64,000 nucleotides of DNA from NCBI RefSeq assembly GCF_044324875.1, contig NZ_CP172186.1; one strand, 5' to 3'. Position numbers and translations under genes: made by a program. Under the pieces are notes generated by a model. It was not told the origin of the DNA. It saw nothing but the letters and a program-made list of their open reading frames with translations, and did not search any database. This document shows, piece after piece, positions 1-64,000 of this stretch. The DNA is from Escherichia coli. Its GTDB lineage: Bacteria > Pseudomonadota > Gammaproteobacteria > Enterobacterales > Enterobacteriaceae. How positions within the stretch are numbered: position 1 is the first letter of the stretch; every line of letters starts with the position of its first letter.

Positions 1-855
1 ACGGTCATCACGGACGTAGACCCACAGCCGGGCTGTCCGGGTTTTACCGCTGCCCGGCTCCTGGACCGGGACGGGGATATCATCAGCATGGACTTTACCG
101 GGCATCAGCACATACTGGCGCAGGACGTCATACAGCGGCTCCAGCAGTTCAGCAACAGCACCTGTCCAGCGCCCCAGTGTGGCACGGCTCAGCTCCACTC
201 CCTGACGACGGTATATTTCTGACTGGCGGTATAACGGCAGATGGTCTGCATATTTCCCGGTGACAACATGGGCCAGAAGCCCCGCTCCGGCATAACTGCG
301 TGCAATGGGTTTTGAAGGTACTGGTGCCTGCACGATATGGTCGCACCGGCAACAGGCCTGTTTCGGACGTTGTGTTTCGATAACCTTAAAGGCGCTGCTG
401 ATAAGCTCCAGTTGCTCTGACACATCACATCCCAGAGAACTGAGTTCACCACCACAGGCAGGACAGCATTCCTCTTCCGGCCGGATAACCCGGGTTTCAC
501 GGGGAAGTGAGGCCGGTAACGGTTTACGGGCTGAAGACTGGCGCAGGGCGGATGGCAGTACCGGGTCATATTGCTCACCCAGCGTTTCCGCCATTTCTTC
601 CTGAAGTGCGCTGATTCGCTCCTGTGCTTCCTGTATCTGCCGTTCGGTTTTTGCACGAAGTTTTTCTGAGCTTTTACCGAACTGCATACGTTGCAGTTTC
701 GCAACCAGCGCCTTCAGCCGGTTGATTTCGGAAGCATAAGCCGCCACCCGCTGTGAGAGCAGGCGGTTGTATTCAGCCATCTGGCGGATGGTGTCCTGTT
801 GCGTCTGCAACAGTGCCCGCAGGCGGGCGTTCTCATGAGCAAGTGAGGTGTCCAT
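1..855 (-). CDS. tnpC: IS66-family transposase TnpC, N-terminal 285 codons (3' end outside window)
   Basis: Manual translation of minus strand from ATG at 855 is open to position 1: MDTSLAHENARLRALLQ...CCPACGG...[20 protein letters not shown]...LWVYVRDDR; colinear with the 512-aa TnpC at 8504-10042. Not in ORF track because it runs off the edge. Confidence 0.9.
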   Translation of the reverse strand, partial: MDTSLAHENARLRALLQTQQDTIRQMAEYNRLLSQRVAAYASEINRLKALVAKLQRMQFGKSSEKLRAKTERQIQEAQERISALQEEMAETLGEQYDPVLPSALRQSSARKPLPASLPRETRVIRPEEECCPACGGELSSLGCDVSEQLELISSAFKVIETQRPKQACCRCDHIVQAPVPSKPIARSYAGAGLLAHVVTGKYADHLPLYRQSEIYRRQGVELSRATLGRWTGAVAELLEPLYDVLRQYVLMPGKVHADDIPVPVQEPGSGKTRTARLWVYVRDDR

Positions 856-874
856 ATCCTCACTTTACAACGGG

Positions 875-1222
875 TTATATGCGGATTCCAGCGCGTTCCG
901 TTCGTTTCGGGTGCTTCCAGTTGATACCTTCAAGAAGCATGGATAACTGAGCCGGAGTAAGGTGCACCTTGCCGTCACGGGTGACTGGCCAGACGAAGCG
1001 GCCCCGCTCCAGGCGTTTGGTGAAGAGGCACAGTCCGTCACTGTCAGCCCACAACACTTTTATCTGGTCACCCCGGCGTCCGCGGAAGATGAACAGGTGT
1101 CCGGAGAACGGGTCATCCTTCAGGACGTTCTGAACTTTTGATGCCAGGCCGTTAAAGCCATTTCGCATATCGGTGATACCTGCAACCAGCCAGATACGCG
1201 AACCTGCAGGGAGAGATATCAT
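875..1222 (-). CDS. tnpB: IS66-family TnpB (orf2)
   Basis: 115 aa, about 75 percent identical to the TnpB at 8107-8454 ([17 protein letters not shown] motif). Confidence 0.9.
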   Translation of the reverse strand: MISLPAGSRIWLVAGITDMRNGFNGLASKVQNVLKDDPFSGHLFIFRGRRGDQIKVLWADSDGLCLFTKRLERGRFVWPVTRDGKVHLTPAQLSMLLEGINWKHPKRTERAGIRI

Positions 1223-1899
1223 CAGTGGCTGCTCCCTTTTATTTCGCGGATAAGTGTCTGTAATAACGCCGGCGTCAGTTTACCTTTAAGCCTGAGAGTT
1301 CCGGCCGGCAGAACCAGCTCACAACACAGACTGTCGGACGGTGTATTTATCTGCTCTGGTTCCTGTGCGGGGGCCGGGATTTTATTATCCGGCTCCGGCG
1401 TTAACGTCACGGGAAGCAGTGCCGGCATATTTTTTCCGGAAGGCAGCAGGCCACCTTTCCGGTATTGATGGCGCCAGTTGAAGAGCAGGTTATCGTTGAT
1501 TCCGTTTTCCCGGGCGATCTGCGCCACACAGGCTCCGGGCTGCAGTGACTGCTCCACTAAGGCGATTTTAAACTCATAAGGGAAGTTGGGCCGCCGGGGA
1601 CGTTTTTTTACCACGGGGGCTTCGGATATAACGGTGCTTTCAGGACGTACGACTGGTACCGTGGAAAATTGTCCGTAAAGGCAGGCATCAAGTTCCTGCT
1701 CCGACATGCCTGCGGGCAAAGGCCACGAAAGGCCAGCTCTCCGAAAGCGCACGAACATACTACAAACTGTTGATTTTGGTACACCCAGGCGACGCCCGGC
1801 CACAACCCGGGGTAAATGTTCTTCAAAGTGAAGACGTAAAGCTTCAGTGATCCAGGTCCGGTGTTTCATACGATAGTGTCCATTAAAAATGATGGACAT
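1222..1899 (-). CDS. tnpA: IS66-family TnpA (orf1); start codon uncertain
   Basis: C-terminal half matches IS66 orf1 of second copy (NDNLLFNWRHQYRKG...LRLKGKLTPALLQTLIREIK); upstream part of tracked ORF may be read-through. Confidence 0.75.
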   Translation of the reverse strand: MSIIFNGHYRMKHRTWITEALRLHFEEHLPRVVAGRRLGVPKSTVCSMFVRFRRAGLSWPLPAGMSEQELDACLYGQFSTVPVVRPESTVISEAPVVKKRPRRPNFPYEFKIALVEQSLQPGACVAQIARENGINDNLLFNWRHQYRKGGLLPSGKNMPALLPVTLTPEPDNKIPAPAQEPEQINTPSDSLCCELVLPAGTLRLKGKLTPALLQTLIREIKGSSH

Positions 1900-1952
1900 T
1901 ATTTTTGTAGAGCCGGAGGAAACAGACCAGACGGTTTAAATGAGCCGGTTAC

Positions 1953-2699
1953 GTTTTTCCAGCTCTTACGGTGTATTACCTCCGCTTTGTAAAGGCCATT
2001 GATGCTCTCCGCCATCGCGTTGTCATACGAGTCACCAGTACTTCCTGTTGATGCCAGTAATCCGGCTTCCTTAAGCCGCTGTGTGTAGGCCAGCGATACA
2101 TACTGAGAACCTTTATCACTGTGATGGACTGTGCCGGACGGTCGACGGGCCCATAACGCCTGCTCCAGAGCATCCAGCACGAATGTCGTTTCCATAGACG
2201 ATGAGACCCGCCACCCCACGATGTATCCGGCAAACACATCAATGATGAACGCCACATAGACGACCCCCTGCCATGTGCTGACGTAAGTAAAATCAGCCAC
2301 CCACAACTGGTCAGGACGTTCTGCCACAAACTGACGGTTTACGCGGTCGCCTGCGGCAACGGCTTTCCGGCTGACGGTAGTGCGGACCTTTTTACCCCGG
2401 AGAACACCGGCAAGTCCCATAACCGCCATGAGGCGCGCCACTGTACATCTGGCTACCCTGATTCCTTCCCGTAACAACTGACGCCAGACTTTACGCACAC
2501 CGTATACCTGATGATTCCCATCGTATACGCGCAGTATCTCTTTCTTCAGCCAGTCATCGCGCTGCGCACGGGCACTGCGTTTATAAGGATGATGTCGCTG
2601 TTGCTGACAGTGGTAATACGTTGACGGGGCAATATGTAGTTCACTGCATACCGGTCCGACCCCGTACAGCTTACGCAGCTTATCCAGCAGTGGCATCAC
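1953..2699 (-). pseudogene. IS3-family transposase OrfB, C-terminally truncated
   Basis: About 95 percent identical to orfB at 15556-16401 up to ...EVIHRKSWKN, then reads into IS66 sequence (tracked ORF 1899-2699). Confidence 0.8.
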
Positions 2700-3022
2700 T
2701 TTTTCCAGAGGCGGTCGAACTCCGCCTTCGCAAAATAAGCGGAAGCCTGGCGAAGGATATCGTTACTGCGGCGCAGTTCACGATTTTCACGTTCCAGCTC
2801 TTTCAGACGCTGACGTTCAGCGGTGGTGAGCCCGCCATCACCGCCTCCGGTATCCCGCTCATGCTGGCGTACCCAGACACGCAGAGTCTCCGGTGTACAG
2901 CCAATCTTTGGGGCAATGGAACAAATTGCCGCCCACTGTGAGTCATATTCGCCCTGACTTTCCAGAACCATACGAATCGCCCTCTGACGGACTTCGGGGG
3001 AAAAACGAGTATTTTTAGTCAT
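2696..3022 (-). CDS. IS3-family transposase OrfA (HTH)
   Basis: 108 aa [15 protein letters not shown]..., near-identical to 15208-15534 and 58909-59235. Confidence 0.9.
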
Positions 3023-3076
3023 TCTGTTTACCTCTTTCTCAGGGAGTTTAGTCTCCAGGATTCCCGGGGCGGTTCA

Positions 3077-3631
3077 GTTTATGAAAACATATCATCATTC
3101 ATTCGAGATGTTTTTATACACTCTGAAGAAAATGATCTCATTCCTGATTTTCTTAATTCGACATTCGTTGACTGGGATGATGCAAAGTACATGACAGAAA
3201 GTATGAGCTTCGTACTGGAAGAAGTATCAGTTATCCTGAACAAAGAGAATACCGAAACAACAGAAATTTCTTATGATCAAAACCTGTATTCACTTCTGGC
3301 TCATCATAATCATATTACCCCTTGCTGGAATAATGTTATTTCTCTACTGAGTGAAGATGCGTCACTTGCTGGTGATACTTTTTGTAAGTGGCTTAATATT
3401 AATTATTCTTTATTGCCAAATGACTCGTTGCCTTTGACTGATGTTCAGTTCTCGCAATTACTTATTAAGGCTGTTACATCACCTCATATCAGTAAAGAAG
3501 CGTTAATAGCGATAACCATGGCATTTAGGATAACTCTTATTAATGTACCAGAAAACTTACCACTGAATAATGCTGCGGTACTAATCAAGCAAAAATGGCT
3601 GGCACCAACCAGTACTGTGTTTGAACAACTT
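3077..3631 (+). pseudogene. Internal fragment of a low-GC gene of unknown function, truncated 5' by IS629-like and 3' by IS1
   Basis: Frame of tracked ORF 3191-3658 is open upstream to the IS boundary at 3076 and its stop codon lies inside the IS1 IR; AT-rich composition. Confidence 0.4.
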
Positions 3632-3686
3632 GGTGATGCTGCCAACTTACTGATTTAGTGTATGATGGTGTTTTTGAGGTGCTCCA

Positions 3687-3962
3687 GTGGCTTCTGTTTC
3701 TATCAGCTGTCCCTCCTGTTCAGCTACTGACGGGGTGGTGCGTAACGGCAAAAGCACCGCCGGACATCAGCGCTATCTCTGCTCTCACTGCCGTAAAACA
3801 TGGCAACTGCAGTTCACTTACACCGCTTCTCAACCCGGTACGCACCAGAAAATCATTGATATGGCCATGAATGGCGTTGGATGCCGGGCAACTGCCCGCA
3901 TTATGGGCGTTGGCCTCAACACGATTTTACGTCACTTAAAAAACTCAGGCCGCAGTCGGTAA
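3687..3962 (+). CDS. insA: IS1 InsA
   Basis: 91 aa [40 protein letters not shown]... Confidence 0.95.
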
Positions 3963-4384
3963 CCTCGCGCATACAGCCGGGCAGTGACGTCATCGTCTGC
4001 GCGGAAATGGACGAACAGTGGGGCTATGTCGGGGCTAAATCGCGCCAGCGCTGGCTGTTTTACGCGTATGACAGGCTCCGGAAGACGGTTGTTGCGCACG
4101 TATTCTGTGAACGCACGATGGCGACGCTGGGGCGTCTTATGAGCCTGCTGTCACCCTTTGACGTGGTGATATGGATGACGGATGGCTGGCCGCTGTATGA
4201 ATCCCGCCTGAAGGGAAAGCTGCACGTAATCAGCAAGCGATATACGCAGCGAATTGAGCGGCATAACCTGAATCTGAGGCAGCACCTGGCACGGCTGGGA
4301 CGGAAGTCGCTGTCGTTCTCAAAATCGGTGGAGCTGCATGACAAAGTCATCGGGCATTATCTGAACATAAAACACTATCAATAA
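3881..4384 (+). CDS. insB: IS1 InsB (expressed as InsAB' by frameshift)
   Basis: 167 aa, overlapping insA in -1 frame. Confidence 0.9.
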
Positions 4385-4399
4385 GTTGGAGTCATTACC

Positions 4400-4542
4400 T
4401 AACAAGAGATAAAATCCCCTTCTATATGCTTTCAAAAAATAGTATAAATCGTTATTCTGATATGAGTGATTTTATTCAATCCAATAATGAAACAACTCCA
4501 GAAAAGGCATTTATTAAAGAAGTTATGGGAACAGGGGACTGA
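4400..4542 (+). pseudogene. 3' remnant (about 46 codons) of the gene that preceded mcbG, truncated by IS1
   Basis: Frame is open from the IS1 junction to a TGA 4 nt before the mcbG-like start (...PEKAFIKEVMGTGD*). Confidence 0.35.
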
Positions 4543-4545
4543 CAC

Positions 4546-5109
4546 ATGGATATAATAGAAAAAAGAATCACAAAACGACACCTCAGTGAAAGTAAATTAT
4601 CAGGTGTAAATTATTACAATTGTATATTTGAACGAATACAGCTTGACAACTTTAACTTTCGCGATTGTGAGTTCGAAAAATGTCGCTTCGTAAACTGCTC
4701 AATAAAGAATTTAAAACTTAATTTTTTTAAACTTATTGACTGTGAATTCAAAGATTGTTTATTACAAGGAGTAAATGCAGCAGACATTATGTTTCCCTGT
4801 ACTTTTTCTCTTGTAAATTGTGATTTGAGATTTGTTGATTTTATTAGTTTACGGTTACAGAAATCTGTTTTTTTATCCAGTCGCTTCCGTGATTGTTTAT
4901 TTGAGGAAACAGACCTTCGTAAATCTGATTTTACTGGTTCGGAGTTTAATAATACAGAGTTCAGACATTCTGATTTGTCTCACTGTGATTTTTCAATGAC
5001 AGAAGGTCTCGATATAAATCCTGAGATAAACAGGATCTTATCTATAAAGATACCACAGGAAGCAGGTTTAAAAATACTTAAACGAATGGGAGTGGTTGTA
5101 GGGGGATGA
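4546..5109 (+). CDS. mcbG: Pentapeptide-repeat protein, McbG-like (microcin B17 immunity / gyrase protection; Qnr-like fold)
   Basis: 187 aa; MDIIEK... N-terminus and LGVVVGG C-terminus as in Qnr/McbG proteins; tandem pentapeptide repeats (CEFEKCRFVNCSIKNLKL...); AT-rich. Confidence 0.6.
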   Translation: MDIIEKRITKRHLSESKLSGVNYYNCIFERIQLDNFNFRDCEFEKCRFVNCSIKNLKLNFFKLIDCEFKDCLLQGVNAADIMFPCTFSLVNCDLRFVDFISLRLQKSVFLSSRFRDCLFEETDLRKSDFTGSEFNNTEFRHSDLSHCDFSMTEGLDINPEINRILSIKIPQEAGLKILKRMGVVVGG

Positions 5110-5511
5110 GGTGAGTAGACCCGCCGGTTGCCCGGACGGGCCCCTCCTCAGAACCGGACCTGCGGAACTACCGCATCCGGCTCCCGACAGATCAGTGTCC
5201 CCACACATATTTCAGAAAGAATGGAACATTGACTGAGTTCTCCATCTCGATGGGTATCCCAGCATTTTGAGAATCAGATCCAGCTTTTCTCATGTCATTG
5301 GGTGTGGGGTTTGAAGCCCAATGGAGCGGAAACGTACGCTAAGAAGCTAACTATATGATTTTAAGTCAATAAAGTCGTGGCGTTGTTAGGCAGGTTTACG
5401 TTGATTTGATTACCGAGTTTATTAACACTGAAAGTCCCTGAAACCGCATGGCTACTGGCATTGACGGGAAGAGTAAACAAAACCCTCGTTTTCTTTACTC
5501 ACCTCTTCTGC

Positions 5512-5814
5512 TCAAAAAATGAACTTAGCGTACGATCTCGTACGGTTGGGCCTCAAACCCCTTGTATCAATAGATTCAGTCAATGATCGGAAAGCAATGC
5601 CACGAATTTTCAGGTCTTCAATAATTCGGAGCAAATGTGAGAGTGAACGACCAAGTCGATCCAGTTTCCAGACTATCAGTACATCACCTTCGCGAAGTTC
5701 AGCGAGACAGGACTTAAGTCCCGGGCGATTATCACGAGCACCTGAAGCATGATCCTGATGTAAATGCCGGGGATCCACTCCGGCAGCAATCAACGCATCA
5801 CGCTGTAAAGCAAC
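5512..5814 (-). pseudogene. Serine recombinase (resolvase/invertase) fragment, N-terminus removed by IS66-family insertion
   Basis: ...YVALQRDAL..SGARDNRPGL...GDVLIVWKLDRLGRSL...SLTESIDT matches Hin/Gin/resolvase catalytic domain; catalytic Ser region absent; premature end. Confidence 0.7.
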
Positions 5815-6500
5815 GTAAGCGTCAACGGAGCACCGTATTGACGCTTATTTATTGGTGAGTACTACGTTCCATGGCAGGAGTTCGTCAACTCGGTTGGAAA
5901 GCCATTCCGGCAGTACGCTCAGAATATGGCGCAGATACGCTTCCGGATCGATACCGTTCAGACGGCAGGTGCCGATCAGCCCGTACAGCAGTGCACCACG
6001 CTCGCCGCCGTGATCGCTACCGAAGAACACGTAATTTTTCTTTCCGAGACAGACTGCACGAAGCGCTCTTTCCGCTGTGTTATTGTCCGCCTCCGCCAGA
6101 CCGTCATCACAGAAGTTGCACAACGCAACCCAGTGCTTCCTGATATACCGGAACGCATCTCTCAGACGGCATTTTTTCGATAACGTGTGTTCTTTCTCCT
6201 GCATCAGCTTATACAGGGAAGTCAGTAGCGGTTTACTCTGCATTTGCCTGACCGCCAGGCGTTCAGACACCGGCAACCCGCGTATTTCGTGCTCAATGGC
6301 GTACAGTTCGGGCATCAGGATTATGCCGCTTTCCTCACAGAGAGGAATTATCGTAGCATTCCCCGTAGTGATGCCATGTGGCAACTGGCTGTCCAGCTGG
6401 GAAATAGTGGATTTATCAGGCCGCCGAAACTTACTCACGCTGATACACGTATTCGTATAGAGCCCTTTTTTAACGCTGAAAATGAATACGACTGACATCG
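5815..6500 (-). mobile_element. IS66-family element, 3' fragment with terminal IR
   Basis: Terminal GTAAGCGTCAACGGAGCACCGTATTGACG at 5815 resembles the IS66 IR; contains tnpC C-terminal coding region. Confidence 0.7.
5845..6498 (-). pseudogene. IS66-family TnpC, C-terminal fragment
   Basis: ...[54 protein letters not shown]... aligns with C-terminus of TnpC at 8504-10042. Confidence 0.8.
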
Positions 6501-6510
6501 CAAAATAGTG

Positions 6511-6535
6511 GTAAGGCCGTCGGGGGCGGCCTTAC
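6511..6535 (-). terminator. Stem-loop downstream of vapC copy 1
   Basis: GTAAGGCCG-tcggggg-CGGCCTTAC, followed on the minus strand by a T-rich run. Confidence 0.45.
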
Positions 6536-6539
6536 TCCT

Positions 6540-6956
6540 TTATCCTGCCCAGTCTTCCAGTACCAGTCCAGGCACCCGCTCAAACTCTCTCACATTATTC
6601 GTCACCAGTATTGCCCCGGTGGCGATGGCGTGCCCGGCGATCGCCGTGTCGTTCGGACCGATCGGCGTGCCGGCGAGGCGCAGCGCCACCTTAACCTCCG
6701 TGGTTGCATCCACCGCAGCGCGATCCCAGGGCAGGATGGCATCGAGACGGGCGCAGAACGCGTCAACCAGCTGCACGTGGCGTGGCGATGCCTTTGGACC
6801 GGTGGCGCCGAAGCGCATCTCGGAGTAGGTGATGGCCGAGACCACTATACGGTGACCGCGCAGCACCGCCTGCTCCAGATTCTTAAGCACTGCTTCAGGC
6901 TGCTCGCGCATGATGAACGAGCAGATGTTCGTGTCGAGCATATAGATCTTGTTCAC
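6540..6956 (-). CDS. vapC: VapC toxin (PIN-domain RNase), copy 1
   Basis: 138 aa MNKIYMLDTNICSFIM...; overlaps vapB by 4 nt. Confidence 0.9.
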   Translation of the reverse strand: MNKIYMLDTNICSFIMREQPEAVLKNLEQAVLRGHRIVVSAITYSEMRFGATGPKASPRHVQLVDAFCARLDAILPWDRAAVDATTEVKVALRLAGTPIGPNDTAIAGHAIATGAILVTNNVREFERVPGLVLEDWAG

Positions 6957-7183
6957 AGGTTAAATCGTCCTTCGTCGCAGACAACGTCCTCGCGTTCCGT
7001 CATAAAGCCCGGATCGGCCTTTTCTAGCTCCAGGAATGAGCTCCAGCTCGGGCGGAGGGGACGCAGAATGATTCTGTCCCCTTCCCGTACAATCTCCAGC
7101 TCACTCACCCCCTCAAAATCCAGATCGCGGGGCAGACGGATCGCGCGGTTATTGCCATTTTTGAAAATAGATACGGTTCTCAT
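6953..7183 (-). CDS. vapB: VapB antitoxin (AbrB/SpoVT-type), copy 1
   Basis: 76 aa MRTVSIFKNGNNRAIRLPRDLDFEG... Confidence 0.9.
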   Translation of the reverse strand: MRTVSIFKNGNNRAIRLPRDLDFEGVSELEIVREGDRIILRPLRPSWSSFLELEKADPGFMTEREDVVCDEGRFNL

Positions 7184-7222
7184 GTCTTCCTCCTGGCAAG
7201 ATGGCTTTTATATATGTTTAGT

Positions 7223-7301
7223 ATATGCAGATGTGATACATATGTATATGTTATAGATATGCAGATGTGTGAGATATGCGTATGCCTGTCATATGCAGAT
7301 G
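7223..7301. promoter_or_regulatory. Three direct ATATGCAGATG repeats at exact 34-bp spacing upstream of vapB copy 1
   Basis: Repeats start at 7223, 7257, 7291; an inverted copy (TATCTGCATG) follows at about 7324. Confidence 0.4.
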
Positions 7302-7708
7302 CCAAACATATGGATATGCATGGTATCTGCATGTTTCTCTCTTTTTTCACCGGGATCCGAAAAATATCAGTCACGGATCTTCCTCTCCCCCACACAACAC
7401 CACCTCCTGTAAGTACAACATGTAGTACTTCCTTCGGCTGCTCATGACACTATATGTTGTGTTATTTCCCTGACTTGTGATGCGCCACGCAGGGGCGGAA
7501 AACAGCGATATGATGATTTCCTCATCGTGTAGACTGGCCCCCTGAATCTCCAGACAACCAGTATCACTTATTTAAGTGATAGTCTTAATACTAGTTTTTA
7601 GACTAGTCATTGGAGAGCAGATGATTGATGTCTTAGGGTAAGCGTACAGCCTGAACCGTCTGGTCAGAATCTGACGAATTAGACAAAGTGGTGTCCACCA
7701 AATAAGTA

Positions 7709-8110
7709 GTGGGAACCAAAGTGTCAGATATGCAGAAAAATGTGACTCCCGGCAGGCGAAAAGGCTGCCCTAATTATCCTCCCGAATTTAAACAGCAGCT
7801 CGTTGCTGCCTCCTGTGAACCCGGGATATCCATCTCAAAACTTGCTCTTGAAAATGGCATTAACGCCAATCTGTTGTTCAAATGGCGACAACAATGGCGC
7901 GAGGGAAAGCTGCTATTACCTTCTTCAGAGAGCCCCCAGCTACTTCCTGTGACTCTCGATGCAGCTGCCGAACAGCCAGAATCGCTCGCAGAGGACCCGG
8001 AAACCCTCAGTATCAGCTGTGAGGTAACGTTCCGGCACGGGACGCTCCGCTTCAATGGCAATGTCAGCGAAAAGCTCCTGACTCTGCTGATACAGGAACT
8101 GAAGCGATGA
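7709..8110 (+). CDS. tnpA: IS66-family TnpA (orf1)
   Basis: 133 aa, HTH-containing. Confidence 0.9.
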   Translation: MGTKVSDMQKNVTPGRRKGCPNYPPEFKQQLVAASCEPGISISKLALENGINANLLFKWRQQWREGKLLLPSSESPQLLPVTLDAAAEQPESLAEDPETLSISCEVTFRHGTLRFNGNVSEKLLTLLIQELKR

Positions 8111-8454
8111 TCCCTTTACCTTCCGGGACCAAAATTTGGCTGGTTGCCGGTATCACCGATATGAGAAATGGCTTCAACGGCCTGGCTGCGAAAGTACAGA
8201 CGGCGCTGAAAGACGATCCCATGTCCGGCCATGTTTTCATTTTCCGGGGCCGCAGCGGCAGTCAGGTTAAACTGCTGTGGTCCACCGGTGACGGACTGTG
8301 CCTCCTGACCAAACGGCTGGAGCGTGGGCGCTTCGCCTGGCCGTCAGCCCGTGATGGCAAAGTGTTCCTTACACAGGCGCAGCTGGCGATGCTGCTGGAA
8401 GGTATCGACTGGCGACAGCCTAAGCGGCTGCTGACCTCCCTGACCATGCTGTAA
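8107..8454 (+). CDS. tnpB: IS66-family TnpB (orf2)
   Basis: 115 aa; overlaps tnpA stop. Confidence 0.9.
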
Positions 8455-8503
8455 ATCTCTTTATCCTGGTTGTCACAGAATAAGCCCGGTAAAATACGGG
8501 CTT

Positions 8504-10042
8504 ATGAACGACATCTCTTCTGACGACATCTTCCTGCTGAAACAGCGCCTGGCCGAACAGGAAGCGCTGATCCACGCCCTGCAGGAAAAGCTGAGCAACC
8601 GGGAGCGCGAAATAGACCATCTGCAGGCGCAGCTGGATAAACTCCGCCGGATGAACTTCGGCAGTCGTTCCGAAAAAGTCTCCCGCCGTATCGCACAAAT
8701 GGAAGCCGATCTGAACCAGCTTCAGAAAGAGAGCGATACGCTGACTGGTAGGGTGTATGACCCGGCAGTACAGCGTCCGTTGCGTCAGACCCGCATCCGT
8801 AAGCCGTTCCCTGAATCACTACCCCGTGACGAAAAGCGACTGTTGCCTGCGGCGCCGTGCTGCCCGAACTGCGGCGGTTCACTGAGCTATCTGGGCGAGG
8901 ATACCGCCGAACAGCTGGAGTTGATGCGTAGCGCCTTCCGGGTTATCCGGACGGTACGGGAAAAACATGCCTGTACTCAGTGCGATGCCATCGTGCAGGC
9001 ACCTGCACCTTCGCGGCCCATCGAGCGGGGTATCGCCGGACCGGGGCTGCTGGCCCGCGTGCTGACCTCGAAGTATGCAGAGCACACCCCGCTGTATCGC
9101 CAGTCAGAAATATACGGCCGGCAAGGTGTGGAGCTGAGCCGTTCACTGCTGTCGGGCTGGGTGGATGCATGCTGCCGGCTGCTGTCTCCGCTGGAAGAGG
9201 CGCTTCATGGCTATGTCATGACTGACGGCAAACTCCATGCCGATGATACCCCGGTCCAGGTACTGATGCCGGGTAATAAGAAGACGAAGACCGGGCGGTT
9301 GTGGGCGTATGTTCGTGATGACCGCAATGCCGGGTCAGCGTTGGCACCTGCAGTGTGGTTCGCTTACAGCCCGGACAGAAAAGGCATCCATCCGCAGACT
9401 CATCTTGCTTGCTTCAGCGGTGTGCTGCAAGCGGATGCGTACGCCGGGTTCAACGAGCTGTATCGCAATGGTGGGATAACGGAAGCTGCCTGCTGGGCTC
9501 ATGCCCGCCGAAAGATCCACGATGTGCACGTCCGCATCCCGTCAGCACTGACGGAAGAAGCCCTGGAGCAGATCGGTCAGTTGTACGCCATAGAGGCGGA
9601 TATAAGGGGAATGCCGGCAGAGCAGCGGCTTGCTGAACGTCAGCGAAAAACGAAACCGCTGTTGAAATCCCTGGAAAGCTGGTTGCGTGAAAAGATGAAG
9701 ACCCTGTCGCGACACTCAGAGTTGGCGAAGGCGTTCGCGTACGCACTTAACCAGTGGCCGGCACTGACGTACTATGCGAACGATGGCTGGGTGGAAATCG
9801 ACAACAACATCGCTGAAAATGCCCTGCGGGCGGTAAGTCTGGGTCGTAAAAACTTCCTGTTCTTCGGCTCTGGCCATGGTGGTGAGCGGGGAGCGCTACT
9901 GTACAGCCTGATAGGGACGTGCAAACTGAATGACGTGGATCCAGAAAGCTACCTTCGCCATGTGCTTGGCGTCATAGCAGACTGGCCGGTCAACCGGGTC
10001 AGCGAACTGCTTCCGTGGCGCATAGCACTGCCAGCTGAATAA
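8504..10042 (+). CDS. tnpC: IS66-family transposase TnpC
   Basis: 512 aa; N-terminal leucine zipper, CxxC...C zinc motif, DDE core. Confidence 0.95.
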
Positions 10043-10087
10043 CACATCCCCGTCAATACGGCCCTCGCTGTACGCTTACGTCTTAGG

Positions 10088-10436
10088 ACCGGAGAAACGC
10101 AGACGGCGTACCACACAGGAAAAGATCGCAATTGTTCAGCAGAGCTTTGAACCGGGGATGACGGTCTCCCTCGTTGCCCGGCAACATGGTGTAGCAGCCA
10201 GCCAGTTATTTCTCTGGCGTAAGCAATACCAGGAAGGAAGTCTTACTGCTGTCGCCGCCGGAGAACAGGTTGTTCCTGCCTCTGAACTTGCTGCCGCCAT
10301 GAAGCAGATTAAAGAACTCCAGCGCCTGCTCGGCAAGAAAACGATGGAAAATGAACTCCTCAAAGAAGCCGTTGAATATGGACGGGCAAAAAAGTGGATA
10401 GCGCACGCGCCCTTATTGCCCGGGGATGGGGAGTAA
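10088..10436 (+). pseudogene. insC: IS2 insC (OrfA), split by the IS66 insertion after codon 6
   Basis: ATGATTGATGTCTTAGGG at 7621-7638 encodes MIDVLG; remainder [18 protein letters not shown]... resumes at 10088. Confidence 0.85.
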
Positions 10437-11299
10437 GCTTAGTCAGCCGTTGTCTCCGGGTGTCGCGTGCGCAGTTGCACGTCATTCTCAGACGAACCGA
10501 TGACTGGATGGATGGCCGCCGCAGTCGTCACACTGATGATACGGATGTGCTTCTCCGTATACACCATGTTATCGGAGAGCTGCCAACGTATGGTTATCGT
10601 CGGGTATGGGCGCTGCTTCGCAGACAGGCAGAACTTGATGGTATGCCTGCGATCAATGCCAAACGTGTTTACCGGATCATGCGCCAGAATGCGCTGTTGC
10701 TTGAGCGAAAACCTGCTGTACCGCCATCGAAACGGGCACATACAGGCAGAGTGGCTGTGAAAGAAAGTAATCAGCGATGGTGCTCTGACGGGTTCGAGTT
10801 CCGCTGTGATAACGGAGAAAAACTGCGAGTCACGTTCGCGCTGGACTGCTGTGACCGTGAGGCACTGCACTGGGCGGTCACTACGGGCGGCTTCAACAGT
10901 GAAACAGTACAGGACGTCATGCTGGGAGCGGTGGAACGCCGCTTCGGCAACGAGCTTCCGGCGTCTCCAGTAGAGTGGCTGACGGATAATGGTTCATGCT
11001 ACCGGGCTAATGAAACACGGCAGTTTGCCCGGATGTTGGGGCTTGAACCGAAGAGCACGGCGGTGCGGAGTCCGGAGAGTAACGGCATAGCAGAGAGCTT
11101 CGTGAAAACGATAAAGCGTGACTACATCAGTGTCATGCCCAAACCAGACGGGTTAACGGCAGCAAAGAACCTTGCAGAGGCGTTCGAGCATTATAACGAA
11201 TGGCATCCGCATAGTGCACTGGGTTATCGCTCGCCACGGGAATATCTACGGCAGCAAGCCAGTAATGGGTTAAGTGATAACAGGTGTCTGGAAATATAG
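10394..11299 (+). CDS. insD: IS2 InsD (OrfB, DDE transposase)
   Basis: 301 aa [21 protein letters not shown]... Confidence 0.9.
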
Positions 11300-11563
11300 G
11301 GGCAAATCCAAAAAATACTTAGGAATAATTTATGTAAAACAGGTTGTCGTCTTCATGATTTAAACGCAGTACATATATATACTCTATAATAAATACAGGG
11401 AGTATCACGAGACGTCTGGATAAGAGGAATAACCAGAATAAATTGGTAAGGAATAAAGACACTTATTTCTATTGAGAAAAAACATTTATCCTGATGTGAT
11501 TAGTATCAATGAAATAATGTGCTTGTATGGTTGATAAAAATGCATCACTAAAGAAAAAACAGT

Positions 11564-14500
11564 ATGAATAAGAATATACGAATTTTACAGTTTCTGGTCA
11601 GTATACTTTATTCTGTGCAGTCTCATTTTTCTGGTGCGCAAACAATACAACTGAATGGTAATGGTATACCTGAAAGTATAACCAGGAGTATTACAGGTGT
11701 TGATGGAAACGCGGCGCTTAATATCAGCGTGCCGTATAAAACAAGTTATACTCAAAATATACTATCTGTTGAAAGCAGTATTAACATCAAAGGAGGAACA
11801 AGCAATACATCAATCGGTGGTGCAGGTGTCTACGGTGAAAACTTTACGCTAAATAATAATGGTAGTGTTTGGGGAGGAGATGGATATAATGGTGGAGTTG
11901 CTGTTAGTGGCAACAAAATATCTATAAACAATTACAGAAATGTATATGGGGGTAATGGTCTTGGTGGCTCAGGAAGTAGCGGAGGTGCAGGGTTAAGCGG
12001 GGATGATATTATAGTTGATAATTACAGAAGTATATACGGAGGTGATGATCTAGGTGGGACAGGTGGTTCCGGTGTAACCGGGAGCAATATTACAGTGCAT
12101 AATTCCGGAGGAATATGGGGTGGTAATGGCGTAAACGGTGGTGATGGTATTAATGGTAGTAATCTTTTCATTACTAACGACAACATGATATCTGGAGGAT
12201 ATGGAATAAAACAAGGGGGAGATGCTATTTCTGGAAATCAAATCACTTTGAATAATAACGGTATTGTTCAGGGGGGATATGGCCCCGACGGTAGTTGCTC
12301 TGTTTATGGAGAAGATATCCATATTAATAATCATGGTAATATTTCAGGCTCATATAATAGCCAAAAAGATGCTTATAACACATCAATAATTTTTTCTGCT
12401 GGGTATAATTCATTAGATATTTATTCAGATTCTGTGATTAATGGTGATATTAAACTAGCTAGTATACCTGTTAATGGTACAAATGAATTAATTATTAAAA
12501 ACATCAATAACGCAACAGCAATTAATGGTGGGCTAATGATTGGGAATGGCTCGTCTGTTTATCTGTCAAGCAAGAACATCATTTTTAACGGAAATATAAG
12601 TATTGATGAAGACGCATCTATGAACCTGTCTGCAGGAAATGCTAATGTTCACGCAAATACTATTACATTAAAAAGTGATTCATGGCTTAATATAGACACA
12701 TCAATTAAGAACTGGACTCAGGACTATTACACATTATTGTCGTCAGACACAGGTATCTCGATCGCTGATAATAGTCACATTGTACAATACAATGTATTAC
12801 TGACAGAAGGTGCTGAAAGTTATGTTTATACGTCTTTAAATGACGACGATAACAAACTGATATCCATGCTGAGATGGAATAATACAAAAGGGATGGGATA
12901 TGGAACCTTTAATATAGAAAAAGATGCCACTCTGAACATAGGAGTTTCTCTTTCCGATAATCTTTCACCTTTATTATATGATGGCTGGGACGGCAAAAGT
13001 CTGACAAAATCAGGTAATGGTACTCTTATACTTTCTGCAACAAACAACTATACAGGAAATACAGAGGTTAAATCTGGCGTATTAATTCTTGCTGCACCTG
13101 ATGCTCTTGGTCGGACTGAGTATTTATATTTATCCCGTGGCGCAGAACTGGATATGAATGGGTATCCTCAGACAATAAGCAAACTACTGACGGCTGCAGG
13201 CTCTGTGCTGAACATTCATGGCGGAAGCCTGATACTGAATAATGGAGGAGAATCTGCAGGTACTATTGCAGGGGATGGTTCTCTGAACATAAATGGGGGA
13301 ATGCTTGATATAACGGGTAATAATCGTAATTTTTCCGGTGTTTTTACCGTGAATAAGGGGGCTCAGTTGGCTGTATCCACGGCTGATAATCTGGGGACAG
13401 CCTTTGTTGATAACTATGGCACATTAACTCTGAACAGTACATCAGCATGGCAGCTTACCAACAATATCAGTGGTTATGGTAATGTTCGCAAGACGGGAGC
13501 AGGTGCACTGAACATTAGCGATAACGCAAAATGGACCGGGATGACAGATATTATTCAGGGGACATTGATTCTGGGTAACGCAGATTCACCGGTGATGCTC
13601 GGCAGTAACCAGGTCATTGTTGAAGAGCAGGGCAAACTCTCCGGGTTTGGGGGCGTTGCAGGAAATCTGAGCAATAGTGGTATAGTCGATCTCACTACAT
13701 ATATGCCGGGTAATATACTGACTGTCGGAGGGAATTACACTGGCAGAAATGGACTTATTCTCCTCCAGACAGAAACAGGTGGTGACAATTCGAAAACAGA
13801 TCGTCTGGTGATTAAAGGTAATGCCAGTGGCCGTACCCGTGTCGCTGTTACTCAGGCCGGTGGTACTGGTGCAGAGACACTTAATGGGATTGAAGTGATT
13901 CACGTCAGTGGCAATGCTGATAATGCTGAATTCATTCAGACGGAACGTATTACAGCCGGAGCTTATGATTACATACTGAAACGTGGTCAGGGGATTAACA
14001 GCACTAACTGGTATCTGATTAGCAGAAAAGACATTCCTGTACCACAACCTGAAGCTGTACCGGAAAACCATGATAATAATTTGCGTCCTGAGGCAGGTAG
14101 CTATGTTGCCAGTATTGCTGCTGCAAATAATCTGTTTGTAACGAATCTGTATGAACGACAGGGACAGGAGTTGTATATCAGCCACATGACAGGAGAAGAA
14201 AATGAAGCAGGTATCTGGATGTATAATAAAGGAAAACATAATCGCTGGCGTGACAACAGTAGTCAGCTGAGAACCCGGGGGAATAGCTACGTTGTGTTAA
14301 TAGGGGGAGATATAGCTCAGTGGAGCCTGAATGGTACCGATCGCTGGCATACAGGTATGATGGCTGGCTATGGTCATAATCATAACAGTACGAATGCCCT
14401 GAGCACCGGATACCATTCGGAAGGAAGAATGAATGGATACACTGCGGGTCTTTATGCAACATGGTATGCCAATGATGAAACACACAATGGTTCTTATCTT

Positions 14501-15061
14501 GATAGCTGGCTGCAATACAGCTGGTTTGATAATCATATAAATGGAGAACGGCTGCCTGCTGAGTCATGGAAGTCAAAAGGGTTTACGGTATCTCTGGAAG
14601 CAGGATATTCATGGAAGGCTGGAGAGTTTACCGACAATTACAAGGGAAGTCATGAATGGTATGTTCAGCCGCAGCTTCAGGTTGTCCGGATGAATGTAAA
14701 ATCAGACAGACATCGTGAAAGTAACGGAACCAGTATTGAAAATACCGGTAACGGAAATATTCTCACTCGCCTGGGAGCGAGAACATGGTTTGTCAGTAAA
14801 AACGGTAAGAATTCACGGTATGCAGTTCCTCTCAGGCCATTTGTAGAAGTAAACTGGCTGCACAATAGTCGTGTTTTCGGCACCAGTATGAATGGTGTAA
14901 GTATTTACCAGGATGGGGCGCATAATATCGGAGAAATAAATGGTGGTGTTGTGGGAGTGATAACTCCAGAAGTGGTATTGCGGGCTGATGCAGGCATTCA
15001 ACTTGGAGAGCATGGATACCGCAATGCATCTGCTATGTTCGGCGTGGAATATCGTTTCTGA
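11564..15061 (+). CDS. Autotransporter (type Va) adhesin-like protein, AIDA-I/Ag43 type
   Basis: 1165 aa; N-terminal signal peptide; Gly-rich repetitive passenger (GGxGxxGG repeats); C-terminal beta-barrel ending ...FGVEYRF; AT-rich. Confidence 0.8.
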   Translation: MNKNIRILQFLVSILYSVQSHFSGAQTIQLNGNGIPESITRSITGVDGNAALNISVPYKTSYTQNILSVESSINIKGGTSNTSIGGAGVYGENFTLNNNGSVWGGDGYNGGVAVSGNKISINNYRNVYGGNGLGGSGSSGGAGLSGDDIIVDNYRSIYGGDDLGGTGGSGVTGSNITVHNSGGIWGGNGVNGGDGINGSNLFITNDNMISGGYGIKQGGDAISGNQITLNNNGIVQGGYGPDGSCSVYGEDIHINNHGNISGSYNSQKDAYNTSIIFSAGYNSLDIYSDSVINGDIKLASIPVNGTNELIIKNINNATAINGGLMIGNGSSVYLSSKNIIFNGNISIDEDASMNLSAGNANVHANTITLKSDSWLNIDTSIKNWTQDYYTLLSSDTGISIADNSHIVQYNVLLTEGAESYVYTSLNDDDNKLISMLRWNNTKGMGYGTFNIEKDATLNIGVSLSDNLSPLLYDGWDGKSLTKSGNGTLILSATNNYTGNTEVKSGVLILAAPDALGRTEYLYLSRGAELDMNGYPQTISKLLTAAGSVLNIHGGSLILNNGGESAGTIAGDGSLNINGGMLDITGNNRNFSGVFTVNKGAQLAVSTADNLGTAFVDNYGTLTLNSTSAWQLTNNISGYGNVRKTGAGALNISDNAKWTGMTDIIQGTLILGNADSPVMLGSNQVIVEEQGKLSGFGGVAGNLSNSGIVDLTTYMPGNILTVGGNYTGRNGLILLQTETGGDNSKTDRLVIKGNASGRTRVAVTQAGGTGAETLNGIEVIHVSGNADNAEFIQTERITAGAYDYILKRGQGINSTNWYLISRKDIPVPQPEAVPENHDNNLRPEAGSYVASIAAANNLFVTNLYERQGQELYISHMTGEENEAGIWMYNKGKHNRWRDNSSQLRTRGNSYVVLIGGDIAQWSLNGTDRWHTGMMAGYGHNHNSTNALSTGYHSEGRMNGYTAGLYATWYANDETHNGSYLDSWLQYSWFDNHINGERLPAESWKSKGFTVSLEAGYSWKAGEFTDNYKGSHEWYVQPQLQVVRMNVKSDRHRESNGTSIENTGNGNILTRLGARTWFVSKNGKNSRYAVPLRPFVEVNWLHNSRVFGTSMNGVSIYQDGAHNIGEINGGVVGVITPEVVLRADAGIQLGEHGYRNASAMFGVEYRF

Positions 15062-15207
15062 TGACTCTTTACATTATGAACATTCTTCGCAATATATTGT
15101 TTATAAGGCATGGTTAGCTGGGGGAAGCGGAAAATATGAAGACAGTAATGATTTGAACCGCCCCGGAAATCCTGGAGACTAAACTTCCTGAGAAAGATGT
15201 AAACAGG

Positions 15208-15534
15208 ATGACTAAAAATACTCGTTTTTCCCCCGAAGTCCGTCAACGGGCAGTTCGTATGGTTCTGGAAAGCCAGGGCGAATATGACTCACAATGGGCG
15301 GCAATTTGTTCCATTGCTCCAAAGATTGGCTGTACGCCAGAGACCCTGCGTGTCTGGGTTCGCCAGCATGAGCGGGATACCGGGGGCGGTGATGGTGGGC
15401 TCACCACCGCTGAACGTCAGCGTCTGAAAGAGCTGGAACGCGAAAATCGTGAACTGCGCCGCAGTAACGATATCCTTCGCCAGGCTTCCGCTTATTTTGC
15501 GAAGGCGGAGTTCGACCGCCTCTGGAAAAAATAA
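15208..15534 (+). CDS. IS3-family transposase OrfA
   Basis: 108 aa [26 protein letters not shown]... Confidence 0.9.
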
Positions 15535-15555
15535 TGCCACTGCTGGATAAGCTGC

Positions 15556-16401
15556 GTGAGCTGCAGTGAGCTGCATATTGCCCCGTCAACGTATTACCAC
15601 TGTCAGCAACAGCAGCATCATCCTGATAAACGCAGCGCCCGTGCGCAGCGTGATGACTGGCTGAAGAAAGAGATACAGCGCGTATACGATGAAAATCACC
15701 AGGTGTACGGTGTGCGTAAAGTCTGGCGTCAGTTGTTACGGGAAGGTATCAGAGTGGCCAGATGCACTGTGACACGTCTTATGGCGGTTATGGGTTTTGC
15801 CGATGTTCTCCGGGGTAAAAAGGTCCGCATTACCGTCAGCCGGAAAGCCGTTGCCGCAGGCGACCGCGTAAACCGTCATTTCGTGGCAGAACGTCCTGAC
15901 CAGCTGTGGGTGGCTGATTTTACTTACGTCAGCACATGGCAGGGCTTTGTTTATGTGGCGTTCATCATTGATGTGTTTGCCGGATACATCGTGGGATGGC
16001 GGGTCTCCTCGTCCATGGAAACGACATTCGTGCTGGATGCACTGGAGCAGGCGTTGTGGGCCCGTCGTCCATCTGGCACCATCCATCACAGCGATAAAGG
16101 CTCTCAGTATGTATCGCTGGCCTACACGCAGCGGCTTAAGGAAGTCGGATTACTGGCATCAACAGGGAGCACAGGCGACTCGTATGACAACGCGATGGCG
16201 GAGAGCATCAATGGTCTTTACAAGGCGGAGGTAATACACCGTAAGAGCTGGAAAAACCGGACAGAAGTGGAGCTGGCTACACTCACGTGGGTGGACTGGT
16301 ATAACAATCGACGATTGCTGGAAAGGCTGGGCCATACTCCCCCGGCAGAAGCAGAAAAAGCTTATTATGCTTCCATCGGAAACAATGATCTGGCAGCCTG
16401 A
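15556..16401 (+). CDS. IS3-family transposase OrfB (DDE; made as OrfAB fusion by -1 frameshift)
   Basis: 281 aa; tracked start is an alternative codon downstream of the frameshift window. Confidence 0.85.
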   Translation: MSCSELHIAPSTYYHCQQQQHHPDKRSARAQRDDWLKKEIQRVYDENHQVYGVRKVWRQLLREGIRVARCTVTRLMAVMGFADVLRGKKVRITVSRKAVAAGDRVNRHFVAERPDQLWVADFTYVSTWQGFVYVAFIIDVFAGYIVGWRVSSSMETTFVLDALEQALWARRPSGTIHHSDKGSQYVSLAYTQRLKEVGLLASTGSTGDSYDNAMAESINGLYKAEVIHRKSWKNRTEVELATLTWVDWYNNRRLLERLGHTPPAEAEKAYYASIGNNDLAA

Positions 16402-16493
16402 GTTCACAGACAAAACATTCTCCAGGAAACCCGGGGCGGTTCAATATGGATACCAGCTGTTCACTTCCAGAGCGGGCTGTTACCCGCTCTGCG

Positions 16494-17726
16494 TCATGTT
16501 GCCGCCAGCGGGCGACAGATCGCCCGCAGGGCGACGGCGCTGCACAGCGGAAACAGCGCCAGCAGAAGCCAGGGATAAACCGCCTGCGGCGACGGAATGA
16601 GCGCCTGGTCAAGTAAATGACCGAGCAGTAAATTCCCGGCTAACACCGCGCACCCTCCTGCGGTGGCGAGCGCTCCGTAGTGGGCGCCCAGCGTCGACTC
16701 CTCGGCGAACAGCGGGATCAGATCCTTGGCTGCGGGCACTAACAGCATCTGGCCGAGGGTGAGCAGCGTGACAAAACCAGCCGCCGGCATTAACCGCAGC
16801 CAACTTTCGGCGGGTGGGGCGGCGGCGAATAACGCCACGCTGGCAAAGGAAGCCGACAGCAGCAGAAAGCCCACCGGCAGGATGCGCACGGCGCCCATTC
16901 GCCGGGCGAAGCGGGCGAGAGGGAGCTGGAGGGTGATAATCAACAGCGAGGCCAGCATAAAGAGCGGCGCCAGATCCTGCTCGCGGCCGCCGGAACGTTG
17001 GATCTCCACCGGCAGAGCGAGGTAGAGTTGGTTGTAGCTCAACAGCCATGAGCTGTAGGCGAGAATAAACGCGACAAAGCGCGGCTGGCGCAAAGGCGTC
17101 CACCATGGGACTCGTCTGCGCGTTGTTGTCGTGTGCCCGTCGGCGGGCAGACCGAAAAAGAGCACCGCCAGCGCCAGAAGAAATATTCCCGCGCCGGCGA
17201 GGGCGATATGTCGAAAGCCGATCCCGCTCAGCACGCCTCCGGCCACCGGGCCGATCACCGCTCCCAGTTCACCGCATACCGCAAACAGCGCAAACCACTC
17301 GGCGCGGCTGCGTTTCCCGTTGGCCTGGCTGTGGGTACCGGCCCGCGCCAGCAGGGCCTCTATCGACGGGGAGAACAGGGCGCCGCCGACGCCGGTCAGG
17401 CAGGCGCCAAGGATAATGGCCCACAGCGACGCCCCGCACGCCAGCAGGAGAAAACCGGCGACGCGAACGACGCAGCCGGCGAGAATGATCGCCTTAGCGC
17501 CATAGCGGTCGGCCAGCGTCCCGCCGAGGATAAACATCCCCTGTTGGGAGAAGGTACGCAGCCCGAGGATCAGGCCGATAAGTCCGCCTGAGAGCAGCAT
17601 GTCGTCGCGCAGGAAGAGGGCGAGGAAAGGTACGACCGCGTAAAAGCCAATATTAAAAACGAACTGGCTTCCCAGTAACACCGGAGGCCAGAGGGTTGCC
17701 GCAGGGCGCAGGGAGAAAAGAGGCAT
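16494..17726 (-). CDS. MFS transporter
   Basis: 12-TM-like hydrophobic profile; ATG at 17726 chosen (tracked ORF extends to 17816 and overlaps the ATPase gene). Confidence 0.7.
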   Translation of the reverse strand: MPLFSLRPAATLWPPVLLGSQFVFNIGFYAVVPFLALFLRDDMLLSGGLIGLILGLRTFSQQGMFILGGTLADRYGAKAIILAGCVVRVAGFLLLACGASLWAIILGACLTGVGGALFSPSIEALLARAGTHSQANGKRSRAEWFALFAVCGELGAVIGPVAGGVLSGIGFRHIALAGAGIFLLALAVLFFGLPADGHTTTTRRRVPWWTPLRQPRFVAFILAYSSWLLSYNQLYLALPVEIQRSGGREQDLAPLFMLASLLIITLQLPLARFARRMGAVRILPVGFLLLSASFASVALFAAAPPAESWLRLMPAAGFVTLLTLGQMLLVPAAKDLIPLFAEESTLGAHYGALATAGGCAVLAGNLLLGHLLDQALIPSPQAVYPWLLLALFPLCSAVALRAICRPLAAT

Positions 17727-17737
17727 ATCCGCCCAAC

Positions 17738-18502
17738 CTAAACGATGAAATGAATGTGCTTTTTGCCGTGGTAAGGGGAGATCTCGATTTTGGTTTTCAC
17801 CCGGAAAACGTCCCACAGCAGCGCTTCGGACAAAATCTCCTCCGGCGTCCCGCTGGCGAGGATCTGCCCCTGCTGCATCACGATCAGCGAATCGCAGAAC
17901 ATCGCGGCATGGTTAAGATCGTGAATGGCCACAATGCTGGTTACCGGCAGCTCGCTGATCAACTGCATTAACTGCATCTGATGGTGTATATCCAGATGGT
18001 TGGTCGGCTCATCCAGCAGGATTTCGCTCGGGCTCTGCGCCAGCGCGCGGGCGATATGCACCCGCTGCCGCTCGCCGCCGGAGAGGCTTAACCATCCCTG
18101 TTCGCTTTTCTCCAGCATCGCTACCCGCTGCAGCGCGGCGGCAATCGCTTCGTCATCCTGAGCGCTCCAGTTTGAGAACGGAGAGTGGTGGGGAATGCGT
18201 CCCAGGCGCACGACGTCGCGCACCCGCATATTGGCCTCGGTCATGCCGTGTTGCTCGACGCAAGCCACGCGGCGGGCGAGCTGCTTTTTCGCCATCCGGG
18301 CGATATCCTGGCCGTCGAGGGTGACGCGACCTGCATCCGGGCGGCGCAGGCCCGCCAGAACGCGCAGCAGCGAGGATTTGCCGCAGCCGTTGGGCCCCAG
18401 CAGTCCGACCGTTTCTCCGCGCGGCACCCGCAGCGAGACATTATTGACGATGACCTTTTTGCCTGCCTTCCAGGTGATATTTTCAGCGCAAATACTCATC
18501 AC
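17738..18502 (-). CDS. ABC transporter ATP-binding protein (FecE/FepC-like, iron-chelate uptake)
   Basis: Walker A GPNGCGKSS, signature LSGGERQR, Walker B ILLDEPT. Confidence 0.9.
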   Translation of the reverse strand: MMSICAENITWKAGKKVIVNNVSLRVPRGETVGLLGPNGCGKSSLLRVLAGLRRPDAGRVTLDGQDIARMAKKQLARRVACVEQHGMTEANMRVRDVVRLGRIPHHSPFSNWSAQDDEAIAAALQRVAMLEKSEQGWLSLSGGERQRVHIARALAQSPSEILLDEPTNHLDIHHQMQLMQLISELPVTSIVAIHDLNHAAMFCDSLIVMQQGQILASGTPEEILSEALLWDVFRVKTKIEISPYHGKKHIHFIV

Positions 18503-19536
18503 TTATTCCTTGAGCGGTAGATAATCACGGCAAAGAAAGGCACCCCAACCAGGGCGGTTACTACCCCAACGGGCAGACTTTGCGGGGCAATCAGCAGGCG
18601 CGACGCAATGTCCGCCAGTACCATCAATATCGCCCCTGCCAGCGCGCTGGCGATCAGCAACGTTCGGTGCAGCGGGCCAAAGAAGAAACGCATCACGTGC
18701 GGCACCACCAGGCCAACAAAGCCGATTGAGCCGGCCATGCTGACGATGGTGGCGGTGATCAGCGCCGCAGTGGTGAAGAGGATCAGGCGCACGCGCGGCA
18801 CAGCAATCCCCAGCGAGGCGGCGGCATCGTCGCCGAAGGTGAACGCGTCCAGCGCCCGGGCATACCACAGGCAGACCGCCAGACCCGCGAGCACCACCAC
18901 GATGACCAACTGGAATTCGGGCCAGCGGACGCCGCTGAAGCTGCCCAGCAGCCAGAACATCACATCGCGCGCCTGCTGCGCGCTGGCGGTGGTGCTGATG
19001 GTATAGGCCGTGATGGCGTTAAATAACTGCGAGGCGGCGACGCCCGCAAGAATCGTACGCTCATTGCCGCCGCGCGCGCCGTTAGTCAGCAAGGCGACAA
19101 AGGCGAAGGCGGCGAAGGCCCCGGCAAAGGCGCCTGCCGAGAGGGAAATTGCGCCAGAGCCAAGGCCCAGCACCACGATCGACACCGCGCCGGTGGAGGC
19201 CCCGGCGGAGACGCCGAGGACGTAGGGTTCGGCGAGGGCATTCTTCAGCAAGCTTTGCAGCACGACACCGCAGATAGCGAGGCCGGCGCCGCAGCAGGCG
19301 GCGACCAGCGCGCGGCTGAGGCGGAAATCCCAGATAACGCTCTCATAGATACGGTTGAGCGGCTCAGCGGTTAAGCCGGTTCTGTTGCTGATAGCATAAA
19401 AGACATTCTGCAGCGGGATGGCCAGCTCGCCAACGCTGACGCCCACAGCGATCACCAGCGCCAGCACGATCGCTGCCAGTACACACCAGCCGGTGAGCAG
19501 TATGCTGCGGCACGTCTCAATCGCGCCGACGCTCAT
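18499..19536 (-). CDS. ABC transporter permease (FecCD family)
   Basis: 345 aa, multi-TM; overlaps the ATPase gene start by 4 nt. Confidence 0.85.
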   Translation of the reverse strand: MSVGAIETCRSILLTGWCVLAAIVLALVIAVGVSVGELAIPLQNVFYAISNRTGLTAEPLNRIYESVIWDFRLSRALVAACCGAGLAICGVVLQSLLKNALAEPYVLGVSAGASTGAVSIVVLGLGSGAISLSAGAFAGAFAAFAFVALLTNGARGGNERTILAGVAASQLFNAITAYTISTTASAQQARDVMFWLLGSFSGVRWPEFQLVIVVVLAGLAVCLWYARALDAFTFGDDAAASLGIAVPRVRLILFTTAALITATIVSMAGSIGFVGLVVPHVMRFFFGPLHRTLLIASALAGAILMVLADIASRLLIAPQSLPVGVVTALVGVPFFAVIIYRSRNK

Positions 19537-20534
19537 CAGTTCAGCCCCATTTTTCTCAGCTGCTCGCCCACCTGCTCCGCGCCGTAAAGCGTGCGAATGG
19601 TCGGATTCATCGCCTGACCGTCCATGACCACGATATGGCCTTTTTTCACCGCCTCCAGCTGGCTGACGGCGGGATCGCTTTTGAGGAATTTGATCTTCTC
19701 CTCGGCTTTATCCAGCGCCCAGCGGTTACGATCCAGGCTGGCGACCACGATCACATCCGGGTTGGCGGCAATAATGCTCTCCCAGCTCACCGTGGGCCAC
19801 TCGGTTTCGGAGGTAATCGCATTATGTCCGCCCAGCACGCTGGCGATAAATCCGGAGGCGCTGTTTTTGCCGCCGACATAGGCATCGGCCGAAGGTGAGG
19901 CGCTGGAGAACCAGAAGACGAAGGAGAGATCCTTTTTGCTTTTACCAAACTCCTGGCGCAGGTCGGCTTCACGTTTTTTGAAATCGGCAATCAGCGCCTG
20001 ACCACGATCTTCGACGTTGAAAATGCGGGAAAAATCGCTAATTTCCTGATACAGCCAGGTCATATCCCACAGCTTTTGCCGGCTGCCGTACATATCGCCG
20101 GTGGCCTTTTTGGTGGCGCACACCCCCGGTGAGACGTAGCTGTTCACGCCGACGGTGGCGAGATCTTCACGCCTGGCGACTTTGCTTTCCGGCCCCAGCA
20201 GCAGCGGCAACTGGGCGGGAACGAAATCAGGATTTTGCGCCAGCACCGATTCCAGGCTCGGAATTTCCACCGTCAAGGTTTTAATCTTCGCGTTTTGCTC
20301 AGCCAGCTGCGGTAAAACGCTGGTCGGCCAGAAGGCGCTGGCGACCACCTGCTTTTGCAGCCCGAGCAGCAGCAGAATTTCGACCGTATTTTGCCCCAGC
20401 GCGACCACGCGCTCCGGCGGCCGGGTGAAGGTCTCCTGATAGCCGCAGTTTTCAATCGTCAGGGGGTAGGTTGTTGCCAGCGCGGAACTGACGGCGGTGA
20501 ACATCAAGCCTAACGCGCAAAGGACCTTCTTCAT
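19536..20534 (-). CDS. Periplasmic substrate-binding protein (iron-siderophore/heme/B12 class)
   Basis: 332 aa with N-terminal signal peptide MKKVLCALGLMFTAVSSALA; first gene of a four-gene operon. Confidence 0.8.
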   Translation of the reverse strand: MKKVLCALGLMFTAVSSALATTYPLTIENCGYQETFTRPPERVVALGQNTVEILLLLGLQKQVVASAFWPTSVLPQLAEQNAKIKTLTVEIPSLESVLAQNPDFVPAQLPLLLGPESKVARREDLATVGVNSYVSPGVCATKKATGDMYGSRQKLWDMTWLYQEISDFSRIFNVEDRGQALIADFKKREADLRQEFGKSKKDLSFVFWFSSASPSADAYVGGKNSASGFIASVLGGHNAITSETEWPTVSWESIIAANPDVIVVASLDRNRWALDKAEEKIKFLKSDPAVSQLEAVKKGHIVVMDGQAMNPTIRTLYGAEQVGEQLRKMGLN

Positions 20535-20585
20535 TAAACGCTATCCTTGTAAACAGGCGAGTGGATGACCAGCAAATGGGAGTAA

Positions 20586-20607
20586 TGCAAATGAAACTCA
20601 TTATTAT
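20586..20607. promoter_or_regulatory. Fur-box-like site upstream of the ABC importer operon
   Basis: GCAAATGAAACTCATTATTATC; 14 of 19 matches to GATAATGATAATCATTATC, 50-70 bp upstream of the start codon. Confidence 0.45.
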
Positions 20608-20647
20608 CGCGGGGTTTTATACAATGCCATATTTACAGTGTCAATGT

Positions 20648-20850
20648 GTTCTTGCCCCCTTATTTCCAGACAGGGGTTGTATCTTAAGTTAATGTTACCC
20701 GCTGACGTCGATATTCTCGCGGAGAGCGATAACCCAACGCACTGTGCGGATGGTTTTCATTGTAATGTTCGATCGCCACTGCAAGATTATGCAATGCCGT
20801 TCTTACATTCGGTTTCGGCATGAACGCGATGTAGTCTTCCTTGGGGTCCG
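20648..20850 (-). mobile_element. Remnant of an IS2-related element (right end with IR)
   Basis: TTGCCCCCTTATTTCCAGACA ... GAGCGATAACCCAACGCACTGTGCGGATGG resembles the IS2 right end at 61063-61260 at roughly 75-80 percent identity. Confidence 0.5.
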
Positions 20851-20888
20851 CCTGGAAAACGGAAAATATCCCACGCTAAGACTATTTT

Positions 20889-21479
20889 CTATACAGTAAC
20901 AGTTTGCTGTTTCGCTCTAACTCTCAGAATTGTTTGCCGTGTGGTTCGGAATTCCCTGGCAATAGCACTTATACTTGCCCCAGACTTAATGTGTTCGAGT
21001 ACCTTCTGTTTTTGTTCTTCATTTAATACCGGTGGGCGACCAAAACGTTTTCCTGCATCCCGTGCTCTTGCTATCCCTGAATAAGTTCGTTCAAGTAAAA
21101 GATCTCGTTCAAATTCAGCGACCGCTGAAATCACTTGCATTGTCATTTTTCCTGCCGGACTGGTCAGATCAACACCACCTAATGCCAGGCAATGTACCCT
21201 GATGCCAGATTCGGTCAGTTGCTCCACTGTTTTCCTGATATCCATTGCATTACGACCGAGGCGATCCAGTTTTGTGACTATCAATACATCGCCACTTTCC
21301 AGACGATCAAGCAACCGGTTAAAACCTGGACGTTCACTGGCTGCTACTGATCCACTAATTTGTTCTTCGATTATTCGTTGGGGTCTGACGTTAAAACCCG
21401 CGCTTTCGATTTCCCGACGTTGATTTTCGGTCGTCTGTTCCAGAGTGGAAACCCGACAATAGGCAAAAATTCGAGACAT
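20889..21479 (-). CDS. Serine recombinase (resolvase) with C-terminal HTH
   Basis: 196 aa [15 protein letters not shown]... (catalytic Ser), ...[11 protein letters not shown]... Confidence 0.9.
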
Positions 21480-21521
21480 AGTGAGATCTTCTGTACGAAA
21501 TGGGTGTACATATTATAATGC

Positions 21522-21594
21522 ATGTCCGAAAGTAATTTCGCTGACTTTCGGATATATCTGTTTAACAATGTCCGAAACCGGTCGATTTCGGACA
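21522..21594. promoter_or_regulatory. res-like site: palindromic subsites upstream of the resolvase gene
   Basis: TGTCCGAAA-N8-TTTCGGACA perfect dyad at 21569-21594 plus TGTCCGAAAG...CTTTCGGATA at 21522-21555. Confidence 0.5.
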
Positions 21595-21979
21595 CCAAAA
21601 CCACTGTTGTCCCGCCATTCTGGCGATTCCTGAAAGCCCTTTGGCTAAAAAATAGTCTTAACATGGTTTATTTTCCGAATTCCAAACTGACCCCGCTAAC
21701 GCGGAGATACGTCCCGACTTCGGGTAAACCCTCGTCGGGACCACTCCGACCGCGCACAGAAGCTCTCTCATGGCTGAAAGCGGGTATGGCTTAGCAGGGC
21801 TGGGGATGGGTAAGGTGAAATCTATCAATCAGTACCGGCTTACGCCGGGCTTCGGCGGTTTTACTCCTGTGCCATATGCAACAACGGAGTGCCGCCTTAC
21901 ATGCGCTGACGCGCATTATTTGCCTTGTTCCGTCTGAAACTAATCACTATGATTAAATATGATTAACAACTAATCGGGT

Positions 21980-22264
21980 ATGCAAATGAAAAACAATACC
22001 GCACAGGCAACAAAAGTCATTACCGCGCATGTGCCATTACCAATGGCTGATAAAGTCGACCAGATGGCCGCCAGACTGGAACGCTCCCGGGGCTGGGTTA
22101 TCAAACAGGCGCTTTCTGCATGGCTTGCCCAGGAGGAGGAGCGTAATCGCCTGACGCTGGAAGCCCTGGACGATGTGAAATCCGGACAGGTTATCGACCA
22201 TCAGGCTGTACAGGCCTGGGCGGACAGCCTCAGTACTGACAATCCGTTACCGGTGCCACGCTGA
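21980..22264 (+). CDS. RHH (CopG/ParD-like) antitoxin
   Basis: 94 aa; precedes and abuts a RelE/ParE-like toxin gene. Confidence 0.75.
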   Translation: MQMKNNTAQATKVITAHVPLPMADKVDQMAARLERSRGWVIKQALSAWLAQEEERNRLTLEALDDVKSGQVIDHQAVQAWADSLSTDNPLPVPR

Positions 22265-22539
22265 TGGAACTGAAGTGGACCAGTAAGGCGCTTTCTGATT
22301 TGGCGCGGTTATATGATTTTCTGGTGCTGGCCAGTAAACCTGCGGCCACCAGAACGGTGCAGTCCCTGACACAGGCACCGGTCATTCTGTTAACTCATCC
22401 ACGTATGGGAGAACAGTTGTTTCAGTTTGAACCCAGGGAGGTCAGACGGATTTTTGCTGGCGAGTACGAAATCCGTTACGAACTTAATGGCCAGACTATT
22501 TATGTATTGCGCCTGTGGCACACACGAGAAAACAGGTAG
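22264..22539 (+). CDS. RelE/ParE-family toxin
   Basis: 91 aa MELKWTSKALSDLARLYDFL...IYVLRLWHTRENR. Confidence 0.8.
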   Translation: MELKWTSKALSDLARLYDFLVLASKPAATRTVQSLTQAPVILLTHPRMGEQLFQFEPREVRRIFAGEYEIRYELNGQTIYVLRLWHTRENR

Positions 22540-22644
22540 ATTGTGTGTGGGGACAACTTAACATAGCCTGCAGATATTAATTCTGGAACATTATTATCAG
22601 GCCAGATATTTTTCATTCCATTAAATAATCTTGTAGGAGATAAA

Positions 22645-22884
22645 ATGAATTACGATGAAATAACGAAAATTACCGCTGAACGTATTAGCGACTACATGAC
22701 CGAAGCAGTTAATACAGACTCTATAGCCGTTGCGGAAATGTTTCATAACGCTGCATGGGGAGTGCGAACATTGTGGTTTGAACTCGTCACAAAAATAGAT
22801 ATGGATATACATAAAAAGAACAGGTATGCGAGTTATGATCTTAGAAGGAAAATCGAAATACAGCATGAAGAGTTTCACGTATAG
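22645..22884 (+). CDS. Hypothetical small protein (low GC)
   Basis: 79 aa ORF with GGAG RBS (AGGAGATAAAATG); no recognisable motif. Confidence 0.3.
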
Positions 22885-23046
22885 GAAATTGAAAAACTAA
22901 GCGATACCACTGTCCGCGTCTTATGCCTCGTGCGGTAAGCTGTTTTTCACATCACGCCGGTGTTTTTTCTCTCTGCGTGGTCGGTTTTTATACTGCGGAT
23001 GGGGTTTTTTATCCTTTCCCCGGATTGCTGACACACTTACCCTGTA

Positions 23047-24339
23047 TCAGGCCGGCACATACCTCAGCAGACTGATATCCCGCGCGTTTTTCTTCAGCCC
23101 TGATACATTCAGCCCCGCAAGGGCCCGGCGGTATACCATCCGGCCGCCACACAGCACGCATTCGAACGGGTCACGACTCAGGAACTGTTTCACCATTTGT
23201 GCATAGCACACTTTCGCCACCGGTTCCGGTTTATCCATCCCCAGAGCTCGGTACACCTGCGGCAGCTTCTCTCCACACCCCCGGTTGGCAAGGAACCCGA
23301 AGTACCTCACCATCTTAAAAAACTTCTCCGGGATGTGCTGTTTCATCCTCGCGACCAGCTCACGCTGCGTCAGCGTTTCCGTCGCTGTCTCTCCCGTTTT
23401 GTGGTCCAGGTAACGGAAGCTCAGGCTCGCCCCTCCGTTGTAATGTGCCAGCCGGGAAGCCGCTATTGGTGGCTTCTTCAGATAACGACCCAGGTAGCGT
23501 GCCGTATTCCGCCCGCCGGCCGTCTTCTTCGACATGTACACATGCCAGTATTTTCCGCCGGCTTTCAGCACCAGGCTTCTCCACTGTGATTCCGTCGTGA
23601 TATGTGACAACGACTCCGGCATCGCCATCCCCTCTGACCACGCTTTCAGAAGCAACTGCCGTATATTCCACATCCACCGCGAACGCATTGCGTCTTTCAG
23701 GAAGCTCAGCTTTTTCCACTGACCGTGCTTATTCAGCCCCCCGCAGGTTACTGACACATGTACATGCGGATGCCAGTTGAGACGACGGCCATATGTGTGG
23801 ATGGCGCAGAAGATACCGGGTTCCAGCCCCCGTTTTCGGGCGGCATACAGCAGCCAACGGTTGCTTTCGAACACCGGCCACAGCGTGTCCGGCAGGGTGA
23901 AGACCAGGTGTACCCAGTCGCAGTCAGGAAGACGATTCAGCTGTGTCGCTGTCCACAGGTCTGTGGCCTTTTTTCCGCAGGACGGGCAGGCACGGCTGCC
24001 ACATGAGTTAGTGACGTATCTGACGTGGGGACAGTCAGGTTTATCGCAGTTGTATTCCTTCACGCCCAGTATCCGCGTGCCGCAGGCCAGCATTTTGGTG
24101 ACAGCCTCAACCTCGATATCGCGCAGACCGCCCGCATCCAGGAAGGACGTCCAGCACTGGTTGGCTGTGAACAGGCGTTTCAGCGGACGGGGCTGAAAAT
24201 CACCACCACTTCGGGTCATCCATCCTGCACGCTCCATCTGATAATGTTCTGACAGGTAAAAATAATATCCTGCATGATTTGTGTGCTCATGATTTCTGAT
24301 AATATCAGATATTGTTTTATCATCAATGATGAAAACCAT
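23047..24339 (-). CDS. IS91-family rolling-circle transposase (HUH, Y2)
   Basis: N-terminal Zn-finger CPHVRYVTNSCGSRACPSCG; HUH-like HTYGRRLNWHPHVHV; element ends not delimited. Confidence 0.85.
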   Translation of the reverse strand: MVFIIDDKTISDIIRNHEHTNHAGYYFYLSEHYQMERAGWMTRSGGDFQPRPLKRLFTANQCWTSFLDAGGLRDIEVEAVTKMLACGTRILGVKEYNCDKPDCPHVRYVTNSCGSRACPSCGKKATDLWTATQLNRLPDCDWVHLVFTLPDTLWPVFESNRWLLYAARKRGLEPGIFCAIHTYGRRLNWHPHVHVSVTCGGLNKHGQWKKLSFLKDAMRSRWMWNIRQLLLKAWSEGMAMPESLSHITTESQWRSLVLKAGGKYWHVYMSKKTAGGRNTARYLGRYLKKPPIAASRLAHYNGGASLSFRYLDHKTGETATETLTQRELVARMKQHIPEKFFKMVRYFGFLANRGCGEKLPQVYRALGMDKPEPVAKVCYAQMVKQFLSRDPFECVLCGGRMVYRRALAGLNVSGLKKNARDISLLRYVPA

Positions 24340-24576
24340 ATCTGATATGATTTTATATATATTTCTTAATTATCATATCATTTGCGTCTTTTCTGCCGCG
24401 CAGATCCGGTTTCCGGCTAAGTCGGATCGACCTAATCTTTGTTTCTGATATGAACACCTCGGAGAGGTGTAAGCAATGGTATAAACGAAATGTATTATGT
24501 ATCTGCATCACAGCATGCGGGCACATTTTGCGGAAGGATATGAATCCCCCCGGAATAACTGGCAAAGGACAGATAA

Positions 24577-26715
24577 ATGGACATTGAAATACGCCACTGC
24601 AATAACATCGTACGAGCACATATCACCCTCACTGCCGATAAACTGAACATTAAGTTTGCGCCAAATGGTACTGGAAAAAGTACGCTGTCACGGGCCATAA
24701 GCTGTGCGGCGCGGGACGACATTCAGGGACTACAGGCACTGATGCCCTTCCGGCTGCGCGGAGAAAACCCCGATAGCACCGGGCCCATTGTCATCGGTGC
24801 TGACGGGATTGGGGACGTGATGTGCTTCAACGAGGAGTACGTCAGTCAGTTTACGTTCCAACCGGACGAGCTCATCAGTGATAGCTTTAATATTCTTATC
24901 CGCAATCAAGCCCATGCGGAAAGAGAGCGTGAAATAGAAGAAATGACGCAAAAGATCCGGGCTGTTTTCACGGATCACACTGAGCTGAACTCTCTGATAG
25001 ACCATCTACAGGAACTCAGTAATGCTTTCAGATCAACCAGTTCCGGGATTTCACGTTCTTCAACCGGCATGAGAGGTCTGTCAGGCGGAAATAAAATACA
25101 CCACATTCCGGCTGGTCTTGAGAACTATCAACCCTACATCCGCAGTGAACGCCGCGTGGAATGGATTGACTGGCAGACAAAGGGACTCGAGTTTTCGCCC
25201 CTTTCGGATGGCTGCTGTCCGTTCTGTACCGGTGATATCACGGGAAAGGAAGCACAAATTCGCCAAGTCAGAGAGGAATACGATAAATCCACCATTAAAA
25301 ACCTGACCGCTATCATCAGACTGGTGGAAAACCTCGGTAATTACCTGACGGAGAGCGCCAGAGAACGCCTTCTGGCCATTACTATGCTTCAGAACGGTCC
25401 GGAAGCCGAACATATCGAGTACCTAGTGGCGTTGAAACGCCAGACCGATACGCTGACAGAGAAACTCACTGCGCTGAGAGGCCTGAATGTTTTCAGCCTG
25501 CAGGAACAGCAGAACGTTCGGGAGGTGCTCACTGCCAGGTTGATTGACCTGCAGTTCTTCCCTGATCTGCAATCCGAACTCATGCAGGGGATCACCGACA
25601 GACTGAACGCGGCCCTTATGGACCTGATAAACCTTGCCGGACCGCTGCAGGGAAAAATTAACCGGCACCGGGACAGCATGATCCGGCTGATCGCACAGCA
25701 CAAAACAAACATCAATAATTTCCTCACTTATGCAGGCTATAAATACAGGGTGGATATAGCCGGCGAGGGAGAGCAGAGAAAACTCAGGCTACGACACATA
25801 GATTTTGACGGGTACGTCAGCGGCGGTAGCCAGCATCTCAGCTATGGAGAACGGAACGCCTTTGCGATTGTGTTATTCATGTATGAATGCCTGTCAAAAA
25901 ACCCGGGACTGATTATCCTTGATGATCCCATATCTTCTTTTGATAAAAACAAGAAGTTTGCCATTCTTGAAATGCTGTTCAGACGTGCAAGTGGTGAATG
26001 CCTGAAGAACCGGACTGTACTTATGCTGACGCATGACGTGGAGCCTGTGATTGACACGCTGAAGTCAGTCAGAAGGTTGTTCAGTAATCAGGTGACCGCC
26101 TCCTGCCTGCGCCTGTCTGCTGGAGTCATAGAAGAATTACCTGTTAACGACGGCGATATCATGACATTCATGCAGATCTGCAAATCCATCACCGCGTCAG
26201 CAGACTGTGAGGAGATCATTAAGCTCATCTATCTTCGTCGCTACTTTGAAATCGTTGACGAACGTGGTGATGCTTATCAGCTTCTATCCAATCTATTCCA
26301 TCGACGCGTCGTCCCGCTGGATTATCGCGAGCCTGCCGCTGCGGGCTCGGGCTATCCCAAAATGGCTCCTGAGAAAATTCAGCAGGCCTTGCGGGATATC
26401 CGGGAGTATGTGGACAGTTTTGATTACCCGCGACTTCAGGCTCTCGTCAGCAGCCCAGATGAAATAAAAAACCTGTACCGTCGCTGTCGTAACGGCTATG
26501 AAAAACTGCAGGTATTCCGTTTACTGGAACTGGATCAGGACCATCCGGTAATACGAAAATTCGTTAACGAAACGTACCACATTGAAAATGAGTTCATCTG
26601 TCAACTAGATCCGTCCAGATTCGATCTCATCCCGGAGTACGTGATTATGGAATGTGACAAGCTCATCGCCCTGCCACCGGCAGCAAACCAGAGCTCGGTT
26701 GCCCGTATCGCTTGA
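24577..26715 (+). CDS. Solitary ABC-type ATPase with long coiled-coil insert containing a CxxC motif and an unassigned C-terminal domain (RloC/Rad50-like architecture); candidate defence protein
   Basis: 712 aa; Walker A FAPNGTGKST (aa 27-36); CPFC at about aa 209; signature-like LSYGER, Walker B LIILDDP, H-loop LMLTHD; last 220 aa without known motif. Confidence 0.6.
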   Translation: MDIEIRHCNNIVRAHITLTADKLNIKFAPNGTGKSTLSRAISCAARDDIQGLQALMPFRLRGENPDSTGPIVIGADGIGDVMCFNEEYVSQFTFQPDELISDSFNILIRNQAHAEREREIEEMTQKIRAVFTDHTELNSLIDHLQELSNAFRSTSSGISRSSTGMRGLSGGNKIHHIPAGLENYQPYIRSERRVEWIDWQTKGLEFSPLSDGCCPFCTGDITGKEAQIRQVREEYDKSTIKNLTAIIRLVENLGNYLTESARERLLAITMLQNGPEAEHIEYLVALKRQTDTLTEKLTALRGLNVFSLQEQQNVREVLTARLIDLQFFPDLQSELMQGITDRLNAALMDLINLAGPLQGKINRHRDSMIRLIAQHKTNINNFLTYAGYKYRVDIAGEGEQRKLRLRHIDFDGYVSGGSQHLSYGERNAFAIVLFMYECLSKNPGLIILDDPISSFDKNKKFAILEMLFRRASGECLKNRTVLMLTHDVEPVIDTLKSVRRLFSNQVTASCLRLSAGVIEELPVNDGDIMTFMQICKSITASADCEEIIKLIYLRRYFEIVDERGDAYQLLSNLFHRRVVPLDYREPAAAGSGYPKMAPEKIQQALRDIREYVDSFDYPRLQALVSSPDEIKNLYRRCRNGYEKLQVFRLLELDQDHPVIRKFVNETYHIENEFICQLDPSRFDLIPEYVIMECDKLIALPPAANQSSVARIA

Positions 26716-26816
26716 GCCACTGTTTTTGCCGCCGGAAGATAGGCTTTAGCTCCCTGATAGTCTGATCTTCGAAGATACCCTACAGTTTAGGACCGCTTAC
26801 TGTAGATATCTGTTAA

Positions 26817-26838
26817 AACAGCCCGTATACGGGCTGTT
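26817..26838. terminator. Hairpin between the ATPase gene and vapC copy 2
   Basis: ACAGCCCGTA/TACGGGCTGT perfect palindrome; T-run on the minus strand side. Confidence 0.5.
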
Positions 26839-26876
26839 TCTTGGTGCCCTTATCTCCTGACTTTGAAAAGAGTGTC

Positions 26877-27293
26877 TTACTTCACCCAGTCTTCCAGCAC
26901 CAGGTCAGGCACTCGCTCAAATTCTCTTGTATTATTCGTTACCAGTATCGCCCCGGCGGCGATGGCGTGCCCGGCAATCGCCGTGTCGTTCGGGCCGATC
27001 GGCGTCCCGGCCAGCCGCAGTGCCACTTTAATCTTCGTGGTGGCGTCTACTGCGGCGCGATCCCAGGGCAGGATGGCATCGAGGCGGGCGCAGAATTCAT
27101 CGACCAGTTGGACGTGACGTGGTGAGGCCTTTGGGCCGGTAGCCCCGAAGCGCATTTCAGAGTAGGTGATGGCCGAGACCACTATACGGTGGCCGCGTAG
27201 CACCGCCTGCTCCAGACGCTTCAGGACGGCTTCTGGCTGTTCACGCATGATGAACGAGCAGATACAGGTATCAAGCATATAAGTCTTGTTCAC
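26877..27293 (-). CDS. vapC: VapC toxin (PIN domain), copy 2 (divergent paralog)
   Basis: 138 aa; about 93 percent identical to copy 1. Confidence 0.9.
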   Translation of the reverse strand: MNKTYMLDTCICSFIMREQPEAVLKRLEQAVLRGHRIVVSAITYSEMRFGATGPKASPRHVQLVDEFCARLDAILPWDRAAVDATTKIKVALRLAGTPIGPNDTAIAGHAIAAGAILVTNNTREFERVPDLVLEDWVK

Positions 27294-27520
27294 AGGTTAA
27301 ATCGCCCTTCGTCGCTGACAACATCCTCGCGCTCCGCCATAAAATCTGGATCGGCTTTTTCGTACTCTAGGAATGATCCCCAGGTTGGCCGGACGGGGCG
27401 CAGGATGATGCTGTCCCCTTCCCGGACGATCTCGAGCTCGCTCACCCCCTCAAAATCCAGATCACGAGGCAGACGGATGGCGCGGTTGTTGCCATTTTTA
27501 AATATCGATACGGTTCTCAT
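27290..27520 (-). CDS. vapB: VapB antitoxin, copy 2
   Basis: 76 aa; paralog of 6953-7183. Confidence 0.9.
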   Translation of the reverse strand: MRTVSIFKNGNNRAIRLPRDLDFEGVSELEIVREGDSIILRPVRPTWGSFLEYEKADPDFMAEREDVVSDEGRFNL

Positions 27521-28079
27521 GTTCTTTCTCTCCCGAGCATATGGATATGTGAAACATATCCGGAATATTCAAAGCACCGGGTGTGTGCATATGTTTAGTA
27601 TAGGCAGATGTGTGGCATATGTATAGCGGTAGCATATGTAGATGCCAGGCATATGTTTAGCATATCCCTATTTCTTTCTTTTTTATCGGAGATCCGAAAA
27701 AAGGTTGTTCAGGATCTTCCTCTCCCCCCACACAACGCCACCTCCTGTAAGCACAACATGTGGTGCCGGATTCAGCTGCTGATGACACTATATGTTGTGT
27801 CATCTCCCTGACCTGTGATGCGTCGCGCAGGGGCGGAAAACAGCGATATGATGATTTCCTCAGCGTGGTACACTTCCGGAAAGTTGTGATATTCCGGAAA
27901 GTCGGATCTGACGGAAACGGCTCTCCGGTAATTTAACGGCGTGGTTATATGGATGCTTGTTATCATGGTGATGATGATAACGGCATGATGTTATCAGACG
28001 GCGTGACGGTAAGGGCAGTGATGATGGATGACGTTATCGCATGACCGTCCCTGCCCGGAAAAGAAAAAAGGAGTCACCC

Positions 28080-28493
28080 ATGTTTTTTATTAAGAATGAA
28101 GGTCAGGCTGTCGCCAGAACGGATTACTGGCAGTCTGTACAGGCGCAGGCCGGATATGTCTACCTCAGCTGGAATGCCGGCGCAGCCAGGCTGCTTGTCC
28201 CGGATGCGGCAAAACATTTACTCAGGGAGATGCGGGGGGCTGAGTACGTCATCATCAGTAAGGGAACGCTGCATGGCCGCGATGCGCTGGAACTGATATT
28301 TGAAGACGGCAGCGATGCGCCGTTCGTGATCCACATGCTGAGCGAGCAGTGCGATCGCCTGCTCCCCGAAAACAACCAGGGCGGGGGTTTTGTTGTCACC
28401 GTCTGGACGCGTGGCGGTAACCAGCTCCGTTATCCGGGAAAGTACCGTGTTGTGGAAAACCTGCCCGACGTTTCCCCGTGGAGTGAACACTGA
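28080..28493 (+). CDS. Hypothetical protein upstream of recombinase gene
   Basis: ATG at 28080 with AAAGGAG RBS; 137 aa. Confidence 0.6.
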   Translation: MFFIKNEGQAVARTDYWQSVQAQAGYVYLSWNAGAARLLVPDAAKHLLREMRGAEYVIISKGTLHGRDALELIFEDGSDAPFVIHMLSEQCDRLLPENNQGGGFVVTVWTRGGNQLRYPGKYRVVENLPDVSPWSEH

Positions 28494-28494
28494 T

Positions 28495-29280
28495 ATGCAG
28501 CACCTGCCGGCACCGATCCACCATGCCCGGGATGTCGCTCAGCTTCCTGTTGCCATCGATTATCCGGCAGCGCTGGCACTCCGCCAGATGTCGATGGTTC
28601 ATGATGAACTGCCAAAATACCTGCTGGCCCCTGAAGTGAGCGCCCTGCTCCATTACGTCCCGGATCTGCGCCGCAAGATGCTGCTGGCCACACTGTGGAA
28701 CACCGGTGCGCGCATTAATGAAGCACTGGCGCTGACGCGGGGGGATTTTTCGCTTGCGCCCCCGTATCCGTTTGTGCAGCTGGCCACTCTGAAGCAGCGG
28801 ACAGAAAAAGCCGCCAGGACGGCAGGAAGAATGCCCGCCGGTCAGCAGACTCACCGGCTGGTTCCGCTTTCCGACACCTGGTACCTCAGCCAGCTGCAGA
28901 CGATGGTGGCCACACTGAAAATCCCCATGGAACGGCGTAATAAACGAACAGGCAGGACAGAGAAAGCGCGGATCTGGGAAGTGACGGACAGAACGGTCAG
29001 GACCTGGATTGGGGAGGCGGTTGCCGCCGCTGCCGCTGATGGTGTGACGTTCTCTGTCCCGGTCACGCCACATACGTTCCGCCATTCCTATGCGATGCAC
29101 ATGCTGTATGCCGGTATACCGCTGAAGGTCCTGCAGAGCCTGATGGGGCATAAGTCCATCAGCTCAACGGAGGTCTACACGAAGGTGTTTGCACTGGATG
29201 TCGCGGCGCGCCATCGTGTGCAGTTCGCTATGCCGGAAGCCGATGCGGTAGCGCTGATAAAACAACTTGAGAGGCGTTAA
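28495..29280 (+). CDS. Tyrosine site-specific recombinase (phage-integrase family)
   Basis: 261 aa; C-terminal HTFRHSYAMHML...LMGHKSISSTEVYTKV (H-x-x-R, H and Y catalytic residues). Confidence 0.8.
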   Translation: MQHLPAPIHHARDVAQLPVAIDYPAALALRQMSMVHDELPKYLLAPEVSALLHYVPDLRRKMLLATLWNTGARINEALALTRGDFSLAPPYPFVQLATLKQRTEKAARTAGRMPAGQQTHRLVPLSDTWYLSQLQTMVATLKIPMERRNKRTGRTEKARIWEVTDRTVRTWIGEAVAAAAADGVTFSVPVTPHTFRHSYAMHMLYAGIPLKVLQSLMGHKSISSTEVYTKVFALDVAARHRVQFAMPEADAVALIKQLERR

Positions 29281-29519
29281 AAAGCCGTATTCGCGGTTCA
29301 GTCAAGGGGGAGCTGGTGCATCCATCTGTGGAAGATAGAGCACCAAACTCATAGAGGCCACGTTCTCAGGCCAGAACAGTCTTATATCTCTGGCGCTGAC
29401 AACCCATAGTACTTGCCTGGATGGGAAACTCTTCTTGTGCTGAGCGTAAGAGCCATCTGCCGGAACGCTTCCTCGCCAGTTCGCTCGCTACGCACAGTTA
29501 CATGGCTGCGGCGAGGGCT

Positions 29520-29880
29520 GCCTGATTCTAATAATGATATTTCAGCATGATAGCAGCAATAAAATAGATTGCAGCTATCATGCTGTACACATACGGCCTA
29601 GCGCTCTGCTTATGTTATGCTATCTGCAATCTTGCGGCAATCTTGCTTCATCTGTCGATGCGATTCTGAATGAGGTTTCTTTTATTGTTAACGTGACACA
29701 AGTATTCGGCTGTCAATTCCAGCACTCTGCTAAGTAGCAAGATTTAATCTTGCTACTAGATTTTTTATTGTTGCAATCTTGCTGCAAGCTGTTATCTTGT
29801 TCTGGAAGAGTTACTCTACCTAACCTCAATCTGGTTTATATTGATGTTTGCTGCAAGATAGCAGCAAGTAAAGGGGGCTA
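29520..29880. promoter_or_regulatory. Array of TTGCTGCAAGAT-like repeats upstream of parA (centromere/operator-like)
   Basis: At least 8 direct and inverted copies of GCAATCTTGC / TTGCTGCAAGAT in 360 bp. Confidence 0.55.
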
Positions 29881-29881
29881 A

Positions 29882-30514
29882 ATGGCCTGGATAGTTGGTT
29901 TTATTTCTCAGAAAGGTGGTGTGGGCAAAAGCACTAAAGCGAGAGCGTTAGCGCGTGAAGCATCCGCCTGTGGTATCAAAACAAAATTAGCTGATCTCGA
30001 CTTGGAACAGGCAACGAGTGCTGAGTGGCATCGTAGACGTCTGTCAGCTGGTTTGTCACCGGTTGCTTCAGTTGAAGTGTTTTCAACAGCAAAGCAGGCG
30101 ATAGAATCTGCCGGCGATTTTGACCTTCTGATTCTTGATGGCCCTGCTCGTGCAAGTAAAGGTACTTCAGAAATTGCTAAGGTCGCCGACCTTATCGTCC
30201 AGCCAACGGGGGCCTCCCTTGACGATCTTGTCCCGGCAATTAAAGTTTTCAACGCGTTGGTAAAAGAAGGTATACCACGTTCAAAACTGGTCTTCGCTTT
30301 AAGCCGGGTAGGTACCGAAGCGGAAGAGCTGGATGCTCGTGCATATATCAGTGAAGCAGGTTATGAAACTTTATCTGGATGCCTTTTTGAGAAGCCAGCA
30401 TACAGAAAAGCGATGAATTCAGGACTCGCTGTGACAGAAACACGTTATAAAGGTTTAAACGAGAGAGCTGATGAACTTATCCAGGCACTCATCGATAAGA
30501 TTGGAGAAGAGTAA
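29882..30514 (+). CDS. parA: ParA-family partition ATPase (small, type Ib)
   Basis: 210 aa; deviant Walker A KGGVGKST. Confidence 0.85.
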   Translation: MAWIVGFISQKGGVGKSTKARALAREASACGIKTKLADLDLEQATSAEWHRRRLSAGLSPVASVEVFSTAKQAIESAGDFDLLILDGPARASKGTSEIAKVADLIVQPTGASLDDLVPAIKVFNALVKEGIPRSKLVFALSRVGTEAEELDARAYISEAGYETLSGCLFEKPAYRKAMNSGLAVTETRYKGLNERADELIQALIDKIGEE

Positions 30515-30888
30515 TGGCTGATGCGTCAAAACTTAGAACTAAAAGAACCCGTAGTGGGTTGGGGGTACCCCCGGGCCCCGACGAAGTGGCTACCAGCTTG
30601 AATGCGCCTGAGATAGCTCCGGCTGTCGCTGCCACTGATGTTCAGAGACAACAGGCAGACTCATCGCCAGTGCACCATGAGCCTGTGGTTACGCAAACTG
30701 TGACCGAGGTATATACCCGCCGCGATGGCCGTTCTGCCAGAAAAACAAACAGGACGCTGGCATTTGCAACACGTGTCACACCTGCTTTCGACCAAGAGAT
30801 CCGGGATATCGCAGAGCGTGAGGGGTTGAAACTGGTGGAAGTTCTGGAAAAAGCAGTTGAGGCATATAAGGAAAAACAGGGCTATTAA
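30514..30888 (+). CDS. Small centromere-binding protein, ParG/ParB-like (C-terminal RHH-like)
   Basis: 124 aa; translationally coupled to parA; basic N-terminus. Confidence 0.6.
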   Translation: MADASKLRTKRTRSGLGVPPGPDEVATSLNAPEIAPAVAATDVQRQQADSSPVHHEPVVTQTVTEVYTRRDGRSARKTNRTLAFATRVTPAFDQEIRDIAEREGLKLVEVLEKAVEAYKEKQGY

Positions 30889-30894
30889 TCCGGG

Positions 30895-31000
30895 ATGCAG
30901 CAATCTTGCTGCATTCTTTTTTTGTGTGCAATCTTGCAGCAAGATTTATGCTAGATAAATGCTAGATTGCTGCAAGATAAATGATATAATGCTCAAATTG
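30895..31000. repeat. Second cluster of the GCAATCTTGC-type repeats downstream of the ParA operon
   Basis: GCAGCAATCTTGCTGCA, GCAATCTTGCAGCAAGAT, GATTGCTGCAAGATAA. Confidence 0.55.
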
Positions 31001-31110
31001 AGTAGTTAACTGCCCCAGGTAAGTACGCAGCTTGAGTACTTACCTGTGGTTTATGAACGTATTTACTTAATGTGAGTAGTTATTGGGTGAAGATTAATAC
31101 TCAAATTGAG
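31000..31110. promoter_or_regulatory. parC-like repeats upstream of parM (ParR binding site / promoter)
   Basis: Repeated CTCAAATTGAGTA / GAGTAGTTA motifs in the 110 bp before parM. Confidence 0.5.
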
Positions 31111-31126
31111 TATAAATGGAGATGGT

Positions 31127-32101
31127 ATGAGAATTTTTTGCGATGATGGTTCTACAAATGTGAAACTTGCCTGGTTTGAAGGCAAGACGCTGAAAAGTGC
31201 GGTATCAGTGAACTCTTTTCGCCATAACTGGAAAGTCGAGGGCTTAGGCAGCAGTCGTACCTATAACTATTTGCTTGATGGCCGTAAATATACCTACGAC
31301 CCGGTCAGCGAAGATGCGATCAGCACGACTCATATTGAGTATCAGTACTCTGATACAAATGTGTTGGCAGTTCACCACGCATTACTGAACAGTGGAATTG
31401 AACCCCAGGAGATCGATCTCACCGTTACGTTACCTATCAGCGAGTTTTACACGGCCGACTGCCAGAAAAATACGCTTAACATTGAGAGAAAAATTCGCAA
31501 CCTGATGCGGGAAGTCACCCTGAACAAAGGGGGAACTTTTACCATTAAAAGCGTTGAAGTGATGCCTGAATCACTCCCGGCTGTATTTACTCGCCTAGTT
31601 GCTGACAATGTTGGTCAGTACGAAAAATCATTGGTTATCGATCTCGGTGGTACAACTCTGGATGTCGGGGTTATTGTTGGCCAGTTTGAGGATGTTTCGG
31701 CTGTACATGGTAATCCTGATATTGGTGTATCAATGGTCACGAAAGCCACGCTCACTGCACTGAAAATGGCCAGCAGTGATACCAGTCCAATGATTGCTGA
31801 CGAGTTGATCAAAAACAGGAAGAACCTGGATTTTGTGGGGCAGGTTGTAAATGAGGTTTCTAAACTAAATCTGGTGCTGGATACCATTGATACAGCGATA
31901 AATAAACTGGGCGAGCTAGTTGTTGATGATTTGCTGCAGTATCGAAACGTAAACCGCGTATATATTGTCGGAGGCGGGGCTGCACTCATTGCTGATGCTG
32001 TTCGTAAGGCATGGAACCACCTTGGCGAAAAGGTGGTTCTTATGGATGAACCTCAGACAGCGCTGGTCCAGGCTATTGCACGCTTCAAAGCGGAGGAGTA
32101 A
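31127..32101 (+). CDS. parM: ParM/StbA actin-like partition ATPase
   Basis: MRIFCDDGSTNVKLAWF... resembles R1 ParM MLVFIDDGSTNIKLQW...; 324 aa from ATG 31127. Confidence 0.85.
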   Translation: MRIFCDDGSTNVKLAWFEGKTLKSAVSVNSFRHNWKVEGLGSSRTYNYLLDGRKYTYDPVSEDAISTTHIEYQYSDTNVLAVHHALLNSGIEPQEIDLTVTLPISEFYTADCQKNTLNIERKIRNLMREVTLNKGGTFTIKSVEVMPESLPAVFTRLVADNVGQYEKSLVIDLGGTTLDVGVIVGQFEDVSAVHGNPDIGVSMVTKATLTALKMASSDTSPMIADELIKNRKNLDFVGQVVNEVSKLNLVLDTIDTAINKLGELVVDDLLQYRNVNRVYIVGGGAALIADAVRKAWNHLGEKVVLMDEPQTALVQAIARFKAEE

Positions 32102-32104
32102 TCG

Positions 32105-32497
32105 ATGTACGACGGCGAAGAAAGGAAAAAACTTTCACTCTACCTTCACCCGGAGGACTCTGCCGATTGTCTTGCACTGGCTGAAATCGAAACTGTTCCC
32201 CGGAAAAAACGGGGGGAGTTATATCGGCAGGCTTTGATAACCGGCCTGATAATGCATCAGCTTGATGAGAGAATTCCCGCCGTGTTAACCGCGCTATTCA
32301 CCAGAGAACTGAATGCGGATGAGGTCATTAGTCAGATTGCCAGGATAACAGGCTGGAAACCCTCCTCCGGTGATTTAAAAGAGGTACTGAAGGCGTTGGG
32401 AGGGCTTCAGAGTACAGTTTCACCAGAACTCTCTCAGGATGACGGTGAACAGGCCCGTCTGAAAGCGGCTAGGGTGAAGATGCAAAACCTAATCTAA
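32105..32497 (+). CDS. parR: ParR/StbB partition adaptor
   Basis: 130 aa immediately downstream of parM; N-terminal RHH-like region. Confidence 0.7.
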   Translation: MYDGEERKKLSLYLHPEDSADCLALAEIETVPRKKRGELYRQALITGLIMHQLDERIPAVLTALFTRELNADEVISQIARITGWKPSSGDLKEVLKALGGLQSTVSPELSQDDGEQARLKAARVKMQNLI

Positions 32498-32652
32498 AAA
32501 AGTCTCGCTCCGTGAAACCTGCAAAATTTCTCGGGGTGTGCGGCTTAATTTTTAGATTTCCGCGTTTCCCGTCATTTGAGTCAATGGAGTGCTGGTTGAC
32601 AGCTCCCTGCTCTGAAGGACGGGGATTCCCACATATGCAGCCAGATTTCCGG

Positions 32653-32760
32653 CTAGTGTGGTTTCAGACGTTGTTCGATTTCATTCTGTAGCGCCTGAAG
32701 TGTGCCTGATTTGAGGTTTTTTGTGCTCTGGCGGTCGAAAAGAATTTCAATGCGGATCAT
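32653..32760 (-). CDS. DinI-like small ORF (35 codons before an in-frame TAG)
   Basis: MIRIEILFDRQSTKNLKSGTLQALQNEIEQRLKPH*; SD AGGGAG 9 nt upstream; read-through would give ...MWESPS...; LexA box in promoter. Confidence 0.4.
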   Translation of the reverse strand: MIRIEILFDRQSTKNLKSGTLQALQNEIEQRLKPH

Positions 32761-32781
32761 GTTCTCATCTCCCTTTTATTT

Positions 32782-32801
32782 TACTGTGTATATATACAGT
32801 A
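32782..32801. promoter_or_regulatory. LexA (SOS) box overlapping a sigma70 promoter on the minus strand
   Basis: TACTGTGTATATATACAGTA (CTGT-N8-ACAG); -35 TTGACT (revcomp of 32825-32830) and -10 TAGAAT (32801-32806) with 18-bp spacer. Confidence 0.75.
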
Positions 32802-33153
32802 TTCTAATAACTGAATCCACACACAGTCAAATGTCATTGTTGTGACTAAAAAACGCTCAATTCTCTGAGAGTGTGGCTGTATGCCTGCTGTGGACTGCTG
32901 TGTCCAGCTTATCCACAGCATTTTGTGCACGGTTCTGTGGACAAAATACCTGGTTACCCAGGCCGTGCCGGCACGTTAACCGGGCTGCATCCGATGCAAG
33001 TGTGTCGCTGTCGCCGGCCTTCTCACCCGGTCACGTTTCGTCGTTCCTCCTCCACGAGCTGCGGCTTCGGGGCCGCACCTGCATTCGTATGCGGTCGCCC
33101 GGTTACAGGTGCGGCACGGCCTGATGGAGGCCGCATGTGAGAGGAGAATTCCC

Positions 33154-34080
33154 ATGCCAAACTGGTGCTCAAATCGTATGTATTTTTCTGGTGAACCGGC
33201 ACAGATTGCTGAGATTAAACGACTGGCCAGCGGTGCAGTCACACCGTTTTATCGCCGCGCCACAAATGAAGGTATTCAGCTGTTTCTGGCCGGAAGTGCC
33301 GGACTTCTGCAGACCACTGAAGATGTGCGGTTTGAACCATGTCCCGGACTGACGGCTGCCGGACGTGGCGTTGTATCGCCGGAGAATATCGCGTTCACCC
33401 GCTGGCTGACATACCTGCAGGACGGTGTACTGCTGGATGAGCAAAACTGCCTGATGCTGCATGAACTCTGGCTGCAGAGCGGTACTGGACAGCGTCGCTG
33501 GGAAGGATTACCGGACGATGTCAGGGATACCATCACCGCACTTTTCACCGCAAAAAGAGGTGACTGGTGTGGCTTCTGGAGTAACGAAGATGTATCGGTG
33601 TGGTGGAACCGTCTGTGTGACAACGTACTGCCGGAAAAAACCATGCCGTTTGACCTGCTGACGGTTCTGCCCACCCGCCTGGATGTTGAAGTGAATGGCT
33701 TTAACGGTGGTGTTCTGAACGGTGTTCCTTCTGCATATCACTGGTATACGGAACGGTATGGCGTGAAGTGGCCTGTGGGGTATGAGGTGAATATCAGTAA
33801 TCAGGGAGACAACTTCATTAAGGTGGATTTCGACACGCCGTGGTGTCAGCCGGAAAGCGACGTTATTGCAGAATTAAGCCGCCGTTTCAGCTGCACGCTG
33901 GAGCACTGGTATGCCGAACAGGGCTGTGATTTCTGTGGCTGGCAGTTGTATGAGCGCGGAGAGCTCGTTGATGTGCTGTGGGGGGAACTGGAATGGTCTT
34001 CCCCGACAGATGACGATGAGCTGCCGGAAGTCACCGGACCTGCGTGGATAGTCGACAATGTGGCGCATTATGGCGGATGA
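33154..34080 (+). CDS. Conserved leading-region protein of unknown function
   Basis: ATG 33154 with GAGGAG RBS; 308 aa; Cys/Trp-rich. Confidence 0.6.
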   Translation: MPNWCSNRMYFSGEPAQIAEIKRLASGAVTPFYRRATNEGIQLFLAGSAGLLQTTEDVRFEPCPGLTAAGRGVVSPENIAFTRWLTYLQDGVLLDEQNCLMLHELWLQSGTGQRRWEGLPDDVRDTITALFTAKRGDWCGFWSNEDVSVWWNRLCDNVLPEKTMPFDLLTVLPTRLDVEVNGFNGGVLNGVPSAYHWYTERYGVKWPVGYEVNISNQGDNFIKVDFDTPWCQPESDVIAELSRRFSCTLEHWYAEQGCDFCGWQLYERGELVDVLWGELEWSSPTDDDELPEVTGPAWIVDNVAHYGG

Positions 34081-34462
34081 AGTATGACGGAGACGGGCGG
34101 GCAACTGCCCGTTTCTTTTCCGGTAAAGGATGTCGCCATGCTCCTCTTTTTACTGCGCCGGCTGACGCGGCGCGGCATAAACGCTGCCTGTGGTCAGTGT
34201 CCCGCGTCCGGTGGGCACGGGACGGGCGCTTTTACCGCTCCCGGCTGGCGTCGGTGACAGTGTACGCCAGCCTGTCGCCCTTTTCTGATGAACGCCCTTC
34301 AAGCCGCTTTCGCGGCATAACCTTGCCGTCAAACAGACGACGGCTGCGGTATTCCACGGTCGGCCTGACCCGTTACCGGACGCGGTGAACAGCCCACAGG
34401 CAGCGGGGAACGGGCACCACAGGGGTGCCCTCCCGGTGCCCCCTGTAAGAGAAGGAGCTGTT

Positions 34463-35146
34463 ATGTCCCGTTTTATCCTGGGTGACTGCGTGCGTGTTAT
34501 GGCCACGATTCCTGATAACGCCATTGATTTCATATTAACCGATCCGCCATATCTCGTCGGTTTCCGTGACCGTTCCGGGCGCACCATTGCCGGTGACGTT
34601 AATGATGACTGGCTGCAACCGGCCTGTAATGAGATGTACCGCGTACTCAAAAAAGACGCGCTGATGGTCAGCTTCTACGGCTGGCACCGTATTGACCGCT
34701 TTATGGCGGCCTGGAAACGCGCCGGATTCAGCGTGGTTGGCCACCTGGTCTTCACCAAAAACTACACATCCAAATCTGCGTATGTCGCGTACCGCCACGA
34801 ATGCGCTTACATCCTGGCAAAGGGCAGTCCGGCCCGGCCCCGTAACCCGCTGCCGGATGTGCTGGGCTGGAAATATTCGGGCAACCGCCATCACCCGACG
34901 GAAAAGCCCGTTACCAGCCTGCAACCGCTGATTGAGAGCTTCACACATCCGAACGCGATTGTGCTGGATCCGTTTGCAGGCAGCGGTTCAACCTGCGTGG
35001 CCGCCCTTCAGTCCGGACGCCGGTATATCGGTATCGAGCTGCTTGAACAGTATCACCGTGCCGGACAGCAACGACTGGCCGCCGTGCAACGGGCCATGCA
35101 GCAGGGGGCCGCGAATGATAACTGGTTTATGCCGGAGGCTGCGTAA
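34463..35146 (+). CDS. Orphan DNA N6-adenine/N4-cytosine methyltransferase (beta class)
   Basis: DPPY motif (ILTDPPYL) preceding FAGSGS AdoMet motif; no adjacent restriction gene. Confidence 0.8.
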   Translation: MSRFILGDCVRVMATIPDNAIDFILTDPPYLVGFRDRSGRTIAGDVNDDWLQPACNEMYRVLKKDALMVSFYGWHRIDRFMAAWKRAGFSVVGHLVFTKNYTSKSAYVAYRHECAYILAKGSPARPRNPLPDVLGWKYSGNRHHPTEKPVTSLQPLIESFTHPNAIVLDPFAGSGSTCVAALQSGRRYIGIELLEQYHRAGQQRLAAVQRAMQQGAANDNWFMPEAA

Positions 35147-35368
35147 ATGAACTATGCCGGACACGAAAAACTTCGCGCCGACGTGGCGGAGGTGGCCAAT
35201 GCCATGTGCGACCTGCGTACAACCATGAATGAGATGGAGCGGCGGTACAGCTTTAATGCTGACACCCTGCCGGAACGTCTGGTGCGTCAGACGTTGTTTC
35301 GCGCAAACCGCCTCCTGATGGAGGCATATACCGAAATTCTGGAACTGGATTCCTGCTTCAAAGATTGA
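35147..35368 (+). CDS. Hypothetical protein
   Basis: 73 aa, translationally coupled to the methyltransferase gene. Confidence 0.5.
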   Translation: MNYAGHEKLRADVAEVANAMCDLRTTMNEMERRYSFNADTLPERLVRQTLFRANRLLMEAYTEILELDSCFKD

Positions 35369-35381
35369 GAAGGAGACGAGA

Positions 35382-35816
35382 ATGTACGGAACATGCGAAA
35401 CGCTATGCCGGGCGCTGGCAGCAAAGTATCCGGGAGATACGCCGCTGATGCTGGTTATCTGGTCCCCGGAAGAAATTCAGGCCCTCGCTGACGGAATGGA
35501 TATTTCCCTGTCCGATCATGAAATCAGGACTGTCCTGGCGCGGCTGGCGGACATCCCGGAAGACCAGCGGACTGAGTCCGGTATTTCTTCCGGCGTGGCG
35601 ATGGAGATTATCAGCAACGTGAGCGAAAACCGCCAGGTGACCGTCCCGGCTGAACTGCTGGCGTCCCTGATTCAGACCGCCGAACAGGCACTGTGGAAAC
35701 GTGAATGGGCCGCCCGTGATTACGGCCTCGCCGTCCCGGAATGCGTCACCCGCCGTCAGGCGGTGGTTAATCAGGCCCGCATCCTGCTGAAAAACAACCC
35801 ACACGAAAACGACTGA
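35382..35816 (+). CDS. Hypothetical leading-region protein (paralog of 37518-37937)
   Basis: 144 aa; shares MY.T....I..VL......P......V......D...A.D.......E....RL pattern with the ORF at 37518. Confidence 0.6.
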   Translation: MYGTCETLCRALAAKYPGDTPLMLVIWSPEEIQALADGMDISLSDHEIRTVLARLADIPEDQRTESGISSGVAMEIISNVSENRQVTVPAELLASLIQTAEQALWKREWAARDYGLAVPECVTRRQAVVNQARILLKNNPHEND

Positions 35817-35860
35817 TGTTATCGCCGCCTTCGGGCGGCGATTCAGGGAGACCATGAATC

Positions 35861-36631
35861 ATGAACAAAACGCTGAATGCACTGGTTTGTCACCACGCCC
35901 GTAACCTGCTGCTGGCGCAGGGCTGGCCGGAAGAGACGGATGTTGACCAGCGTAACCCGAAGTATCCGGGCTGGATCAGCATTTATGTTCTGCTGGATGC
36001 GCCCCGGCTGGCGACGTTACTTATCAACCGTCACGGCGGCGTACTGCCGCCGCTCCTGGCCTCCGCCATTCACAAACTGACCGGAACCGGGGCGGAAGTT
36101 GTACTGTCCGGCAGTCAGTGGCAGTCGCTGCCGGTACTTCCGGCAGACGGAACGCAGGTGTCTTTCCCGTATGCCGGAGAATGGCTGACCGAAGACGAAA
36201 TCAGGGCAGTTCTTGATGCAGTGCGCGATGCGGTACGCAGTGTCAGTTGCCGGGTGACAGAAGATGCGCGGCGTATCAGGGCGGCGCTGACCACAACCGG
36301 TCAGACGTTGCTGACCCGCCAGACGCGGCGCTTTCGCCTGGTTGTGAAGGAAAGCGATCACCCCTGCTGGCTCGATGAAGACGACGAAAACCTGCCCGTG
36401 GTGCTCGATGCCATCCTGAACCGGGGCGCTCGTTTTTCTTCGGTGGAAATGTATCTGGTCAGTGAGTGTGTGGAGCATATCCTGTCCAGTGGGCTGGCCT
36501 GCGATGTGCTGCGTATACCGGATGAACCGCCCCGCCGGTGGTTTGACCGTGGTGTTCTGCGGGAGGTGGTCCGGGAAGCCCGGGCCGAAATCCGCAGCAT
36601 GGCGGATGCCCTGGCAAAAATCCGGAAATGA
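35861..36631 (+). CDS. Hypothetical leading-region protein
   Basis: 256 aa ORF with coding-like composition. Confidence 0.55.
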
Positions 36632-36690
36632 TGACGCTGGCGGGGAAAAATCTCCGCCTTTTCCAGCCGGTCCCCGGAAAGAGCAAAAGG

Positions 36691-37030
36691 ATGTCGCCGC
36701 AGGCTCCGCTTTACTCGGCCATGCGGGGCATGGCCTTGTGGGTTTTCAGTTATGTGGCCTCAGCGTCGTGTGCGGGCTGTGCCGTGCCTCCATCGTAGCC
36801 GGGCTTCTGCGGGCGGGTTGCAAGGTAAGGTGAACCGCTGCGGTCACCCGGTCCCTCCTTCCCGTCTGCCGTGATTTTCCGGTCGTTCACCCGCTCAGAT
36901 TTCGCGGTCTCACCCTCCAACTCCCGCCAGCCGTGTGCGTCAGGCTGCGGCTTCCCTTGCGCCCTTGCAACCCTGCAGGCCCGGCAAAGATGGAGGCACG
37001 GCACCGCCCGGTGTCGCGGAATATGTGAAC
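36691..37030 (+). repeat. GC-rich direct repeat family A, copy 1 (candidate single-strand promoter/ssi element upstream of klcA)
   Basis: About 340 bp, roughly 95 percent identical to 48927-49265; dense inverted repeats. Confidence 0.6.
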
Positions 37031-37045
37031 AACGGAGGAAATCCC

Positions 37046-37471
37046 ATGCAGTATGCGAAACCTGTCACCCTGAACGTTGAAGAGTGCGACCGCCTTTCTT
37101 TTCTGCCTTACCTGTTTGGCAACGATTTTCTGTATGCCGAGGCGTATGTGTACGCGCTGGCGCAAAAAATGATGCCGGAATATCAGGGAGGCTTCTGGCA
37201 TTTCATCCGCCTGCCGGACGGTGGCGGTTACATGATGCCGGATGGCGACCGTTTTCATCTGGTCAACGGTGAAAACTGGTTTGACCGCACTGTGAGTGCT
37301 GATGCCGCAGGCATCATTGTTACGTCTCTTGTGATTAACCGCCAGTTGTGGCTGTACCACGACAGCGGGGATGCGGGACTGACACACCTGTACCGGATGC
37401 GTGATGCGCAGTTGTGGCGTCACATCGAATTTCACCCCGAATGCAACGCGATTTACGCGGCACTGGACTGA
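37046..37471 (+). CDS. klcA: KlcA/ArdB-family antirestriction protein
   Basis: MQYAKPVTLNVEECDRLSFLPYLFGNDFLYAEAYVY...; ATG 37046 with GGAGGA RBS. Confidence 0.8.
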   Translation: MQYAKPVTLNVEECDRLSFLPYLFGNDFLYAEAYVYALAQKMMPEYQGGFWHFIRLPDGGGYMMPDGDRFHLVNGENWFDRTVSADAAGIIVTSLVINRQLWLYHDSGDAGLTHLYRMRDAQLWRHIEFHPECNAIYAALD

Positions 37472-37517
37472 TTAACGGACGGGGCGGCAATGCCGCCCCT
37501 GTAAAGGAGACGAGAAC

Positions 37518-37937
37518 ATGTACTGTACTGTTAAAGAAATTATCCGCGAAGTGCTGAATACAGACGTGCCGGACAGTGAATGTGTTTTTGCCGTGGTGCT
37601 GACCCGCGGGGATGTGCGCCACATAGCCCGGGACTGGAACCTGTCAGACGATGAGCTGGAAACCGTCATGCAGCGGCTGGACGATGCTTTTGTATATGGC
37701 GCATGTGACAGAGTTGTTTCCGATATTGTCAATGAACTGATGGAGGAAAAGCGCGTAAACCGTCTTGTAACAGTTCCTGCGGTGCTGCTGGAAAAAGTGA
37801 TGGTGATGGCTGGTAGTGAAATTTATCGCCTCCATGCTGTAGGGAGCGAGAACGGGGGCGACGGTGACGCATTTGTCAGGGAAGAACGTGAGATTATGCG
37901 GGTAATGCGTCAGGCGCTGGACGGGGAGAACGGGTAA
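37518..37937 (+). CDS. Hypothetical leading-region protein (paralog of 35382-35816)
   Basis: 139 aa. Confidence 0.6.
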   Translation: MYCTVKEIIREVLNTDVPDSECVFAVVLTRGDVRHIARDWNLSDDELETVMQRLDDAFVYGACDRVVSDIVNELMEEKRVNRLVTVPAVLLEKVMVMAGSEIYRLHAVGSENGGDGDAFVREEREIMRVMRQALDGENG

Positions 37938-38128
37938 TGAATATCAGCACGGAAACCCGCGAAATTCTGCGTAATTACAGGGCCGTGATTAATGCGCGGC
38001 GTCGTGAAATGGGGCAGAAACCGCTCACCACCGCGCAGATTGTTGATGAAATCTGTGATTTTGTGGCGAATCAGCAGGCGGTTTTCCTCGGTGGTCACTA
38101 TATCCTTCAGGGCAGCAGGCACAGGTGA
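37937..38128 (+). CDS. Hypothetical small protein
   Basis: 63 aa; start overlaps the previous stop (ATGA). Confidence 0.45.
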   Translation: MNISTETREILRNYRAVINARRREMGQKPLTTAQIVDEICDFVANQQAVFLGGHYILQGSRHR

Positions 38129-38299
38129 TACAGGGGCAGGCGGTGGAGGCCGCCTGTCAGCCCGCGCGAAAACCCCTGGCAGGCTGGCGCCTGCCGGAAG
38201 GGATGCGGGCCACGCTGGCGCGTCGCCCGTTACCCTTCCTGTTGGTGACAGGCGTTGTTTCAGGAAGTACCTGTTACAGACCTGTCGTTAAAGAACCTT

Positions 38300-38870
38300 C
38301 TTACACATGCGCCCCTTCGGCTCCCGGCTGCCTGGCGGCATCCGGTCGTCAGGCCCGACTCCGACAGGCAGCTGCTGGCGCACCCGCCAGTCTCCGCCGA
38401 ACCCGCTGGCGCGGTTTCGGGCTGTCGCTACGGTCCGATGCGTGAAAACCCGGGCTTGCAGCGACCGTTCCGGTCGCGCCGCCTCTGTCGCGCCGTGACC
38501 TGCGCTCCCTGCACACCTGACGGTGTGTGAGGAAACTGCGCCTGATGGCGCAGCAGTCCTCCCTCCTGCCGCCACCTCTGCGGCCTGTTTCCCGCTGTGG
38601 ACTTTCCGGGGGGCAGACGTAACCCCCTCCCGTTCCATCTGTCCAGGGTGAGATGCACCGGCCACAAAATTTTTAGCCATGAACCCGGCAAAAAATTTTG
38701 CGTCCGCCCCCGGACAGCTGCCCCGTGAGGCGGTAAACGGGCCCCCATCGGAAAGGTCCACTGCGGGGAGAAACCCCTGTGAAGTGGACGGCAGGAGGAG
38801 CTTTCGCTCCTCTGAAGGGGCACATGAACGTCCCGTCGCCGGTATCCGGTTTATCTCACATCTTTCAGTC
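38300..38870 (+). repeat. GC-rich direct repeat family B, copy 1 (upstream of ssb)
   Basis: Shares long near-identical blocks with 49960-50500 and 53020-53370 (e.g. CTTCGGCTCCCGGCTGCCTGGCGGCATCCGGTCGTC, GGAAAGGTCCACTGCGGGGAGAAACCCC). Confidence 0.6.
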
Positions 38871-38881
38871 AGGAGGTTCTT

Positions 38882-38920
38882 ATGAGTGCACGTGGTATCA
38901 ACAAGGTCATCCTCGTCGGG
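38882..38920 (+). CDS. ssb: ssb exon 1 (codons 1-13: MSARGINKVILVG)
   Basis: ATG 38882 preceded by AGGAGG; coding sequence interrupted by intron beginning GTGCG at 38921. Confidence 0.75.
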
Positions 38921-41581
38921 GTGCGCCGTTGAAGCGCGGTGTTTTATGGAGTGTTGCCTGAAAAGCAACATGGCTTAGTGGTATAGCCATTGCATACTGT
39001 GGTTAGCCTTGCTTGGTAACAGGCTCGGAGATCCTGAAAAGGAGAGGTGAACATAGCATCCACAGAAAAGGGTGGTGAATATGGAAATCGTTATAAGTAT
39101 CACCATTCAATGCAAGATGTATATGGATAAACTGGGTTTGTTGAAGTCGAGATCTATGTGGGAAACAGGAAACCAATAACGCAGAACGATTGAAGCGTTA
39201 TTCCCGTACTAGCACAAGAAATCCGTCCGACGTTGATTGTGACCACTCTAACGGGCCAGCTATTGATGAAATAGTTAAACGATCGAAAGACATCCTAAGT
39301 ACATCGCATCTCCACACCGTGAAACTACGGGACTACCTAAACTGGATTTATACCCAGCATGGTAGCGGAGTCTCCATAGTACTCAAGGTCGGCCTGTAAT
39401 GGGTTCCGGCAGTCCGCATTATACGGAAGCAGCAAAGGTATAAATCAACCGGAAGGAAGATGAAAGCCTCACAGTGCTGCGGGGAAGGGAGACAGTTGTT
39501 AGATACATCAATCTCTAAGAGGAGGGTTAGCCAATGCTGCCTGATGAACTTGAGAAAAGATTAGATGGAATTGAGGATGCTTCAAAAAAAGGGTATCCAG
39601 TACGTAATCTATACAAAATTGCGTGTGAGCCCGGACTGTGGCTGCAAGCCTACGTGAATATACGGGCCAATGCAGGTGCACTGACTCAAGGTGTATCAAC
39701 AGATACCATTGATGGCTTTTCTATCGAAAGAGCAGAGAAGCTGGCAAAAACATTGCGGAGTAGAGAATACGTAGCGAAACCTGTACGCAGAGTTCAGATC
39801 CCAAAAAAGGACGGAAAAACCAGACCGCTGGGGATTCCAGGTGGAGACGATAAACTGGCGCAAGAAGTAGCAAGAATTATTCTGGAAAGGGTTTATGAAC
39901 CAGTATTCTCTGAACACTCTCATGGATTCAGACCAAAACGTTCGTGTGAAACTGCGCTCAGATCTATTCGTCCAGTCTGGAACGGAGTTAAATGGATCGT
40001 GGATGTTGATATCAAAGGTTTCTTTGACAATATCCCCCACAAACTATTGCTGAATACACTGGCAGAGAAAATTAAGGATAAGAATTTCCTGAAATTAATC
40101 GAACAGTGGCTGAAGGCAGGATATGTGGACAATTGGAAATACCATCGCTCATATTCTGGCACGCCACAAGGTGGGATAATTTCTCCCTTACTGGCAAATA
40201 TATACCTCGACAAACTGGACCGTTTTGTAGAACAGAATTTAATTCCTGCATATACAAGCGGTACAAAACGAAGAGCGAATCCAGATATGAACAGGCTGGC
40301 CCATAAGATTCATAAACTACGAAAGAAAGTAGACGGTATGGCAACTGATTCTGAATCAGAAAAAGAAGCCATAAAGAAAGAAATTGAACGACTGCTTGAA
40401 GAAAAACGTTCTATACCATCTCAGGTCATGAACGATCCAAACTTCAGGCGTATGTACTATGTTCGATATGCTGATGACTTCGTAATCGGTGTCATCGGCT
40501 CGAAGAAAGATGCTGAACATATATCAAGACAGGTCAGAAACTTTATTACTACTTCACTGGGATTGGAAGTTAATGAAGCAAAGACCAGGATCCGCCATAT
40601 CTCAGAAGGAGTTAATTTTTTAGGCTATGAAATCAGACAGGCAGATGCAAAGAAATTGCTGAAGCAGAAAATGCAAGGGCGGCACGCTCTCCGGAGATCC
40701 ACCACAGGAATTGTGCAGCTCTTCGTTCCTGACAATATAGCCGCTAAATTTTGTCACCAAAAGAAATATGGCTGTTATGAGAATGTGAAGGCTGTACATC
40801 GTTCAAGTCTACAAAATCTCAGTGAAGCTGAAATTGTTCTGACTTTCAACGCGGAAATGCGCGGATTGGCGAACTACTACAGTCTGGCGCTGGACATGAA
40901 ATATAAATTATCAAAATTATATTTCATATGGCAAATAAGCCTTTTTAAGACCCTGGCGAATAAACGACGTAGTTCAGTGAATAAAGTCGCCAAATCGCTA
41001 CGGCAAAATAATGGAGATCTGGCTATTACCGTTCAGGCCAAAAATGGATCCCGAAAGATTGAGGTTTTCAAACTCAAACATGTCAATCGCAACCGAACAA
41101 CGATTGTCGATACGGAACCGAGAACCGCACATATCACAACCCGCACAACAGAGATCATGCGTCGATTAGGGGCAAGGATCTGCGAGTATTGTGCGAAGAC
41201 TGGGCGCTGCGAAGTACATCATGTCAGAAAGCTAAAAGACCTGAAGAAAGGTCGTAAGGCCGGATATAAACCCAGCTTGTGGCAACTAATGATGATCGCA
41301 CGCCGCCGGAAAACGATGATTTTGTGCGCAAGTTGCCACGACAAGTTACATAGCGGAAAACTACCCGATTTGAGACAGGAAAAGGGAAGAATACTCCTGC
41401 AACCACCTGTCTCAAGCGGGGATTCTGCTAAATGAGTTTATCCCCAATAAGCTAGCAATGGAGAGCCGTATGCACTGAAAGGTGCACGTACGGTTCGGAG
41501 GGGGGGTAACGGTGATCTAACTCAAGATAAGCAGGACATATTCGCCATTTATCTTGAAAGACCACACGTACCCTACCCTAC
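38921..41581 (+). mobile_element. Group II intron (2661 bp) inserted in ssb
   Basis: 5' GTGCG, 3' ...AC; domain V-like hairpin GAGCCGTATGCACTGAAAGGTGCACGTACGGTTC at about 41462; encodes RT/maturase/HNH protein; flanking exons splice in frame. Confidence 0.85.
39534..41435 (+). CDS. Group II intron-encoded protein (reverse transcriptase - maturase - HNH endonuclease)
   Basis: 633 aa; RT motifs incl. YADDFVIGV; C-terminal HNH CEYC...HHV...CASCHDKLH. Confidence 0.9.
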   Translation: MLPDELEKRLDGIEDASKKGYPVRNLYKIACEPGLWLQAYVNIRANAGALTQGVSTDTIDGFSIERAEKLAKTLRSREYVAKPVRRVQIPKKDGKTRPLGIPGGDDKLAQEVARIILERVYEPVFSEHSHGFRPKRSCETALRSIRPVWNGVKWIVDVDIKGFFDNIPHKLLLNTLAEKIKDKNFLKLIEQWLKAGYVDNWKYHRSYSGTPQGGIISPLLANIYLDKLDRFVEQNLIPAYTSGTKRRANPDMNRLAHKIHKLRKKVDGMATDSESEKEAIKKEIERLLEEKRSIPSQVMNDPNFRRMYYVRYADDFVIGVIGSKKDAEHISRQVRNFITTSLGLEVNEAKTRIRHISEGVNFLGYEIRQADAKKLLKQKMQGRHALRRSTTGIVQLFVPDNIAAKFCHQKKYGCYENVKAVHRSSLQNLSEAEIVLTFNAEMRGLANYYSLALDMKYKLSKLYFIWQISLFKTLANKRRSSVNKVAKSLRQNNGDLAITVQAKNGSRKIEVFKLKHVNRNRTTIVDTEPRTAHITTRTTEIMRRLGARICEYCAKTGRCEVHHVRKLKDLKKGRKAGYKPSLWQLMMIARRRKTMILCASCHDKLHSGKLPDLRQEKGRILLQPPVSSGDSAK

Positions 41582-42064
41582 CGTCTGGGCAATGATCCGG
41601 AAGTCTGTTACATCCCCAACGGGGGCGCAGTGGCAAACCTGCAGGTCGCCACGTCAGAAAGCTGGCGCGACAAACAGACGGGGGAGATGCGGGAGCAGAC
41701 GGAATGGCACCGCGTGGTGCTGTTCGGCAAGCTCGCGGAAGTGGCTGGTGAATATCTGCGCAAGGGCGCGCAGGTCTACATCGAGGGGCAACTCCGTACC
41801 CGTAGCTGGGAGGATAACGGTATCACCCGTTACGTCACTGAAATTCTTGTTAAGACCACGGGCACCATGCAGATGCTGGGGAGTGCACCACAGCAGAACG
41901 CTCAGGCGCAACCGAAGCCTCAGCAGAATGGGCAGCCACAGAGTGCTGACGCGACGAAAAAAGGTGGCGCGAAAACGAAAGGCCGTGGACGTAAGGCCGC
42001 GCAGCCGGAGCCTCAGCAGCCGTCTGAACCCGCGTATGACTTCGATGACGACATTCCGTTCTAA
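41582..42064 (+). CDS. ssb: ssb exon 2 (plasmid single-stranded DNA-binding protein, codons 14-173)
   Basis: [35 protein letters not shown]...DDDIPF (acidic C-terminal tail). Confidence 0.85.
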
Positions 42065-42119
42065 CGAAAGACAGTGACAACCGCCCCGTCCAGTGCGGGG
42101 CATCACCGGAGAGATGAGG

Positions 42120-42353
42120 ATGAGCGAATATTTCAGAATACTTCAGGGACTGCCTGACGGTCCTTTTACCCGCAAACATGCCGAAGCCGTTGCCGCACAG
42201 TACCGGAATGTCTTTATCGAGGATGATCAGGGAACGCATTTTCGCCTGGTTGTCCGCAATAACAGTGGCCTGGTCTGGCGTACCTGGAATTTTGAGGACG
42301 GTGCCGGGTACTGGATGAACCATGCCATCCGTGATTTCGGCATTCTTAAGTAA
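42120..42353 (+). CDS. Hypothetical small leading-region protein
   Basis: 77 aa from ATG 42120 ([10 protein letters not shown]...). Confidence 0.55.
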
Positions 42354-42416
42354 GAGAGGTGCCGGACGGGAACGCGTCCGGCAGACATACAACCATCCCG
42401 GTCAAAGGAGAAATAT

Positions 42417-44375
42417 ATGTCAGTTACAGAGTCTAAGACAAAAACGGAGCGTAAATCCAGCCGTAAACCTGCAAAAACGCAGGAAACCGTCCTGTCAGCC
42501 CTGCTGGCGCAGACGGAGGAAGTGAGCGTGCCGCTGGCCTCGCTGATTAAATCACCGCTGAATGTGCGCACGGTGCCGTATTCTGCGGAGTCTGTCAGCG
42601 AACTGGCGGACTCCATTAAAGGTGTCGGCCTGTTACAGAATCTGGTTGTTCATGCCCTGCCAGGTGACCGTTACGGTGTCGCCGCAGGCGGTCGCCGACT
42701 GGCTGCACTCAACATGCTGGCAGAGCGTGGCATCCTTACGGCTGACTGGCCTGTACGCGTGAAGGTTATTCCGCAGGAGCTGGCGACTGCCGCATCAATG
42801 ACTGAAAACGGTCATCGTCGGGATATGCACCCTGCTGAACAGATCGCCGGATTCCGCGCAATGGCGCAGGAAGGCAAAACACCTGAGCAGACTGGCGACC
42901 TGCTGGGCTATTCACCCCGCCACGTCCAGCGAATGCTGAAACTGGCAGACCTTGCACCCGTCATCCTTGATGCGCTGGCAGAAGACCGCATCACCACCGA
43001 ACACTGTCAGGCGCTGGCGCTGGAGAACGACACCGCGCGTCAGGTGCAGGTGTTTGAAGCCGCCTGCCAGTCAGGATGGGGCGGTAAACCGGATGTGCGG
43101 GTTATCCGCAACCTGATTACCGAAAGTGAAGTGGCGGTGGCGGGGAACAGTAAATTCCGCTTCGTGGGGGCTGATGCCTTCTCGCCAGACGAACTGCGCA
43201 CCGATTTGTTCAGCGATGACGGGGACGGTTATGTCGACCGCGTGGCGCTCGATGCCGCCCTGCTGGAAAAACTCCAGGCTGTCGCTGAACACCTTCGGGA
43301 AGCCGAAGGCTGGGAATGGTGCGCCGGGCGCATGGAGCCTGTCGGTGAGTGCCGTGAGGATGCCGGAACATACCGCTGTCTGCCGGAGCCGGAAGCGGTG
43401 CTGACGGAGGCGGAATACGAACGCCTGAACGAACTGATGACGCGTTACGACGCGCTGGAAAACCAGTGTGAGGAATCCGACCTGCTGGAAGCAGAAATGA
43501 AGCTGATGCGCTGCATGGCGAAGGTCAGAGCGTGGACGCCGGAGATACGTGCCGGAAGCGGTGTGGTGGTGTCCTGGCGTTATGGCAACGTATGTGTCCA
43601 GCGTGGTGTGCAGTTGCGCAGTGAAGATGACGCGACTGACGACGCTGACCGCACGGAACAGGTGCAGGAGAAAGCGTCAGTGGAGGAAATCAGCCTGCCG
43701 TTGCTGACGAAAATGTCCTCAGAGCGCACGCTGGCAGTCCAGGCGGCACTCATGCAGCAGCCGGACAAATCCCTGACACTGCTGGCATGGACGCTCTGCC
43801 TGAATGTGTTTGGCAGCGGGGCGTACAGTAAACCAGCACAAATCAGCCTGGAATGTGAACATTATTCGCTGACCAGCGATGCGCCATCGGGGAAGGAAGG
43901 TGCCGCATTCATGGCGCTGATGGCAGAAAAATCCCGTCTTGCAGCCCTGCTGCCGGAGGGATGGTCACGGGACATGACGACATTCCTGTCCCTCAGTCAG
44001 GAGGTGCTGTTATCCCTGCTCAGTTTCTGCACCGCATGCAGCCTTAACGGTGTCCAGACCCGTGAGTGTGGTCACACGTCACGCAGTCCGCTTGACTCGC
44101 TGGAAATCGCTATCGGATTCCACATGCGCGACTGGTGGCAGCCGACAAAAGCAAACTTCTTCGGACACCTGAAAAAGCCACAAATTATCGCAGCCCTGAA
44201 TGAGGCCGGACTGTCCGGTGCCGCACGGGACGCGGAGAAGATGAAGAAAGGTGATGCGGCTGAACATGCAGAGCACCATATGAAAGACAACCGCTGGGTT
44301 CCAGGCTGGATGTGTGCACCACATCCACAGACAGATGCCACTGAACGCACCGATAACCTGACTGATGCCGCCTGA
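42417..44375 (+). CDS. ParB-like nuclease-domain protein of plasmid leading regions
   Basis: 652 aa; N-terminal ParB/Srx-like region (..GLLQNLVVHALPGDRYGVAAGGRRLAAL..). Confidence 0.7.
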   Translation: MSVTESKTKTERKSSRKPAKTQETVLSALLAQTEEVSVPLASLIKSPLNVRTVPYSAESVSELADSIKGVGLLQNLVVHALPGDRYGVAAGGRRLAALNMLAERGILTADWPVRVKVIPQELATAASMTENGHRRDMHPAEQIAGFRAMAQEGKTPEQTGDLLGYSPRHVQRMLKLADLAPVILDALAEDRITTEHCQALALENDTARQVQVFEAACQSGWGGKPDVRVIRNLITESEVAVAGNSKFRFVGADAFSPDELRTDLFSDDGDGYVDRVALDAALLEKLQAVAEHLREAEGWEWCAGRMEPVGECREDAGTYRCLPEPEAVLTEAEYERLNELMTRYDALENQCEESDLLEAEMKLMRCMAKVRAWTPEIRAGSGVVVSWRYGNVCVQRGVQLRSEDDATDDADRTEQVQEKASVEEISLPLLTKMSSERTLAVQAALMQQPDKSLTLLAWTLCLNVFGSGAYSKPAQISLECEHYSLTSDAPSGKEGAAFMALMAEKSRLAALLPEGWSRDMTTFLSLSQEVLLSLLSFCTACSLNGVQTRECGHTSRSPLDSLEIAIGFHMRDWWQPTKANFFGHLKKPQIIAALNEAGLSGAARDAEKMKKGDAAEHAEHHMKDNRWVPGWMCAPHPQTDATERTDNLTDAA

Positions 44376-44426
44376 TGAACAACCACACCGCCCCGCCGGA
44401 GACGGGGCGGCAGCAAGGGAGATACC

Positions 44427-44864
44427 GTGATGAAAACTGAACTGACCCTGAATGCCCTGCAGTCCATGAACGCACAGGAATATGAAGATATCCGTGCTGC
44501 GGGAAGCGATATGCGCCGTAATCTCACTCACGAGGTGATGCGTGAAGTGGACGCACCGGCTAACTGGATGATGAATGGCGAGTATGGCAGTGAGTTCGGG
44601 GGCTTTTTCCCCGTCCAGGTTCGTTTCACGCCAGCCCACGAACGTTTCCACCTGGCATTATGTTCGCCGGGAGACGTCTCTCAGCTCTGGATGCTGGTTC
44701 TGGTGAGTGGTGGTGGACAGCCTTTCGCCGTCGTTCAGGTGCAACATATCTTCACGCCTGTCGCGATCAGTCACACGCTGGCGCTCGCCGCGACACTTGA
44801 TGCGCAGGGATACAGTGTTAACGACATCATTCATATTTTGATGGCAGAAGGAGGTCAGGCATGA
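44427..44864 (+). CDS. psiB: PsiB (plasmid SOS inhibition protein B)
   Basis: About 145 aa; stop TGA overlaps the psiA ATG (ATGA at 44861-44864). Confidence 0.8.
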
Positions 44865-44990
44865 GCGCATGCAAAATGGCATCTGAATCGATCGCAGTTT
44901 GGCATTCGAATCGATCATGATTTGGCATCCATCTCCGATCACAGTTTGGCATCACAATCGATCACGATTTGGCATGCTTCCGATCATTGA

Positions 44991-46637
44991 TTGGCATCCT
45001 GCCAGTCACTCCGGGAATTAACTCTTTTCACCACAGTCTCCATTGCCGTGTTTAAACCAGTGGAGACGTCAATGTCCAGAAAGAGAAAATCCAGGAGCAC
45101 TATGGAAACCTGTTTTAAGATCCTTCAGCTCAAGTTCGACAAGAAGCTGACTAACCGTTGTATCGGACTGACGTTACACATCAGCGCCTCAACCGTTTTT
45201 GAGGTTCTTGCCCGCTTCAAAGCCTCTTCTCTGTCATGGCCATTACCTGCTGATATATCCCATGACACGCTGGAGAAACTCATTTTTCCGCCCAAAGACA
45301 CCTTTGCATCAGAGCTTGTAATGCCTGACATGTTGTACTTCGATACGGAAATGAGAAAACCAGGTGTGACGCGGCAACTGTTGTGGATGGAATACAAGGC
45401 ACAGGCGGGTAACAAAGCGATGGGATACTCGCACTTCTGCCGTTGCTACCGGGAGTGGAAAAAAACGCGACGTCTCTCCATGCGCCAGGAGCATCGTGCC
45501 GGCGAAAAGCTTTTTATCGACTTCTGTGGTCCTACGGTTCCTGTTATTAATCCGGACACCGGTGAGATACGCCGCGTGGCAATCTTCGTGGCCGTAATGG
45601 GGGCGTCCAACTATACCTACGTTGAAGCGTGCGAAGGTCAGGACATGATGTCATGGTTAAATGCCCACAGCCGTTGCCTGACCTTCCTGGGCGGCGTACC
45701 GAAGCTGCTCATCCCCGATAACCTCAGAAGCGCAGTGAAAAAGGCCGATCGATATGAGCCTGTCATCAACGACAGTTATCAGGCACTGGCTGAGCACTAT
45801 GGCACGGTTATCATCCCGGCCCGACCACGCAAACCTAAAGATAAACCAAAAGCAGAAAACGGCGTCCTCATCGTTGAACGATGGCTTCTTGCCCGCATCC
45901 GTAATGAAACCTTCCACACGCTCAGGGCGCTGAATGCGCGCCTTAGGGAGTTACTGACAGACATGAATAACCGGCCAATGAAGGGGTACGGCAATCAAAC
46001 CCGTGCAGAACGCTTCCGCATACTGGATGCGCCAGCACTCTCTCCGCTGCCTCTGGCACCTTATGAATACACGGAATACAAAGCTGTGAAGGTTGGCCCT
46101 GACTACCACGTTGAATATGCCCGTCACTGGTACTCCGTTCCACACGAACTGGTCGGTCAGCGTCTGTCACTGAAGGCGGGGCAGTCGGTGGTACAGCTCT
46201 GGCACAAGGGGCAGTGTGTGGCGCAACATCCGCGCAGCACACATGAATATAAACACACAACCAATCCGCTTCACATGCCAGAGCGCCACCGGCAGCACGG
46301 GACATGGACACCGGAACGCCTGATCGAGCAGGGAAAACGTACGGGCCCGTCCACAGGCCGGGTGGTTGAATCCATGCTGAAGGCAAAACCCCATCCGGAA
46401 CTGGCTTATCGTGCAGTTCTGGGGCTGCTGGCACTTCAGAAAAAATACGGCCCGGAACGGCTGGAAAAGGCCTGTTACGTTGCCCTGCACTATAACGCCC
46501 CTGACAGACGCTTTATCGACAATCTGCTGCGTCACCATCGGGAGAACCTGGAGCTTCCATTATCCCGCCAGGGCGAACAACATCCGGCATATGCTTCAGA
46601 GCATGAAAACCTGCGTGGTCCGGGCTACTACCACTGA
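44991..46637 (+). CDS. istA: IS21-family transposase IstA (start codon uncertain)
   Basis: N-terminal HTH, DDE core (tracked ORF 548 aa). Confidence 0.85.
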   Translation: MASCQSLRELTLFTTVSIAVFKPVETSMSRKRKSRSTMETCFKILQLKFDKKLTNRCIGLTLHISASTVFEVLARFKASSLSWPLPADISHDTLEKLIFPPKDTFASELVMPDMLYFDTEMRKPGVTRQLLWMEYKAQAGNKAMGYSHFCRCYREWKKTRRLSMRQEHRAGEKLFIDFCGPTVPVINPDTGEIRRVAIFVAVMGASNYTYVEACEGQDMMSWLNAHSRCLTFLGGVPKLLIPDNLRSAVKKADRYEPVINDSYQALAEHYGTVIIPARPRKPKDKPKAENGVLIVERWLLARIRNETFHTLRALNARLRELLTDMNNRPMKGYGNQTRAERFRILDAPALSPLPLAPYEYTEYKAVKVGPDYHVEYARHWYSVPHELVGQRLSLKAGQSVVQLWHKGQCVAQHPRSTHEYKHTTNPLHMPERHRQHGTWTPERLIEQGKRTGPSTGRVVESMLKAKPHPELAYRAVLGLLALQKKYGPERLEKACYVALHYNAPDRRFIDNLLRHHRENLELPLSRQGEQHPAYASEHENLRGPGYYH

Positions 46638-46653
46638 CAGAAGGAACAACAGT

Positions 46654-47409
46654 ATGAGTGATAACCTGTTAAACAAACTGACCCAACTGAAACTCCCGGC
46701 GATGGCCGGGAGCCTGATACGGCAGCGGGAAACGCCTCAGACCTACGACGAACTGTCGTTCGAGGAAAGGCTGACGCTGCTGGTTGATGACGAGCTTCTG
46801 AGCAGGGAAAACAGCCGTGTGGCACGGTTGAGAAAAAATGCCGGCCTGAAATACCAGGCAACACCGGAAGGGCTGCGCTATCCGGCCTCAAGAGGTCTGC
46901 GGGCTGAACAGATGAGAGAACTGCTGAACGGCCACTACATAACCCACAGGAAAAACCTGCTGATAACCGGTCCGACAGGATGTGGCAAGAGCTGGATAGC
47001 CAATGCGCTGGGCGAACAGGCATGTCGACAGAAACACAGCGTCCGGTACTGTAGAACCGGGCGATTACTGGAACAACTGGCTCAGGGACGTGTTGATGGC
47101 AGCTGGCTGAAATATCTGAAACAGTTGCAAAAAATACAGGTTCTAATCCTGGACGATCTGGGGCTGGAACAGTTAAGTAACGCCCAGTGTAATGACCTTC
47201 TGGAGCTCATAGAGGATCGTTACGGACAAAGCAGCACGATAGTGGTAAGCCAGTTCCCGGTAGATAAATGGCATGGTCTGATGGAGAACCCAACAACAGC
47301 AGATGCCATCCTGGACAGACTGGTACATAACTCACACCGAGTGGTCCTTCAGGGAGAGTCACTGAGGAAAAATCCCCCGGTAGTGGAAAGCAGCGAAAAA
47401 ACGCGTTAA
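46654..47409 (+). CDS. istB: IS21-family helper ATPase IstB
   Basis: 251 aa; Walker A GPTGCGKS, Walker B VLILDDLG. Confidence 0.9.
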   Translation: MSDNLLNKLTQLKLPAMAGSLIRQRETPQTYDELSFEERLTLLVDDELLSRENSRVARLRKNAGLKYQATPEGLRYPASRGLRAEQMRELLNGHYITHRKNLLITGPTGCGKSWIANALGEQACRQKHSVRYCRTGRLLEQLAQGRVDGSWLKYLKQLQKIQVLILDDLGLEQLSNAQCNDLLELIEDRYGQSSTIVVSQFPVDKWHGLMENPTTADAILDRLVHNSHRVVLQGESLRKNPPVVESSEKTR

Positions 47410-47508
47410 AAAGCGGTAGAAAAAGTTAAGTTCCCGGTTGATCGAATGGATGCGAATCGCTGATCGGACTTCGATGCCAATCCGTGATCGAATAGAGCGG
47501 AATACGCA

Positions 47509-48225
47509 AGCGCACGTTCACGGGCACTGATCCCCCTCAGCGCAGAACAACAGGCCGCTATGCAGGCTGTGGCTGTCACCGAACAACGTCGTCGTCAGGG
47601 ACGCACACTTTCAGCATGGCCTTATGCCACCGCTTTCTTTCGCTGCCTGAATGGCAGTCGCCGGATTTCGCTGACCGATCTCCGCTTTTTTGCCCCTGCG
47701 CTGACGAAGGAGGAATTTCATGGCAACCGTCTCCTGTGGCTGGCTGCAGTGGACAAACTGATTGAAAGTTTTGGTGAAGTCTGTGTTCTTCCCCTGCCAT
47801 CCGATGCGGGGCATCGTTTGTTCCCGTCCGTTCCTTTTCGTGAAGGTGAGCGGCGTCGTCAGAAAACCACGCTGACAGAGCAGAAATACAGCCGCCAGCG
47901 GGAACGTGAGGCAGAACGACGGGAACGGGAATACCAGACATGTTTTGCTCAGGCGCAGATTGACCTTGCGTTTCATACTCCCGCCACGGTCGGAAGCTGG
48001 TTGTCCCGCTGGTCTGGTGTTGTTGAGGAGCATGATCTGGAAACGATTTTCTGGGGGTGGTGCGGGCGTTTTCCATCACTGTCATCATTTGACCGGTTTT
48101 TCTGGCAGGAGGAACCACTCTGGCGGTTGATTTTTGAAGCCGGTGAGGCCGGTCGTGGTGCACCGGTACAGGTACGTGCACTTGAGCAGTGGATGATCCC
48201 GAACAAGCTGGAGAACGTAATATGA
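47509..48225 (+). pseudogene. psiA: psiA, disrupted after codon 3 by the IS21-family element (an N-truncated product from ATG 47560 remains possible)
   Basis: ATG AGC GCA at 44861-44869 then IS; frame resumes SARSLAIPLSAEQQAAMQAV... Confidence 0.75.
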
Positions 48226-48818
48226 TGAAATCAGACGAAAAATACCAGGTTCCCGCGTGGATGCGACCTCTGTTGCCGTTGCTCTGCAACACCGGGGAGA
48301 ACGATCCGGAAGAACTGCTGAATGATACAGAAACCACTGCCAGTGCGAATGTTGTCCGTTATGTGCTGATAGTTGCTGTGCGGTCGCAGGTTGATCTGCT
48401 GCAGCTTCTGTACAGGAAAGGGCTGTTGCGCACAGAGATACCAGGTGGCTTTTCACCGGAAGAAGCGCAGGAACTCCTGGATAATCTGGTGCGCAGCCAT
48501 ATCAGCAGGGCGCTGTCGGGTGAGCGAATGGCAGCCCGTGACAGGAATGCCGATCTGGCCTGGATTCGACAGCAACTGGTCGATGCCGCCTGGTTTGTCC
48601 GTGCCACACTGGAAGCGCATGGGATGAGCGTCGGAAATGAGAGTCCCCCTGCTCAGCCGGAGACAATGCCGGACATACAGACACGGGAACTGGTGATGTT
48701 GATCAAGCGACTGGCATCATCGCTGAAAGCGGTGAAACCGGACAGTTGTGTGGTGCGTGAAGCGCAGGACTGGCTGCGCGACAGAAAACTTGTGAGCATC
48801 ACGGATGTTCTTCGGTGA
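48222..48818 (+). CDS. Hypothetical leading-region protein
   Basis: 198 aa from ATG 48222. Confidence 0.55.
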   Translation: MMKSDEKYQVPAWMRPLLPLLCNTGENDPEELLNDTETTASANVVRYVLIVAVRSQVDLLQLLYRKGLLRTEIPGGFSPEEAQELLDNLVRSHISRALSGERMAARDRNADLAWIRQQLVDAAWFVRATLEAHGMSVGNESPPAQPETMPDIQTRELVMLIKRLASSLKAVKPDSCVVREAQDWLRDRKLVSITDVLR

Positions 48819-48926
48819 ACCAGTGGAGGTATGCTTGAGGAGCAGGGACATGCCGGCCATGATCGTTTCGTTCCAGGGGTGGTCTGGAGATCATGCGGCG
48901 TGTCCTCTGCACTCGCCGGAATAAGG

Positions 48927-49265
48927 ACGTCGCCGCCGGCTCCGCTTTTACCCGGCCATGCGGGGCATGGCCTTGTGGGTTTTCAGCTCTGTGGCCTCAG
49001 CGTCGTGTGCGGGCTGTGCCGTGCCTCCATCGTAGCCGGGCTTCTGCGGGCGGGATGCAAGGTAAGATGAACCGCTGCGGTCACCCGGTCCCTCCTTCCC
49101 GTCTGCCGTGATTTTCCGGTCGTTCACCCGCTCAGATTTCGCGGTCTCACCCTCCAACTCCCGTCAGCCGTGCGCGTCGGGCTGCGGCTTTCCTTGCGCC
49201 CTTGCATCCCTGCAGGCCCGGCAAAGATGGAGGCACGGCACCGCCCGGTGTCGCAGAACATGTGA
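48927..49265 (+). repeat. GC-rich direct repeat family A, copy 2 (upstream of ardA)
   Basis: Near-identical to 36691-37030. Confidence 0.6.
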
Positions 49266-49282
49266 CTATGGAGGATTCGGGA

Positions 49283-49783
49283 ATGTCTGTTGTTGCACCT
49301 GCTGTATACGTTGGAACCTGGCACAAATATAACTGCGGAAGCATCGCCGGCCGCTGGTTTGACCTGACCACGTTTGATGATGAACGCGATTTTTTCGCCG
49401 CCTGCCGTGCCCTTCACCAGGATGAAACCGATCCGGAACTGATGTTTCAGGATTATGAGGGTTTCCCGGGGAATATGGCCTCTGAATGTCATATCAACTG
49501 GGCCTGGGTTGAAGGCTTCCGCCGGGCACGGGATGAAGGCTGCGAAGAGGCTTATCGTCTCTGGGTGGATGATACCGGTGAGACGGATTTTGACAGCTTC
49601 CGCGATGCCTGGTGGGGCGAGGCTGACAGTGAGGAGGCTTTTGCGGTTGAGTTCGTCAGTGATACCGGCCTGCTGGCTGACGTGCCGGAGACGGTGGCGC
49701 TCTATTTTGACTATGAGGCGTATGCGCGGGATTTATTCCTGGACTCCTTCACCTTTATTGACGGTCATGTGTTCCGTCGGTGA
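49283..49783 (+). CDS. ardA: ArdA antirestriction protein (DNA mimic)
   Basis: MSVVAPAVYVGTWHKYNCGSIAGRWFDL...; 166 aa, very acidic; GGAGGA RBS. Confidence 0.85.
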   Translation: MSVVAPAVYVGTWHKYNCGSIAGRWFDLTTFDDERDFFAACRALHQDETDPELMFQDYEGFPGNMASECHINWAWVEGFRRARDEGCEEAYRLWVDDTGETDFDSFRDAWWGEADSEEAFAVEFVSDTGLLADVPETVALYFDYEAYARDLFLDSFTFIDGHVFRR

Positions 49784-49959
49784 TTTACTCCCCCGCTCCG
49801 GCGGGGGTATGGCCTGCCGGGCCGCCGGAAAACCCTGGCAGGCTTACGCCTGCCTGAAATACAGGAGGGCCGCGCCTGCGGCGCTGCCCTTCCTGCCCGT
49901 CATGGTGTGAGGCATTTTTCTGTTTTGTCGTTTCTGTTGTTCTGATGCCCGGAGGCGGG

Positions 49960-50500
49960 GACACCCTTCGGCTCCCGGCTGCCTGGCGGCATCCGGTCGT
50001 CGGCCCGACTCCGACAGGCAGCTGCTGGCGCACCCGCCAGTCTCCGCCGAACCCGCTGGCGCGGTTTCGGGCTGCCGCTACGGTCCGATGTCTGAAAAAC
50101 CAGGCCTGCAGCGACCGTTCCGGTCGCGCCGCCCCTGTCGCGCCGGAAACGGCGCTCCCTGCACACCTGACGGTGTGTAAGGCCACTGCGCCTGATGGCG
50201 CAGTCAACCCTTCCGCCGCCACCCCTGCGGCCTGTTTCCCGCTGTGGACTTTCCGGGGGCTGAAGCGGCCACAACACGGGGCAGCCGTCCAGGGGAGAGA
50301 TGTACCAGCCACAAAACTTTTTGCCGCAGGCGTCAAAAACTTTTGCGTCTGCCCCCGGACAACTGCCCCGTGCCGTGGCAGTCGCTGCCCCATCGGAAAG
50401 GTCCACTGCGGGGAGAAACCCCGAAGAAGTGGACGGCAGAAGGGGCTTTCGCCCCTCCGGGGGAGCAACCGGTCGGCCCGGCGACCTGATTCAGCAGAAG
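49960..50500 (+). repeat. GC-rich direct repeat family B, copy 2
   Basis: See 38300-38870. Confidence 0.6.
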
Positions 50501-50511
50501 GAGACGTTTTC

Positions 50512-50946
50512 ATGACAGTCAGCAGCACGATTTCCGTTTTTTGCCGAGACGGGGTGTTCCGTACCGTTTACTGCCACCTGCACGGTGAGCCGACCTGGAA
50601 CGGTCGCATCCTGCATACCCACTATGCCACCGGTCAGCTGGCCGAAGCCCTGGTTGAACACGGAGATATCCGTTGCCTCGGTCCCCGTTGCGACAAACCC
50701 GCCGGGCATACGCTTCAGAACCCGGTGGACGGTGTGACGGCTTATTACGGACGTGACAGTGGTTTCCGGATGGACAGTGAGGCGCGTGAGTACCGTTCTT
50801 TCAGGGAGGCTATTGCCACTGAAAGCACTGAAGAGGTGCGCTTCCATTATGTGTTCATCGACGGCTACTGGAAGGTGATGTACCGCACGCCGGAAGGCTG
50901 GAAGATGAAAGCGCTCGCGCTGGCACTGCGTCGCTGTCCGGAATGA
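50512..50946 (+). CDS. Hypothetical leading-region protein
   Basis: 144 aa from ATG 50512 (MTVSSTISVF...), AGGAGA RBS; the tracked 333-aa ORF upstream part lies in repeat B. Confidence 0.6.
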   Translation: MTVSSTISVFCRDGVFRTVYCHLHGEPTWNGRILHTHYATGQLAEALVEHGDIRCLGPRCDKPAGHTLQNPVDGVTAYYGRDSGFRMDSEAREYRSFREAIATESTEEVRFHYVFIDGYWKVMYRTPEGWKMKALALALRRCPE

Positions 50947-51037
50947 AAAAAAGCAGGGCGATAAACCCTGCCTCTCTCCGCCGCTGCTTCCCGGCCAGGA
51001 AGAGCGGCAGTCATCAACAACATAAGGAGAAATATTT

Positions 51038-51304
51038 GTGAGACCATCAATTATCTTCGCAACCGCCGAGTATGTAAAGCGTCTGCGTGAAGAGTGCCTG
51101 CGGGAGAATAAACCCCTGCACCGCCATACCCGCTTCAGACGTCAGGAGCTGGCACAGGATGAGATTAACCCGGACGTCCTGGCGATGAGCGGTCATATCG
51201 CCAGACGCTGCAGTGAGCAGAAGCGGGTGCGTATCCCCGCCATGAAAGTCAGCGAATGGGGCCACCTGCTCCGCGCGCTTGAAATTGAACGGGTCTGTCA
51301 CTGA
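51038..51304 (+). CDS. Hypothetical protein
   Basis: 88 aa; GGAG RBS. Confidence 0.5.
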   Translation: MRPSIIFATAEYVKRLREECLRENKPLHRHTRFRRQELAQDEINPDVLAMSGHIARRCSEQKRVRIPAMKVSEWGHLLRALEIERVCH

Positions 51305-51368
51305 TTAACCCTTGCCGTCTGCCTGTGCAGGCGGCAGGATACGTTCAGACATCTCACCAGGAGGAACC

Positions 51369-52247
51369 GTGAGTAAGAAGAAAAACACCACAACGCCCAC
51401 GCCGCATGATGCCGCGTTCCGGTCGTTCCTGGCGAATCCCGACGTTGCCAGGGATTTTCTGGAGTTGCATCTTCCTGCGGAGTACCGGCAGTTGTGCGAC
51501 CTGTCCACCCTGAAGCTGGAACCCGCCACCTTTGTTGAGCCGGACCTGCATCAGTACGCCAGCGATATCCTCTGGAGTGTGAAAACCACCGGGGGTGAAG
51601 ACGGCTATGTTTATACGCTCATCGAGCACCAGAGCACCGAAAATCTGTACATGCCTTTTCGCATGTTACGTTACAGTGTGGCGGCGATGCAGAGACATCT
51701 GGAGCAGCACAAAACGTTGCCACTGGTCATTCCGGTGCTGTTCTATCACGGTGAGCGCAGCCCGTACCCGTACAGCATGAACTGGCTGGACTGTTTTGAG
51801 AATCCGGCACTTGCGGCTAAAATATACACAAAGCCGTTTCCGCTGGTTGATATCACTGTCGTTGATGACAATGAAATCATGAACCATCGCCGGATGGCCG
51901 CACTGACGCTGCTGATGAAGCATATCCGCCATCGTGACATGATGGAGCTGCTGGACAAACTCCCGCAGGTCATGGTGGAAATTTCAGACGAGCAGGTGCG
52001 TGTTCTGATTCATTACATCGTTAACGCAGGGGACACTGTATCACCGGAATTTATGCGGGCGCTGGCCGAGCGCCTGCCGCAGCATGAGGATAAACTGATG
52101 ACAATCGCAGAACGTCTTGAGCAGAAAGGTGCGCTTGAAAAAGCCCTGGCCATTGCGCGTCAGCTTCAGAAAATGGGGATGACACCTGAGCAGATTAAGC
52201 AGGCCACCGGACTTTCCGAAGCTGAACTGAAAAAAGTCATTCACTGA
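51369..52247 (+). CDS. Rpn/YhgA-like recombination-promoting nuclease family protein
   Basis: GTG 51369 after AGGAGG; N-terminal HDAAFRSFLANPDVARDFL...; about 292 aa. Confidence 0.65.
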   Translation: MSKKKNTTTPTPHDAAFRSFLANPDVARDFLELHLPAEYRQLCDLSTLKLEPATFVEPDLHQYASDILWSVKTTGGEDGYVYTLIEHQSTENLYMPFRMLRYSVAAMQRHLEQHKTLPLVIPVLFYHGERSPYPYSMNWLDCFENPALAAKIYTKPFPLVDITVVDDNEIMNHRRMAALTLLMKHIRHRDMMELLDKLPQVMVEISDEQVRVLIHYIVNAGDTVSPEFMRALAERLPQHEDKLMTIAERLEQKGALEKALAIARQLQKMGMTPEQIKQATGLSEAELKKVIH

Positions 52248-52308
52248 TGAGAGCATCACAGCCCGGCAAAATGCCGGGCTTTTTGCCAGCAGGAGCAGAG
52301 CAAACAGC

Positions 52309-52527
52309 ATGACGATTGCAGAACGTCTTATACAGAAAGGTTTCGACGAGGGTTTTAAAGAAGGTTTTAAACAAGGTTTTAAACAAGGTTTTAAACAAGG
52401 AGCTCTTGAAGTGGCGCGGGAAATAGCCTGCCGGCTTCGGGATATAGGCTGGTCGCCGGAACGGATTCAGGAGGTCACGGGACTTTCCGGTGAAGAACTG
52501 AAAAAGCTGTTTCCTGATGAGCAGTAG
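52309..52527 (+). CDS. Small ORF resembling the C-terminal tail of the Rpn-like protein, with GFK(E/Q)GFKQ tandem repeats
   Basis: MTIAERLIQKG...GLSGEELKK parallels ...MTIAERLEQKG...GLSEAELKK of the upstream gene. Confidence 0.4.
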   Translation: MTIAERLIQKGFDEGFKEGFKQGFKQGFKQGALEVAREIACRLRDIGWSPERIQEVTGLSGEELKKLFPDEQ

Positions 52528-52557
52528 CCTGGCATTCAGCCAGGCTGTGAATCACGC

Positions 52558-52809
52558 TCACACATCCTCTGCCGTTTCCCCCAGTTCATTTTCCAGTCGC
52601 CTGATGATATCTGCCTTACGCATCCCCTGCATGTGAGGCAGCAGGTCACGGACTGAAAGTGCCTGGGTGGTCCTCCAGACGGTGACGTCCACCTGTTCCG
52701 CATTTTCCCAGGCGTGCCATGTTCTCTGCGTCACGCCAAATTCTCTGGCCGCTTTTTCGCGTGACCAGAGCATGCTTTTTCGCCAGATTCGCAGTTCCCA
52801 TCCGGTCAT
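52558..52809 (-). CDS. HTH (XRE-like) DNA-binding protein
   Basis: 83 aa; AAREFGVTQRTWHAWE HTH-like segment; twin palindromes upstream. Confidence 0.5.
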   Translation of the reverse strand: MTGWELRIWRKSMLWSREKAAREFGVTQRTWHAWENAEQVDVTVWRTTQALSVRDLLPHMQGMRKADIIRRLENELGETAEDV

Positions 52810-52823
52810 AAAACACCTTTGAA

Positions 52824-52909
52824 AAAGTGAAAAAACTTCACTTTATTTTATCATCACAATTGCCAAATCAGCGCGATAAATAAGTGTAAAAAAGTGAAGA
52901 AATTTCACT
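52824..52909. promoter_or_regulatory. Two palindromic operator-like sites AAGTGAA-N5-TTCACTT upstream of the HTH gene
   Basis: 52824-52842 AAGTGAAAAAACTTCACTT and 52891-52909 AAGTGAAGAAATTTCACTT. Confidence 0.5.
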
Positions 52910-53019
52910 TTTTTTGGTTGTAAATGTCGTGCGGTTTTCTCTGTTTTCACCTGTGCGGGAGTGGTGTGCCAGTGACCACCACATGCCATTGTTGTGCCGT
53001 CGTTTTTCTTCAGTCGCGC

Positions 53020-53370
53020 CGGATGCGGCGCTCCCTGCACACCTTACGGTGTGTAAGGCCACTGCGCCTGATGGCGCAGCTGCCTCTGCCTGTCTGCCGC
53101 CGCACTGCGGCCTGTTCTCCGCAGACGGACTTTCCGGGGGTACATACACGACCACATCCCGTTTCAGTCGTCCAGGGGAGAGATGTACCAGCCACAAAAC
53201 TTTTTGCCGCAGGCGTCAAAAACTTTTGCGTCTGCCCCCGGACAACTGCCCCGTGACGTGGTGAGCGTCCCCCGTCGGAAAGGTCCACTGCGGGGAAATC
53301 CCCGAAGACCCGGACGGCAGAAGGAGCTTCGCTCCTCCGGGAAATGACCTGGCTGACCCGGCAGTCGTGA
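53020..53370 (+). repeat. GC-rich direct repeat family B, copy 3 (partial)
   Basis: See 38300-38870. Confidence 0.55.
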
Positions 53371-53388
53371 CGATGAGGAGACAATGTG

Positions 53389-54237
53389 ATGAATCAGACT
53401 TTACCCACTGCTGACCTGAATACTGCCGGCACGACAGATGTTATTCCGTCTGTGGCTATCGACCGCATCATCGCGCAGCGTAACGAAGGTATTGCACTGT
53501 TCATGCAGGCGATGGAATGCCTGGCGACAGCGCGCAGGATTCTGCTCGATGCTTCCGGTGACATTTTTCTCTACGGGTTTGAAGACTGCGTGACTGACTC
53601 CGTTCGATGCATGGATAAACCGGAAGAAGCGAAAAGGAATATCACCCGTCTTGCCGACCGGAAAATCTGGGACCGCCTGATGACAGATACGGGCATGTAC
53701 ACCTTCATGAGTTCATGCCAGCGTGATGAGTGGAACAGCCAGCTGATGAGCGACACCTGTCCTGAAATCACCCTGGACAATGTACTGGCAACATTCCGCC
53801 ATCTTAATGCCAGCAAGATGCAGACATTTGAACAGGGACTGATTGATGTCTACCGGAAATTGTCATGGGATTACAGAACCAATAATCCCTGCCGTCTGGG
53901 CAAGAAAATCATTATTGAAAACCTGCTGTACCGCTGGAGTAACGGGCGTGTGACGCTGGACTGCAGCAGACGGGAGGCACTGGATGACCTGGTACGTCCG
54001 TTTTATCTGCTGGAGGGGCGCAACGTTCCTGACTTCAGGAACAGCATCGGGGCGCAGTATGGTGAATTTCTCAGGAACGGCGACAATGTCGGTAAGTTGT
54101 TAGAAGGGGAATATTTTACGGTGCGTGGCTACCAGAAAGGGACCGTACACATTGTCTTTAAGCGTTCTGACCTTGTTGAAAAACTGAATGATATTATTGC
54201 ACGGCATTATCCTGGTGCATTGCCGCCACGAGTCTGA
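53389..54237 (+). CDS. Hypothetical leading-region protein
   Basis: 282 aa from ATG 53389, GAGGAG RBS. Confidence 0.6.
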   Translation: MNQTLPTADLNTAGTTDVIPSVAIDRIIAQRNEGIALFMQAMECLATARRILLDASGDIFLYGFEDCVTDSVRCMDKPEEAKRNITRLADRKIWDRLMTDTGMYTFMSSCQRDEWNSQLMSDTCPEITLDNVLATFRHLNASKMQTFEQGLIDVYRKLSWDYRTNNPCRLGKKIIIENLLYRWSNGRVTLDCSRREALDDLVRPFYLLEGRNVPDFRNSIGAQYGEFLRNGDNVGKLLEGEYFTVRGYQKGTVHIVFKRSDLVEKLNDIIARHYPGALPPRV

Positions 54238-54322
54238 TTAAACAGAAAAGCCCTGGTATTTATGCCGGGGCTTTTTTTTCTGTAATCATCATAATCTCAG
54301 AACACGATGTGACATTGTCACA

Positions 54323-54664
54323 TCAATTGTTGTTCATATCGATGCCATCTTTCCTGCCTGAATCTGTCTTTTTAGGTGCTGTTTTAGAGGAAGAACGGCG
54401 GGATGTTTTTTTCGATTCTGCTTCCCGAATAATGTCACGAAGTGCCTTCTCTCCTACTTCATACCCTGCATTTTTGAGCGTGTCACGAATATCTGCCAGT
54501 GTATAACCCTTTGTCCTTACCAGGACAATAATGTCATCACGAATGGCATCAAGAAAATCACGCAATGTTTTCCGTTGAGCGGTGAGATCTGGCAATTCCG
54601 ATAAAGCAGCTTTTGCCAGCTGGATGTCATCATCTGAGTAAAATTTTTTAGAAGCCATTGGCAC
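54323..54664 (-). CDS. Hypothetical protein (basic C-terminus)
   Basis: 113 aa ORF. Confidence 0.5.
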   Translation of the reverse strand: MPMASKKFYSDDDIQLAKAALSELPDLTAQRKTLRDFLDAIRDDIIVLVRTKGYTLADIRDTLKNAGYEVGEKALRDIIREAESKKTSRRSSSKTAPKKTDSGRKDGIDMNNN

Positions 54665-54699
54665 TTTCTCTCCGTTTAATCTTGAAGCCTGATTTTATC

Positions 54700-54890
54700 A
54701 TCAAAAACTGACTCCTGGCAGGGCTGCGCCCTGCCTCTGCCGTCTGCATAAGACTATGATGCACAAAAATAACAGGCTATAATGGCATGAAAAACGGGAC
54801 AGGATGTGTAATCGTATAACCGCGCACGCACGGCTATACGATTACCACCTGGTCAGGGCTTAGCCCCGACACCCCGGTAAGGAGCAGACC
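54700..54890. other. oriT-like region upstream of nikA
   Basis: 11-bp inverted repeat GTAATCGTATA / TATACGATTAC (54808-54845) immediately upstream of nikA-nikB. Confidence 0.5.
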
Positions 54891-55223
54891 ATGAGTGAGA
54901 AGAAAACCCGAAGTGGCAGTGAGAAACGGCAAAAGAATGTCCTCATTGCTGTTCGTTTTTCACCAGAAGAGGCTGAGATTGTTAAAGAAAAGGCAGAAAA
55001 AAACGGACTGACAGTTTCAACTCTGATAAGAAAAACTGTGCTGGGAAAACAGATAAATGCCCGCATTGATGAAGATTTTTTGAAAGAGCTGATGCGTCTT
55101 GGTCGCCTGCAGAAGCATCTGTTTGTGGAAGGAAAACGCACGGGAGATAAAGAGTATGCAGAGGTTCTCGTTGCTATTACAGAACTTGCTAATACTCTGC
55201 GAAGAGATTTAATGGGACGCTGA
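54891..55223 (+). CDS. nikA: NikA relaxosome accessory protein (RHH)
   Basis: 110 aa directly upstream of the relaxase gene. Confidence 0.8.
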   Translation: MSEKKTRSGSEKRQKNVLIAVRFSPEEAEIVKEKAEKNGLTVSTLIRKTVLGKQINARIDEDFLKELMRLGRLQKHLFVEGKRTGDKEYAEVLVAITELANTLRRDLMGR

Positions 55224-55234
55224 GATAATCGCTG

Positions 55235-57937
55235 ATGAATGCCATCATTCCGAAAAAAAGACGCGACGGAAAGTCTTCTTTTGAAGACCTGATTGCGTAC
55301 ACCTCAGTGCGGGATGATGTGCCGGAAGATGAACTCAGACCAGACACGGAAGTGAAAGGTGAGGTTCCGCACCGGAATCGCTTCAGACGTCTTGTTGATT
55401 ATGCAACACGTCTGCGTAATGAAAAATTTGTTTCCCTGATTGATGTGATGAAAGACGGCAGTCAGTGGGTGAATTTCTATGGTGTGACCTGCTTTCATAA
55501 CTGTTTGTCTCTTGAATCTGCGGCTGAAGAAATGCAGAAAGCAGCAGACCTTGCTTATTTTTCCAAAGATGATACAGATCCTGTTTTTCACTATATTCTC
55601 TCCTGGCCTGCGCACGAAAGTCCGCGTTCTGAGCAGCTTTTTGACTGTGTGCGTCACACCCTGAAATCCCTTGAGCTGTCAAAACATCAGTATGTGGCAG
55701 CCGTTCATACAGACACGGATAACCTGCATGTACATGTTGCAGTGAATCGTGTCCACCCTGAAACCGGCTATATCAATTGCCTTCCGTGGAGCCAGGAAAA
55801 ACTCAGCCGTGCATGTCGTGAACTTGAACTTAAGCACGGATTCGCGCCGGATAATGGCTGCTTTGTGCATGCACCCGGCAACCGTATTGTGCGCAAAACA
55901 GCGCTGGTACGTGAGCGCCGTAATGCCTGGCGACGCGGGAAAAAGCAGACGTTCAGGGAATATATTGCTCAGATGTCGATTGCCGGGCTGCGTGAAGAGC
56001 CTGCACAGGACTGGTTATCTTTGCATAAACGGCTGGCCAGCGATGGTCTGTATATCACGATGCAGGAAGGGGAACTGGTGGTGAAGGATGGCTGGGACAG
56101 AGCGCGGGAAGGTGTTGCACTCAGTTCGTTCGGACCGTCATGGACAGCTGAAAAACTGGGGCGGAAACTGGGGGAATATCAGCCTGTACCGACAGATATT
56201 TTCAGTCAGGTGGGGACACCCGGTCGTTATGATCCGGAAGCCATAAACGTTGATATCCGGCCGGAAAAAGTGGCAGAAACGGAGAGTCTGAAACAGTACG
56301 CCTGCCGTCACTTTGCTGAACGCTTACCGGCAATGGCGCGCAATGGTGAACTGAAAAGCTGCCTGGCTGTACACCGTACTCTGGCAGAGGCGGGATTATG
56401 GATGGGGATCCAGCACGGGCATCTGGTACTGCATGATGGATTTGATAAACAACAGACACCAGTACGTGCAGACAGTGTGTGGCCGTTGTTAACGCTGGAA
56501 AATATCAGAAAACTGAATGGCGGCTGGCAGTCTGTACCGAAGGATATTTTTACTCAGGTTGTACCACAAAGTCGCTTTAGTGGGCATCGAATGGATATGC
56601 ATCCGGTCAGTGATCATGAATGGCACAGAATGAGAACAGGGGCTGGCCCACAGGGGGCAATTAAGCGGGAGATTTTCTCTGACAAAGAGAGTCTGTGGGG
56701 ATATGCAGTCAGCCATTGTGCCCGTGATATTCAGTACATGATCTCTGAAGGGCGCTTTAGCTGGCAGAACTGCCATGAACTGTTTGCCCGCAGTGGACTG
56801 ATGTTACAGAAACTGCATCATGGTCTTGTGATTGTGGATGCGTTTAATCATGACCAGACACCGGTTAAAGCCAGCAGCATTCATCCGGATTTGACTTTGT
56901 CCAGAGCAGAGCCGCAGGCCGGGCCATTTGAAATTGCAGCGGCGGATATTTTCGATCGGGTGAAGCCTGAAAGCCGTTATAACCCTGATATGGCTGTCAG
57001 TGACAGTAAGGAACCCGGGTTTAAACGGGATCCTGAATTGCGCCGCCGTCGTCGTGAAACCCGTGCAGCTGCGCGGGAAGATTTGCGTGCGCGTTACCTT
57101 GCATGGAAGGAGCACTGGCGTAAACCCGATTTACGTTACGGCGAACGGTTACGGGAAGTTCATGCTGCCTGCCGCCGGCGCAAGGCGCATATCCGCGTAC
57201 AGTTCAGGGATCCGCAAGTGCGTAAGCTGCATTACCATATTGCGGAAGTGCAGCGAATGCAGGCGCTGATCAGGCTGAAGGAAAGCGTCAGGGAAGAGCG
57301 ACTGTCGCTGATGGCGGAAGGTAAGTGGTACCCGCTGTCTTACAGGCAGTGGGTGGAGCAGATGGCGGTTCAGGGGGATTCTGCTGCTGTATCTCAGTTA
57401 CGTGGATGGAATTATCGCGACAGAAGGAATGATGAGGTGCTTTTAACCACGCCTCAACGCTGTGTGGTTCTTTGTGAACCAGGCTCCACCCCGATTCACA
57501 GGGATATCGGTGGCATGGTGGCGACTTTGCAGCGTAATGGCAGTGTGCGTTTCCGTGATGCGACAACAGGAGAGTACGTCTGTACAGATTATGGTGATCG
57601 CGTTGTTTTCAGCAACAGTGCCGATAACAAAACACTGAAGAAAAGGATGGTCAGGGTGTCCAGTGTGCTTTTTGCAAGGGATCCCCGAATGGGGTTTGAG
57701 CCGGAAGGTCAGGATGCACAATTTAACCGTATGTTTGCTGATATGGTTGCGTGGAAAAACGTGCAGCGGGATGAGCGTAAGGGGCACTACAGGATAAGTC
57801 GTTCTGATGTTGATCAACTGAGGGTCAGTAGTGAAAAACGTTTTCGTGATTATCTTAAAGGGCGTGATACTGAATCACACACTTACCATCATGCAACGGA
57901 TGAAAATAAGTGGGAGCCGCCATCACCGGGGATGTAA
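55235..57937 (+). CDS. nikB: NikB-type relaxase (MOBP family)
   Basis: 900 aa; His-triad motif HTDTDNLHVHVAVNRV. Confidence 0.85.
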   Translation: MNAIIPKKRRDGKSSFEDLIAYTSVRDDVPEDELRPDTEVKGEVPHRNRFRRLVDYATRLRNEKFVSLIDVMKDGSQWVNFYGVTCFHNCLSLESAAEEMQKAADLAYFSKDDTDPVFHYILSWPAHESPRSEQLFDCVRHTLKSLELSKHQYVAAVHTDTDNLHVHVAVNRVHPETGYINCLPWSQEKLSRACRELELKHGFAPDNGCFVHAPGNRIVRKTALVRERRNAWRRGKKQTFREYIAQMSIAGLREEPAQDWLSLHKRLASDGLYITMQEGELVVKDGWDRAREGVALSSFGPSWTAEKLGRKLGEYQPVPTDIFSQVGTPGRYDPEAINVDIRPEKVAETESLKQYACRHFAERLPAMARNGELKSCLAVHRTLAEAGLWMGIQHGHLVLHDGFDKQQTPVRADSVWPLLTLENIRKLNGGWQSVPKDIFTQVVPQSRFSGHRMDMHPVSDHEWHRMRTGAGPQGAIKREIFSDKESLWGYAVSHCARDIQYMISEGRFSWQNCHELFARSGLMLQKLHHGLVIVDAFNHDQTPVKASSIHPDLTLSRAEPQAGPFEIAAADIFDRVKPESRYNPDMAVSDSKEPGFKRDPELRRRRRETRAAAREDLRARYLAWKEHWRKPDLRYGERLREVHAACRRRKAHIRVQFRDPQVRKLHYHIAEVQRMQALIRLKESVREERLSLMAEGKWYPLSYRQWVEQMAVQGDSAAVSQLRGWNYRDRRNDEVLLTTPQRCVVLCEPGSTPIHRDIGGMVATLQRNGSVRFRDATTGEYVCTDYGDRVVFSNSADNKTLKKRMVRVSSVLFARDPRMGFEPEGQDAQFNRMFADMVAWKNVQRDERKGHYRISRSDVDQLRVSSEKRFRDYLKGRDTESHTYHHATDENKWEPPSPGM

Positions 57938-58005
57938 AAATCATGTAGACAGGGTGATTAAATCACCGTAATGTGTCCTCGTTGTGTATACATTATGGGG
58001 GAGAT

Positions 58006-58254
58006 ATGCGAACACAGGTGACACTGCAAAAATGGGGCAACAGTATTGCTCTCCGGTTAACCGGAAATCTGAAAACCGTGCCGGGTTTTTCGGCAGGAGA
58101 TGTGGTTGATGTGGAAATCAGTGAGAAAGGATTGATCGTGGAAAAACCGGTGAGACCTCGTCTTACAGAGGCTGTATTGCTTGCGGGGCTGACGCCATTT
58201 TCCGCGCATGCAGATGAAGCTGCCACTCTTCTTGATAAGGAGAGTGAGTTCTGA
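58006..58254 (+). CDS. pemI: PemI/MazE-type antitoxin
   Basis: MRTQVTLQKWGNSIALRL (AbrB/SpoVT fold); 82 aa. Confidence 0.8.
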   Translation: MRTQVTLQKWGNSIALRLTGNLKTVPGFSAGDVVDVEISEKGLIVEKPVRPRLTEAVLLAGLTPFSAHADEAATLLDKESEF

Positions 58255-58598
58255 TGTTTGTTCCAAAGCGTGGTGATATTTGCTGGCTTGATTTTGAACC
58301 CCAAAAAGGAAAAGAAATTGGCAAATATCGTCCGGCATTAATCCTGTCCCATGAGCAATATAATCGTTTAACAGGGCTTGTCATATGCTGCCCTGTCAGT
58401 ACGAGTATCCGGGGCGCTCCAACAGAGGTTCCTGTTACTAATCTCGATGCACCAAGTGTGGTGGCCACAACGCTCATACAGACACTTGACTGGCGGCAAA
58501 GGCAAGTGCGTTTAATTACGGAAGCAGAAGAGGGCGTATTTGATGAGGTGCTTGAGAGAGTGATCACTCTGATTGGTGGTGAACATTTACTGAAGTGA
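58254..58598 (+). CDS. pemK: PemK/MazF-type toxin
   Basis: 114 aa MFVPKRGDICWLDFEPQKGKEIGKYRPALILS... Confidence 0.85.
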   Translation: MFVPKRGDICWLDFEPQKGKEIGKYRPALILSHEQYNRLTGLVICCPVSTSIRGAPTEVPVTNLDAPSVVATTLIQTLDWRQRQVRLITEAEEGVFDEVLERVITLIGGEHLLK

Positions 58599-58633
58599 AG
58601 GAGCCTGTTTAAGATTCTGTGTAAATGCCTTTC

Positions 58634-58852
58634 TCAGAAGTGACCGTCCAGGCGGTCACCGAACTCGATAATAAAGCGGCTCATTGCCATTCGCCAGTCC
58701 TTCAACGGCATCGTCCATTTCCGGGACGCAGACTGGATTGCCAGCCACACCACTTTTTTCACCGAGTCGTCTGTCGGGAACACTTTACGCTTTTTGATCG
58801 CATGGCGGATCACGCTGTTTAGCGACTCGATGGCATTCGTCGTATAGATCAC
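58634..58852 (-). pseudogene. IS256-family transposase, C-terminal fragment
   Basis: ...NAIESLNSVIRHAIKKRKVFPTDDSVKKVVWLAI... typical mutator-family C-terminus; abuts IS629-like copy C. Confidence 0.6.
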
Positions 58853-58908
58853 TTTGAACCGCCCCGGAAATCCTGGAGACTAAACTTCCTGAGAAAGATG
58901 TAAACAGG

Positions 58909-59235
58909 ATGACTAAAAATACTCGTTTTTCCCCCGAAGTCCGTCAACGGGCAGTTCGTATGGTTCTGGAAAGCCAGGGCGAATATGACTCACAATGGGC
59001 GGCAATTTGTTCCATTGCTCCAAAGATTGGCTGTACGCCAGAGACCCTGCGTGTCTGGGTTCGCCAGCATGAGCGGGATACCGGGGGCGGTGATGGTGGG
59101 CTCACCACCGCTGAACGTCAGCGTCTGAAAGAGCTGGAACGCGAAAATCGTGAACTGCGCCGCAGTAACGATATCCTTCGCCAGGCTTCCGCTTATTTTG
59201 CGAAGGCGGAGTTCGACCGCCTCTGGAAAAAATAA
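58909..59235 (+). CDS. IS3-family transposase OrfA
   Basis: Identical to 15208-15534 product. Confidence 0.9.
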
Positions 59236-59256
59236 TGCCACTGCTGGATAAGCTGC

Positions 59257-60102
59257 GTGAGCTGCAGTGAGCTGCATATTGCCCCGTCAACGTATTACCA
59301 CTGTCAGCAACAGCAGCATCATCCTGATAAACGCAGCGCCCGTGCGCAGCGTGATGACTGGCTGAAGAAAGAGATACAGCGCGTATACGATGAAAATCAC
59401 CAGGTGTACGGTGTGCGTAAAGTCTGGCGTCAGTTGTTACGGGAAGGTATCAGAGTGGCCAGATGCACTGTGACACGTCTTATGGCGGTTATGGGTTTTG
59501 CCGGTGTTCTCCGGGGTAAAAAGGTCCGCATTACCGTCAGCCGGAAAGCCGTTGCCGCAGGCGACCGCGTAAACCGTCATTTCGTGGCAGAACGTCCTGA
59601 CCAGCTGTGGGTGGCTGATTTTACTTACGTCAGCACATGGCAGGGCTTTGTTTATGTGGCGTTCATCATTGATGTGTTTGCCGGATACATCGTGGGATGG
59701 CGGGTCTCCTCGTCCATGGAAACGACATTCGTGCTGGATGCACTGGAGCAGGCGTTGTGGGCCCGTCGTCCGTCTGGCACCATCCATCACAGCGATAAAG
59801 GCTCTCAGTATGTATCGCTGGCCTACACGCAGCGGCTTAAGGAAGTCGGATTACTGGCATCAACAGGGAGCACAGGCGACTCGTATGACAACGCGATGGC
59901 GGAGAGCATCAATGGTCTTTACAAGGCGGAGGTAATACACCGTAAGAGCTGGAAAAACCGGACAGAAGTGGAGCTGGCTACACTCACGTGGGTGGACTGG
60001 TATAACAATCGACGATTGCTGGAAAGGCTGGGCCATACTCCCCCGGCAGAAGCAGAAAAAGCTTATTATGCTTCCATCGGAAACAATGATCTGGCAGCCT
60101 GA
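59257..60102 (+). CDS. IS3-family transposase OrfB
   Basis: 281 aa. Confidence 0.85.
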   Translation: MSCSELHIAPSTYYHCQQQQHHPDKRSARAQRDDWLKKEIQRVYDENHQVYGVRKVWRQLLREGIRVARCTVTRLMAVMGFAGVLRGKKVRITVSRKAVAAGDRVNRHFVAERPDQLWVADFTYVSTWQGFVYVAFIIDVFAGYIVGWRVSSSMETTFVLDALEQALWARRPSGTIHHSDKGSQYVSLAYTQRLKEVGLLASTGSTGDSYDNAMAESINGLYKAEVIHRKSWKNRTEVELATLTWVDWYNNRRLLERLGHTPPAEAEKAYYASIGNNDLAA

Positions 60103-60141
60103 GTTCACAGACAAAACATTCTCCAGGAAACCCGGGGCGGT

Positions 60142-60603
60142 TCAGTTTTGCCATTCTACAACCTGCTCCATCACGGCATCGGTAACCTTTGATATCAGTG
60201 CCGGTGAAACATCTGCGTCATACAGTTCTTTGAACGCAGCGGCTATCTCACGGGTGGTCATCCCTTTGGCATACAACGAGAGGATCTGGTTATCCATCCC
60301 GGTAATACGGGTCTGATTTTTCTTTACCAGTTGTGGTTCGAAGGTACCGTCACGATCGCGCGGAGTACGCAGTTCCAGTGGACCGTCGCCTGTGATAACG
60401 GTCTTTGTGGAATAACCGTTGCGGGAGTTAGCTCCTGGTCTGGACTGATTTTTCTCATACCCAAGATGGTGTGTCATCTCTGCATTGAGAGCGGCTTCAA
60501 CGCTGAGCTTTTTCAGCAGCCGATCAAACTGACTGAGGTCTTCAGGGGTTTTGAGGTTTTTGGCCAGTTCGTTAGCCAGAGCCTGTAACTGTTTTTCGTC
60601 CAT
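60142..60603 (-). pseudogene. IS256-family transposase, N-terminal fragment
   Basis: MDEKQLQALANELAKNLKTPEDL...RNGYSTKTV...PRDRDGTFEPQLV...SLYAKGMTTREI mutator-family N-terminus; ends at the IS629-like boundary. Confidence 0.7.
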
Positions 60604-60689
60604 AAATTAACCTTCATTTGATGCTGGATTGAACATATCAAAATCAGGCAATTACACAAATCTATGTACAGGCTCTTCCGCTGGCTGGC

Positions 60690-60935
60690 TCACCTGCGTC
60701 GCGCCGGCTGCCAGGTAAACGTGTTCTCTGCGGCACGATACGCTTTTGTTCGTTGAGCCTTTGCGGTTCTCGCTTTGCGCTCTGCCCGAATCATTCTCAA
60801 AACTTTTACACGCACTTTTCTCTTAACTTCCCGTGGCAGTTCATCCCTGCCGGACAACTTTAACTGTGCAGCCTGTGCGGCATAAGCATCGTTGATACGC
60901 TTACGTTCTGCTTCCGTCAGTTTCATCCAAGACAT
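60690..60935 (-). CDS. Hypothetical basic protein
   Basis: 81 aa ORF; Lys/Arg-rich. Confidence 0.3.
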   Translation of the reverse strand: MSWMKLTEAERKRINDAYAAQAAQLKLSGRDELPREVKRKVRVKVLRMIRAERKARTAKAQRTKAYRAAENTFTWQPARRR

Positions 60936-61073
60936 AATTCCTCCTGGTGACTTATCCGTGTTATGTCTTTAATCTGTATCCCCTTCGTTGCTATGCCTCC
61001 GGGATATCAGGTATTACCTTTCGAAGAATTTTATAAAAAACCACCTGTGCAGAGGGAAAGAGTGGATTTGCCC

Positions 61074-61979
61074 CTATATTTCCAGACATCTGTTATCACT
61101 TAACCCATTACAGGCCCGCTGCCGCAGATATTCCCGTGGCGAGCGATAACCCAACGCACTATGCGGATGCCATTCGTTATAATGCTCGAACGCCTCTGCA
61201 AGGTTCTTTGCTGCCGTTAACCCGTCTGGTTTGGGCATGACACTGATGTAGTCACGCTTTATCGTTTTCACGAAGCTCTCTGCTATGCCGTTACTCTCCG
61301 GACTCCGCACCGCCGTGTTCTTCGGTTCAAGCCCCAACATCCGGGCAAACTGCCGTGTTTCATTAGCCCGGTAGCATGAACCATTATCCGTCAGCCACTC
61401 TACTGGAGACGCCGGAAGCTCGTTGCCGAAGCGGCGTTCCACCGCTCCCAGCATGACGTCCTGTACTGTTTCACTGTTGAAGCCGCCCGTAGTGACCGCC
61501 CAGTGCAGTGCCTCACGGTCACAGCAGTCCAGCGCGAACGTGACTCGCAGTTTTTCTCCGTTATCACAGCGGAACTCGAACCCGTCAGAGCACCATCGCT
61601 GATTACTTTCTTTCACAGCCACTCTGCCGGTATGTGCCCGTTTCGATGGCGGTACAGCGGTTTTTCGCTCAAGCAACAGCGCATTCTGGCGCATGATCCG
61701 GTAAATACGTTTGGCATTGATCGCAGGCATACCATCAAGTTCTGTTTGTCTGCGAAGCAGCGCCCATACCCGACGATAACCATATGTGGGTAGCTCTCCG
61801 ATAACATGGTGTATACGGCGAAGCACATCCGTATCATCCGTGTGACGGCTGCGGCGGCCGTCCTTCCAGTCATCGGCTCGTCTGAGAATGACGTGCAACT
61901 GCGCACGCGACACCCGGAGACAACGGCTGACGAAGCTTACTCCCCATCCCCGGGCAATAAGGGCGCGTGCGCTATCCAC
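61074..61979 (-). CDS. insD: IS2 InsD
   Basis: 301 aa. Confidence 0.9.
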
Positions 61980-62302
61980 TTTTTTGCTCGCCCATATTCA
62001 ACGGCTTCTTTAAGGAGTTCATTTTCCATCGTTTTTTTGCCGAGCAGACGCTGGAGTTCTTTAATCTGCTTCATGGCGGCAGCAAGTTCAGAGGCAGGAA
62101 CGATCTGTTCTCCGGCAGCCACAGCAGTAAGACTTCCCTCCTGGTATTGCTTACGCCAGAGAAATAGCTGGCTGGCTGCCACACCATGTTGCCGGGCAAC
62201 AAGGGAGACCGTCATTCCCGGTTCAAAGCTCTGCTGAACGATAGCGATCTTTTCCTGTGTAGTACGCCGTCTGCGTTTCTCCGGCCCTAAGACATCAATC
62301 AT
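61937..62302 (-). CDS. insC: IS2 InsC
   Basis: [24 protein letters not shown]...; ATG at 62302. Confidence 0.9.
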
Positions 62303-63528
62303 CTGTTCTCCAATGACTAGTCTAAAAACTAGTATTAAGACTATCACTTATTTAAGTGATATTGGTTGTCTGGAGATTCAGGGGGCCAGTCTAAAGAGTA
62401 AGGAACTTACTGATTCATTTAATATTATTATCCATCAATAACTGAGCATACAAAAAAATAACAAAACTCTGACACAGATACAACCAGCTCTCTCTATATC
62501 AGACTGACATTCTTCTCAAAAAGAGGCGTGTTCTGGAACACGGAACAGAAGCAATGAACATTGTAGACAGAAACACACTCTGTTTTTTACACGAGGATAT
62601 ATGTCGGGAAAATCAGGCAGAAGAAATTAAAGGACTTTGTGCATACAAAGGGAAAGCGCGTTTCCGGTGCACCATATTAGATATTATCCCTGCTACAAAC
62701 ACCAGAGACGCGCTCATAACTCTTCTAGCGTAAAATATCCTTTCAGGCAAGGAAAAGGTCGTGATACAGAATCACGACCTTAATTTTATCGAAAACACGG
62801 ATTTTAGTATGCACATGACTGTACTCCTCAGGAGTACAGGGAAATCATAATCAGTAACAAAAACACCCGGCAACAAAAATTTAACGCGTTTACGCTATTT
62901 TTGTGACAAATATTGCAAATATGGAATCACTGTATTTTTACTGCAACAAAATCTGGTTGATCCACAGGCGGATCCGGGGTAAAAAATTATCCGGAATGTT
63001 TCTGCGTGGTGTGGTAAAACCTCTAGCCGGATTGCCTTTGCAGCAACGCAGGAACATTCCATCCTTTATCAGTACTCCTGACGCTGTAAAGACCTGGCTG
63101 ATGCAGACAGGACTGCTGATATCGAATCAAAGCTTTCTCATTTTTTCGCGTACACAAAATAAAACAAATCAGGCAATTCCTTACACTCCCCCTCTAAAAT
63201 TGAGGGTTTTTTTTTACCATATAAATTACTTGCACAGCTTTTAAAAAAATTGCAAATCTTTACTGTAGTGTCGGGCTTCATGTAGCTCAACAGGGCATGG
63301 ACTAAAAAGAAGTAAACCCATCTTTTATCTCCCTGATATGGGGGTCTTTGTGGCATAAAGAATTCCTTGAATTATTATTTTGATCATATCAACATGAAAA
63401 GAATAATACTCTGACTTTTGATTTCCAGTGCCAGATATAAAATCAAATTCACTGTAAATATCACATAATGATATCTGGCTGCCCCCAGTCACTTCCTGTA
63501 TTCAGCCACACATATAAGCCCCCTGAAT

Positions 63529-63565
63529 TTCCTTGTGGTTTTTATGTGATAAAAACCACAAGGAA
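63529..63565. repeat. Perfect 16-bp inverted repeat with 5-bp spacer in an AT-rich non-coding region
   Basis: TTCCTTGTGGTTTTTA-tgtga-TAAAAACCACAAGGAA. Confidence 0.7.
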
Positions 63566-63656
63566 ACGATGGTTGAAATAATATTTAAAATGTGAAAGAT
63601 ATCACCCGTAGAATTTTTCAATCCGACACTCCATAGAATGGACCTTTAAGATTTAA

Positions 63657-63683
63657 TCCTCATCATGTATGAGGATTTTTTTT
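63657..63683 (+). terminator. Possible rho-independent terminator
   Basis: TCCTCAT-catgt-ATGAGGA followed by T8. Confidence 0.35.
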
Positions 63684-63981
63684 CTGGCAGACAAAAATAT
63701 CTTTTCAGCAATCCCTGTTCAGTTCCGGTTCTGGTGACTCTGGAAGAGGTATTGTTACACGCTATAACCTGCCGGAATGACTCAGGTCCGTTCATCTCTG
63801 ATACCATTAAAAGAAGCATTAAGCACATTCTGAGCGCCTCTTACAGAAGAAGCGGAACGCGTTCCTGGCTCCTGTTGCATAATCTTACTAACCCCATGGT
63901 TTTCTTGACTGCCAGAAACGCGCCCACAGTTTTTTTAGCCTGTCTCCGGTTCCTTGTCTAGAATACTGTTGATTTTTTGTT

Positions 63982-64000
63982 TGAACCGCCCCGGGTTTCC
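63982..64000 (-). mobile_element. Terminal IR of a further IS3-family (IS629-like) copy, cut by the window end
   Basis: TGAACCGCCCCGGGTTTCC equals the reverse complement of the right ends of copies B and C. Confidence 0.55.

Follow-up and report, generated by a model that had tools for sequence, protein, structure and literature searches.

An ISCro1-like IS66-family element inside a truncated IS629/IS1203-like copy on an APEC-type Escherichia coli plasmid: probable simple transposition

The window (the whole stretch of DNA that was analysed, 64,000 nucleotides) is part of an APEC-type (avian-pathogenic-type) IncK2/Z-like E. coli plasmid. At its start, two insertion sequences abut: the greater part of an ISCro1-like element of the IS66 family and a truncated IS3-family element of the IS629/IS1203 type, which is called copy A here. 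The features of this region are the following.

1..1952, minus strand: ISCro1-like IS66-family element, positions 1-1952 of 2,699 bp, 100 % identical to the element of p948
1..855, minus strand: tnpC, DDE transposase, codons 1-285 of 523 (NCBIfam NF033517, 202.6 bits, cut-off 180)
875..1222, minus strand: tnpB, IS66-type accessory protein of 115 aa (NCBIfam NF033819, 128.9 bits, cut-off 50)
1222..1899, minus strand: tnpA, IS66-type accessory protein of 225 aa (NCBIfam NF038385, 295.8 bits, cut-off 150)
1938..1952, minus strand: IRL of the ISCro1-like element, GTAACCGGCTCATTT (terminal GTAACCGG), abutting the IS629-like sequence (sequence and pattern match)
1953..1960, minus strand: predicted target duplication GGAAAAAC (in IS629 orientation), based on the 8-bp duplications made by ISCro1 elsewhere
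1953..3076, minus strand: copy A, IS629/IS1203-like IS3-family element, positions 1-1124 of 1,310 bp (alignment with copies B and C)
1899..2699, minus strand: truncated orfB of copy A, 249 IS629 codons followed by 17 ISCro1-like codons and a stop
2625..2741, minus strand: ALIL pseudoknot, a frameshift-stimulating RNA at the orfA/orfB overlap (Rfam RF01497)
2696..3022, minus strand: orfA of copy A, 108 aa (list of open reading frames)
3052..3076, minus strand: IRL of copy A, TGAACCGCCCCGGGAATCC..., starting at 3076 (sequence and pattern match)
3077..3631, plus strand: flank of copy A, an internal fragment of about 555 bp of a hypothetical gene of 3,795 bp (1,264 aa), 98.7 % match

In the ISCro1-like element, tnpA, tnpB and tnpC follow one another on the minus strand as in the IS66 family (NCBIfam), the start of tnpB overlapping the stop of tnpA at 1222. 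The tnpC gene is cut by the start of the window, and its match covers positions 5-178 of the 387 of the profile, yet it still exceeds the cut-off; all family assignments of the two elements in this region go far beyond chance. The left terminal repeat, which begins with GTAA, is present in the window, and the right repeat, GTAAGCGACTCGTCAG, was read from the copy in plasmid p948 of ETEC H10407 (NC_017724), to which positions 1-1952 are identical over all 1,952 bp. The p948 element has the termini GTAACCGGCTCATTTAAACCGT and GTAAGCGACTCGTCAGAACCGT and is flanked by an 8-bp duplication, TATTATGC; from its length of 2,699 bp it follows that the last 747 bp and the IRR of the window copy fall before the window start. 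The full TnpC of p948 (WP_000381395.1) was named "IS66-like element ISCro1 family transposase" by the NCBI pipeline. ISCro1 was first named in Citrobacter rodentium ICC168, which carries 24 copies (PMC3072379), and an 8-bp duplication has been reported for an ISCro1-like element (PMC6780720). The window element shares with ISCro1 the order tnpA-tnpB-tnpC and the repeat starting with GTAA; it differs in that just 1,952 of 2,699 bp lie in the window, and a published size of ISCro1 is 2,824 bp (PMC8764528) as against the 2,699 bp of the p948 copy. About 5,364 copies of the ISCro1 end were counted in 1,745 of 5,426 complete E. coli genomes, while no second ISCro1 copy is present within the 64 kb window.

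Copy A combines several features of the IS3 family. Like IS629, IS1203 and IS3411 (1,310 bp), it has a TGAACCGCCCCGG... terminal repeat, an orfB in the -1 frame relative to orfA, with a frameshift signal at the overlap of the two, and a DDE transposase domain of the rve type, of which the C-terminal 47 aa are gone. The ALIL pseudoknot was matched over the full model (1-117) with a score of 116.2 bits, the gathering score being 50. Against the profile of the IS3 transposase in NCBIfam, for which the cut-off is 160 bits, OrfB scores 269 bits over positions 93-336 of 369, and OrfA reaches just 43 bits, well below that whole-protein cut-off, with a match confined to the N-terminal part (1-86). Unlike complete elements of this type, which have two TG...CA repeats and a length of about 1,310 bp, copy A as seen within the window consists of the left repeat and 1,124 bp only; it stops at position 1124 and has no IRR. 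Two complete IS629-like elements, copies B and C (15154-16443 and 58855-60144), are present in the window and are 92 % identical to copy A. Higher identities, of approximately 94-96 %, were found with copies that PGAP assigns to the IS629, IS1203 or IS3411 family, the names given to these relatives varying accordingly. The label "IS629-like" is fair but loose.

The break in copy A is unambiguous. Alignment with copies B and C, the check proposed in the original prediction, shows that copy A follows both up to ...GAGCTGGAAAAAC, after which it reads GTAACC where B and C have CGGACAG. This places the break exactly between 1952 and 1953, after position 1124 of IS629, without a single ambiguous base, and the ISCro1-like element, which is oriented as the IS629 genes are, starts right at this junction with the first base of its IRL. 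The original prediction that orfB runs through ...EVIHRKSWKN into an IS66-family terminus at 1952/1953 was borne out by the sequence and the list of open reading frames: the IS629 part ends with ...AEVIHRKSWKN and is followed by a foreign tail of 17 codons, VTGSFKPSGLFPPALQK, and a stop at 1899. Of the 1,310 bp of the element, copy A lacks 186, which comprise the IRR and the last 47 of the 296 codons of the full OrfB encoded on plasmid pCh101. The statement that the right end of the element is absent holds within the window, where the missing 186 bp do not turn up as an orphan copy either; it does not extend beyond it, as the far end of ISCro1 lies approximately 747 bp before the window start. 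The junction itself was found neither in complete E. coli genomes and plasmids (80-bp query) nor in species-representative genomes and metagenome contigs (exact 24-mer), and the fusion reading frame had no exact match in the protein collection.

In pCh101, the closest relative, this IS629-like copy has the same flank but is intact, running uninterrupted over 1,309 bp without ISCro1. Positions 1953-9682 of the window are 99.7 % identical to pCh101; copy A itself is 99.8 % identical to the pCh101 copy, with two differences, as opposed to 20 differences from the copy in p948. The pCh101 copy is flanked by GTT and GTA, so that no 3-bp duplication has been kept, and the flank outside the IRL of copy A is likewise GTT. 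The hypothetical gene in which copy A resides is intact in pM160133_p2 (WP_001144731.1), where positions 3002-3556 of the locus examined (L011) match window positions 3077-3631. In the window, the fragment of this gene is cut by the IS629-like element at GTT on one side and by an IS1 from 3632 on the other; the empty site in pM160133_p2 reads ...GAAAAATATGTT followed directly by TATGAAAAC. The flanks of IS629-like copies have been swapped among pLH50-c-A, pCh101 and the window.

ISCro1 has been caught in IS629-like elements in other public records too, in at least seven of them at positions that differ from the one in the window. In seven of the eight cases examined, both IS629 halves are present around a simple insertion with a perfect 8-bp duplication, namely TATTATGC, GGCCATAC, ACAGGGAG, CAGCGGCT, CCGTAAGA, (C)GACATTCG and GCAATTTG. 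One nested case (L016) has IS629 on one side only, and one ISCro1 copy (L005) has no duplication. The arrangement most similar to that in the window is the one in p948, which joins these two elements in the relative orientation seen here and has an identical ISCro1 sequence. There, ISCro1 is inserted after IS629 position 1236/1237, and both halves as well as TATTATGC are visible, whereas the insertion in the window lies 113 bp earlier and shows one junction; the surroundings in p948 (the CFA/I and eatA region) are unrelated to the APEC-type plasmid of the window. The same identical ISCro1 occurs in four other ETEC plasmids and in the chromosome-sized LR882998; in a comparison of 701 bp, both flanks proved 100 % identical between these records and p948.

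Simple transposition of an ISCro1-like element into a resident IS629/IS1203-like copy is the best explanation of the junction (probability roughly 0.75), because the intact copy is preserved in pCh101 and insertions with duplicated targets are found in other records. The original prediction that an IS66-family insertion in an IS629-like element has truncated orfB is thus upheld, as the best explanation, by the position of the junction at the IRL base, by the intact pCh101 copy and by the nested pairs elsewhere. The IS629-like element would first have inserted into the large hypothetical gene on the plasmid, after which the ISCro1-like element, encoding TnpA, TnpB and TnpC, would have transposed into it. 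Its integration after IS629 position 1124, in the orientation of the IS629 genes, is directly visible and replaces the last 47 codons of OrfB by 17 foreign ones. The IRR of IS629 would now be 2.7 kb from the IRL, and neither a full-length transposase nor a compact 1.3-kb element would be left. Before the window start, one would expect 747 bp of ISCro1 with its IRR ...GAGTCGCTTAC, then a second GGAAAAAC and the final 186 bp of IS629. In the orientation of ISCro1, the predicted order is ...CGAGTCGCTTAC, then GGAAAAAC, then CGGACAGAAGTGGAGCTGGCC..., continuing to the IS629 IRR ...GGAAACCCGGGGCGGTTCA, where IS629 from position 1125 onward reads CGGACAGAAGTGG...; on the plus strand, a 194-bp IS629 3' end (positions 1117-1310) would come first, then 747 bp of ISCro1 and finally base 1 of the window. 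The event was probably recent, since other strains have ISCro1 copies identical to this one and the junction occurs in no other record searched.

Several observations point away from a simple insertion: rearrangements are heavy in this region, a 3-bp duplication is missing from the pCh101 copy, and the nested case L016 is one-sided. The decisive proof, a second junction showing the repeated 8 bp and the 3' part of IS629, would lie outside the window, and the collections searched contain no relative with this junction to stand in for it.

The alternative that survives best, although it is unlikely, is that the junction is one-sided: ISCro1 would have inserted or arrived by recombination, and a later deletion beside ISCro1 or a recombination between two ISCro1 copies would have removed or displaced the 3' part of IS629. 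On this reading, the replicon as a whole would really lack the right end, in line with the wording of the original prediction. Plasmids of this kind are mosaics shaped by IS recombination, as is also apparent from the exchanged flanks of IS629-like copies in pLH50-c-A, pCh101 and the window, and L016, with IS629 on one side only, and L005, with an ISCro1 lacking a duplication, provide precedents. However, seven of the eight nested cases examined are intact simple insertions, and the 64 kb offer no ISCro1 partner copy with which recombination could have taken place.

It is improbable that the missing right end of copy A is the IS629-like IRR at the other end of the window, the source being a circle of approximately 64.9 kb joined through ISCro1. 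The window does close (63982-64000) with 19 bp that are the reverse complement of an IS629-like IRR: here another IS629-like copy, oriented like copy A, sets in with the first 19 bp of its IRR. The copy found at the corresponding place in pLH50-c-A shares its sequence type with copy A (99.4 %), and GTT is found at both outer flanks. Yet this copy is a separate, complete element in pLH50-c-A, and the left half of the empty site of copy A in pM160133_p2 differs from the sequence at the window end. The window lacks the IncK2/Z repA that pLH50-c-A has, and none of 10 candidate reading frames, taken in a partial scan, encodes a replication protein; this suggests a replicon larger than the window. 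The IRR at 63982-64000 was rejected as the missing right end once a search had failed to find the joined empty site and the true one had turned out to have a different left half.

Descent from an insertion of the p948 type is very improbable. It would involve insertion at 1236/1237, a deletion of 113 bp beside the left end of ISCro1 and transfer by recombination within IS629, i.e. three events instead of one. The identical ISCro1, in the same orientation and only 113 bp further along in the ETEC plasmids and LR882998, is what makes this route conceivable, and the three IS629 copies compared are identical over positions 624-1124, which leaves room for a crossover. Against it, the 20 positions that set p948 apart, which lie between 54 and 623, all have the pCh101-type base in copy A, and ISCro1 occupies many further sites in IS629, so that an independent hit requires no extra step; the p948 insertion with a 113-bp deletion was set aside once these many independent insertion positions had been found. 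Descent of this type predicts TATTATGC and TTCCATCGG... after the IRR of ISCro1. An assembly artefact, with the contig misjoined at a repeated IS, is hardly credible: the region is rich in repeated IS copies and the junction is unique among public records, but a misjoin at a repeat would sit in shared sequence rather than at an IS terminus beside unrelated sequence, the junction has the form of a real transposition, and the unbroken passage of the window through at least eight IS copies implies that the assembly was finished or built from long reads.

A second IS66-family insertion is present in the window, as follows.

7530-11310: IS2 interrupted by an ISEc8-like element, with duplication GTCTTAGG
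7638-10079: ISEc8-like IS66-family element of 2,442 bp with GTAAGCG termini

As in the ISCro1 case, an IS66-family element is located inside another IS, here with an 8-bp duplication, GTCTTAGG. The ISEc8-like element is a different member of the family, 68-78 % similar to the ISCro1-like element, and both of its junctions are visible. This insertion in IS2 is probably inherited and older rather than a second recent event, because at least the right part of the arrangement is shared with pCh101. The original prediction had taken the two cases together as repeated IS66-family activity targeting IS copies. The IS66-in-IS2 case is real; it concerns another and probably inherited member, and two events in an IS-dense region are no proof of targeting.

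In the accessory regions of E. coli virulence plasmids, insertion sequences are routinely nested in one another, and the event described here is of an ordinary, already known sort. As both elements are well described, the junction matters little on its own. For annotation, it amounts to an interrupted IS3-family pseudogene beside an intact-looking ISCro1-like element. As a private marker, which none of the records searched contains, the junction could serve to trace the plasmid lineage, and the insertion suggests recent movement of ISCro1 on this plasmid backbone.

In complete E. coli genomes, ISCro1 is found at approximately 20 positions in IS629-like elements, in both orientations. The first hits pointed to a preference of ISCro1 for 3'-terminal positions in IS629 or for a single orientation; this was rejected as an ascertainment bias of the query design, as queries for the opposite orientation and the 5' part gave sites along the whole element and in both orientations. 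A few dozen nested copies were seen, where about six would be expected at random (from 5,364 ends and a rough estimate of about 0.1 % for the share of IS629-like DNA in the collection). Shared descent and a tolerance of insertions in IS-rich DNA can explain this excess, and no enrichment is claimed.

The sole point of wider interest is the re-use of exact positions. At IS positions 155, 591 and 896, unrelated records have ISCro1 at the same nucleotide, once in each orientation, where about 0.1 such coincidences would be expected by chance. Homologous recombination between ISCro1 copies is unable to flip the element relative to its flank. The site in the window (position 1124) is not among the re-used ones, and no sequence consensus is evident among the 8-bp targets. 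To our knowledge, target-site preference has not been described for the IS66 family. We tentatively suggest, as a possibility that is itself rather doubtful, that ISCro1-like elements use preferred target positions in IS629/IS1203-like elements instead of landing at random; such a preference, if true, would lend substance to the wording "targeting".

The left end of the window holds an IS66-family element, ISCro1-like, inside an IS3-family element, IS629-like and here called copy A. Features of the two elements, all on the minus strand, are as follows.

855→1, tnpC of the ISCro1-like element, codons 1-285, cut by the window start (IS66-family model, 202.6 bits, cut-off 180; NCBIfam)
1222→875, tnpB of the ISCro1-like element (IS66-family model, 128.9 bits, cut-off 50; NCBIfam)
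1899→1222, tnpA of the ISCro1-like element (IS66-family model, 295.8 bits, cut-off 150; NCBIfam)
2699 (start) to 1899 (stop), orfB of copy A, -1 frame (ORF list)
2625-2741, ALIL frameshift pseudoknot, full model matched (Rfam, 116 bits, gathering score 50)
3022→2696, orfA of copy A, 108 aa (ORF list)
3076, start of the terminal repeat TGAACCGCCCCGGGAATCC of copy A (sequence read and alignment)

The orfB product of copy A was recognized as an IS3 transposase (269 bits against a cut-off of 160; NCBIfam). On sequence, copy A is assigned to the IS629/IS1203/IS3411 group; its naming stops at "IS629-like". The original prediction had read the orfB frame as running out of the IS3-family element into an IS66-family terminus, and this was correct: the frame reads ...AEVIHRKSWKN followed by 17 more codons to the stop at 1899, and these foreign codons fall in the terminus GTAACCGGCTCATTT of the second element. 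Two complete IS629-like elements in the window, copies B (15154-16443) and C (58855-60144), both 1,290 bp long and sharing 92 % identity with copy A, were aligned with 1953-3076. Copy A tracks both through ...GAGCTGGAAAAAC and then continues as GTAACCGG instead of the CGGACAGA of copies B and C. Because copy A leaves the alignment there, the junction at 1952/1953 is exact, with zero ambiguous bases. On a 1,310-bp element the break falls at position 1124, and copy A lacks 186 bp: the final 47 codons of OrfB (296 in all) together with the right inverted repeat; no orphan copy of this segment was found elsewhere within the window.

Over window 1-1952 the sequence agrees base for base (100 %) with an element on the ETEC H10407 plasmid p948 (NC_017724), the TnpC product of which is annotated by NCBI as "IS66-like element ISCro1 family transposase". 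Joining both ends of the circular p948 record gave an element of 2,699 bp with the termini GTAACCGGCTCATTTAAACCGT and GTAAGCGACTCGTCAGAACCGT and the 8-bp flanking duplication TATTATGC; therefore, the last 747 bp of the ISCro1-like element are missing from the window. The origin of the p948 record lies inside ISCro1 tnpC, just 33 bp from the base equivalent to window 1, which is probably a coincidence. ISCro1 is a well-known, expanding IS, present 24 times in C. rodentium ICC168 (PMC3072379), and an ISCro1-like element with an 8-bp duplication has been described (PMC6780720). The left end of ISCro1 occurs 5,364 times in 1,745 of the 5,426 complete E. coli genomes.

Outside this region, the window is APEC-type plasmid DNA, related most closely to two IncK2/Z plasmids, pCh101 and pLH50-c-A, and partly also to pAPEC-O1-ColBM. 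Window 1953-9682 matches pCh101 as a single block (99.7 %), and the corresponding IS3-family copy in pCh101 is unbroken up to its right inverted repeat (1,309 bp in total), so that the ISCro1-free state of copy A persists in this relative. Between copy A and its pCh101 counterpart there are 2 differences; between copy A and the p948 copy there are 20, all of them between positions 54 and 623. Since the copy is intact in pCh101 and copy A is nearer to it than to the p948 copy, it was a resident IS629-like copy of the plasmid backbone that was hit. Copy A itself sits within a hypothetical gene, of which pM160133_p2 has an intact version (3,795 bp, 1,264 aa; WP_001144731.1, beside vapBC); only an internal fragment of about 555 bp (3077-3631) is left in the window, cut by an IS1 at 3632. 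The original observation is confirmed, and the insertion of an IS66-family into an IS629-like element, as originally proposed, is the interpretation with the best support. As an event it is commonplace, one known IS nested within another.

The second ISCro1/IS629 junction is placed outside the window, some 750 bp ahead of its first base. A single-piece match to the exact window junction was found neither in 72,556 plasmid records nor in the 5,426 complete E. coli genomes, and it was also missing from species-representative genomes and metagenome contigs; the fusion ORF (orfB plus 17 codons) was not found in the protein collection. The junction being unique among the searched records, no relative shows the far side. 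Nested cases elsewhere do allow an estimate. In p948 and related ETEC records, an identical ISCro1 sits in an IS of the same kind, at a point 113 bp beyond that of the window, with both IS629 halves and the duplication kept. Seven of the eight ISCro1-in-IS629 cases inspected on both sides (p948 included) are simple insertions, the exception being locus L016 with IS629 on one side only. On this ground, the prior that the window's element, too, is a simple insertion on its unseen side would be roughly 0.75-0.85.

Other ISCro1 insertions in IS629-like elements; in each, both parts of the IS629-like element are kept and the 8-bp duplication is perfect (columns: IS629 position; duplicated sequence; orientation compared with the window case)
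1202; GGCCATAC; same
1035; ACAGGGAG; same
1005; CAGCGGCT; same
896; (C)GACATTCG; same
1113; CCGTAAGA; opposite
155; GCAATTTG; opposite

The opposite end of the window offers another candidate for the far side. At 63982-64000 stands TGAACCGCCCCGGGTTTCC, the first 19 bp of an IS629-like right inverted repeat in reverse complement; these bases therefore belong to a fourth, minus-strand copy cut by the window end. That this is the missing right end of copy A, on a small circular replicon, fits its orientation, which is that of copy A, but is very improbable: the joined empty site is not present in the plasmid collection, the left half of the real empty site of copy A differs from the window-end sequence, and pLH50-c-A has at this flank a complete element of its own, separate from copy A (1,310 bp, 99.4 % identity to the copy-A type). 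Moreover, the IncK2/Z repA of pLH50-c-A is missing from the window, and a partial scan found replication proteins among 0 of 10 candidate ORFs.

The EspP plasmids pE2865-2 (L006), p88_19539-3 (L014), and p94_0962-3 (L017) are sister plasmids with the same IS629-like copy, bordered on one side by a fragment of an OB-fold gene and on the other, where seen, by the remnant of an IS600. In this copy, ISCro1 occupies positions 1035 and 896 (same orientation) and 155 (opposite), each time with its own 8-bp duplication, which implies that a single locus underwent either repeated independent hits or loss followed by re-insertion. Reverse nesting was also seen: IS629-like elements lie inside ISCro1-like ones at ISCro1 positions 2099 and 546 (loci L019, L020, and L022), the insertion at 2099 being common to about eleven chromosomes.

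It had further been proposed that IS66-family elements target other IS copies on this replicon, on the strength of this case and a second one in IS2. The IS2 case is real, but targeting is not demonstrated by two nestings in a region so rich in IS. A bias of ISCro1 to the 3' part of IS629 and to one orientation disappeared with opposite-orientation and 5'-part queries; because the added queries abolished both, the apparent bias was an artefact of query design. The E. coli survey also turned up three IS629 positions at which unrelated records have ISCro1 inserted at the identical nucleotide but in opposite orientations.

IS629 positions re-used by ISCro1 (position; record with one orientation; record with the other)
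155; pAST198_2 (L016); p94_0962-3 (L017)
591; DLI.6n chromosome; p05_3471-1
896; p88_19539-3 (L014); IrN plasmid (L015)

With some 11 ISCro1 sites in each orientation spread over 1,310 bp, chance alone would produce about 0.1 exact coincidences, against the 3 seen. Recombination between ISCro1 copies is unable to flip the element relative to its flank. IS629-like elements may contain preferred ISCro1 target sites (hot spots), the simplest reading of this small sample; a sequence consensus was not seen among the compared targets. The window site (position 1124) is not among the re-used positions, and the nearest other ISCro1 site is 11 bp off in the opposite orientation (pSTEC719_3).

The IS66-in-IS2 case was borne out by a 2,442-bp element with the duplication GTCTTAGG. 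The IS elements concerned are the following.

7530-11310, interrupted IS2, broken after about 108 bp
7638-10079, ISEc8-like IS66-family element, 2,442 bp, with GTAAGCG termini and a perfect 8-bp duplication
61063-62393, minus, second IS2, unbroken

The ISEc8-like element, of which at least the right part is also in pCh101, is another member of the IS66 family, only 68-78 % similar to the ISCro1-like element. A remnant of a third IS66-family element, about 67 % similar to the ISCro1-like element, lies at 5815-6498 (minus); its GTAAGCG terminus is at 5815, and 217 aa remain from the C-terminal part of tnpC. Copies B and C are 2 bases apart from each other, and matching 3-bp flanks were found around neither. 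Both lack 20 bp at the orfA/orfB overlap. Through this deletion the ALIL pseudoknot is matched over a shorter stretch, at 64 bits compared with 116 for copy A, and frameshifting may be impaired.

In the plasmid leading region, a 633-aa ORF (39534-41435) resembles a group II intron reverse transcriptase, based on the ltrA annotation of matching plasmids. The same region carries an IS21-like istA/istB pair (44991-47409); istA matches the Mu-transposase C-terminal domain, and rve just under the cut-off, while istB matches IstB_IS21. Two vapBC-type toxin-antitoxin loci are located at 6306-7369 and 26885-27530, the second being about 85 % identical to the first.

Follow-up and report, generated by a model that had tools for sequence, protein, structure and literature searches.

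The closest described system is the microcin B17 operon mcbABCDEFG of pMccB17 (GenBank X07875 / ON989342), the intact form of which is carried on IncF microcin plasmids of roughly 70 kb. For the reference allele, the literature describes its immunity protein McbG as acting on DNA gyrase, rescuing gyrase complexes that have been poisoned by microcin B17. ATP-dependent rescue of poisoned gyrase is the action that McbG is reported to share with Qnr, AlbG (also termed 'McbG-like protein') and MfpA, whereas the cognate toxin of McbG is microcin B17 and not quinolones or albicidin (PMC7897471). When McbG was produced alone from pBAD-mcbG, the MIC of microcin B17 rose more than 26-fold, that of ciprofloxacin 4-8-fold and that of albicidin 4-5-fold (PMC7897471). 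Protection by the pentapeptide proteins was specific for the cognate toxin, the effect of McbG being much stronger against microcin B17, and its quinolone effect was measured under arabinose over-expression (PMC7897471). As cited in PMC6722960, Garrido 1988 reported partial immunity from McbG alone and Lomovskaya 1996 a 2-8-fold effect of mcbEFG for quinolones.

The immunity gene has also been encountered outside its operon. Of the mcb operon, the microcin-B17-resistant E. coli strains C4743 and C4747 retain just mcbG and a remnant of mcbF, with a transposase at the flank, and the authors took this to mean that immunity had moved without its gene cluster (Telhig et al. 2024, PMC10926693). Moreover, bacteriocin immunity genes of the orphan type are common among plasmids of E. 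coli (bioRxiv 10.1101/2024.11.06.622277). The orphan colicin and microcin immunity genes of that survey, in which a gene counted as an immunity gene if it lay close to a toxin gene and which does not mention microcin B17, resemble the locus described here in that the toxin is absent and in that one truncation is often common to several plasmids. Publications already cover mcbG, the way it acts and its occurrence as an orphan, and nothing in our locus is conceptually new; it represents one fully mapped case of a known pattern on E. coli plasmids, in which the immunity gene of a bacteriocin outlasts the toxin gene.

We analyzed a 64-kb stretch of E. coli DNA, hereafter the window, from a large, poultry-associated plasmid that was typed as IncK2/Z by MOB-suite, in contrast to the IncF carriers of the intact operon. 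Positions 4546-5109 of the plus strand hold an intact gene of 187 codons, the product of which is identical at 185 of 187 residues (98.9%) to McbG of an intact mcbABCDEFG operon on plasmid p0.1229_2 (L001; the other loci used for comparison are numbered likewise). In L001, mcbG is located at 9147-9710, after genes annotated as microcin B17 TOMM, McbB, SagB-type dehydrogenase, YcaO, McbE and ABC ATPase, and the intact operon structure is likewise present in L016, L018 and L019. The window protein deviates from the L001 copy by two substitutions, E17K and I108V, the second of which also occurs in the intact operons L016 and L018. As in intact operons, three nucleotides (4543-4545) separate mcbG from the mcbF stop codon, and homology to intact mcb loci extends from 4400 to 5561, covering the native mcbF 3' end on one side of the gene and intact-locus sequence on the other. 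Because the DNA of the region is 99.6-100% identical to annotated public plasmids, a chance pattern is excluded. As judged by sequence, the gene is thus the known mcbG itself and more than the McbG-like gene that the preliminary description had recognized. Compared to the pMccB17 operon, the window copy retains the gene with its 187 residues, the mcbF end, a downstream intron remnant and an inverted-repeat element, but it lacks mcbA-E, most of mcbF and the promoter, and carries E17K as well as an A-to-G change in the Shine-Dalgarno (SD) sequence.

Pfam searches located pentapeptide repeats in McbG at residues 13-77 and 85-153 (PF13599, E 5e-9 and 3e-8) and at residues 112-150 (PF00805, 1e-8). 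[quoted passage not shown] A similarity to Qnr proteins, proposed earlier, was recovered in the repeat type, in the nearest structures and in the curated models, though below the Qnr cut-off: McbG scored 52.3 bits against the 240 required by the Qnr family model NF033086 (NCBIfam), of which it is not a member, and 27-42 bits against cut-offs of 425-500 for all Qnr subfamily models. We also considered that the gene might encode some other pentapeptide-repeat protein, for example a true Qnr or an effector secreted by a type III system. In favor of such an identity is only the generic resemblance of the repeats, shared with DotG/IcmE repeats and with a HECT-type effector model (PRK15377), which was the sole effector-type match and reached 21.7 bits against a cut-off of 500. 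With 98.9% identity to McbG, flanks conserved on both sides, and QnrB1, AlbG, MfpA and Qnr rather than a type III effector as the nearest homologues, we regard this explanation as refuted.

Directly upstream of mcbG, an open frame at 4402-4539, with its stop codon at 4540-4542, encodes McbF residues 198-243 of 243 with 100% identity (L001). The 46-codon frame starting at the IS1 junction, previously taken for a remnant of the upstream gene, therefore corresponds in all 46 residues to the McbF C-terminus, and 4400-4542 (plus strand) represents the mcbF 3' stub, comprising the last 46 codons and the stop of this ABC-exporter ATPase gene. More than 100 plasmids contain this DNA with an upstream extension into a full 243-codon ATP-binding-cassette gene. 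Neither the 46-residue stub nor the fragment to the left of IS1 matched any NCBIfam model, and both were identified through DNA comparison. In place of the rest of mcbF, the window contains a complete IS1 of 768 bp (3632-4399, plus strand), bounded by terminal inverted repeats and 98.5-99.4% identical to annotated IS1A/IS1B. The element carries insA at 3687-3962, insB' extending to 4384 and an A6C frameshift motif at about 3936, and its transposase genes are oriented towards mcbG. The 9-mers flanking IS1, GAACAACTT and TAACAAGAG, differ, reflecting the absence of a target-site duplication, and the DNA on its two sides derives from different genes, in agreement with the earlier proposal that IS activity had removed the microcin context.

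Neither blastn with the whole operon nor tblastn with McbA-F revealed further mcb genes in the 64-kb window, as anticipated by the preliminary description for the biosynthesis and export genes; the locus has lost mcbA-E, the greater part of mcbF and the promoter of the operon, and the 'orphan' status of mcbG holds for this window. The sole other tblastn match, at 17948-18502, is an unrelated iron-transporter ABC ATPase that is 23% identical. Overall, we consider it likely that the locus is a decayed mcb operon, in which mcbG alone survived intact and acts as a stand-alone immunity gene. In the route that we propose, IS1 would first have inserted into mcbF. IS1 would then have mediated a further rearrangement, by recombining with another copy of the element or by deleting the adjoining DNA, which joined it to a dead Tmn gene and removed mcbA-E together with most of mcbF. 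Such a two-step route would account for the missing target-site duplication. Plasmid H3, evaluated as a parent carrying IS1 at the same tmn site, was rejected, as its arrangement differs.

The DNA on the far side of IS1, earlier described as a different truncated gene of low GC content, is an internal fragment of a Tmn anti-phage defence gene (3077-3631, plus strand; about residues 896-1083 of 1264, both ends missing) with 35.5% GC, compared to 52% for the window. It shows 99.5% nucleotide identity to L003 4001-4555, which lies inside a 3795-bp gene matching PADLOC PDLC02220 'Tmn' end to end with 2221 bits. By tblastn, Tmn residues 896-1083 aligned at 3077-3640, and residues 1201-1264, the 3' end of the gene (6301-6495, plus strand), at 6301-6492 with 96.9% identity; by blastn, window 6306-7529 matched L003 4921-6187 at 88%. 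As the full-length match to PDLC02220 fails in the window, where only these two pieces are present, the Tmn gene is dead, and the position of its 3' end places the 2.7-kb mcbG-bearing mosaic within a disrupted tmn. Further downstream, at 6540-7183 on the minus strand, follows a vapBC toxin-antitoxin pair (ORFs 6540-6956 and 6953-7183, annotated as VapC and VapB in relatives), the usual downstream neighbor of tmn on IncF-type plasmids. On the left, the tmn fragment is bounded by an IS3-family element (1953-3076, minus strand) that is truncated at its far end and, by its orfA sequence, appears to be IS629-like. Its terminal repeat ends at 3076, its minus-strand ORFs are orfA (2696-3022) and orfB (1899-2699), and an IS3-family ALIL frameshift pseudoknot (RF01497) was detected at 2625-2741 (minus strand) with 116 bits.

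Between mcbG and the Tmn 3' end, the mosaic comprises four pieces. A group II intron 3' remnant (domains V-VI; 5110-5305, minus strand) directly adjoins the mcbG stop codon, and intact mcb loci likewise have it downstream of the gene; it has a GC content of 54% and is 94% identical by blastn to DNA adjoining ltrA genes, with the Rfam model RF00029 matching 5110-5185 (minus strand) at 34.4 bits and E = 4e-4, under the gathering score of 40. It is followed by a non-coding element of 256 bp (5306-5561) with 38-bp Tn3-family-like inverted repeats at 5306-5343 and 5524-5561, which occurs alone, at 81-86% identity, in other plasmids including those of Klebsiella, Morganella and Providencia. Homology to mcb loci stops exactly at the outer right end of this element, with L001 and L004 diverging directly after 5561/5562. 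The element cuts off a serine recombinase (resolvase) pseudogene (5562-5837, minus strand), the N-terminal domain of which is encoded by the ORF 5512-5793 (minus strand); its counterpart in L015 is annotated 'recombinase family protein, partial', and PF00239 was assigned to the same gene in L005, L006, L010 and L013. The last piece is a C-terminal fragment of an IS66-family transposase (5844-6300, minus strand), annotated as a partial transposase at this position in L015 and carrying PF03050 and PF13817 in the gene called in L009-L012. Some relatives bear an extra IS110-family insertion at window position 6033.

We next compared the window copy with other mcbG copies detached from their operon. 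The IS1::mcbF' junction is identical in three public complete plasmids, two of which are recorded from chicken and the third of which is named 'kylling', the Norwegian/Danish word for chicken. The exact McbG allele is indexed in 499 blocks of a public assembly collection, and 9 of 10 inspected contigs encoding it had the same IS1 junction. Among themselves, the IS1-type copies are 99.7-99.9% identical over 9 kb. At least two other truncated mcbF'-mcbG arrangements exist, both IS91-flanked, of which the commonest again resides mainly on poultry plasmids. Like the window copy, L014 (pPK8275-145kb) and L017 (pSTEC17_183-b) have an intact mcbG, a truncated mcbF and a G in the SD sequence, and L014 also lies on a large plasmid from poultry, where an autotransporter gene follows within a few kb. 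They differ from it in their flanking elements, IS91 and IS1414 in place of IS1, and in their breakpoints, which in L001 coordinates lie at 8685 for L014, combined with an internal deletion of 135 bp, and at 8568 for L017. L014 lacks E17K, whereas L017, from a human STEC isolate, is a diverged allele with 96.8% nucleotide identity and nine residue differences. The resistant strains C4743 and C4747 share with the window mcbG and the mcbF remnant, the absence of biosynthesis genes and a transposase alongside; their junction, which the paper's text does not give, may be of the IS1 type or of the commoner IS91/IS1414 type seen in L014 (PMC10926693). Overall, plasmids with truncated copies are concentrated in chicken, hen, chicken meat and black kite, and mcbG is annotated as a full-length CDS in all 16 truncated PLSDB copies, which span at least two different IS-flanked arrangements; together with the wide occurrence of the exact allele, this suggests that the gene is being retained. 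One pig plasmid, H188, has a truncated mcbG.

One detail of the locus is new: an A-to-G change in the mcbG ribosome-binding site that we observed solely among truncated copies. The SD sequence at 4533-4538 (plus strand) reads AGGGGA in the window and AGGAGA in intact operons, the difference residing at 4536, where it is synonymous within mcbF. In PLSDB, 16 records match the window exactly over 4503-4593, and all of them are truncated copies; the other 113 carry one or more differences there, and the A was present in each intact copy inspected. The computed anti-SD duplex amounted to -6.5 kcal/mol for the window and -7.4 kcal/mol for intact operons, about 0.9 kcal/mol weaker, while the predicted local RNA fold was unchanged, only the anti-SD pairing being affected. 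Together with the position of the IS1-type copy behind an outward-reading IS1, 4536G might indicate that the truncated copies were re-tuned for life outside the operon instead of being passive leftovers, a notion that we consider quite doubtful. The G is shared by all three truncated lineages examined, and its presence in the third, diverged lineage (L017) weakens the idea that two orphan lineages each gained it independently as an adaptation; inheritance from a common ancestor or gene conversion is no less probable. Were re-tuning true and McbG made constitutively at a low level, this poultry plasmid lineage would carry an unrecognized, transferable determinant of microcin B17 immunity and low-level fluoroquinolone protection. 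To our knowledge, mcbG is not reported by standard resistance-gene screens.

With the native promoter upstream of mcbA lost, stand-alone immunity would depend on transcription from elsewhere. A consensus scan found no sigma-70 promoter with at least 9/12 matches upstream of mcbG, and the region contains four promoter-like sites as compared to a mean of 4.2 in shuffled sequence. A promoter-like site at 3639-3666 is located within the IS1 left end, and no plus-strand terminator-like site was predicted between 3666 and 4546. Given this lack of a predicted terminator and the orientation of the transposase genes towards mcbG, read-through of IS1 transcripts would be the most likely source of mcbG mRNA, although transcription from IS1 is probably weak. 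The element drives its transposase genes from a weak promoter under self-repression, and its insertions are known to be polar. A weak hybrid promoter at the IS1 end could be an alternative source; IS1 is reportedly able to create such promoters, as Prentki et al. are said to have found in 1986. Our literature search on IS1 hybrid promoters returned nothing IS1-specific, and the best candidate in a relaxed scan, TTGGAG-18-TAAAAT at 4386-4415, scored 8/12, no better than chance in AT-rich DNA. The mRNA would be translated from the gene's own, slightly weakened, ribosome-binding site.

The loss of the native promoter and a number of promoter-like sites no higher than in shuffled sequence would also fit a silent relic, in which mcbG is intact merely through recent truncation and clonal spread, with no useful transcription and no function. 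The surroundings consist of pseudogenes throughout (tmn, resolvase, IS66 fragment), the near-identity of the IS1-type copies over 9 kb fits recent clonal spread, and the truncated gene on H188 points in the same direction. However, IS1 read-through is physically possible, and mcbG has remained full-length despite IS remodelling around it, as seen in the IS110 insertion at 6033, the differing left flanks and the IS1-type versus IS91-type arrangements. Moreover, strains with mcbG and the mcbF remnant, and no other mcb gene, are resistant to microcin B17 (PMC10926693). On balance, we consider a silent relic unlikely.

A functional stand-alone mcbG, the reading that we prefer, would, on a replicon unable to make or export the microcin, provide orphan immunity and shield its host against microcin B17 from competing E. 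coli. A small shift in fluoroquinolone susceptibility would be a side effect. That the gene might on its own influence quinolone or microcin susceptibility, as suggested in the preliminary description, has already been published for McbG expressed alone (PMC7897471). Conversely, the copy might be kept on poultry plasmids for lowered susceptibility to fluoroquinolones such as enrofloxacin and not for microcin B17. The ciprofloxacin effect of induced McbG, the mcbEFG data cited above and the concentration of truncated copies on poultry and black kite plasmids are in line with this idea, and fluoroquinolones have seen use in poultry. We nevertheless judge it improbable: protection is cognate-toxin specific and much stronger for microcin B17, the quinolone effect was obtained by over-expression whereas expression at the locus is probably low, the poultry link may merely reflect the host range of one plasmid lineage, and the protein misses the Qnr family cut-off by a wide margin (52 vs 240 bits). 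Orphan and intact forms can meet in one cell: in the chicken strain Ch1, pCh101 bears the same orphan mcbG with the same junction as the window, while another plasmid, pCh102, holds an intact mcb operon. The locus gains practical weight only if, in its native form, it alters susceptibility to fluoroquinolones or microcin B17 to a measurable degree. Probiotics that produce microcins and gyrase poisons derived from microcins are under consideration as antibiotic alternatives, and their effect would be blunted by a stand-alone immunity gene that is transferable and already circulates among E. coli of poultry.

The mcbG locus lies in an IS-rich stretch of a large E. coli plasmid, and the coordinates given for it in the preliminary description were all confirmed. 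A truncated IS3-family element, with a frameshift pseudoknot (Rfam, 116 bits), ends at 3076 and is followed by a 555-bp low-GC fragment (3077-3631), a complete 768-bp IS1 (3632-4399) with insA and insB' reading rightwards, a 46-codon open frame (4402-4542) and, starting 3 nt after this frame, a gene of 187 codons (4546-5109). Judged from its sequence, the product of this gene is McbG itself, and neither a Qnr protein nor a secreted effector. In p0.1229_2, which carries an intact mcb operon, its counterpart is the last of seven genes, preceded by a microcin B17 family TOMM precursor, an McbB-family protein, a SagB-type dehydrogenase, a YcaO protein, McbE and an ABC ATPase, which is the order of the mcbABCDEFG operon as given for pMccB17 (PMC10912980). 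The two McbG proteins differ at two residues (E17K and I108V), and the product of the 46-codon frame, which we compared with the 3' end of mcbF as had been proposed, matches McbF residues 198-243 exactly. The window protein contains pentapeptide-repeat domains (Pfam), and its nearest solved relatives are QnrB1, AlbG and MfpA. Qnr identity was rejected at a score of 52 bits vs a family cut-off of 240, and a secreted effector was likewise rejected, as the protein fell below every effector model; a type III effector had been named as the best homologue that would speak against McbG. Together, the matches to McbG and McbF and the Qnr and effector scores below cut-off identify the product as McbG, making the initial assignment as McbG-like more precise.

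Homology to the mcb locus is confined to 4400-5561. In agreement with the claimed lack of microcin B17 biosynthesis and export genes, neither blastn with the whole operon as query nor tblastn with McbA-F detected another mcb gene in the 64-kb window, which also lacks the operon promoter and every gene for production and export. Short matches at 21794-21902 and 24371-24448 (minus strand; 30-81 nt at 83-93% identity) to the non-coding stretch that separates the acyltransferase gene from mcbA in p0.1229_2 are not mcb genes; they probably represent shared plasmid-backbone motifs. Downstream of mcbG, touching its stop codon on the opposite strand, is a remnant of the 3' end of a group II intron (domains V-VI, 5110-5305, minus strand), which scored 34.4 bits in Rfam, below the gathering score of 40, and is 94% identical to ltrA-adjacent DNA (blastn). 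As intact mcb loci also carry this remnant 3' of mcbG, it is older than the truncation. Intact loci likewise keep the adjoining 256-bp non-coding element (5306-5561) with its 38-bp Tn3-family-like inverted repeats (GGGGTTTGAAGCCCAATGGAGCGGAAACGTACGCTAAG), which is also found by itself (81-100% identity) in plasmids of E. coli, Klebsiella, Morganella and Providencia. The window and the intact loci diverge exactly at the outer end of this element. Because it thus marks the precise right-hand limit of mcb-derived DNA, the data suggest that the element took part in the rearrangement. Beyond it are a resolvase pseudogene and an IS66 transposase fragment.

The fragment left of IS1 had been described as a different truncated low-GC gene, and indeed it is 99.5% identical to the interior of a 3795-bp gene that many IncF plasmids carry between vapBC modules and that matches the anti-phage defence protein Tmn (PADLOC, PDLC02220) end to end. 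Residues 896-1083 of the 1264 residues of Tmn are encoded at 3077-3640 and residues 1201-1264 at 6301-6492, both on the plus strand, followed by a vapBC pair (6540-7183), the usual downstream neighbour of tmn. Given the Tmn pieces on either side and the vapBC pair after them, the sequence places a 2.7-kb mosaic of IS1, mcbF', mcbG, the intron remnant, the inverted-repeat element, the resolvase fragment and the IS66 fragment within a dead tmn gene. The 9-mers flanking IS1 are unequal and derive from different genes, and the present arrangement is therefore not a simple insertion. A second IS1-mediated event would account for it, through recombination of two copies or through a deletion next to the element.

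Among 5426 complete E. coli genomes, 135 contain mcb DNA, plasmid-borne every time, and 100 hold at least 80% of the operon. In PLSDB, 129 plasmids cover at least 80% of 4400-5300 (megablast), 123 with an identity of at least 99%, and most matches are annotated there as 'pentapeptide repeat-containing protein | ATP-binding cassette domain-containing protein'. The exact IS1::mcbF' junction is present in three public complete plasmids: pCh101 (chicken, Russia), CP070395 (chicken meat) and a plasmid of strain Br_112_kylling (Brazil). The exact McbG protein allele was found in 499 index blocks of the assembly collection, and nine of ten contigs inspected share the order tmn'-IS1-mcbF'-mcbG, with 99.7-99.9% identity across about 9 kb and, in some of them, an additional IS110 element. 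In four otherwise identical relatives (L005, L006, L013 and L015), an ISEc45-like element of the IS110 family is inserted at 6033, inside the IS66 fragment, indicating that IS activity in the region is still going on. The tenth contig (L004; GCA_025410425.1, locus 1-6564) has the same McbG allele in the order mcbD'-mcbE-mcbF-mcbG, differs from the window at 1 base in 1162, and carries a Tn3-family transposon with a PAS/HAMP/MCP-signal gene in place of mcbA-D. It is an intermediate arrangement, retaining immunity and export genes without the biosynthesis genes.

Other truncated copies have different flanks. A copy flanked by IS91/IS1414, with a shorter mcbF remnant, makes up 14 of the 16 truncated copies in PLSDB, most of them from chicken and hen, with related RefSeq records also from black kite; human STEC plasmids hold a diverged copy flanked by IS91. 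IS91-family elements can mobilise neighbouring DNA via one-ended transposition, and the truncated mcbF'-mcbG of pPK8275-145kb and pSTEC17_183-b directly adjoins such elements, the latter copy also adjoining colicin-type pore-former and immunity genes. The chicken isolate Ch1 holds the orphan mcbG on pCh101 and an intact mcbABCDEFG operon on pCh102, whose McbG allele (I108V, G186V) is unlike that of the orphan copy. An orphan at the level of the replicon thus need not be one at the level of the cell.

IS1 is oriented towards mcbG, and no terminator-like site is predicted between the two. Transcription of mcbG would come from read-through of IS1 or from a weak hybrid promoter, the best candidate for which reaches only 8/12. 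McbG by itself was reported to confer partial microcin B17 immunity (Garrido 1988, as cited in PMC6722960), and the reference allele rescues microcin B17-poisoned gyrase. Expressed alone from pBAD, it raised the MIC of microcin B17 more than 26-fold, of ciprofloxacin 4-8-fold and of albicidin 4-5-fold (PMC7897471), and mcbEFG jointly gave 2-8-fold for quinolones (Lomovskaya 1996, as cited in PMC6722960). Telhig et al. 2024 described two microcin B17-resistant E. coli strains whose sole mcb genes were mcbG and an mcbF 'orthologue', with a flanking transposase, and took this to mean that immunity had been transferred independently of the cluster (PMC10926693); orphan immunity genes for bacteriocins are common across E. 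coli plasmids (bioRxiv 10.1101/2024.11.06.622277). McbG would provide its host with stand-alone immunity to the microcin B17 of competitors, and any quinolone effect here should be small at most. The main alternative, a silent relic spread clonally, appears unlikely, because mcbG has remained intact despite several IS rearrangements and strains of this kind were phenotypically resistant. With these McbG effects and orphan strains published, the experiments and the interpretation proposed in the preliminary description are already in the literature. Its observation as a whole holds and its interpretation is supported. Both the gene and this kind of decayed context are known and were described before, along with the phenotype.

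A small new detail is a change in the mcbG Shine-Dalgarno sequence (4533-4538). Position 4536 is G in the window (AGGGGA), whereas all intact operons inspected, as well as L004, have A there (AGGAGA). Sixteen PLSDB records match the window without a difference over 4503-4593, and each of them is a truncated copy, on plasmids of 130-192 kb recorded mostly from chicken or hen; the remaining 113 differ by at least one base. 4536G is also found in a third, diverged truncated lineage and is shared by all truncated copies examined (16 PLSDB records, three lineages), which may reflect adaptation or shared ancestry. The A-to-G change is predicted to weaken anti-SD pairing by ~0.9 kcal/mol, with no computed change in local folding. 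Across 4536 and 4594 (E17K), sites within 58 nt of each other, all four allele combinations were seen, and recurrent mutation or gene conversion must therefore have occurred.

Follow-up and report, generated by a model that had tools for sequence, protein, structure and literature searches.

Tandem 17-bp repeats upstream of two vapBC loci on an Escherichia coli plasmid: probable iterated VapB operators beside rfsF/crs-type cores

The 64,000-nucleotide stretch of Escherichia coli DNA analyzed here (contig NZ_CP172186.1; hereafter the window) comes from an IncK2/Z-type plasmid and carries two vapBC toxin-antitoxin pairs, each preceded by short direct repeats. Are these repeats iterons bound by a replication protein, as a sequence-only reading of the window had proposed, or do they belong to the toxin-antitoxin genes? 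We consider it probable (roughly 70%) that they are tandem 17-bp copies of VapB's own operator, situated beside rfsF/crs-type cores, and not iterons. Because the repeats are most likely VapB operator copies, the layout is most likely an ordinary, largely known one and not a replication element.

Two vapBC alleles on one plasmid

Both gene pairs are encoded on the minus strand; vapB is immediately upstream of vapC, and the two genes overlap by 4 nt. In copy 1, VapC1 (6540..6956) is a VagD-like PIN toxin of 138 aa (Pfam PIN, 7.6e-15), and VapB1 (6953..7183) is a VagC-like AbrB/MazE-type antitoxin of 76 aa (Pfam MazE_antitoxin) that scores 88 bits against NCBIfam TA_anti_VapB (cutoff, 60). Copy 2 has open reading frames with Pfam matches for a PIN toxin, VapC2 (26877..27293; 138 aa), and an antitoxin, VapB2 (27290..27520; 76 aa). 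Pfam and NCBIfam together identify both pairs as MazE/VapB antitoxin plus PIN/VapC toxin. Compared with the PDB, VapC1 matches the tRNA(fMet)-specific endonuclease VapC (1.3e-28; homology only), and by homology to such structures a vagCD-type VapC would be an initiator-tRNA-cleaving toxin. The PIN acidic residues D8, E46, D103, and E124 align to the catalytic positions of 9H6A and 6IFC, and none of the 11 differences between the copies falls on these four positions. The equivalents in the enteric VapC we take to be D7, E42, D98, and E119.

Much of what the sequence-only reading had described was borne out. It gave the copies as about 93% identical at the protein level (we count 127/136, or 93%, for VapC and 68/76, or 89%, for VapB), as sharing about 350 bp upstream (~346 bp, reaching from the start of vapB as far as 7529 in copy 1 and ~27866 in copy 2), and as differing downstream, where the sequence past vapC is indeed unrelated. 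With a dS of ~0.65 between the copies and each of them a widespread allele, a recent duplication inside the replicon was rejected. Purifying selection on both loci is indicated by a dN/dS of 0.08 to 0.09. With intact open reading frames, conserved catalytic residues, and dN/dS below 0.1, the possibility that one copy is a pseudogene was also discarded. These are two old, intact vagCD-type alleles. The earlier reading had also raised the question of cross-regulation. This is plausible, because the DNA-binding N-terminus (residues 1 to 36) is identical in VapB1 and VapB2.

Geometry of the repeat arrays

The array of copy 1 occupies 7206..7335 (no strand) and was delimited by TRF, spacing analysis, a unit scan, and motif enrichment. 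On the vapB-sense strand its unit is CAT(A/C)TG-CATATG-N5. Six strong units at 7217-7318 are flanked at either end by degenerate ones, giving 6 to 7 units in total; TRF reports a period of 17 with 5.3 copies at 7223-7312, and a direct-repeat search returned successive spacings of 17, 17, 17, and 17. The array of copy 2 (27577..27671; no strand), supported by the direct-repeat search, the unit scan, and motif matches, has four strong units at 27577-27644 followed by degenerate ones, or 4 to 5 in total. TRF reported no repeat in this array, which is shorter and too degenerate for the program, and its units were counted by the consensus-unit scan, which found a chain of 6 in copy 1 and a chain of 4 in copy 2. 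Each 17-bp unit can be described as two CATATG-like, internally palindromic hexamers with 5 bp between them (11 bp center to center), and between neighboring units the hexamer spacing is 6 bp.

The earlier reading had reported three repeats 34 bp apart in copy 1 and two degenerate ones in copy 2. The positions are right, as ATATGCAGATG occurs exactly at 7223, 7257, and 7291 and with one mismatch at 27600 and 27634, but the basic period is 17 bp, and 34 bp is a super-period, every second unit being the better conserved one. Across the whole window, ATATGCAGATG with at most one mismatch is found 8 times where 1.36 would be expected, a count that none of 100 shuffles reached; chance or low complexity was thereby rejected as the source of the repeats. 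A structured RNA was rejected as well, with no Rfam family above threshold in the shared upstream segment. Copy 2 has an extra operator-like unit at 27538..27561 (no strand), recognized by its sequence and inverted repeat in the predicted leader on the promoter-distal side: a CATATG overlapping the palindrome GGATATG-N5-CATATCC, which is present in the Salmonella Dublin virulence plasmid and absent from copy 1.

Association of the repeats with vapB

We counted the dyad CATATG-N5-CAT[AC]TG in 56 genome loci encoding VapB relatives, taking 200 bp as the upstream zone. Exact matches numbered 29 in the 11.2 kb upstream of vapB and 2 in the 561 kb elsewhere, an enrichment of ~700-fold. Both matches outside the zone belong to one locus (L016), where they lie beyond the 200 bp of its first vapB, and a second vapB follows ~1.7 kb downstream on the contig. 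The dyad is also found at chromosomal vapB homologs of Rhodoblastus, Shewanella, Spongiibacter, and Chitinilyticum, where there is no resD or core, and hexamers 6 bp apart lie upstream of vapB in Azoarcus and one betaproteobacterium. Conversely, four plasmids that have the core and resD without vapBC (F, two IncI-gamma/K1 plasmids, and one IncF plasmid) contain no unit within 260 bp. At loci whose core was lost or has recombined, the array stays with vapBC.

A promoter scan places predicted minus-strand promoters of the form TATACA-17-TATACT at 7220..7248 for vapBC1, inside the two vapB-proximal units, and at 27597..27625 for vapBC2. This hexamer pair is conserved upstream of vapB in ~30 other loci, and more distant vapB homologs have a predicted TTGACA-17-TATGCT promoter with its -10 within the first hexamer. 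The suggestion that the repeats form part of the toxin-antitoxin control region is supported. Since the units track vapB, overlap a conserved promoter, and are absent from vapBC-less ResD/rfsF plasmids, the repeats are best read as putative iterated VapB operators.

A structural precedent is available for such operators. The window VapB matches the VapB chain of Rickettsia felis VapBC2 (3ZVK) and 6IFM. When R. felis VapBC2 is bound to DNA, every VapB dimer recognizes a subsite that is palindromic in itself, with the half-site A(A/G)TAT, and the octamer bridges two operator subsites (PMC3326315). By the same logic, one AbrB-type VapB dimer would sit on each hexamer of the plasmid units, and a VapB-VapC hetero-oligomer would span both hexamers of a unit. 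Occupied vapB-proximal units would then repress vapBC, because the predicted -35 (TATACA) and -10 (TATACT) sit inside them, and further units would lengthen the repressor-binding platform upstream. For hexamers only 6 bp apart, simultaneous occupancy may be impossible. What the sequences show directly is the genes, the geometry of the repeats, their link to vapB and separation from resD, and the breakpoints in the core; that VapB binds the repeats, represses vapBC, and does so across the two copies is what we infer. A search of the searchable literature found no VagC binding or expression studies on these repeats.

Recombination cores next to the arrays

Each array directly adjoins an rfsF/crs-type core for a ResD/Rsd tyrosine recombinase, and both copies align with F and the S. 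Dublin plasmid over the core and its flank. Core 1 (7353..7380; no strand) consists of GGATCCG, a 14-nt spacer, and CGGATCT and aligns with the F pifC-ccdA region (rfsF/oriV1) and with the S. Dublin plasmid; core 2 (27690..27717; no strand), identified by sequence and alignments, has AGATCCG, a 14-nt spacer, and AGGATCT. Their spacers differ at 8 of 14 positions. We tabulated core arms and spacers for 22 loci. In other plasmids, homology to copy 1 breaks at 7369/7370, inside the core 1 spacer, and one comparison locus (L064) is identical to copy 1 up to 7369. Such breakpoints are indirect evidence that the site may recombine, and they agree with the documented role of rfsF as a junction for gene-set exchange in IncI1 and IncR plasmids (PMC8004404, PMC9412624). 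The rfsF of F is an established ResD substrate (PMC4398462).

The two copies differ in what follows the core. In copy 1 there follows an inverted-repeat-rich resD-side segment (7381..7529, plus strand; inverted repeats at 7415-7460), a homolog of the F oriV1/rfsF region, which the left end of IS2 (7530..7638, plus strand) cuts off at 7529. ISEc8 (7639-10079) splits this IS2 with an 8-bp duplication, GTCTTAGG; the IS2 TnpB (713 bits) lies at 10394-11299, and no continuation of the rfsF segment follows the IS2 right end (~11310). What is left of copy 1 is an orphan made up of vapBC, the array, the core, and a further 150 bp; IS2 has taken away its recombinase side. Far more plasmid records match the truncated segment than match the array segment; among at least 5,000 records, most of the matches listed cover the resD-side segment only. 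In copy 2 the corresponding segment (27718..27883, plus strand) is complete and ~89% identical to that of copy 1. It is followed on the plus strand by a conserved 137-aa protein (28080..28493), directly upstream of resD, which is annotated in pLH50-c-A and IncI-gamma/K1 plasmids and has no Pfam or NCBIfam match. The ResD/Rsd-type tyrosine recombinase itself (28495..29280, plus strand; 261 aa; Pfam Phage_integrase, 2.5e-18) is annotated as a site-specific integrase in pLH50-c-A and shares 88% identity with the integrase beside ccdAB in the S. Dublin plasmid. A recombinase gene thus adjoins the site in copy 2 only, and copy 2 lies at the rfsF-resD-parA junction of the plasmid's own backbone, on its variable side. 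The sequence-only reading was silent on the core beside each copy and on the truncation of copy 1 by insertion sequences.

Alternative readings

The earlier reading had proposed that the repeats are iteron-like and perhaps bound by a Rep protein; a related possibility is another array for a Rep or partition protein at an origin, a copy-control locus, or a centromere. The tandem direct repeats, with their period of 17 bp, are within the ~17 to 22 bp typical of iterons, the adjoining segment has its homolog in the F oriV1 region, and a ParA-family gene lies ~2 kb past resD in the context of copy 2. However, an origin with an adjacent Rep gene was not found: the gene neighborhoods of both copies were searched for rep and contained none, and no par gene is near copy 1. 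Moreover, the units are missing from the F oriV1/rfsF region itself and accompany vapB even into chromosomes. We therefore abandoned the iteron, Rep-binding, and centromere readings, which are scarcely credible. More can be said for the array as an accessory part of the crs/rfsF site, bound by ResD, the 137-aa protein, or a host factor, with its nearness to vapBC incidental; it would confer resolution selectivity in much the way that the accessory sequences of cer or res sites do. Across diverse loci the array starts at a roughly constant 20 to 24 bp from the vapB-side core arm, and no array of at least four units was seen away from a core or half-core (n = 20 versus 37; Mann-Whitney p = 1e-8, shared ancestry ignored). 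With its eight 17-bp units, the S. Dublin plasmid fits the 1991 definition of the pSDL2 crs, which reportedly included eight incomplete 17-bp repeats. Still, F and the three other unit-free plasmids have a homologous core, flank, and resD, and the rfsF of F is a ResD substrate nonetheless. Units stand upstream of vapB in chromosomes that have neither resD nor core, the 137-aa protein is present in array-less IncI-gamma/K1 plasmids, and in ResD only the integrase catalytic domain was detected by Pfam and NCBIfam, with no separate arm-binding domain. An accessory role of this kind is accordingly unlikely.

A narrower version of operator function is that only one or two promoter-proximal units are operators and that the extra plasmid units are neutral products of slippage or unequal exchange. 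Chromosomal and distant homologs make do with 0 to 3 units, unit number ranges from 1 to 7 among close relatives with distal units more degenerate, and about two of the units seen in the S. Dublin plasmid have been lost from copy 2. Because the promoter hexamers are embedded in the proximal units, the conservation of these units could itself partly reflect the promoter and not an operator. On the other hand, distal units retain the hexamer consensus, and exact copies of the 11-mer reappear at 7257 and 7291, which suggests maintenance; long arrays also persist across many diverged lineages. We regard neutrality of the distal units as rather unlikely. Even for iterated VapB operators along the whole array, the restriction of arrays of at least four units to the neighborhood of a core or half-core is not predicted by a pure operator model and is the sole unexplained feature. 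It could be accommodated if a VapB-VapC nucleoprotein filament on the array acted as an architectural or accessory element for, or a barrier to, ResD recombination at the adjacent core or, conversely, if multimer state or core recombination fed into toxin-antitoxin expression. Such coupling is speculative and distinctly improbable; if true, it would mechanistically join two plasmid-stability systems.

Significance and comparison with known systems

The discovery value is small. vagCD modules, multiple vagCD copies per plasmid, rfsF-resD junctions, and reportedly also the 17-bp repeats as a part of crs are all in the literature already. What we add is a modest, testable point, the assignment of the array to vapB: the "17-bp repeats of crs" resemble VapB operators in tandem, and it is vapBC, not the recombinase, that they accompany. 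A candidate operator motif, CATATG-N5-CATMTG, follows for a toxin-antitoxin family that thousands of resistance and virulence plasmids carry. Co-resident vagCD alleles would further be expected to cross-repress, because their DNA-binding domains are identical, which bears on plasmid addiction and curing strategies.

The S. Dublin virulence plasmid is similar to the present loci in many respects. It carries this gene pair too (its VapB and VapC are 87% and 91% identical, respectively, to those of copy 1) in the order vapC-vapB, followed by a 17-bp array, an AGATCCG-N14-CGGATCT core, an inverted-repeat-rich segment, and a recombinase operon. It differs in having ccdAB and two small open reading frames between the site and the recombinase, where copy 2 has only the 137-aa open reading frame and copy 1 has no recombinase at all, and its eight 17-bp units compare with 6 to 7 and 4 to 5 here. 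The rfsF-ResD systems of F and IncI1 resemble our loci through the core and ~160 bp of the resD-side segment, which align with the F pifC-ccdA intergenic region, whereas across the core F and the IncI-gamma/K1 examples lack both vapBC and 17-bp units.

Among the operators of known structure, those of R. felis VapBC2 (3ZVK) and Salmonella VapBC (6IFM) share with the putative operator an AbrB-type VapB and short palindromic AT-rich subsites; in those systems each subsite takes a dimer and a hetero-octamer is the bridge (PMC3326315), as would be the case here. Both are single imperfect palindromes of ~27 bp, while here the dyad is repeated head to tail 4 to 8 times. A multi-site toxin-antitoxin operator is found in the ccdAB operon of F, where the operator is bound by chains of CcdA and CcdB. 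By analogy only, it resembles the arrays described here in having many close short sites over more than 100 bp and in being a neighbor of rfsF/oriV1, although on the opposite side; the antitoxin fold, ribbon-helix-helix, and the motif are different.

Two divergent vagCD-type vapBC pairs under purifying selection

Both vapBC pairs lie on the minus strand, where the sequence-only reading had placed them: VapC1 (6540-6956) with VapB1 (6953-7183) in copy 1, and VapC2 (26877-27293) with VapB2 (27290-27520) in copy 2. By Pfam and NCBIfam, the toxins are PIN-domain VapC proteins and the antitoxins are MazE/AbrB-type VapB proteins. The roughly 93% protein identity claimed earlier holds for VapC (127 of 136 residues, 93%) but is 89% for VapB (68 of 76). 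The two copies align from the vapC stop codon to about 346 bp upstream of vapB, ending at 7529 and about 27866, and are unrelated downstream of vapC, in agreement with the approximately 350 bp of common upstream sequence that had been described. Among solved structures, VapC comes nearest to the tRNA(fMet)-specific VapC toxins of enteric bacteria (E ~1e-28); VapC1 and VapC2 both retain counterparts of the four acidic catalytic residues, which the 11 VapC differences leave untouched.

Comparison of the copies gave dN/dS values of 0.09 (vapB) and 0.08 (vapC) at a dS of about 0.65, which indicates two old alleles, each under purifying selection. A recent duplication is ruled out by this dS. A gene paired with a pseudogene, an outcome that the sequence-only reading had considered, is ruled out by the dN/dS of 0.08 to 0.09 and the kept catalytic residues.

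Arrays of 17-bp units upstream of vapB

The motif search recovered the three exact repeats reported for copy 1 (ATATGCAGATG at 7223, 7257, and 7291) and the two degenerate ones of copy 2 (one mismatch, 27600 and 27634); with at most one mismatch, the window holds 8 matches to this motif against 1.36 expected, and none of the shuffled sequences attained 8. Their supposed 34-bp periodicity gave way to a basic period of 17 bp, with TRF finding 5.3 copies of period 17 and a separate repeat search finding spacings of 17, 17, 17, and 17. On the vapB-sense strand the unit is CAT(A/C)TG-CATATG-N5, and its palindromic hexamers follow one another at alternating 6 and 11 bp (hexamer + 5 + hexamer = 17). 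The copy 1 array has six strong units (7217-7318) plus degenerate units at either end, and the copy 2 array has four strong units (27577-27644) plus some degenerate ones, with a separate palindromic unit, GGATATG-N5-CATATCC, near the ribosome-binding site (27543-27561). The dyad CATATG-N5-CATMTG, with at most one mismatch, has 13 matches in the window against 0.44 expected, 12 of them within the two array regions.

Copy 2-type alleles, including those of S. Dublin and Klebsiella plasmids, have about 40 extra bp between array and ribosome-binding site, a segment that copy 1-type alleles lack. Within it lies the perfect palindrome GGATATG-N5-CATATCC, which puts an operator-like unit (window 27538-27561; about 23535-23560 in the comparison locus L002) into the predicted 5' leader of copy 2-type alleles.

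Plasmid context of the two copies

Plasmids of the IncK2/Z type from E. coli match the window; both vapBC copies are found on pCh101, and pLH50-c-A is a 99.9% match over the copy 2 region. Each array has on its right an rfsF/crs-type recombination core, an inverted repeat reading GGATCCG-N14-CGGATCT in core 1 (7353-7380) and AGATCCG-N14-AGGATCT in core 2 (27690-27717), followed by a segment of about 150 bp dense in inverted repeats. Both parts can be aligned to the sequence between pifC and ccdA in plasmid F (rfsF/oriV1) and to the virulence plasmid of Salmonella Dublin. Beyond the segment, copy 2 continues with a 137-amino-acid (aa) open reading frame (ORF), a 261-aa tyrosine recombinase (Pfam Phage_integrase; 88% identity to the integrase of the S. 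Dublin plasmid), and parA, which is the IncI/K backbone arrangement beside rfsF. The 137-aa ORF (28080-28493), directly upstream of the recombinase gene resD, has no match in Pfam or NCBIfam; its position is kept in the IncI-gamma/K1 plasmids L061 and L062, and its product might assist the recombinase as an accessory factor.

The copy 1 segment reaches only to 7529 and there gives way to IS2 (left end at 7530; TnpB, 10394-11299; right end near 11310). ISEc8 (7639-10079) splits IS2, with the 8-bp target duplication GTCTTAGG at 7631-7638 and 10080-10087, and the rfsF segment is not resumed beyond the IS2 right end. An IS66-family transposase fragment (5845-6498) lies on the vapC side. The truncation at IS2 and the fragment opposite make copy 1 an orphan fragment of about 1 kb amid insertion-sequence debris.

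The accessory region near copy 1 also encodes a 187-aa pentapeptide-repeat protein (4546-5109), annotated likewise in pCh101. Just downstream of vapC2 is a gene for a 712-aa protein (24577-26715) with an AAA_13 domain and weak AbiEii-type AAA_21 similarity, which may be a defense or abortive-infection ATPase. Rfam gathering-threshold matches comprise a group II intron catalytic domain (41461-41581) and three ALIL pseudoknots, which are IS3-family frameshift signals (2625-2741, 15489-15575, and 59190-59276).

The units as predicted VapB operators

The comparison drew on a species-level genome collection, from which 56 loci with genes for VapB relatives were taken. In these loci, the 11.2 kb just upstream of vapB holds 29 exact dyads (CATATG-N5-CAT[AC]TG) and the other 561 kb holds two, both in L016, outside the 200-bp zone upstream of its first vapB copy. 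This locus, a Citrobacter freundii contig, has two tandem vapBC copies about 1.7 kb apart (3088-5388). VapB relatives with 58 to 75% identity in Rhodoblastus, Shewanella, Chitinilyticum, and Spongiibacter have neither resD nor a core within 6 kb, and one or two dyads are found just upstream of their ribosome-binding sites; in Azoarcus and a betaproteobacterium this hexamer pair recurs with 6 bp between its members. A predicted promoter, TATACA-17-TATACT, is located upstream of both window vapB copies and recurs inside units in about 30 loci, while in the distant homologs a consensus TTGACA stands 17 bp from TATGCT, which is part of the first hexamer. No units were found within 260 bp of the core in four plasmids that have core, flank, and resD without vapBC (F, two IncI-gamma/K1, and one IncF). 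Together, these observations indicate that the units move with vapBC rather than with the recombinase or a replicon function; since they do so, the proposal that the repeats are iterons bound by a Rep protein is rejected.

The interpretation with the most support takes each 17-bp unit for a VapB operator dyad. In Rickettsia felis, the VapBC2-DNA structure shows every AbrB-type VapB dimer reading a short AT-rich subsite that is itself palindromic (half-site A(A/G)TAT), and the VapB4-VapC4 octamer spans two subsites in adjacent major grooves (PMC3326315). The window VapB matches the R. felis VapBC2 antitoxin and DNA-bound Salmonella VapB, and we infer that it binds the units; the searchable literature yielded no experimental study of the VagC operator. 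Binding of VapB at the units closest to vapB would cover the -35 and -10 elements embedded there, giving the usual autorepression, and further units would lengthen the binding platform upstream. VapB1 and VapB2 are identical over residues 1 to 36, with all eight differences in the C-terminal, toxin-binding half, so either VapB should recognize both arrays. Cross-regulation between the copies, as the sequence-only reading had suggested, is thus reasonable at the DNA level. That reading is therefore partly supported, in its link of the repeats to operator function and in cross-regulation, while its iteron or Rep-binding part falls away.

Long arrays and the recombination core

Every array of at least four units that was seen has a core or half-core no more than about 250 bp away. 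The unit chain has a median of 4 to 5 and a maximum of 7 in loci with a core or half-core (n = 20), versus a maximum of 3 in those without (n = 37; Mann-Whitney P = 1e-8; P = 4e-5 for VapB of at least 80% identity). The distance from array start to core arm is a fairly constant 20 to 24 bp. Because the loci lack phylogenetic independence, common ancestry may account for the whole pattern. A functional coupling of a VapBC-coated array to recombination by ResD would also suit it, but we consider such coupling improbable.

BLAST matches of the copy 1 upstream region to plasmids stop at query position 186 or start at 185-187, which corresponds to window 7369/7370, within the core 1 spacer. The copy 1 allele recurs, its array unchanged, in plasmid pDA51106_120 (L064); identity runs to ...GATCCGAAAAATATCA and the sequence is unrelated beyond. 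The vapB-side arm alone, with the T-run before it, is retained in seven genome loci. In IncI1 and IncR plasmids, rfsF is a site of gene-set exchange, and in the IncR backbone vagCD adjoins rfsF-resD (PMC8004404, PMC9412624). The breakpoints in the core spacer fit this published exchange. A distance of 20.3 kb separates cores 1 and 2, which have direct orientation on a plasmid that encodes ResD. Unlike spacers generally prevent productive exchange by tyrosine recombinases, and because these two differ at 8 of 14 positions, the mismatch probably prevents ResD-mediated deletion between the cores.

Comparison with known loci

This arrangement is shared by the virulence plasmid of S. Dublin, in which eight 17-bp units separate vapB from the core, past which lie ccdAB, two ORFs, and an integrase. 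Krause and Guiney (1991), a paper cited in PMC5065971, reportedly described the crs of pSDL2 as consisting of eight incomplete direct repeats of 17 bp and, after them, an inverted-repeat-rich segment homologous to F oriV1. Two identical vagDC copies are present on one plasmid, pEC958 (PMC4398462), and many records have more than one copy (at least 5,775 places in at least 5,000 records among the matches listed). The locus is therefore of a known kind; the reading of the "crs repeats" as vapBC operator units may not have been stated before.

Follow-up and report, generated by a model that had tools for sequence, protein, structure and literature searches.

On a poultry-type E. coli plasmid, a complete copy of the IS66-family element ISEc8 sits within an IS2 copy located a short distance upstream of the adhesin gene aatA. 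We observed this arrangement in a 64-kb stretch of DNA (the window), where the host IS2 starts with TAGACTGGCC at position 7530 and ends with GGGGCAAATCCA at 11310, both termini having been read directly. The features on which the following analysis draws are:

7530-11310, plus strand: IS2, split (read directly and computed)
7530-7637, plus strand: left arm of IS2, 108 bp, with the left inverted repeat, the Shine-Dalgarno sequence GGAG, insC codons 1-5 and two bases of codon 6
7621-7641, plus strand: truncated insC stub, MIDVLG and a stop (ATG ATT GAT GTC TTA GGG TAA; read directly)
7630-7637, plus strand: left copy of the target-site duplication, GTCTTAGG (computed)
7638-10079, plus strand: ISEc8, complete, 2442 bp (identity to annotated copies and computed inverted repeats)
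7730-8110, plus strand: ISEc8 tnpA, accessory protein of 126 aa; ATGA overlap between its stop and the start of tnpB
8107-8454, plus strand: ISEc8 tnpB, IS66 Orf2-like accessory protein of 115 aa (profile scores)
8504-10042, plus strand: ISEc8 tnpC, DDE transposase of 512 aa (profile scores)
10080-10087, plus strand: right copy of the target-site duplication, GTCTTAGG (computed)
10088-11310, plus strand: right arm of IS2, 1223 bp, with the remaining insC, the A6G site, insD and the right inverted repeat
ending at 10436, plus strand: remainder of insC, in the right arm of IS2
10388-10394, plus strand: A6G frameshift site AAAAAAG (IS position 409), kept
10394-11299, plus strand: insD, 301 aa, intact (NCBIfam PRK09409)
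61063-62393, minus strand: second, uninterrupted IS2, with the 5-bp duplication AAGAG at 61058-61062 and 62394-62398

An earlier note on this DNA had described a complete IS66-family element inside the IS2 gene insC, and we recovered every position it gave: the IS2 at 7530-11310, the sequence ATGATTGATGTCTTAGG to the left of the insert (7621-7637, read directly), the second copy of the 8-mer at 10080-10087 and the 2442-bp insert with its GTAAGCG ends. One detail requires amendment: insC is indeed split, but within codon 6, whose first two bases (GG) are parted from the third (A), and not after that codon. The right copy of GTCTTAGG is followed by ACCGGAGAAACGC. The duplicated 8-mer spans insC codons 4 to 6 and is found on the plus strand of the window only at 7630-7637 and 10080-10087, while its sole minus-strand occurrence (62286-62293) is the same site, unoccupied, in the second intact IS2.

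The identity of the insert is seen at the level of both nucleotides and proteins. Over its entire length of 2442 bp it shows 100% identity to copies with the RefSeq annotation 'IS66-like element ISEc8 family transposase', and 3784 records match it at an identity of at least 99%. Its termini, GTAAGCGTACAGC (from 7638) and GCTGTACGCTTAC (to 10079), form a perfect inverted repeat (13/13 bases), with the same GTAAGCG...CGCTTAC ends being present in eight other ISEc8 copies. All three of its products score above the curated Pfam/NCBIfam family cut-offs: TnpA, whose gene appears in the RefSeq annotation as WP_001171554.1, matches the Pfam HTH_Tnp_1 (47.9 bits) and NCBIfam IS66 TnpA (97.7 bits; cut-off 74) profiles; TnpB matches Pfam TnpB_IS66 (131.4 bits) and NCBIfam IS66_TnpB (120 bits); and TnpC matches the DDE_Tnp_IS66 domain (PF03050) with 357 bits across profile positions 1-283 of 284, NF033517 transpos_IS66 with 457 bits (cut-off 180), and further the Pfam LZ_Tnp_IS66, zf-IS66 and DDE_Tnp_IS66_C domains. 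A literature match to the name ISEc8 turned out to be ISEc84.

IS66 elements generate an 8-bp target duplication (PMC6778807, citing Machida 1984). Exact 8-bp duplications likewise flank all eight of the other ISEc8 copies that we examined, at seven distinct sites, which bears out the reading of the duplicated GTCTTAGG as the signature of the element. That the repeat arose by chance, or that the structure is an artefact of assembly, is extremely improbable: two given positions would agree exactly over 8 bp with a chance of 4^-8 (about 1.5e-5), the ends of the insert agree to the base with those of ISEc8 copies of 100% identity, and the junction recurs in 25 independently assembled complete genomes. 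Given its intact genes and ends, and the many identical copies at different sites, the ISEc8 in the window, which is undamaged, is presumably still mobile.

Removal of 7638-10087 in silico, the check proposed with the earlier description, restores a contiguous IS2 of exactly 1331 bp with an intact insC. Against the reference copy IS2A of E. coli K-12 MG1655 (NC_000913.3, 381260-382590), the restored element aligns without gaps, with 29 differences in 1331 positions (97.8% identity) and identical ends. The restored InsC (121 aa) has no amino-acid differences from K-12 InsC and scores 276 bits against NCBIfam PRK09413; InsD has eight amino-acid differences from its K-12 counterpart, no internal stop, and a score of 713 bits against PRK09409 ('IS2 transposase TnpB'), with both proteins being above the IS2-specific cut-offs. 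The left arm differs from positions 1-108/109 of K-12 IS2A at five sites and matches uninterrupted copies of IS2 from other places with 100% identity. We also considered whether the A following the second GTCTTAGG, which is a G in K-12, might be a scar of the insertion; this was rejected, as uninterrupted IS2 copies carry the same A at 100% identity. The second IS2 of the window differs at 46 positions from the restored copy and at 51 from K-12 IS2A, and relative to these two the restored allele is a mosaic. This second copy is a possible source of IS2 transposase in trans and a possible partner in homologous recombination.

The split IS2 has no 5-bp duplication around it, its flanks being TCGTG on the left and AAAAA on the right. 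Such duplications are present at the second IS2 of the window (CTCTT), at K-12 IS2A (ATTAC) and at the IS2 copy of pMADE-3 (L007; GTATC). The missing duplication concerns the history of the split copy and not its identity as IS2.

The insertion has direct consequences for the coding capacity of IS2. The six-codon stub left at the native insC start takes its last G and its TAA stop from the ISEc8 terminus GTAA, and in the frame of the remnant no ATG, GTG or TTG is found from the in-frame TAG (10023) to Met30 (10158); residues 8-87 of InsC fall within the Pfam HTH_Tnp_1 domain. From the stub and the lack of a canonical start in the remnant before Met30, we infer that the split IS2 is very probably no longer autonomous, being unable to make its own transposase; the inactivation of IS2 proposed in the earlier note is thus well supported. 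It might be argued that the element is rewired rather than dead, with transcription reading out of tnpC allowing an InsC/InsCD remnant to be made from a non-canonical start codon near the right terminus of ISEc8. The frame of the remnant is open from 10026 into insC, and the RefSeq record of pAPEC-O1-ColBM has a 1232-nt 'IS3 family transposase' coding sequence starting from a CTG in the right end of ISEc8 (window position 10068). A promoter and terminator scan of 7400-11700, uninformative in that it returned fewer sites than shuffled sequence, showed no terminator-like site between tnpC and the IS2 remnant. However, the remnant frame offers none of the three canonical starts ahead of Met30, no Shine-Dalgarno-like sequence was seen by eye before the CTG at 10068, and the IS2 ends would lie 3.8 kb apart even if the remnant protein were produced. 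The RefSeq coding sequence is most simply explained as a homology-driven annotation artefact, and likely is one. Hence, we consider a functional remnant to be very unlikely and favor the loss of autonomous transposition.

The order of the two events can be read from the target. The duplicated 8-mer is itself IS2 sequence, and there are uninterrupted IS2 copies whose target region, with the A after the 8-mer, matches the restored allele at 100% identity; these observations place the insertion of ISEc8 after the arrival of IS2, as the earlier note had proposed. In agreement with this order, pEc673-2 carries an uninterrupted IS2 beside aatA at the same right junction, with IRR directly abutting AAAAATACTT. 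We take this copy as a natural pre-insertion allele, though with nine differences from the restored IS2 and a different left flank it is a relative of the ancestor rather than the ancestor itself. The IS2 of pMADE-3, with two differences from the restored copy, was also considered but does not represent the state before the ISEc8 insertion: it integrated separately, at the window-equivalent position 11503-11507, with its own GTATC duplication.

Among 5426 complete E. coli genomes, the exact IS2::ISEc8 junction was found in 25. All 25 records are plasmids, mostly from poultry and including pAPEC-O1-ColBM, and all have an identical right flank in which the composite lies upstream of the aatA autotransporter gene (IS2 is 253 bp upstream of aatA), followed by the eit iron-transport genes. 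The right junction between IS2 and the aatA side, irrespective of ISEc8, is common to roughly 53 plasmids. The other IS2/ISEc8 neighborhoods that we fetched lack the junction, with the exact search matching pAPEC-O1-ColBM only: the plasmid matches H24-H28 and chromosomal matches H42-H49, considered as instances of the composite elsewhere, have IS2 and ISEc8 only adjacent or differently arranged. The complete E. coli genomes yielded no IS2-free empty site, no record joining the left flank of the window to an intact IS2 and aatA, and none covering the full 1883-bp reconstructed query.

The left flanks are more variable. In pLH50-c-A, the flank to the left of the composite equals that of another, inverted IS2 in pCh101; matching of such patterns suggests that recombination between IS2 copies accounts for the left-flank differences among these plasmids. 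This raises the alternative that ISEc8 entered IS2 elsewhere, and that the 3781-bp composite subsequently arrived either by transposition, with the IS2 transposase provided in trans, or through homologous recombination into an IS2 already in place; the nesting would then not date events at the aatA locus. Several observations fit such a course: the composite retains both IS2 ends intact, the second IS2 of the window could provide the transposase, the split copy has unlike flanks in place of a 5-bp duplication, the IS2 copies on the junction plasmids do recombine, as the flank shared by pLH50-c-A and pCh101 indicates, and IS2 alleles are mosaics. Nevertheless, we judge it improbable, as the exact junction is seen only in the aatA context with one identical right flank in all 25 records, pEc673-2 has an intact IS2 at that very junction, and the composite did not turn up in any other setting, with H24-H28 and H42 merely having the two elements next to each other. 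An insertion of ISEc8 into an IS2 already resident at the aatA locus is hence our preferred reading.

Taken together, these observations suggest a history in which we have high confidence as a whole. An ancestral E. coli plasmid would have already had IS2 253 bp upstream of aatA when a copy of ISEc8, with tnpA, tnpB and the DDE transposase gene tnpC, transposed into it at the 8-bp target within insC codons 4 to 6, with staggered cleavage and repair giving rise to the duplicated 8-mer. As a result, 2.45 kb now lie between the rest of insC/insD and the left part of IS2, which holds its left end, the ribosome-binding site and the initial codons. The native insC start can yield only MIDVLG, terminated by the stop from GTAA, and the first ATG, GTG or TTG of the remnant is Met30, inside the N-terminal helix-turn-helix domain. 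The nested structure would then have been inherited, both vertically and by plasmid transfer, in one lineage of aatA plasmids, mostly from poultry. The resulting relative chronology runs from IS2 upstream of aatA through ISEc8 to the rearrangements of the left flank.

It is conceivable, if doubtful, that the composite is not inert, with its intact IS2 ends or the 108-bp left arm joining in plasmid rearrangement by means of transposase supplied in trans or IS2 recombination. If so, it would constitute a recurrent breakpoint at which sequence on the left side of the aatA/eit virulence module is reshuffled. The left flanks of ISEc8-bearing plasmids differ at the exact tip of IS2, a pattern compatible with a recurrent breakpoint.

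Nested insertion sequences are common on large enterobacterial plasmids. The present one is real but ordinary: public GenBank plasmid records have contained it since pAPEC-O1-ColBM, and a drawing of an interrupted IS2 dates from 2010, when Figure 2 of a paper on aatA comparing four strains used the label 'IS2^i: interrupted insertion sequence' (PMC2944236), which may denote pAPEC-O1-ColBM or another of those strains. The biological weight of the insertion is small. Its junction is nevertheless a clean lineage-specific marker that could be used to trace the mostly poultry-associated aatA/eit plasmids, and it flags the likely artefact in RefSeq of a transposase coding sequence with its start inside ISEc8.

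In comparison with known elements, the insert shares with the ISEc8 of E. coli RefSeq genomes its length, sequence, ends, tnpA-tnpB-tnpC order, ATGA overlap and 8-bp duplication, the sole difference being its target within the insC of IS2. The restored IS2 has in common with K-12 IS2A the 1331-bp length, the ends, InsC and the A6G frameshift site; however, K-12 IS2A is flanked by ATTAC on both sides, whereas the window copy lacks a 5-bp duplication and is split by ISEc8. At the level of the locus, pAPEC-O1-ColBM (NC_009837.1, ~77.9-81.7 kb) and the 24 other plasmids have the same junctions and right flank, with 99.8-99.9% identity to the window. To the left of IS2 they diverge: vapBC is present in the window and in pCh101, whereas DUF3800 genes are found in pAPEC-O1-ColBM, whose left flank agrees with that of the window over only ~156-162 bp, and an inverted cytochrome b562 segment in pLH50-c-A.

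Direct reading of positions 7300-11600, together with computation on the same sequence, bore out all the coordinates of the earlier note, which had placed an IS66-family element within IS2: the boundaries, the exact 8-bp repeat and the insert length are as follows.

Anatomy of the nested insertion
7530, + strand: left end of IS2, beginning TAGACTGGCC
7621, + strand: start ATG of insC; ATGATTGATGTCTTAGG terminates at 7637
7638-10079, + strand: inserted element of 2442 bp, with GTAAGCG at 7638 and CGCTTAC to 10079
7630-7637 and 10080-10087, + strand: target-site duplication GTCTTAGG, an exact 8-bp match
After the second GTCTTAGG, to 11310, + strand: IS2 right arm, restarting ACCGGAGAAACGC and ending GGGGCAAATCCA

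The terminal 13 bases of the insert form a perfect inverted repeat. A search of the whole 64-kb window found no further + strand copies of GTCTTAGG, and its sole - strand copy (62286-62293) is the equivalent unoccupied site of a second IS2; chance is not a serious explanation of the 8-bp repeat. In-silico deletion of 7638-10087 recovers a contiguous IS2 of exactly 1331 bp with an intact insC. In an ungapped alignment this restored IS2 and the K-12 MG1655 copy IS2A have identical ends and differ at 29 of 1331 positions (97.8% identity). The restored InsC equals K-12 InsC at 121/121 residues, InsD shows 8 substitutions and no internal stops, and the IS2-specific NCBIfam models recognize them with 276 and 713 bits, respectively; the AAAAAAG frameshift site is also preserved (window 10388-10394). 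The base following the 8-mer is A, as against G in K-12; other genomes carry uninterrupted IS2 copies that match the first 750 bp of the restored allele, this A included, at 100% identity. Therefore, excision recreates a naturally occurring allele and leaves no scar.

The insert is 100% identical over 2442 bp to many RefSeq-annotated copies of ISEc8, an IS66-like element with matches of at least 99% in 3784 records and with some match in 4229 of 5426 complete E. coli genomes. Its three genes match IS66-family models:

7730-8110: tnpA, 126 aa; HTH_Tnp_1; NCBIfam IS66 TnpA 97.7 bits (cut-off 74)
8107-8454: tnpB, 115 aa; TnpB_IS66 131 bits
8504-10042: tnpC, 512 aa; DDE_Tnp_IS66 357 bits, transpos_IS66 457 bits

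The stop codon of tnpA overlaps the start of tnpB as ATGA. The identity to ISEc8 and these gene matches substantiate the description of the insert as a complete IS66-family element. That the 8-bp duplication is a signature of this element was tested empirically on eight further copies of ISEc8, which occupy seven different sites: each has an exact 8-bp duplication and the same ends, in agreement with the duplication length stated for IS66 (PMC6778807). An ISEc8 copy on a segment of NZ_CP058874.1 (L016, 89-100) lies 12 bp inside a sequence starting GTAAGCGTAAAC. This sequence resembles the terminus of some other IS66-family element, and ISEc8 seems commonly to take part in nesting of one IS within another.

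At the left junction the sequence reads ATG ATT GAT GTC TTA GGG TAA, with the final base of codon 6 and the stop codon coming from the ISEc8 terminus GTAA, so that the native insC start can yield only MIDVLG. The insC gene is indeed split, but the break falls within codon 6 rather than after it, as had been claimed. To the right, the reading frame is open from 10026, with no in-frame ATG, GTG or TTG before Met30 (10158); InsC residues 8-87 make up the HTH_Tnp_1 domain. The insC remainder now lies 2.45 kb downstream of its native ribosome-binding site and of any left-end promoter. From the MIDVLG stub, the lack of a start before Met30 and the distant ribosome-binding site, we infer that autonomous transposition has likely been lost, and to that extent the proposed inactivation of IS2 is supported. 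A rival reading would take the RefSeq "IS3 family transposase" CDS WP_094284489.1 (8701-9932 on the pAPEC-O1-ColBM segment L001; window 10068-11299) as a real IS2 transposase. Its 5' end is a CTG codon inside the ISEc8 right end (window 10068), and the call is probably a homology-driven annotation artefact of the nested insertion.

The plasmid pEc673-2 carries an uninterrupted IS2 with an identical right junction (CAAATCCA joined to AAAAATACTTAGG) and only one GTCTTAGG, which supports the proposal that IS2 arrived first at this locus and ISEc8 second. This IS2 has 9 differences from the restored IS2, and the DNA on its left is not the same either; hence, pEc673-2 is a relative of the ancestor and not the ancestor itself.

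The window encodes one more IS2:

61063-62393, - strand: second IS2, intact, flanked by a 5-bp duplication (AAGAG, 61058-61062 and 62394-62398)

Its identity to the restored IS2 is 96.5%, and 38 of the 46 differences fall within the first 765 bp. This is the opposite of the pattern between the restored IS2 and K-12, which are identical at positions 110-776 and show 24 differences from 777 onward. The clustering indicates a mosaic make-up of the IS2 alleles. Together, the copies in the window form a 1231-bp inverted repeat (97%), which could allow inversion of the intervening ~50 kb.

Other mobile elements are also present. A further IS3-family element occurs as two direct copies (15152-16443 and 58853-60144, + strand) that bracket ~42 kb. 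They share 99.8% identity across at least 1292 bp, and both contain an Rfam ALIL frameshift pseudoknot; a third, inverted copy near the left end (1953-3076, - strand) is 92% identical. At 39534-41581 (+ strand) a 633-aa ORF is followed by a match to the Rfam RF00029 group II intron domain (67 bits, 41461-41581), and related plasmids have ltrA (group II intron reverse transcriptase/maturase) annotated in the equivalent region; together these suggest that a group II intron is probably present in the plasmid backbone.

The interrupted IS2 lacks a 5-bp duplication (TCGTG at 7525-7529 versus AAAAA at 11311-11315), whereas such duplications flank the second IS2 of the window (read as CTCTT), K-12 IS2A (ATTAC) and the IS2 of pMADE-3 (GTATC). 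The left flank, too, is not constant among plasmids sharing the nested structure. In the window and pCh101 it is vapBC:

6953-7183, - strand: vapB-like antitoxin ORF, 76 aa, directly left of IS2

In pCh101 the annotation gives the counterparts of this ORF and the genes upstream as a type II toxin-antitoxin pair, vapBC. The left flank of pAPEC-O1-ColBM is common with the window over only about 156-162 bp, and in pLH50-c-A the divergence starts right at the tip of IS2. The 3 kb left of the pLH50-c-A composite is an inverted match to DNA adjoining the left tip of another IS2 in pCh101, itself inverted and truncated (segments L006, 3317-4395, and L020, 1-3006). This match points to recombination between IS2 copies, and such exchange accounts for the variable flanks as well as for the absent duplication. 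To the left of the equivalent of window 11311, pMADE-3 has DNA (L007, 2488-2501) that carries the annotation of a truncated IS3-family transposase, with no detectable IS2 similarity; therefore, the module upstream of aatA abuts two different elements at one and the same left boundary. pMADE-3 has a separate IS2 insertion at the equivalent of 11503-11507, with the GTATC duplication, ~57 bp before the aatA start.

A 200-bp left-junction probe, with a full contiguous match required, was found in 25 of 5426 complete E. coli genomes, in every case on plasmids, mostly from chicken and including pAPEC-O1-ColBM. In the same 25 records the right junction runs on without a break into the autotransporter gene downstream. 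Where IS2 and ISEc8 seemed to co-occur in other records, they turned out to be unrelated neighbours of each other, and these cases were rejected as instances of the composite.

11564-15061, + strand: autotransporter ORF, 3498 bp, 1165 aa

This ORF agrees with aatA (APEC autotransporter adhesin A) both in where it lies on pAPEC-O1-ColBM and in length, given as 3,498 bp in the aatA paper (PMC2944236). It is followed by - strand MFS and iron ABC transporter genes, which the same paper assigns to the eit region (PMC2944236). The legend of the paper's Figure 2 has "IS2^i: interrupted insertion sequence" as a label in a comparison of four strains (PMC2944236).

Taken together, the original observation is confirmed and its interpretation supported with small refinements. 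The uses of IS2::ISEc8 are limited to its junction as a marker of the aatA/eit plasmid lineage and to flagging a probable RefSeq annotation artefact, the CDS starting inside ISEc8. The structure itself is a textbook case of nesting between two well-known elements, already known from public sequences and the literature.
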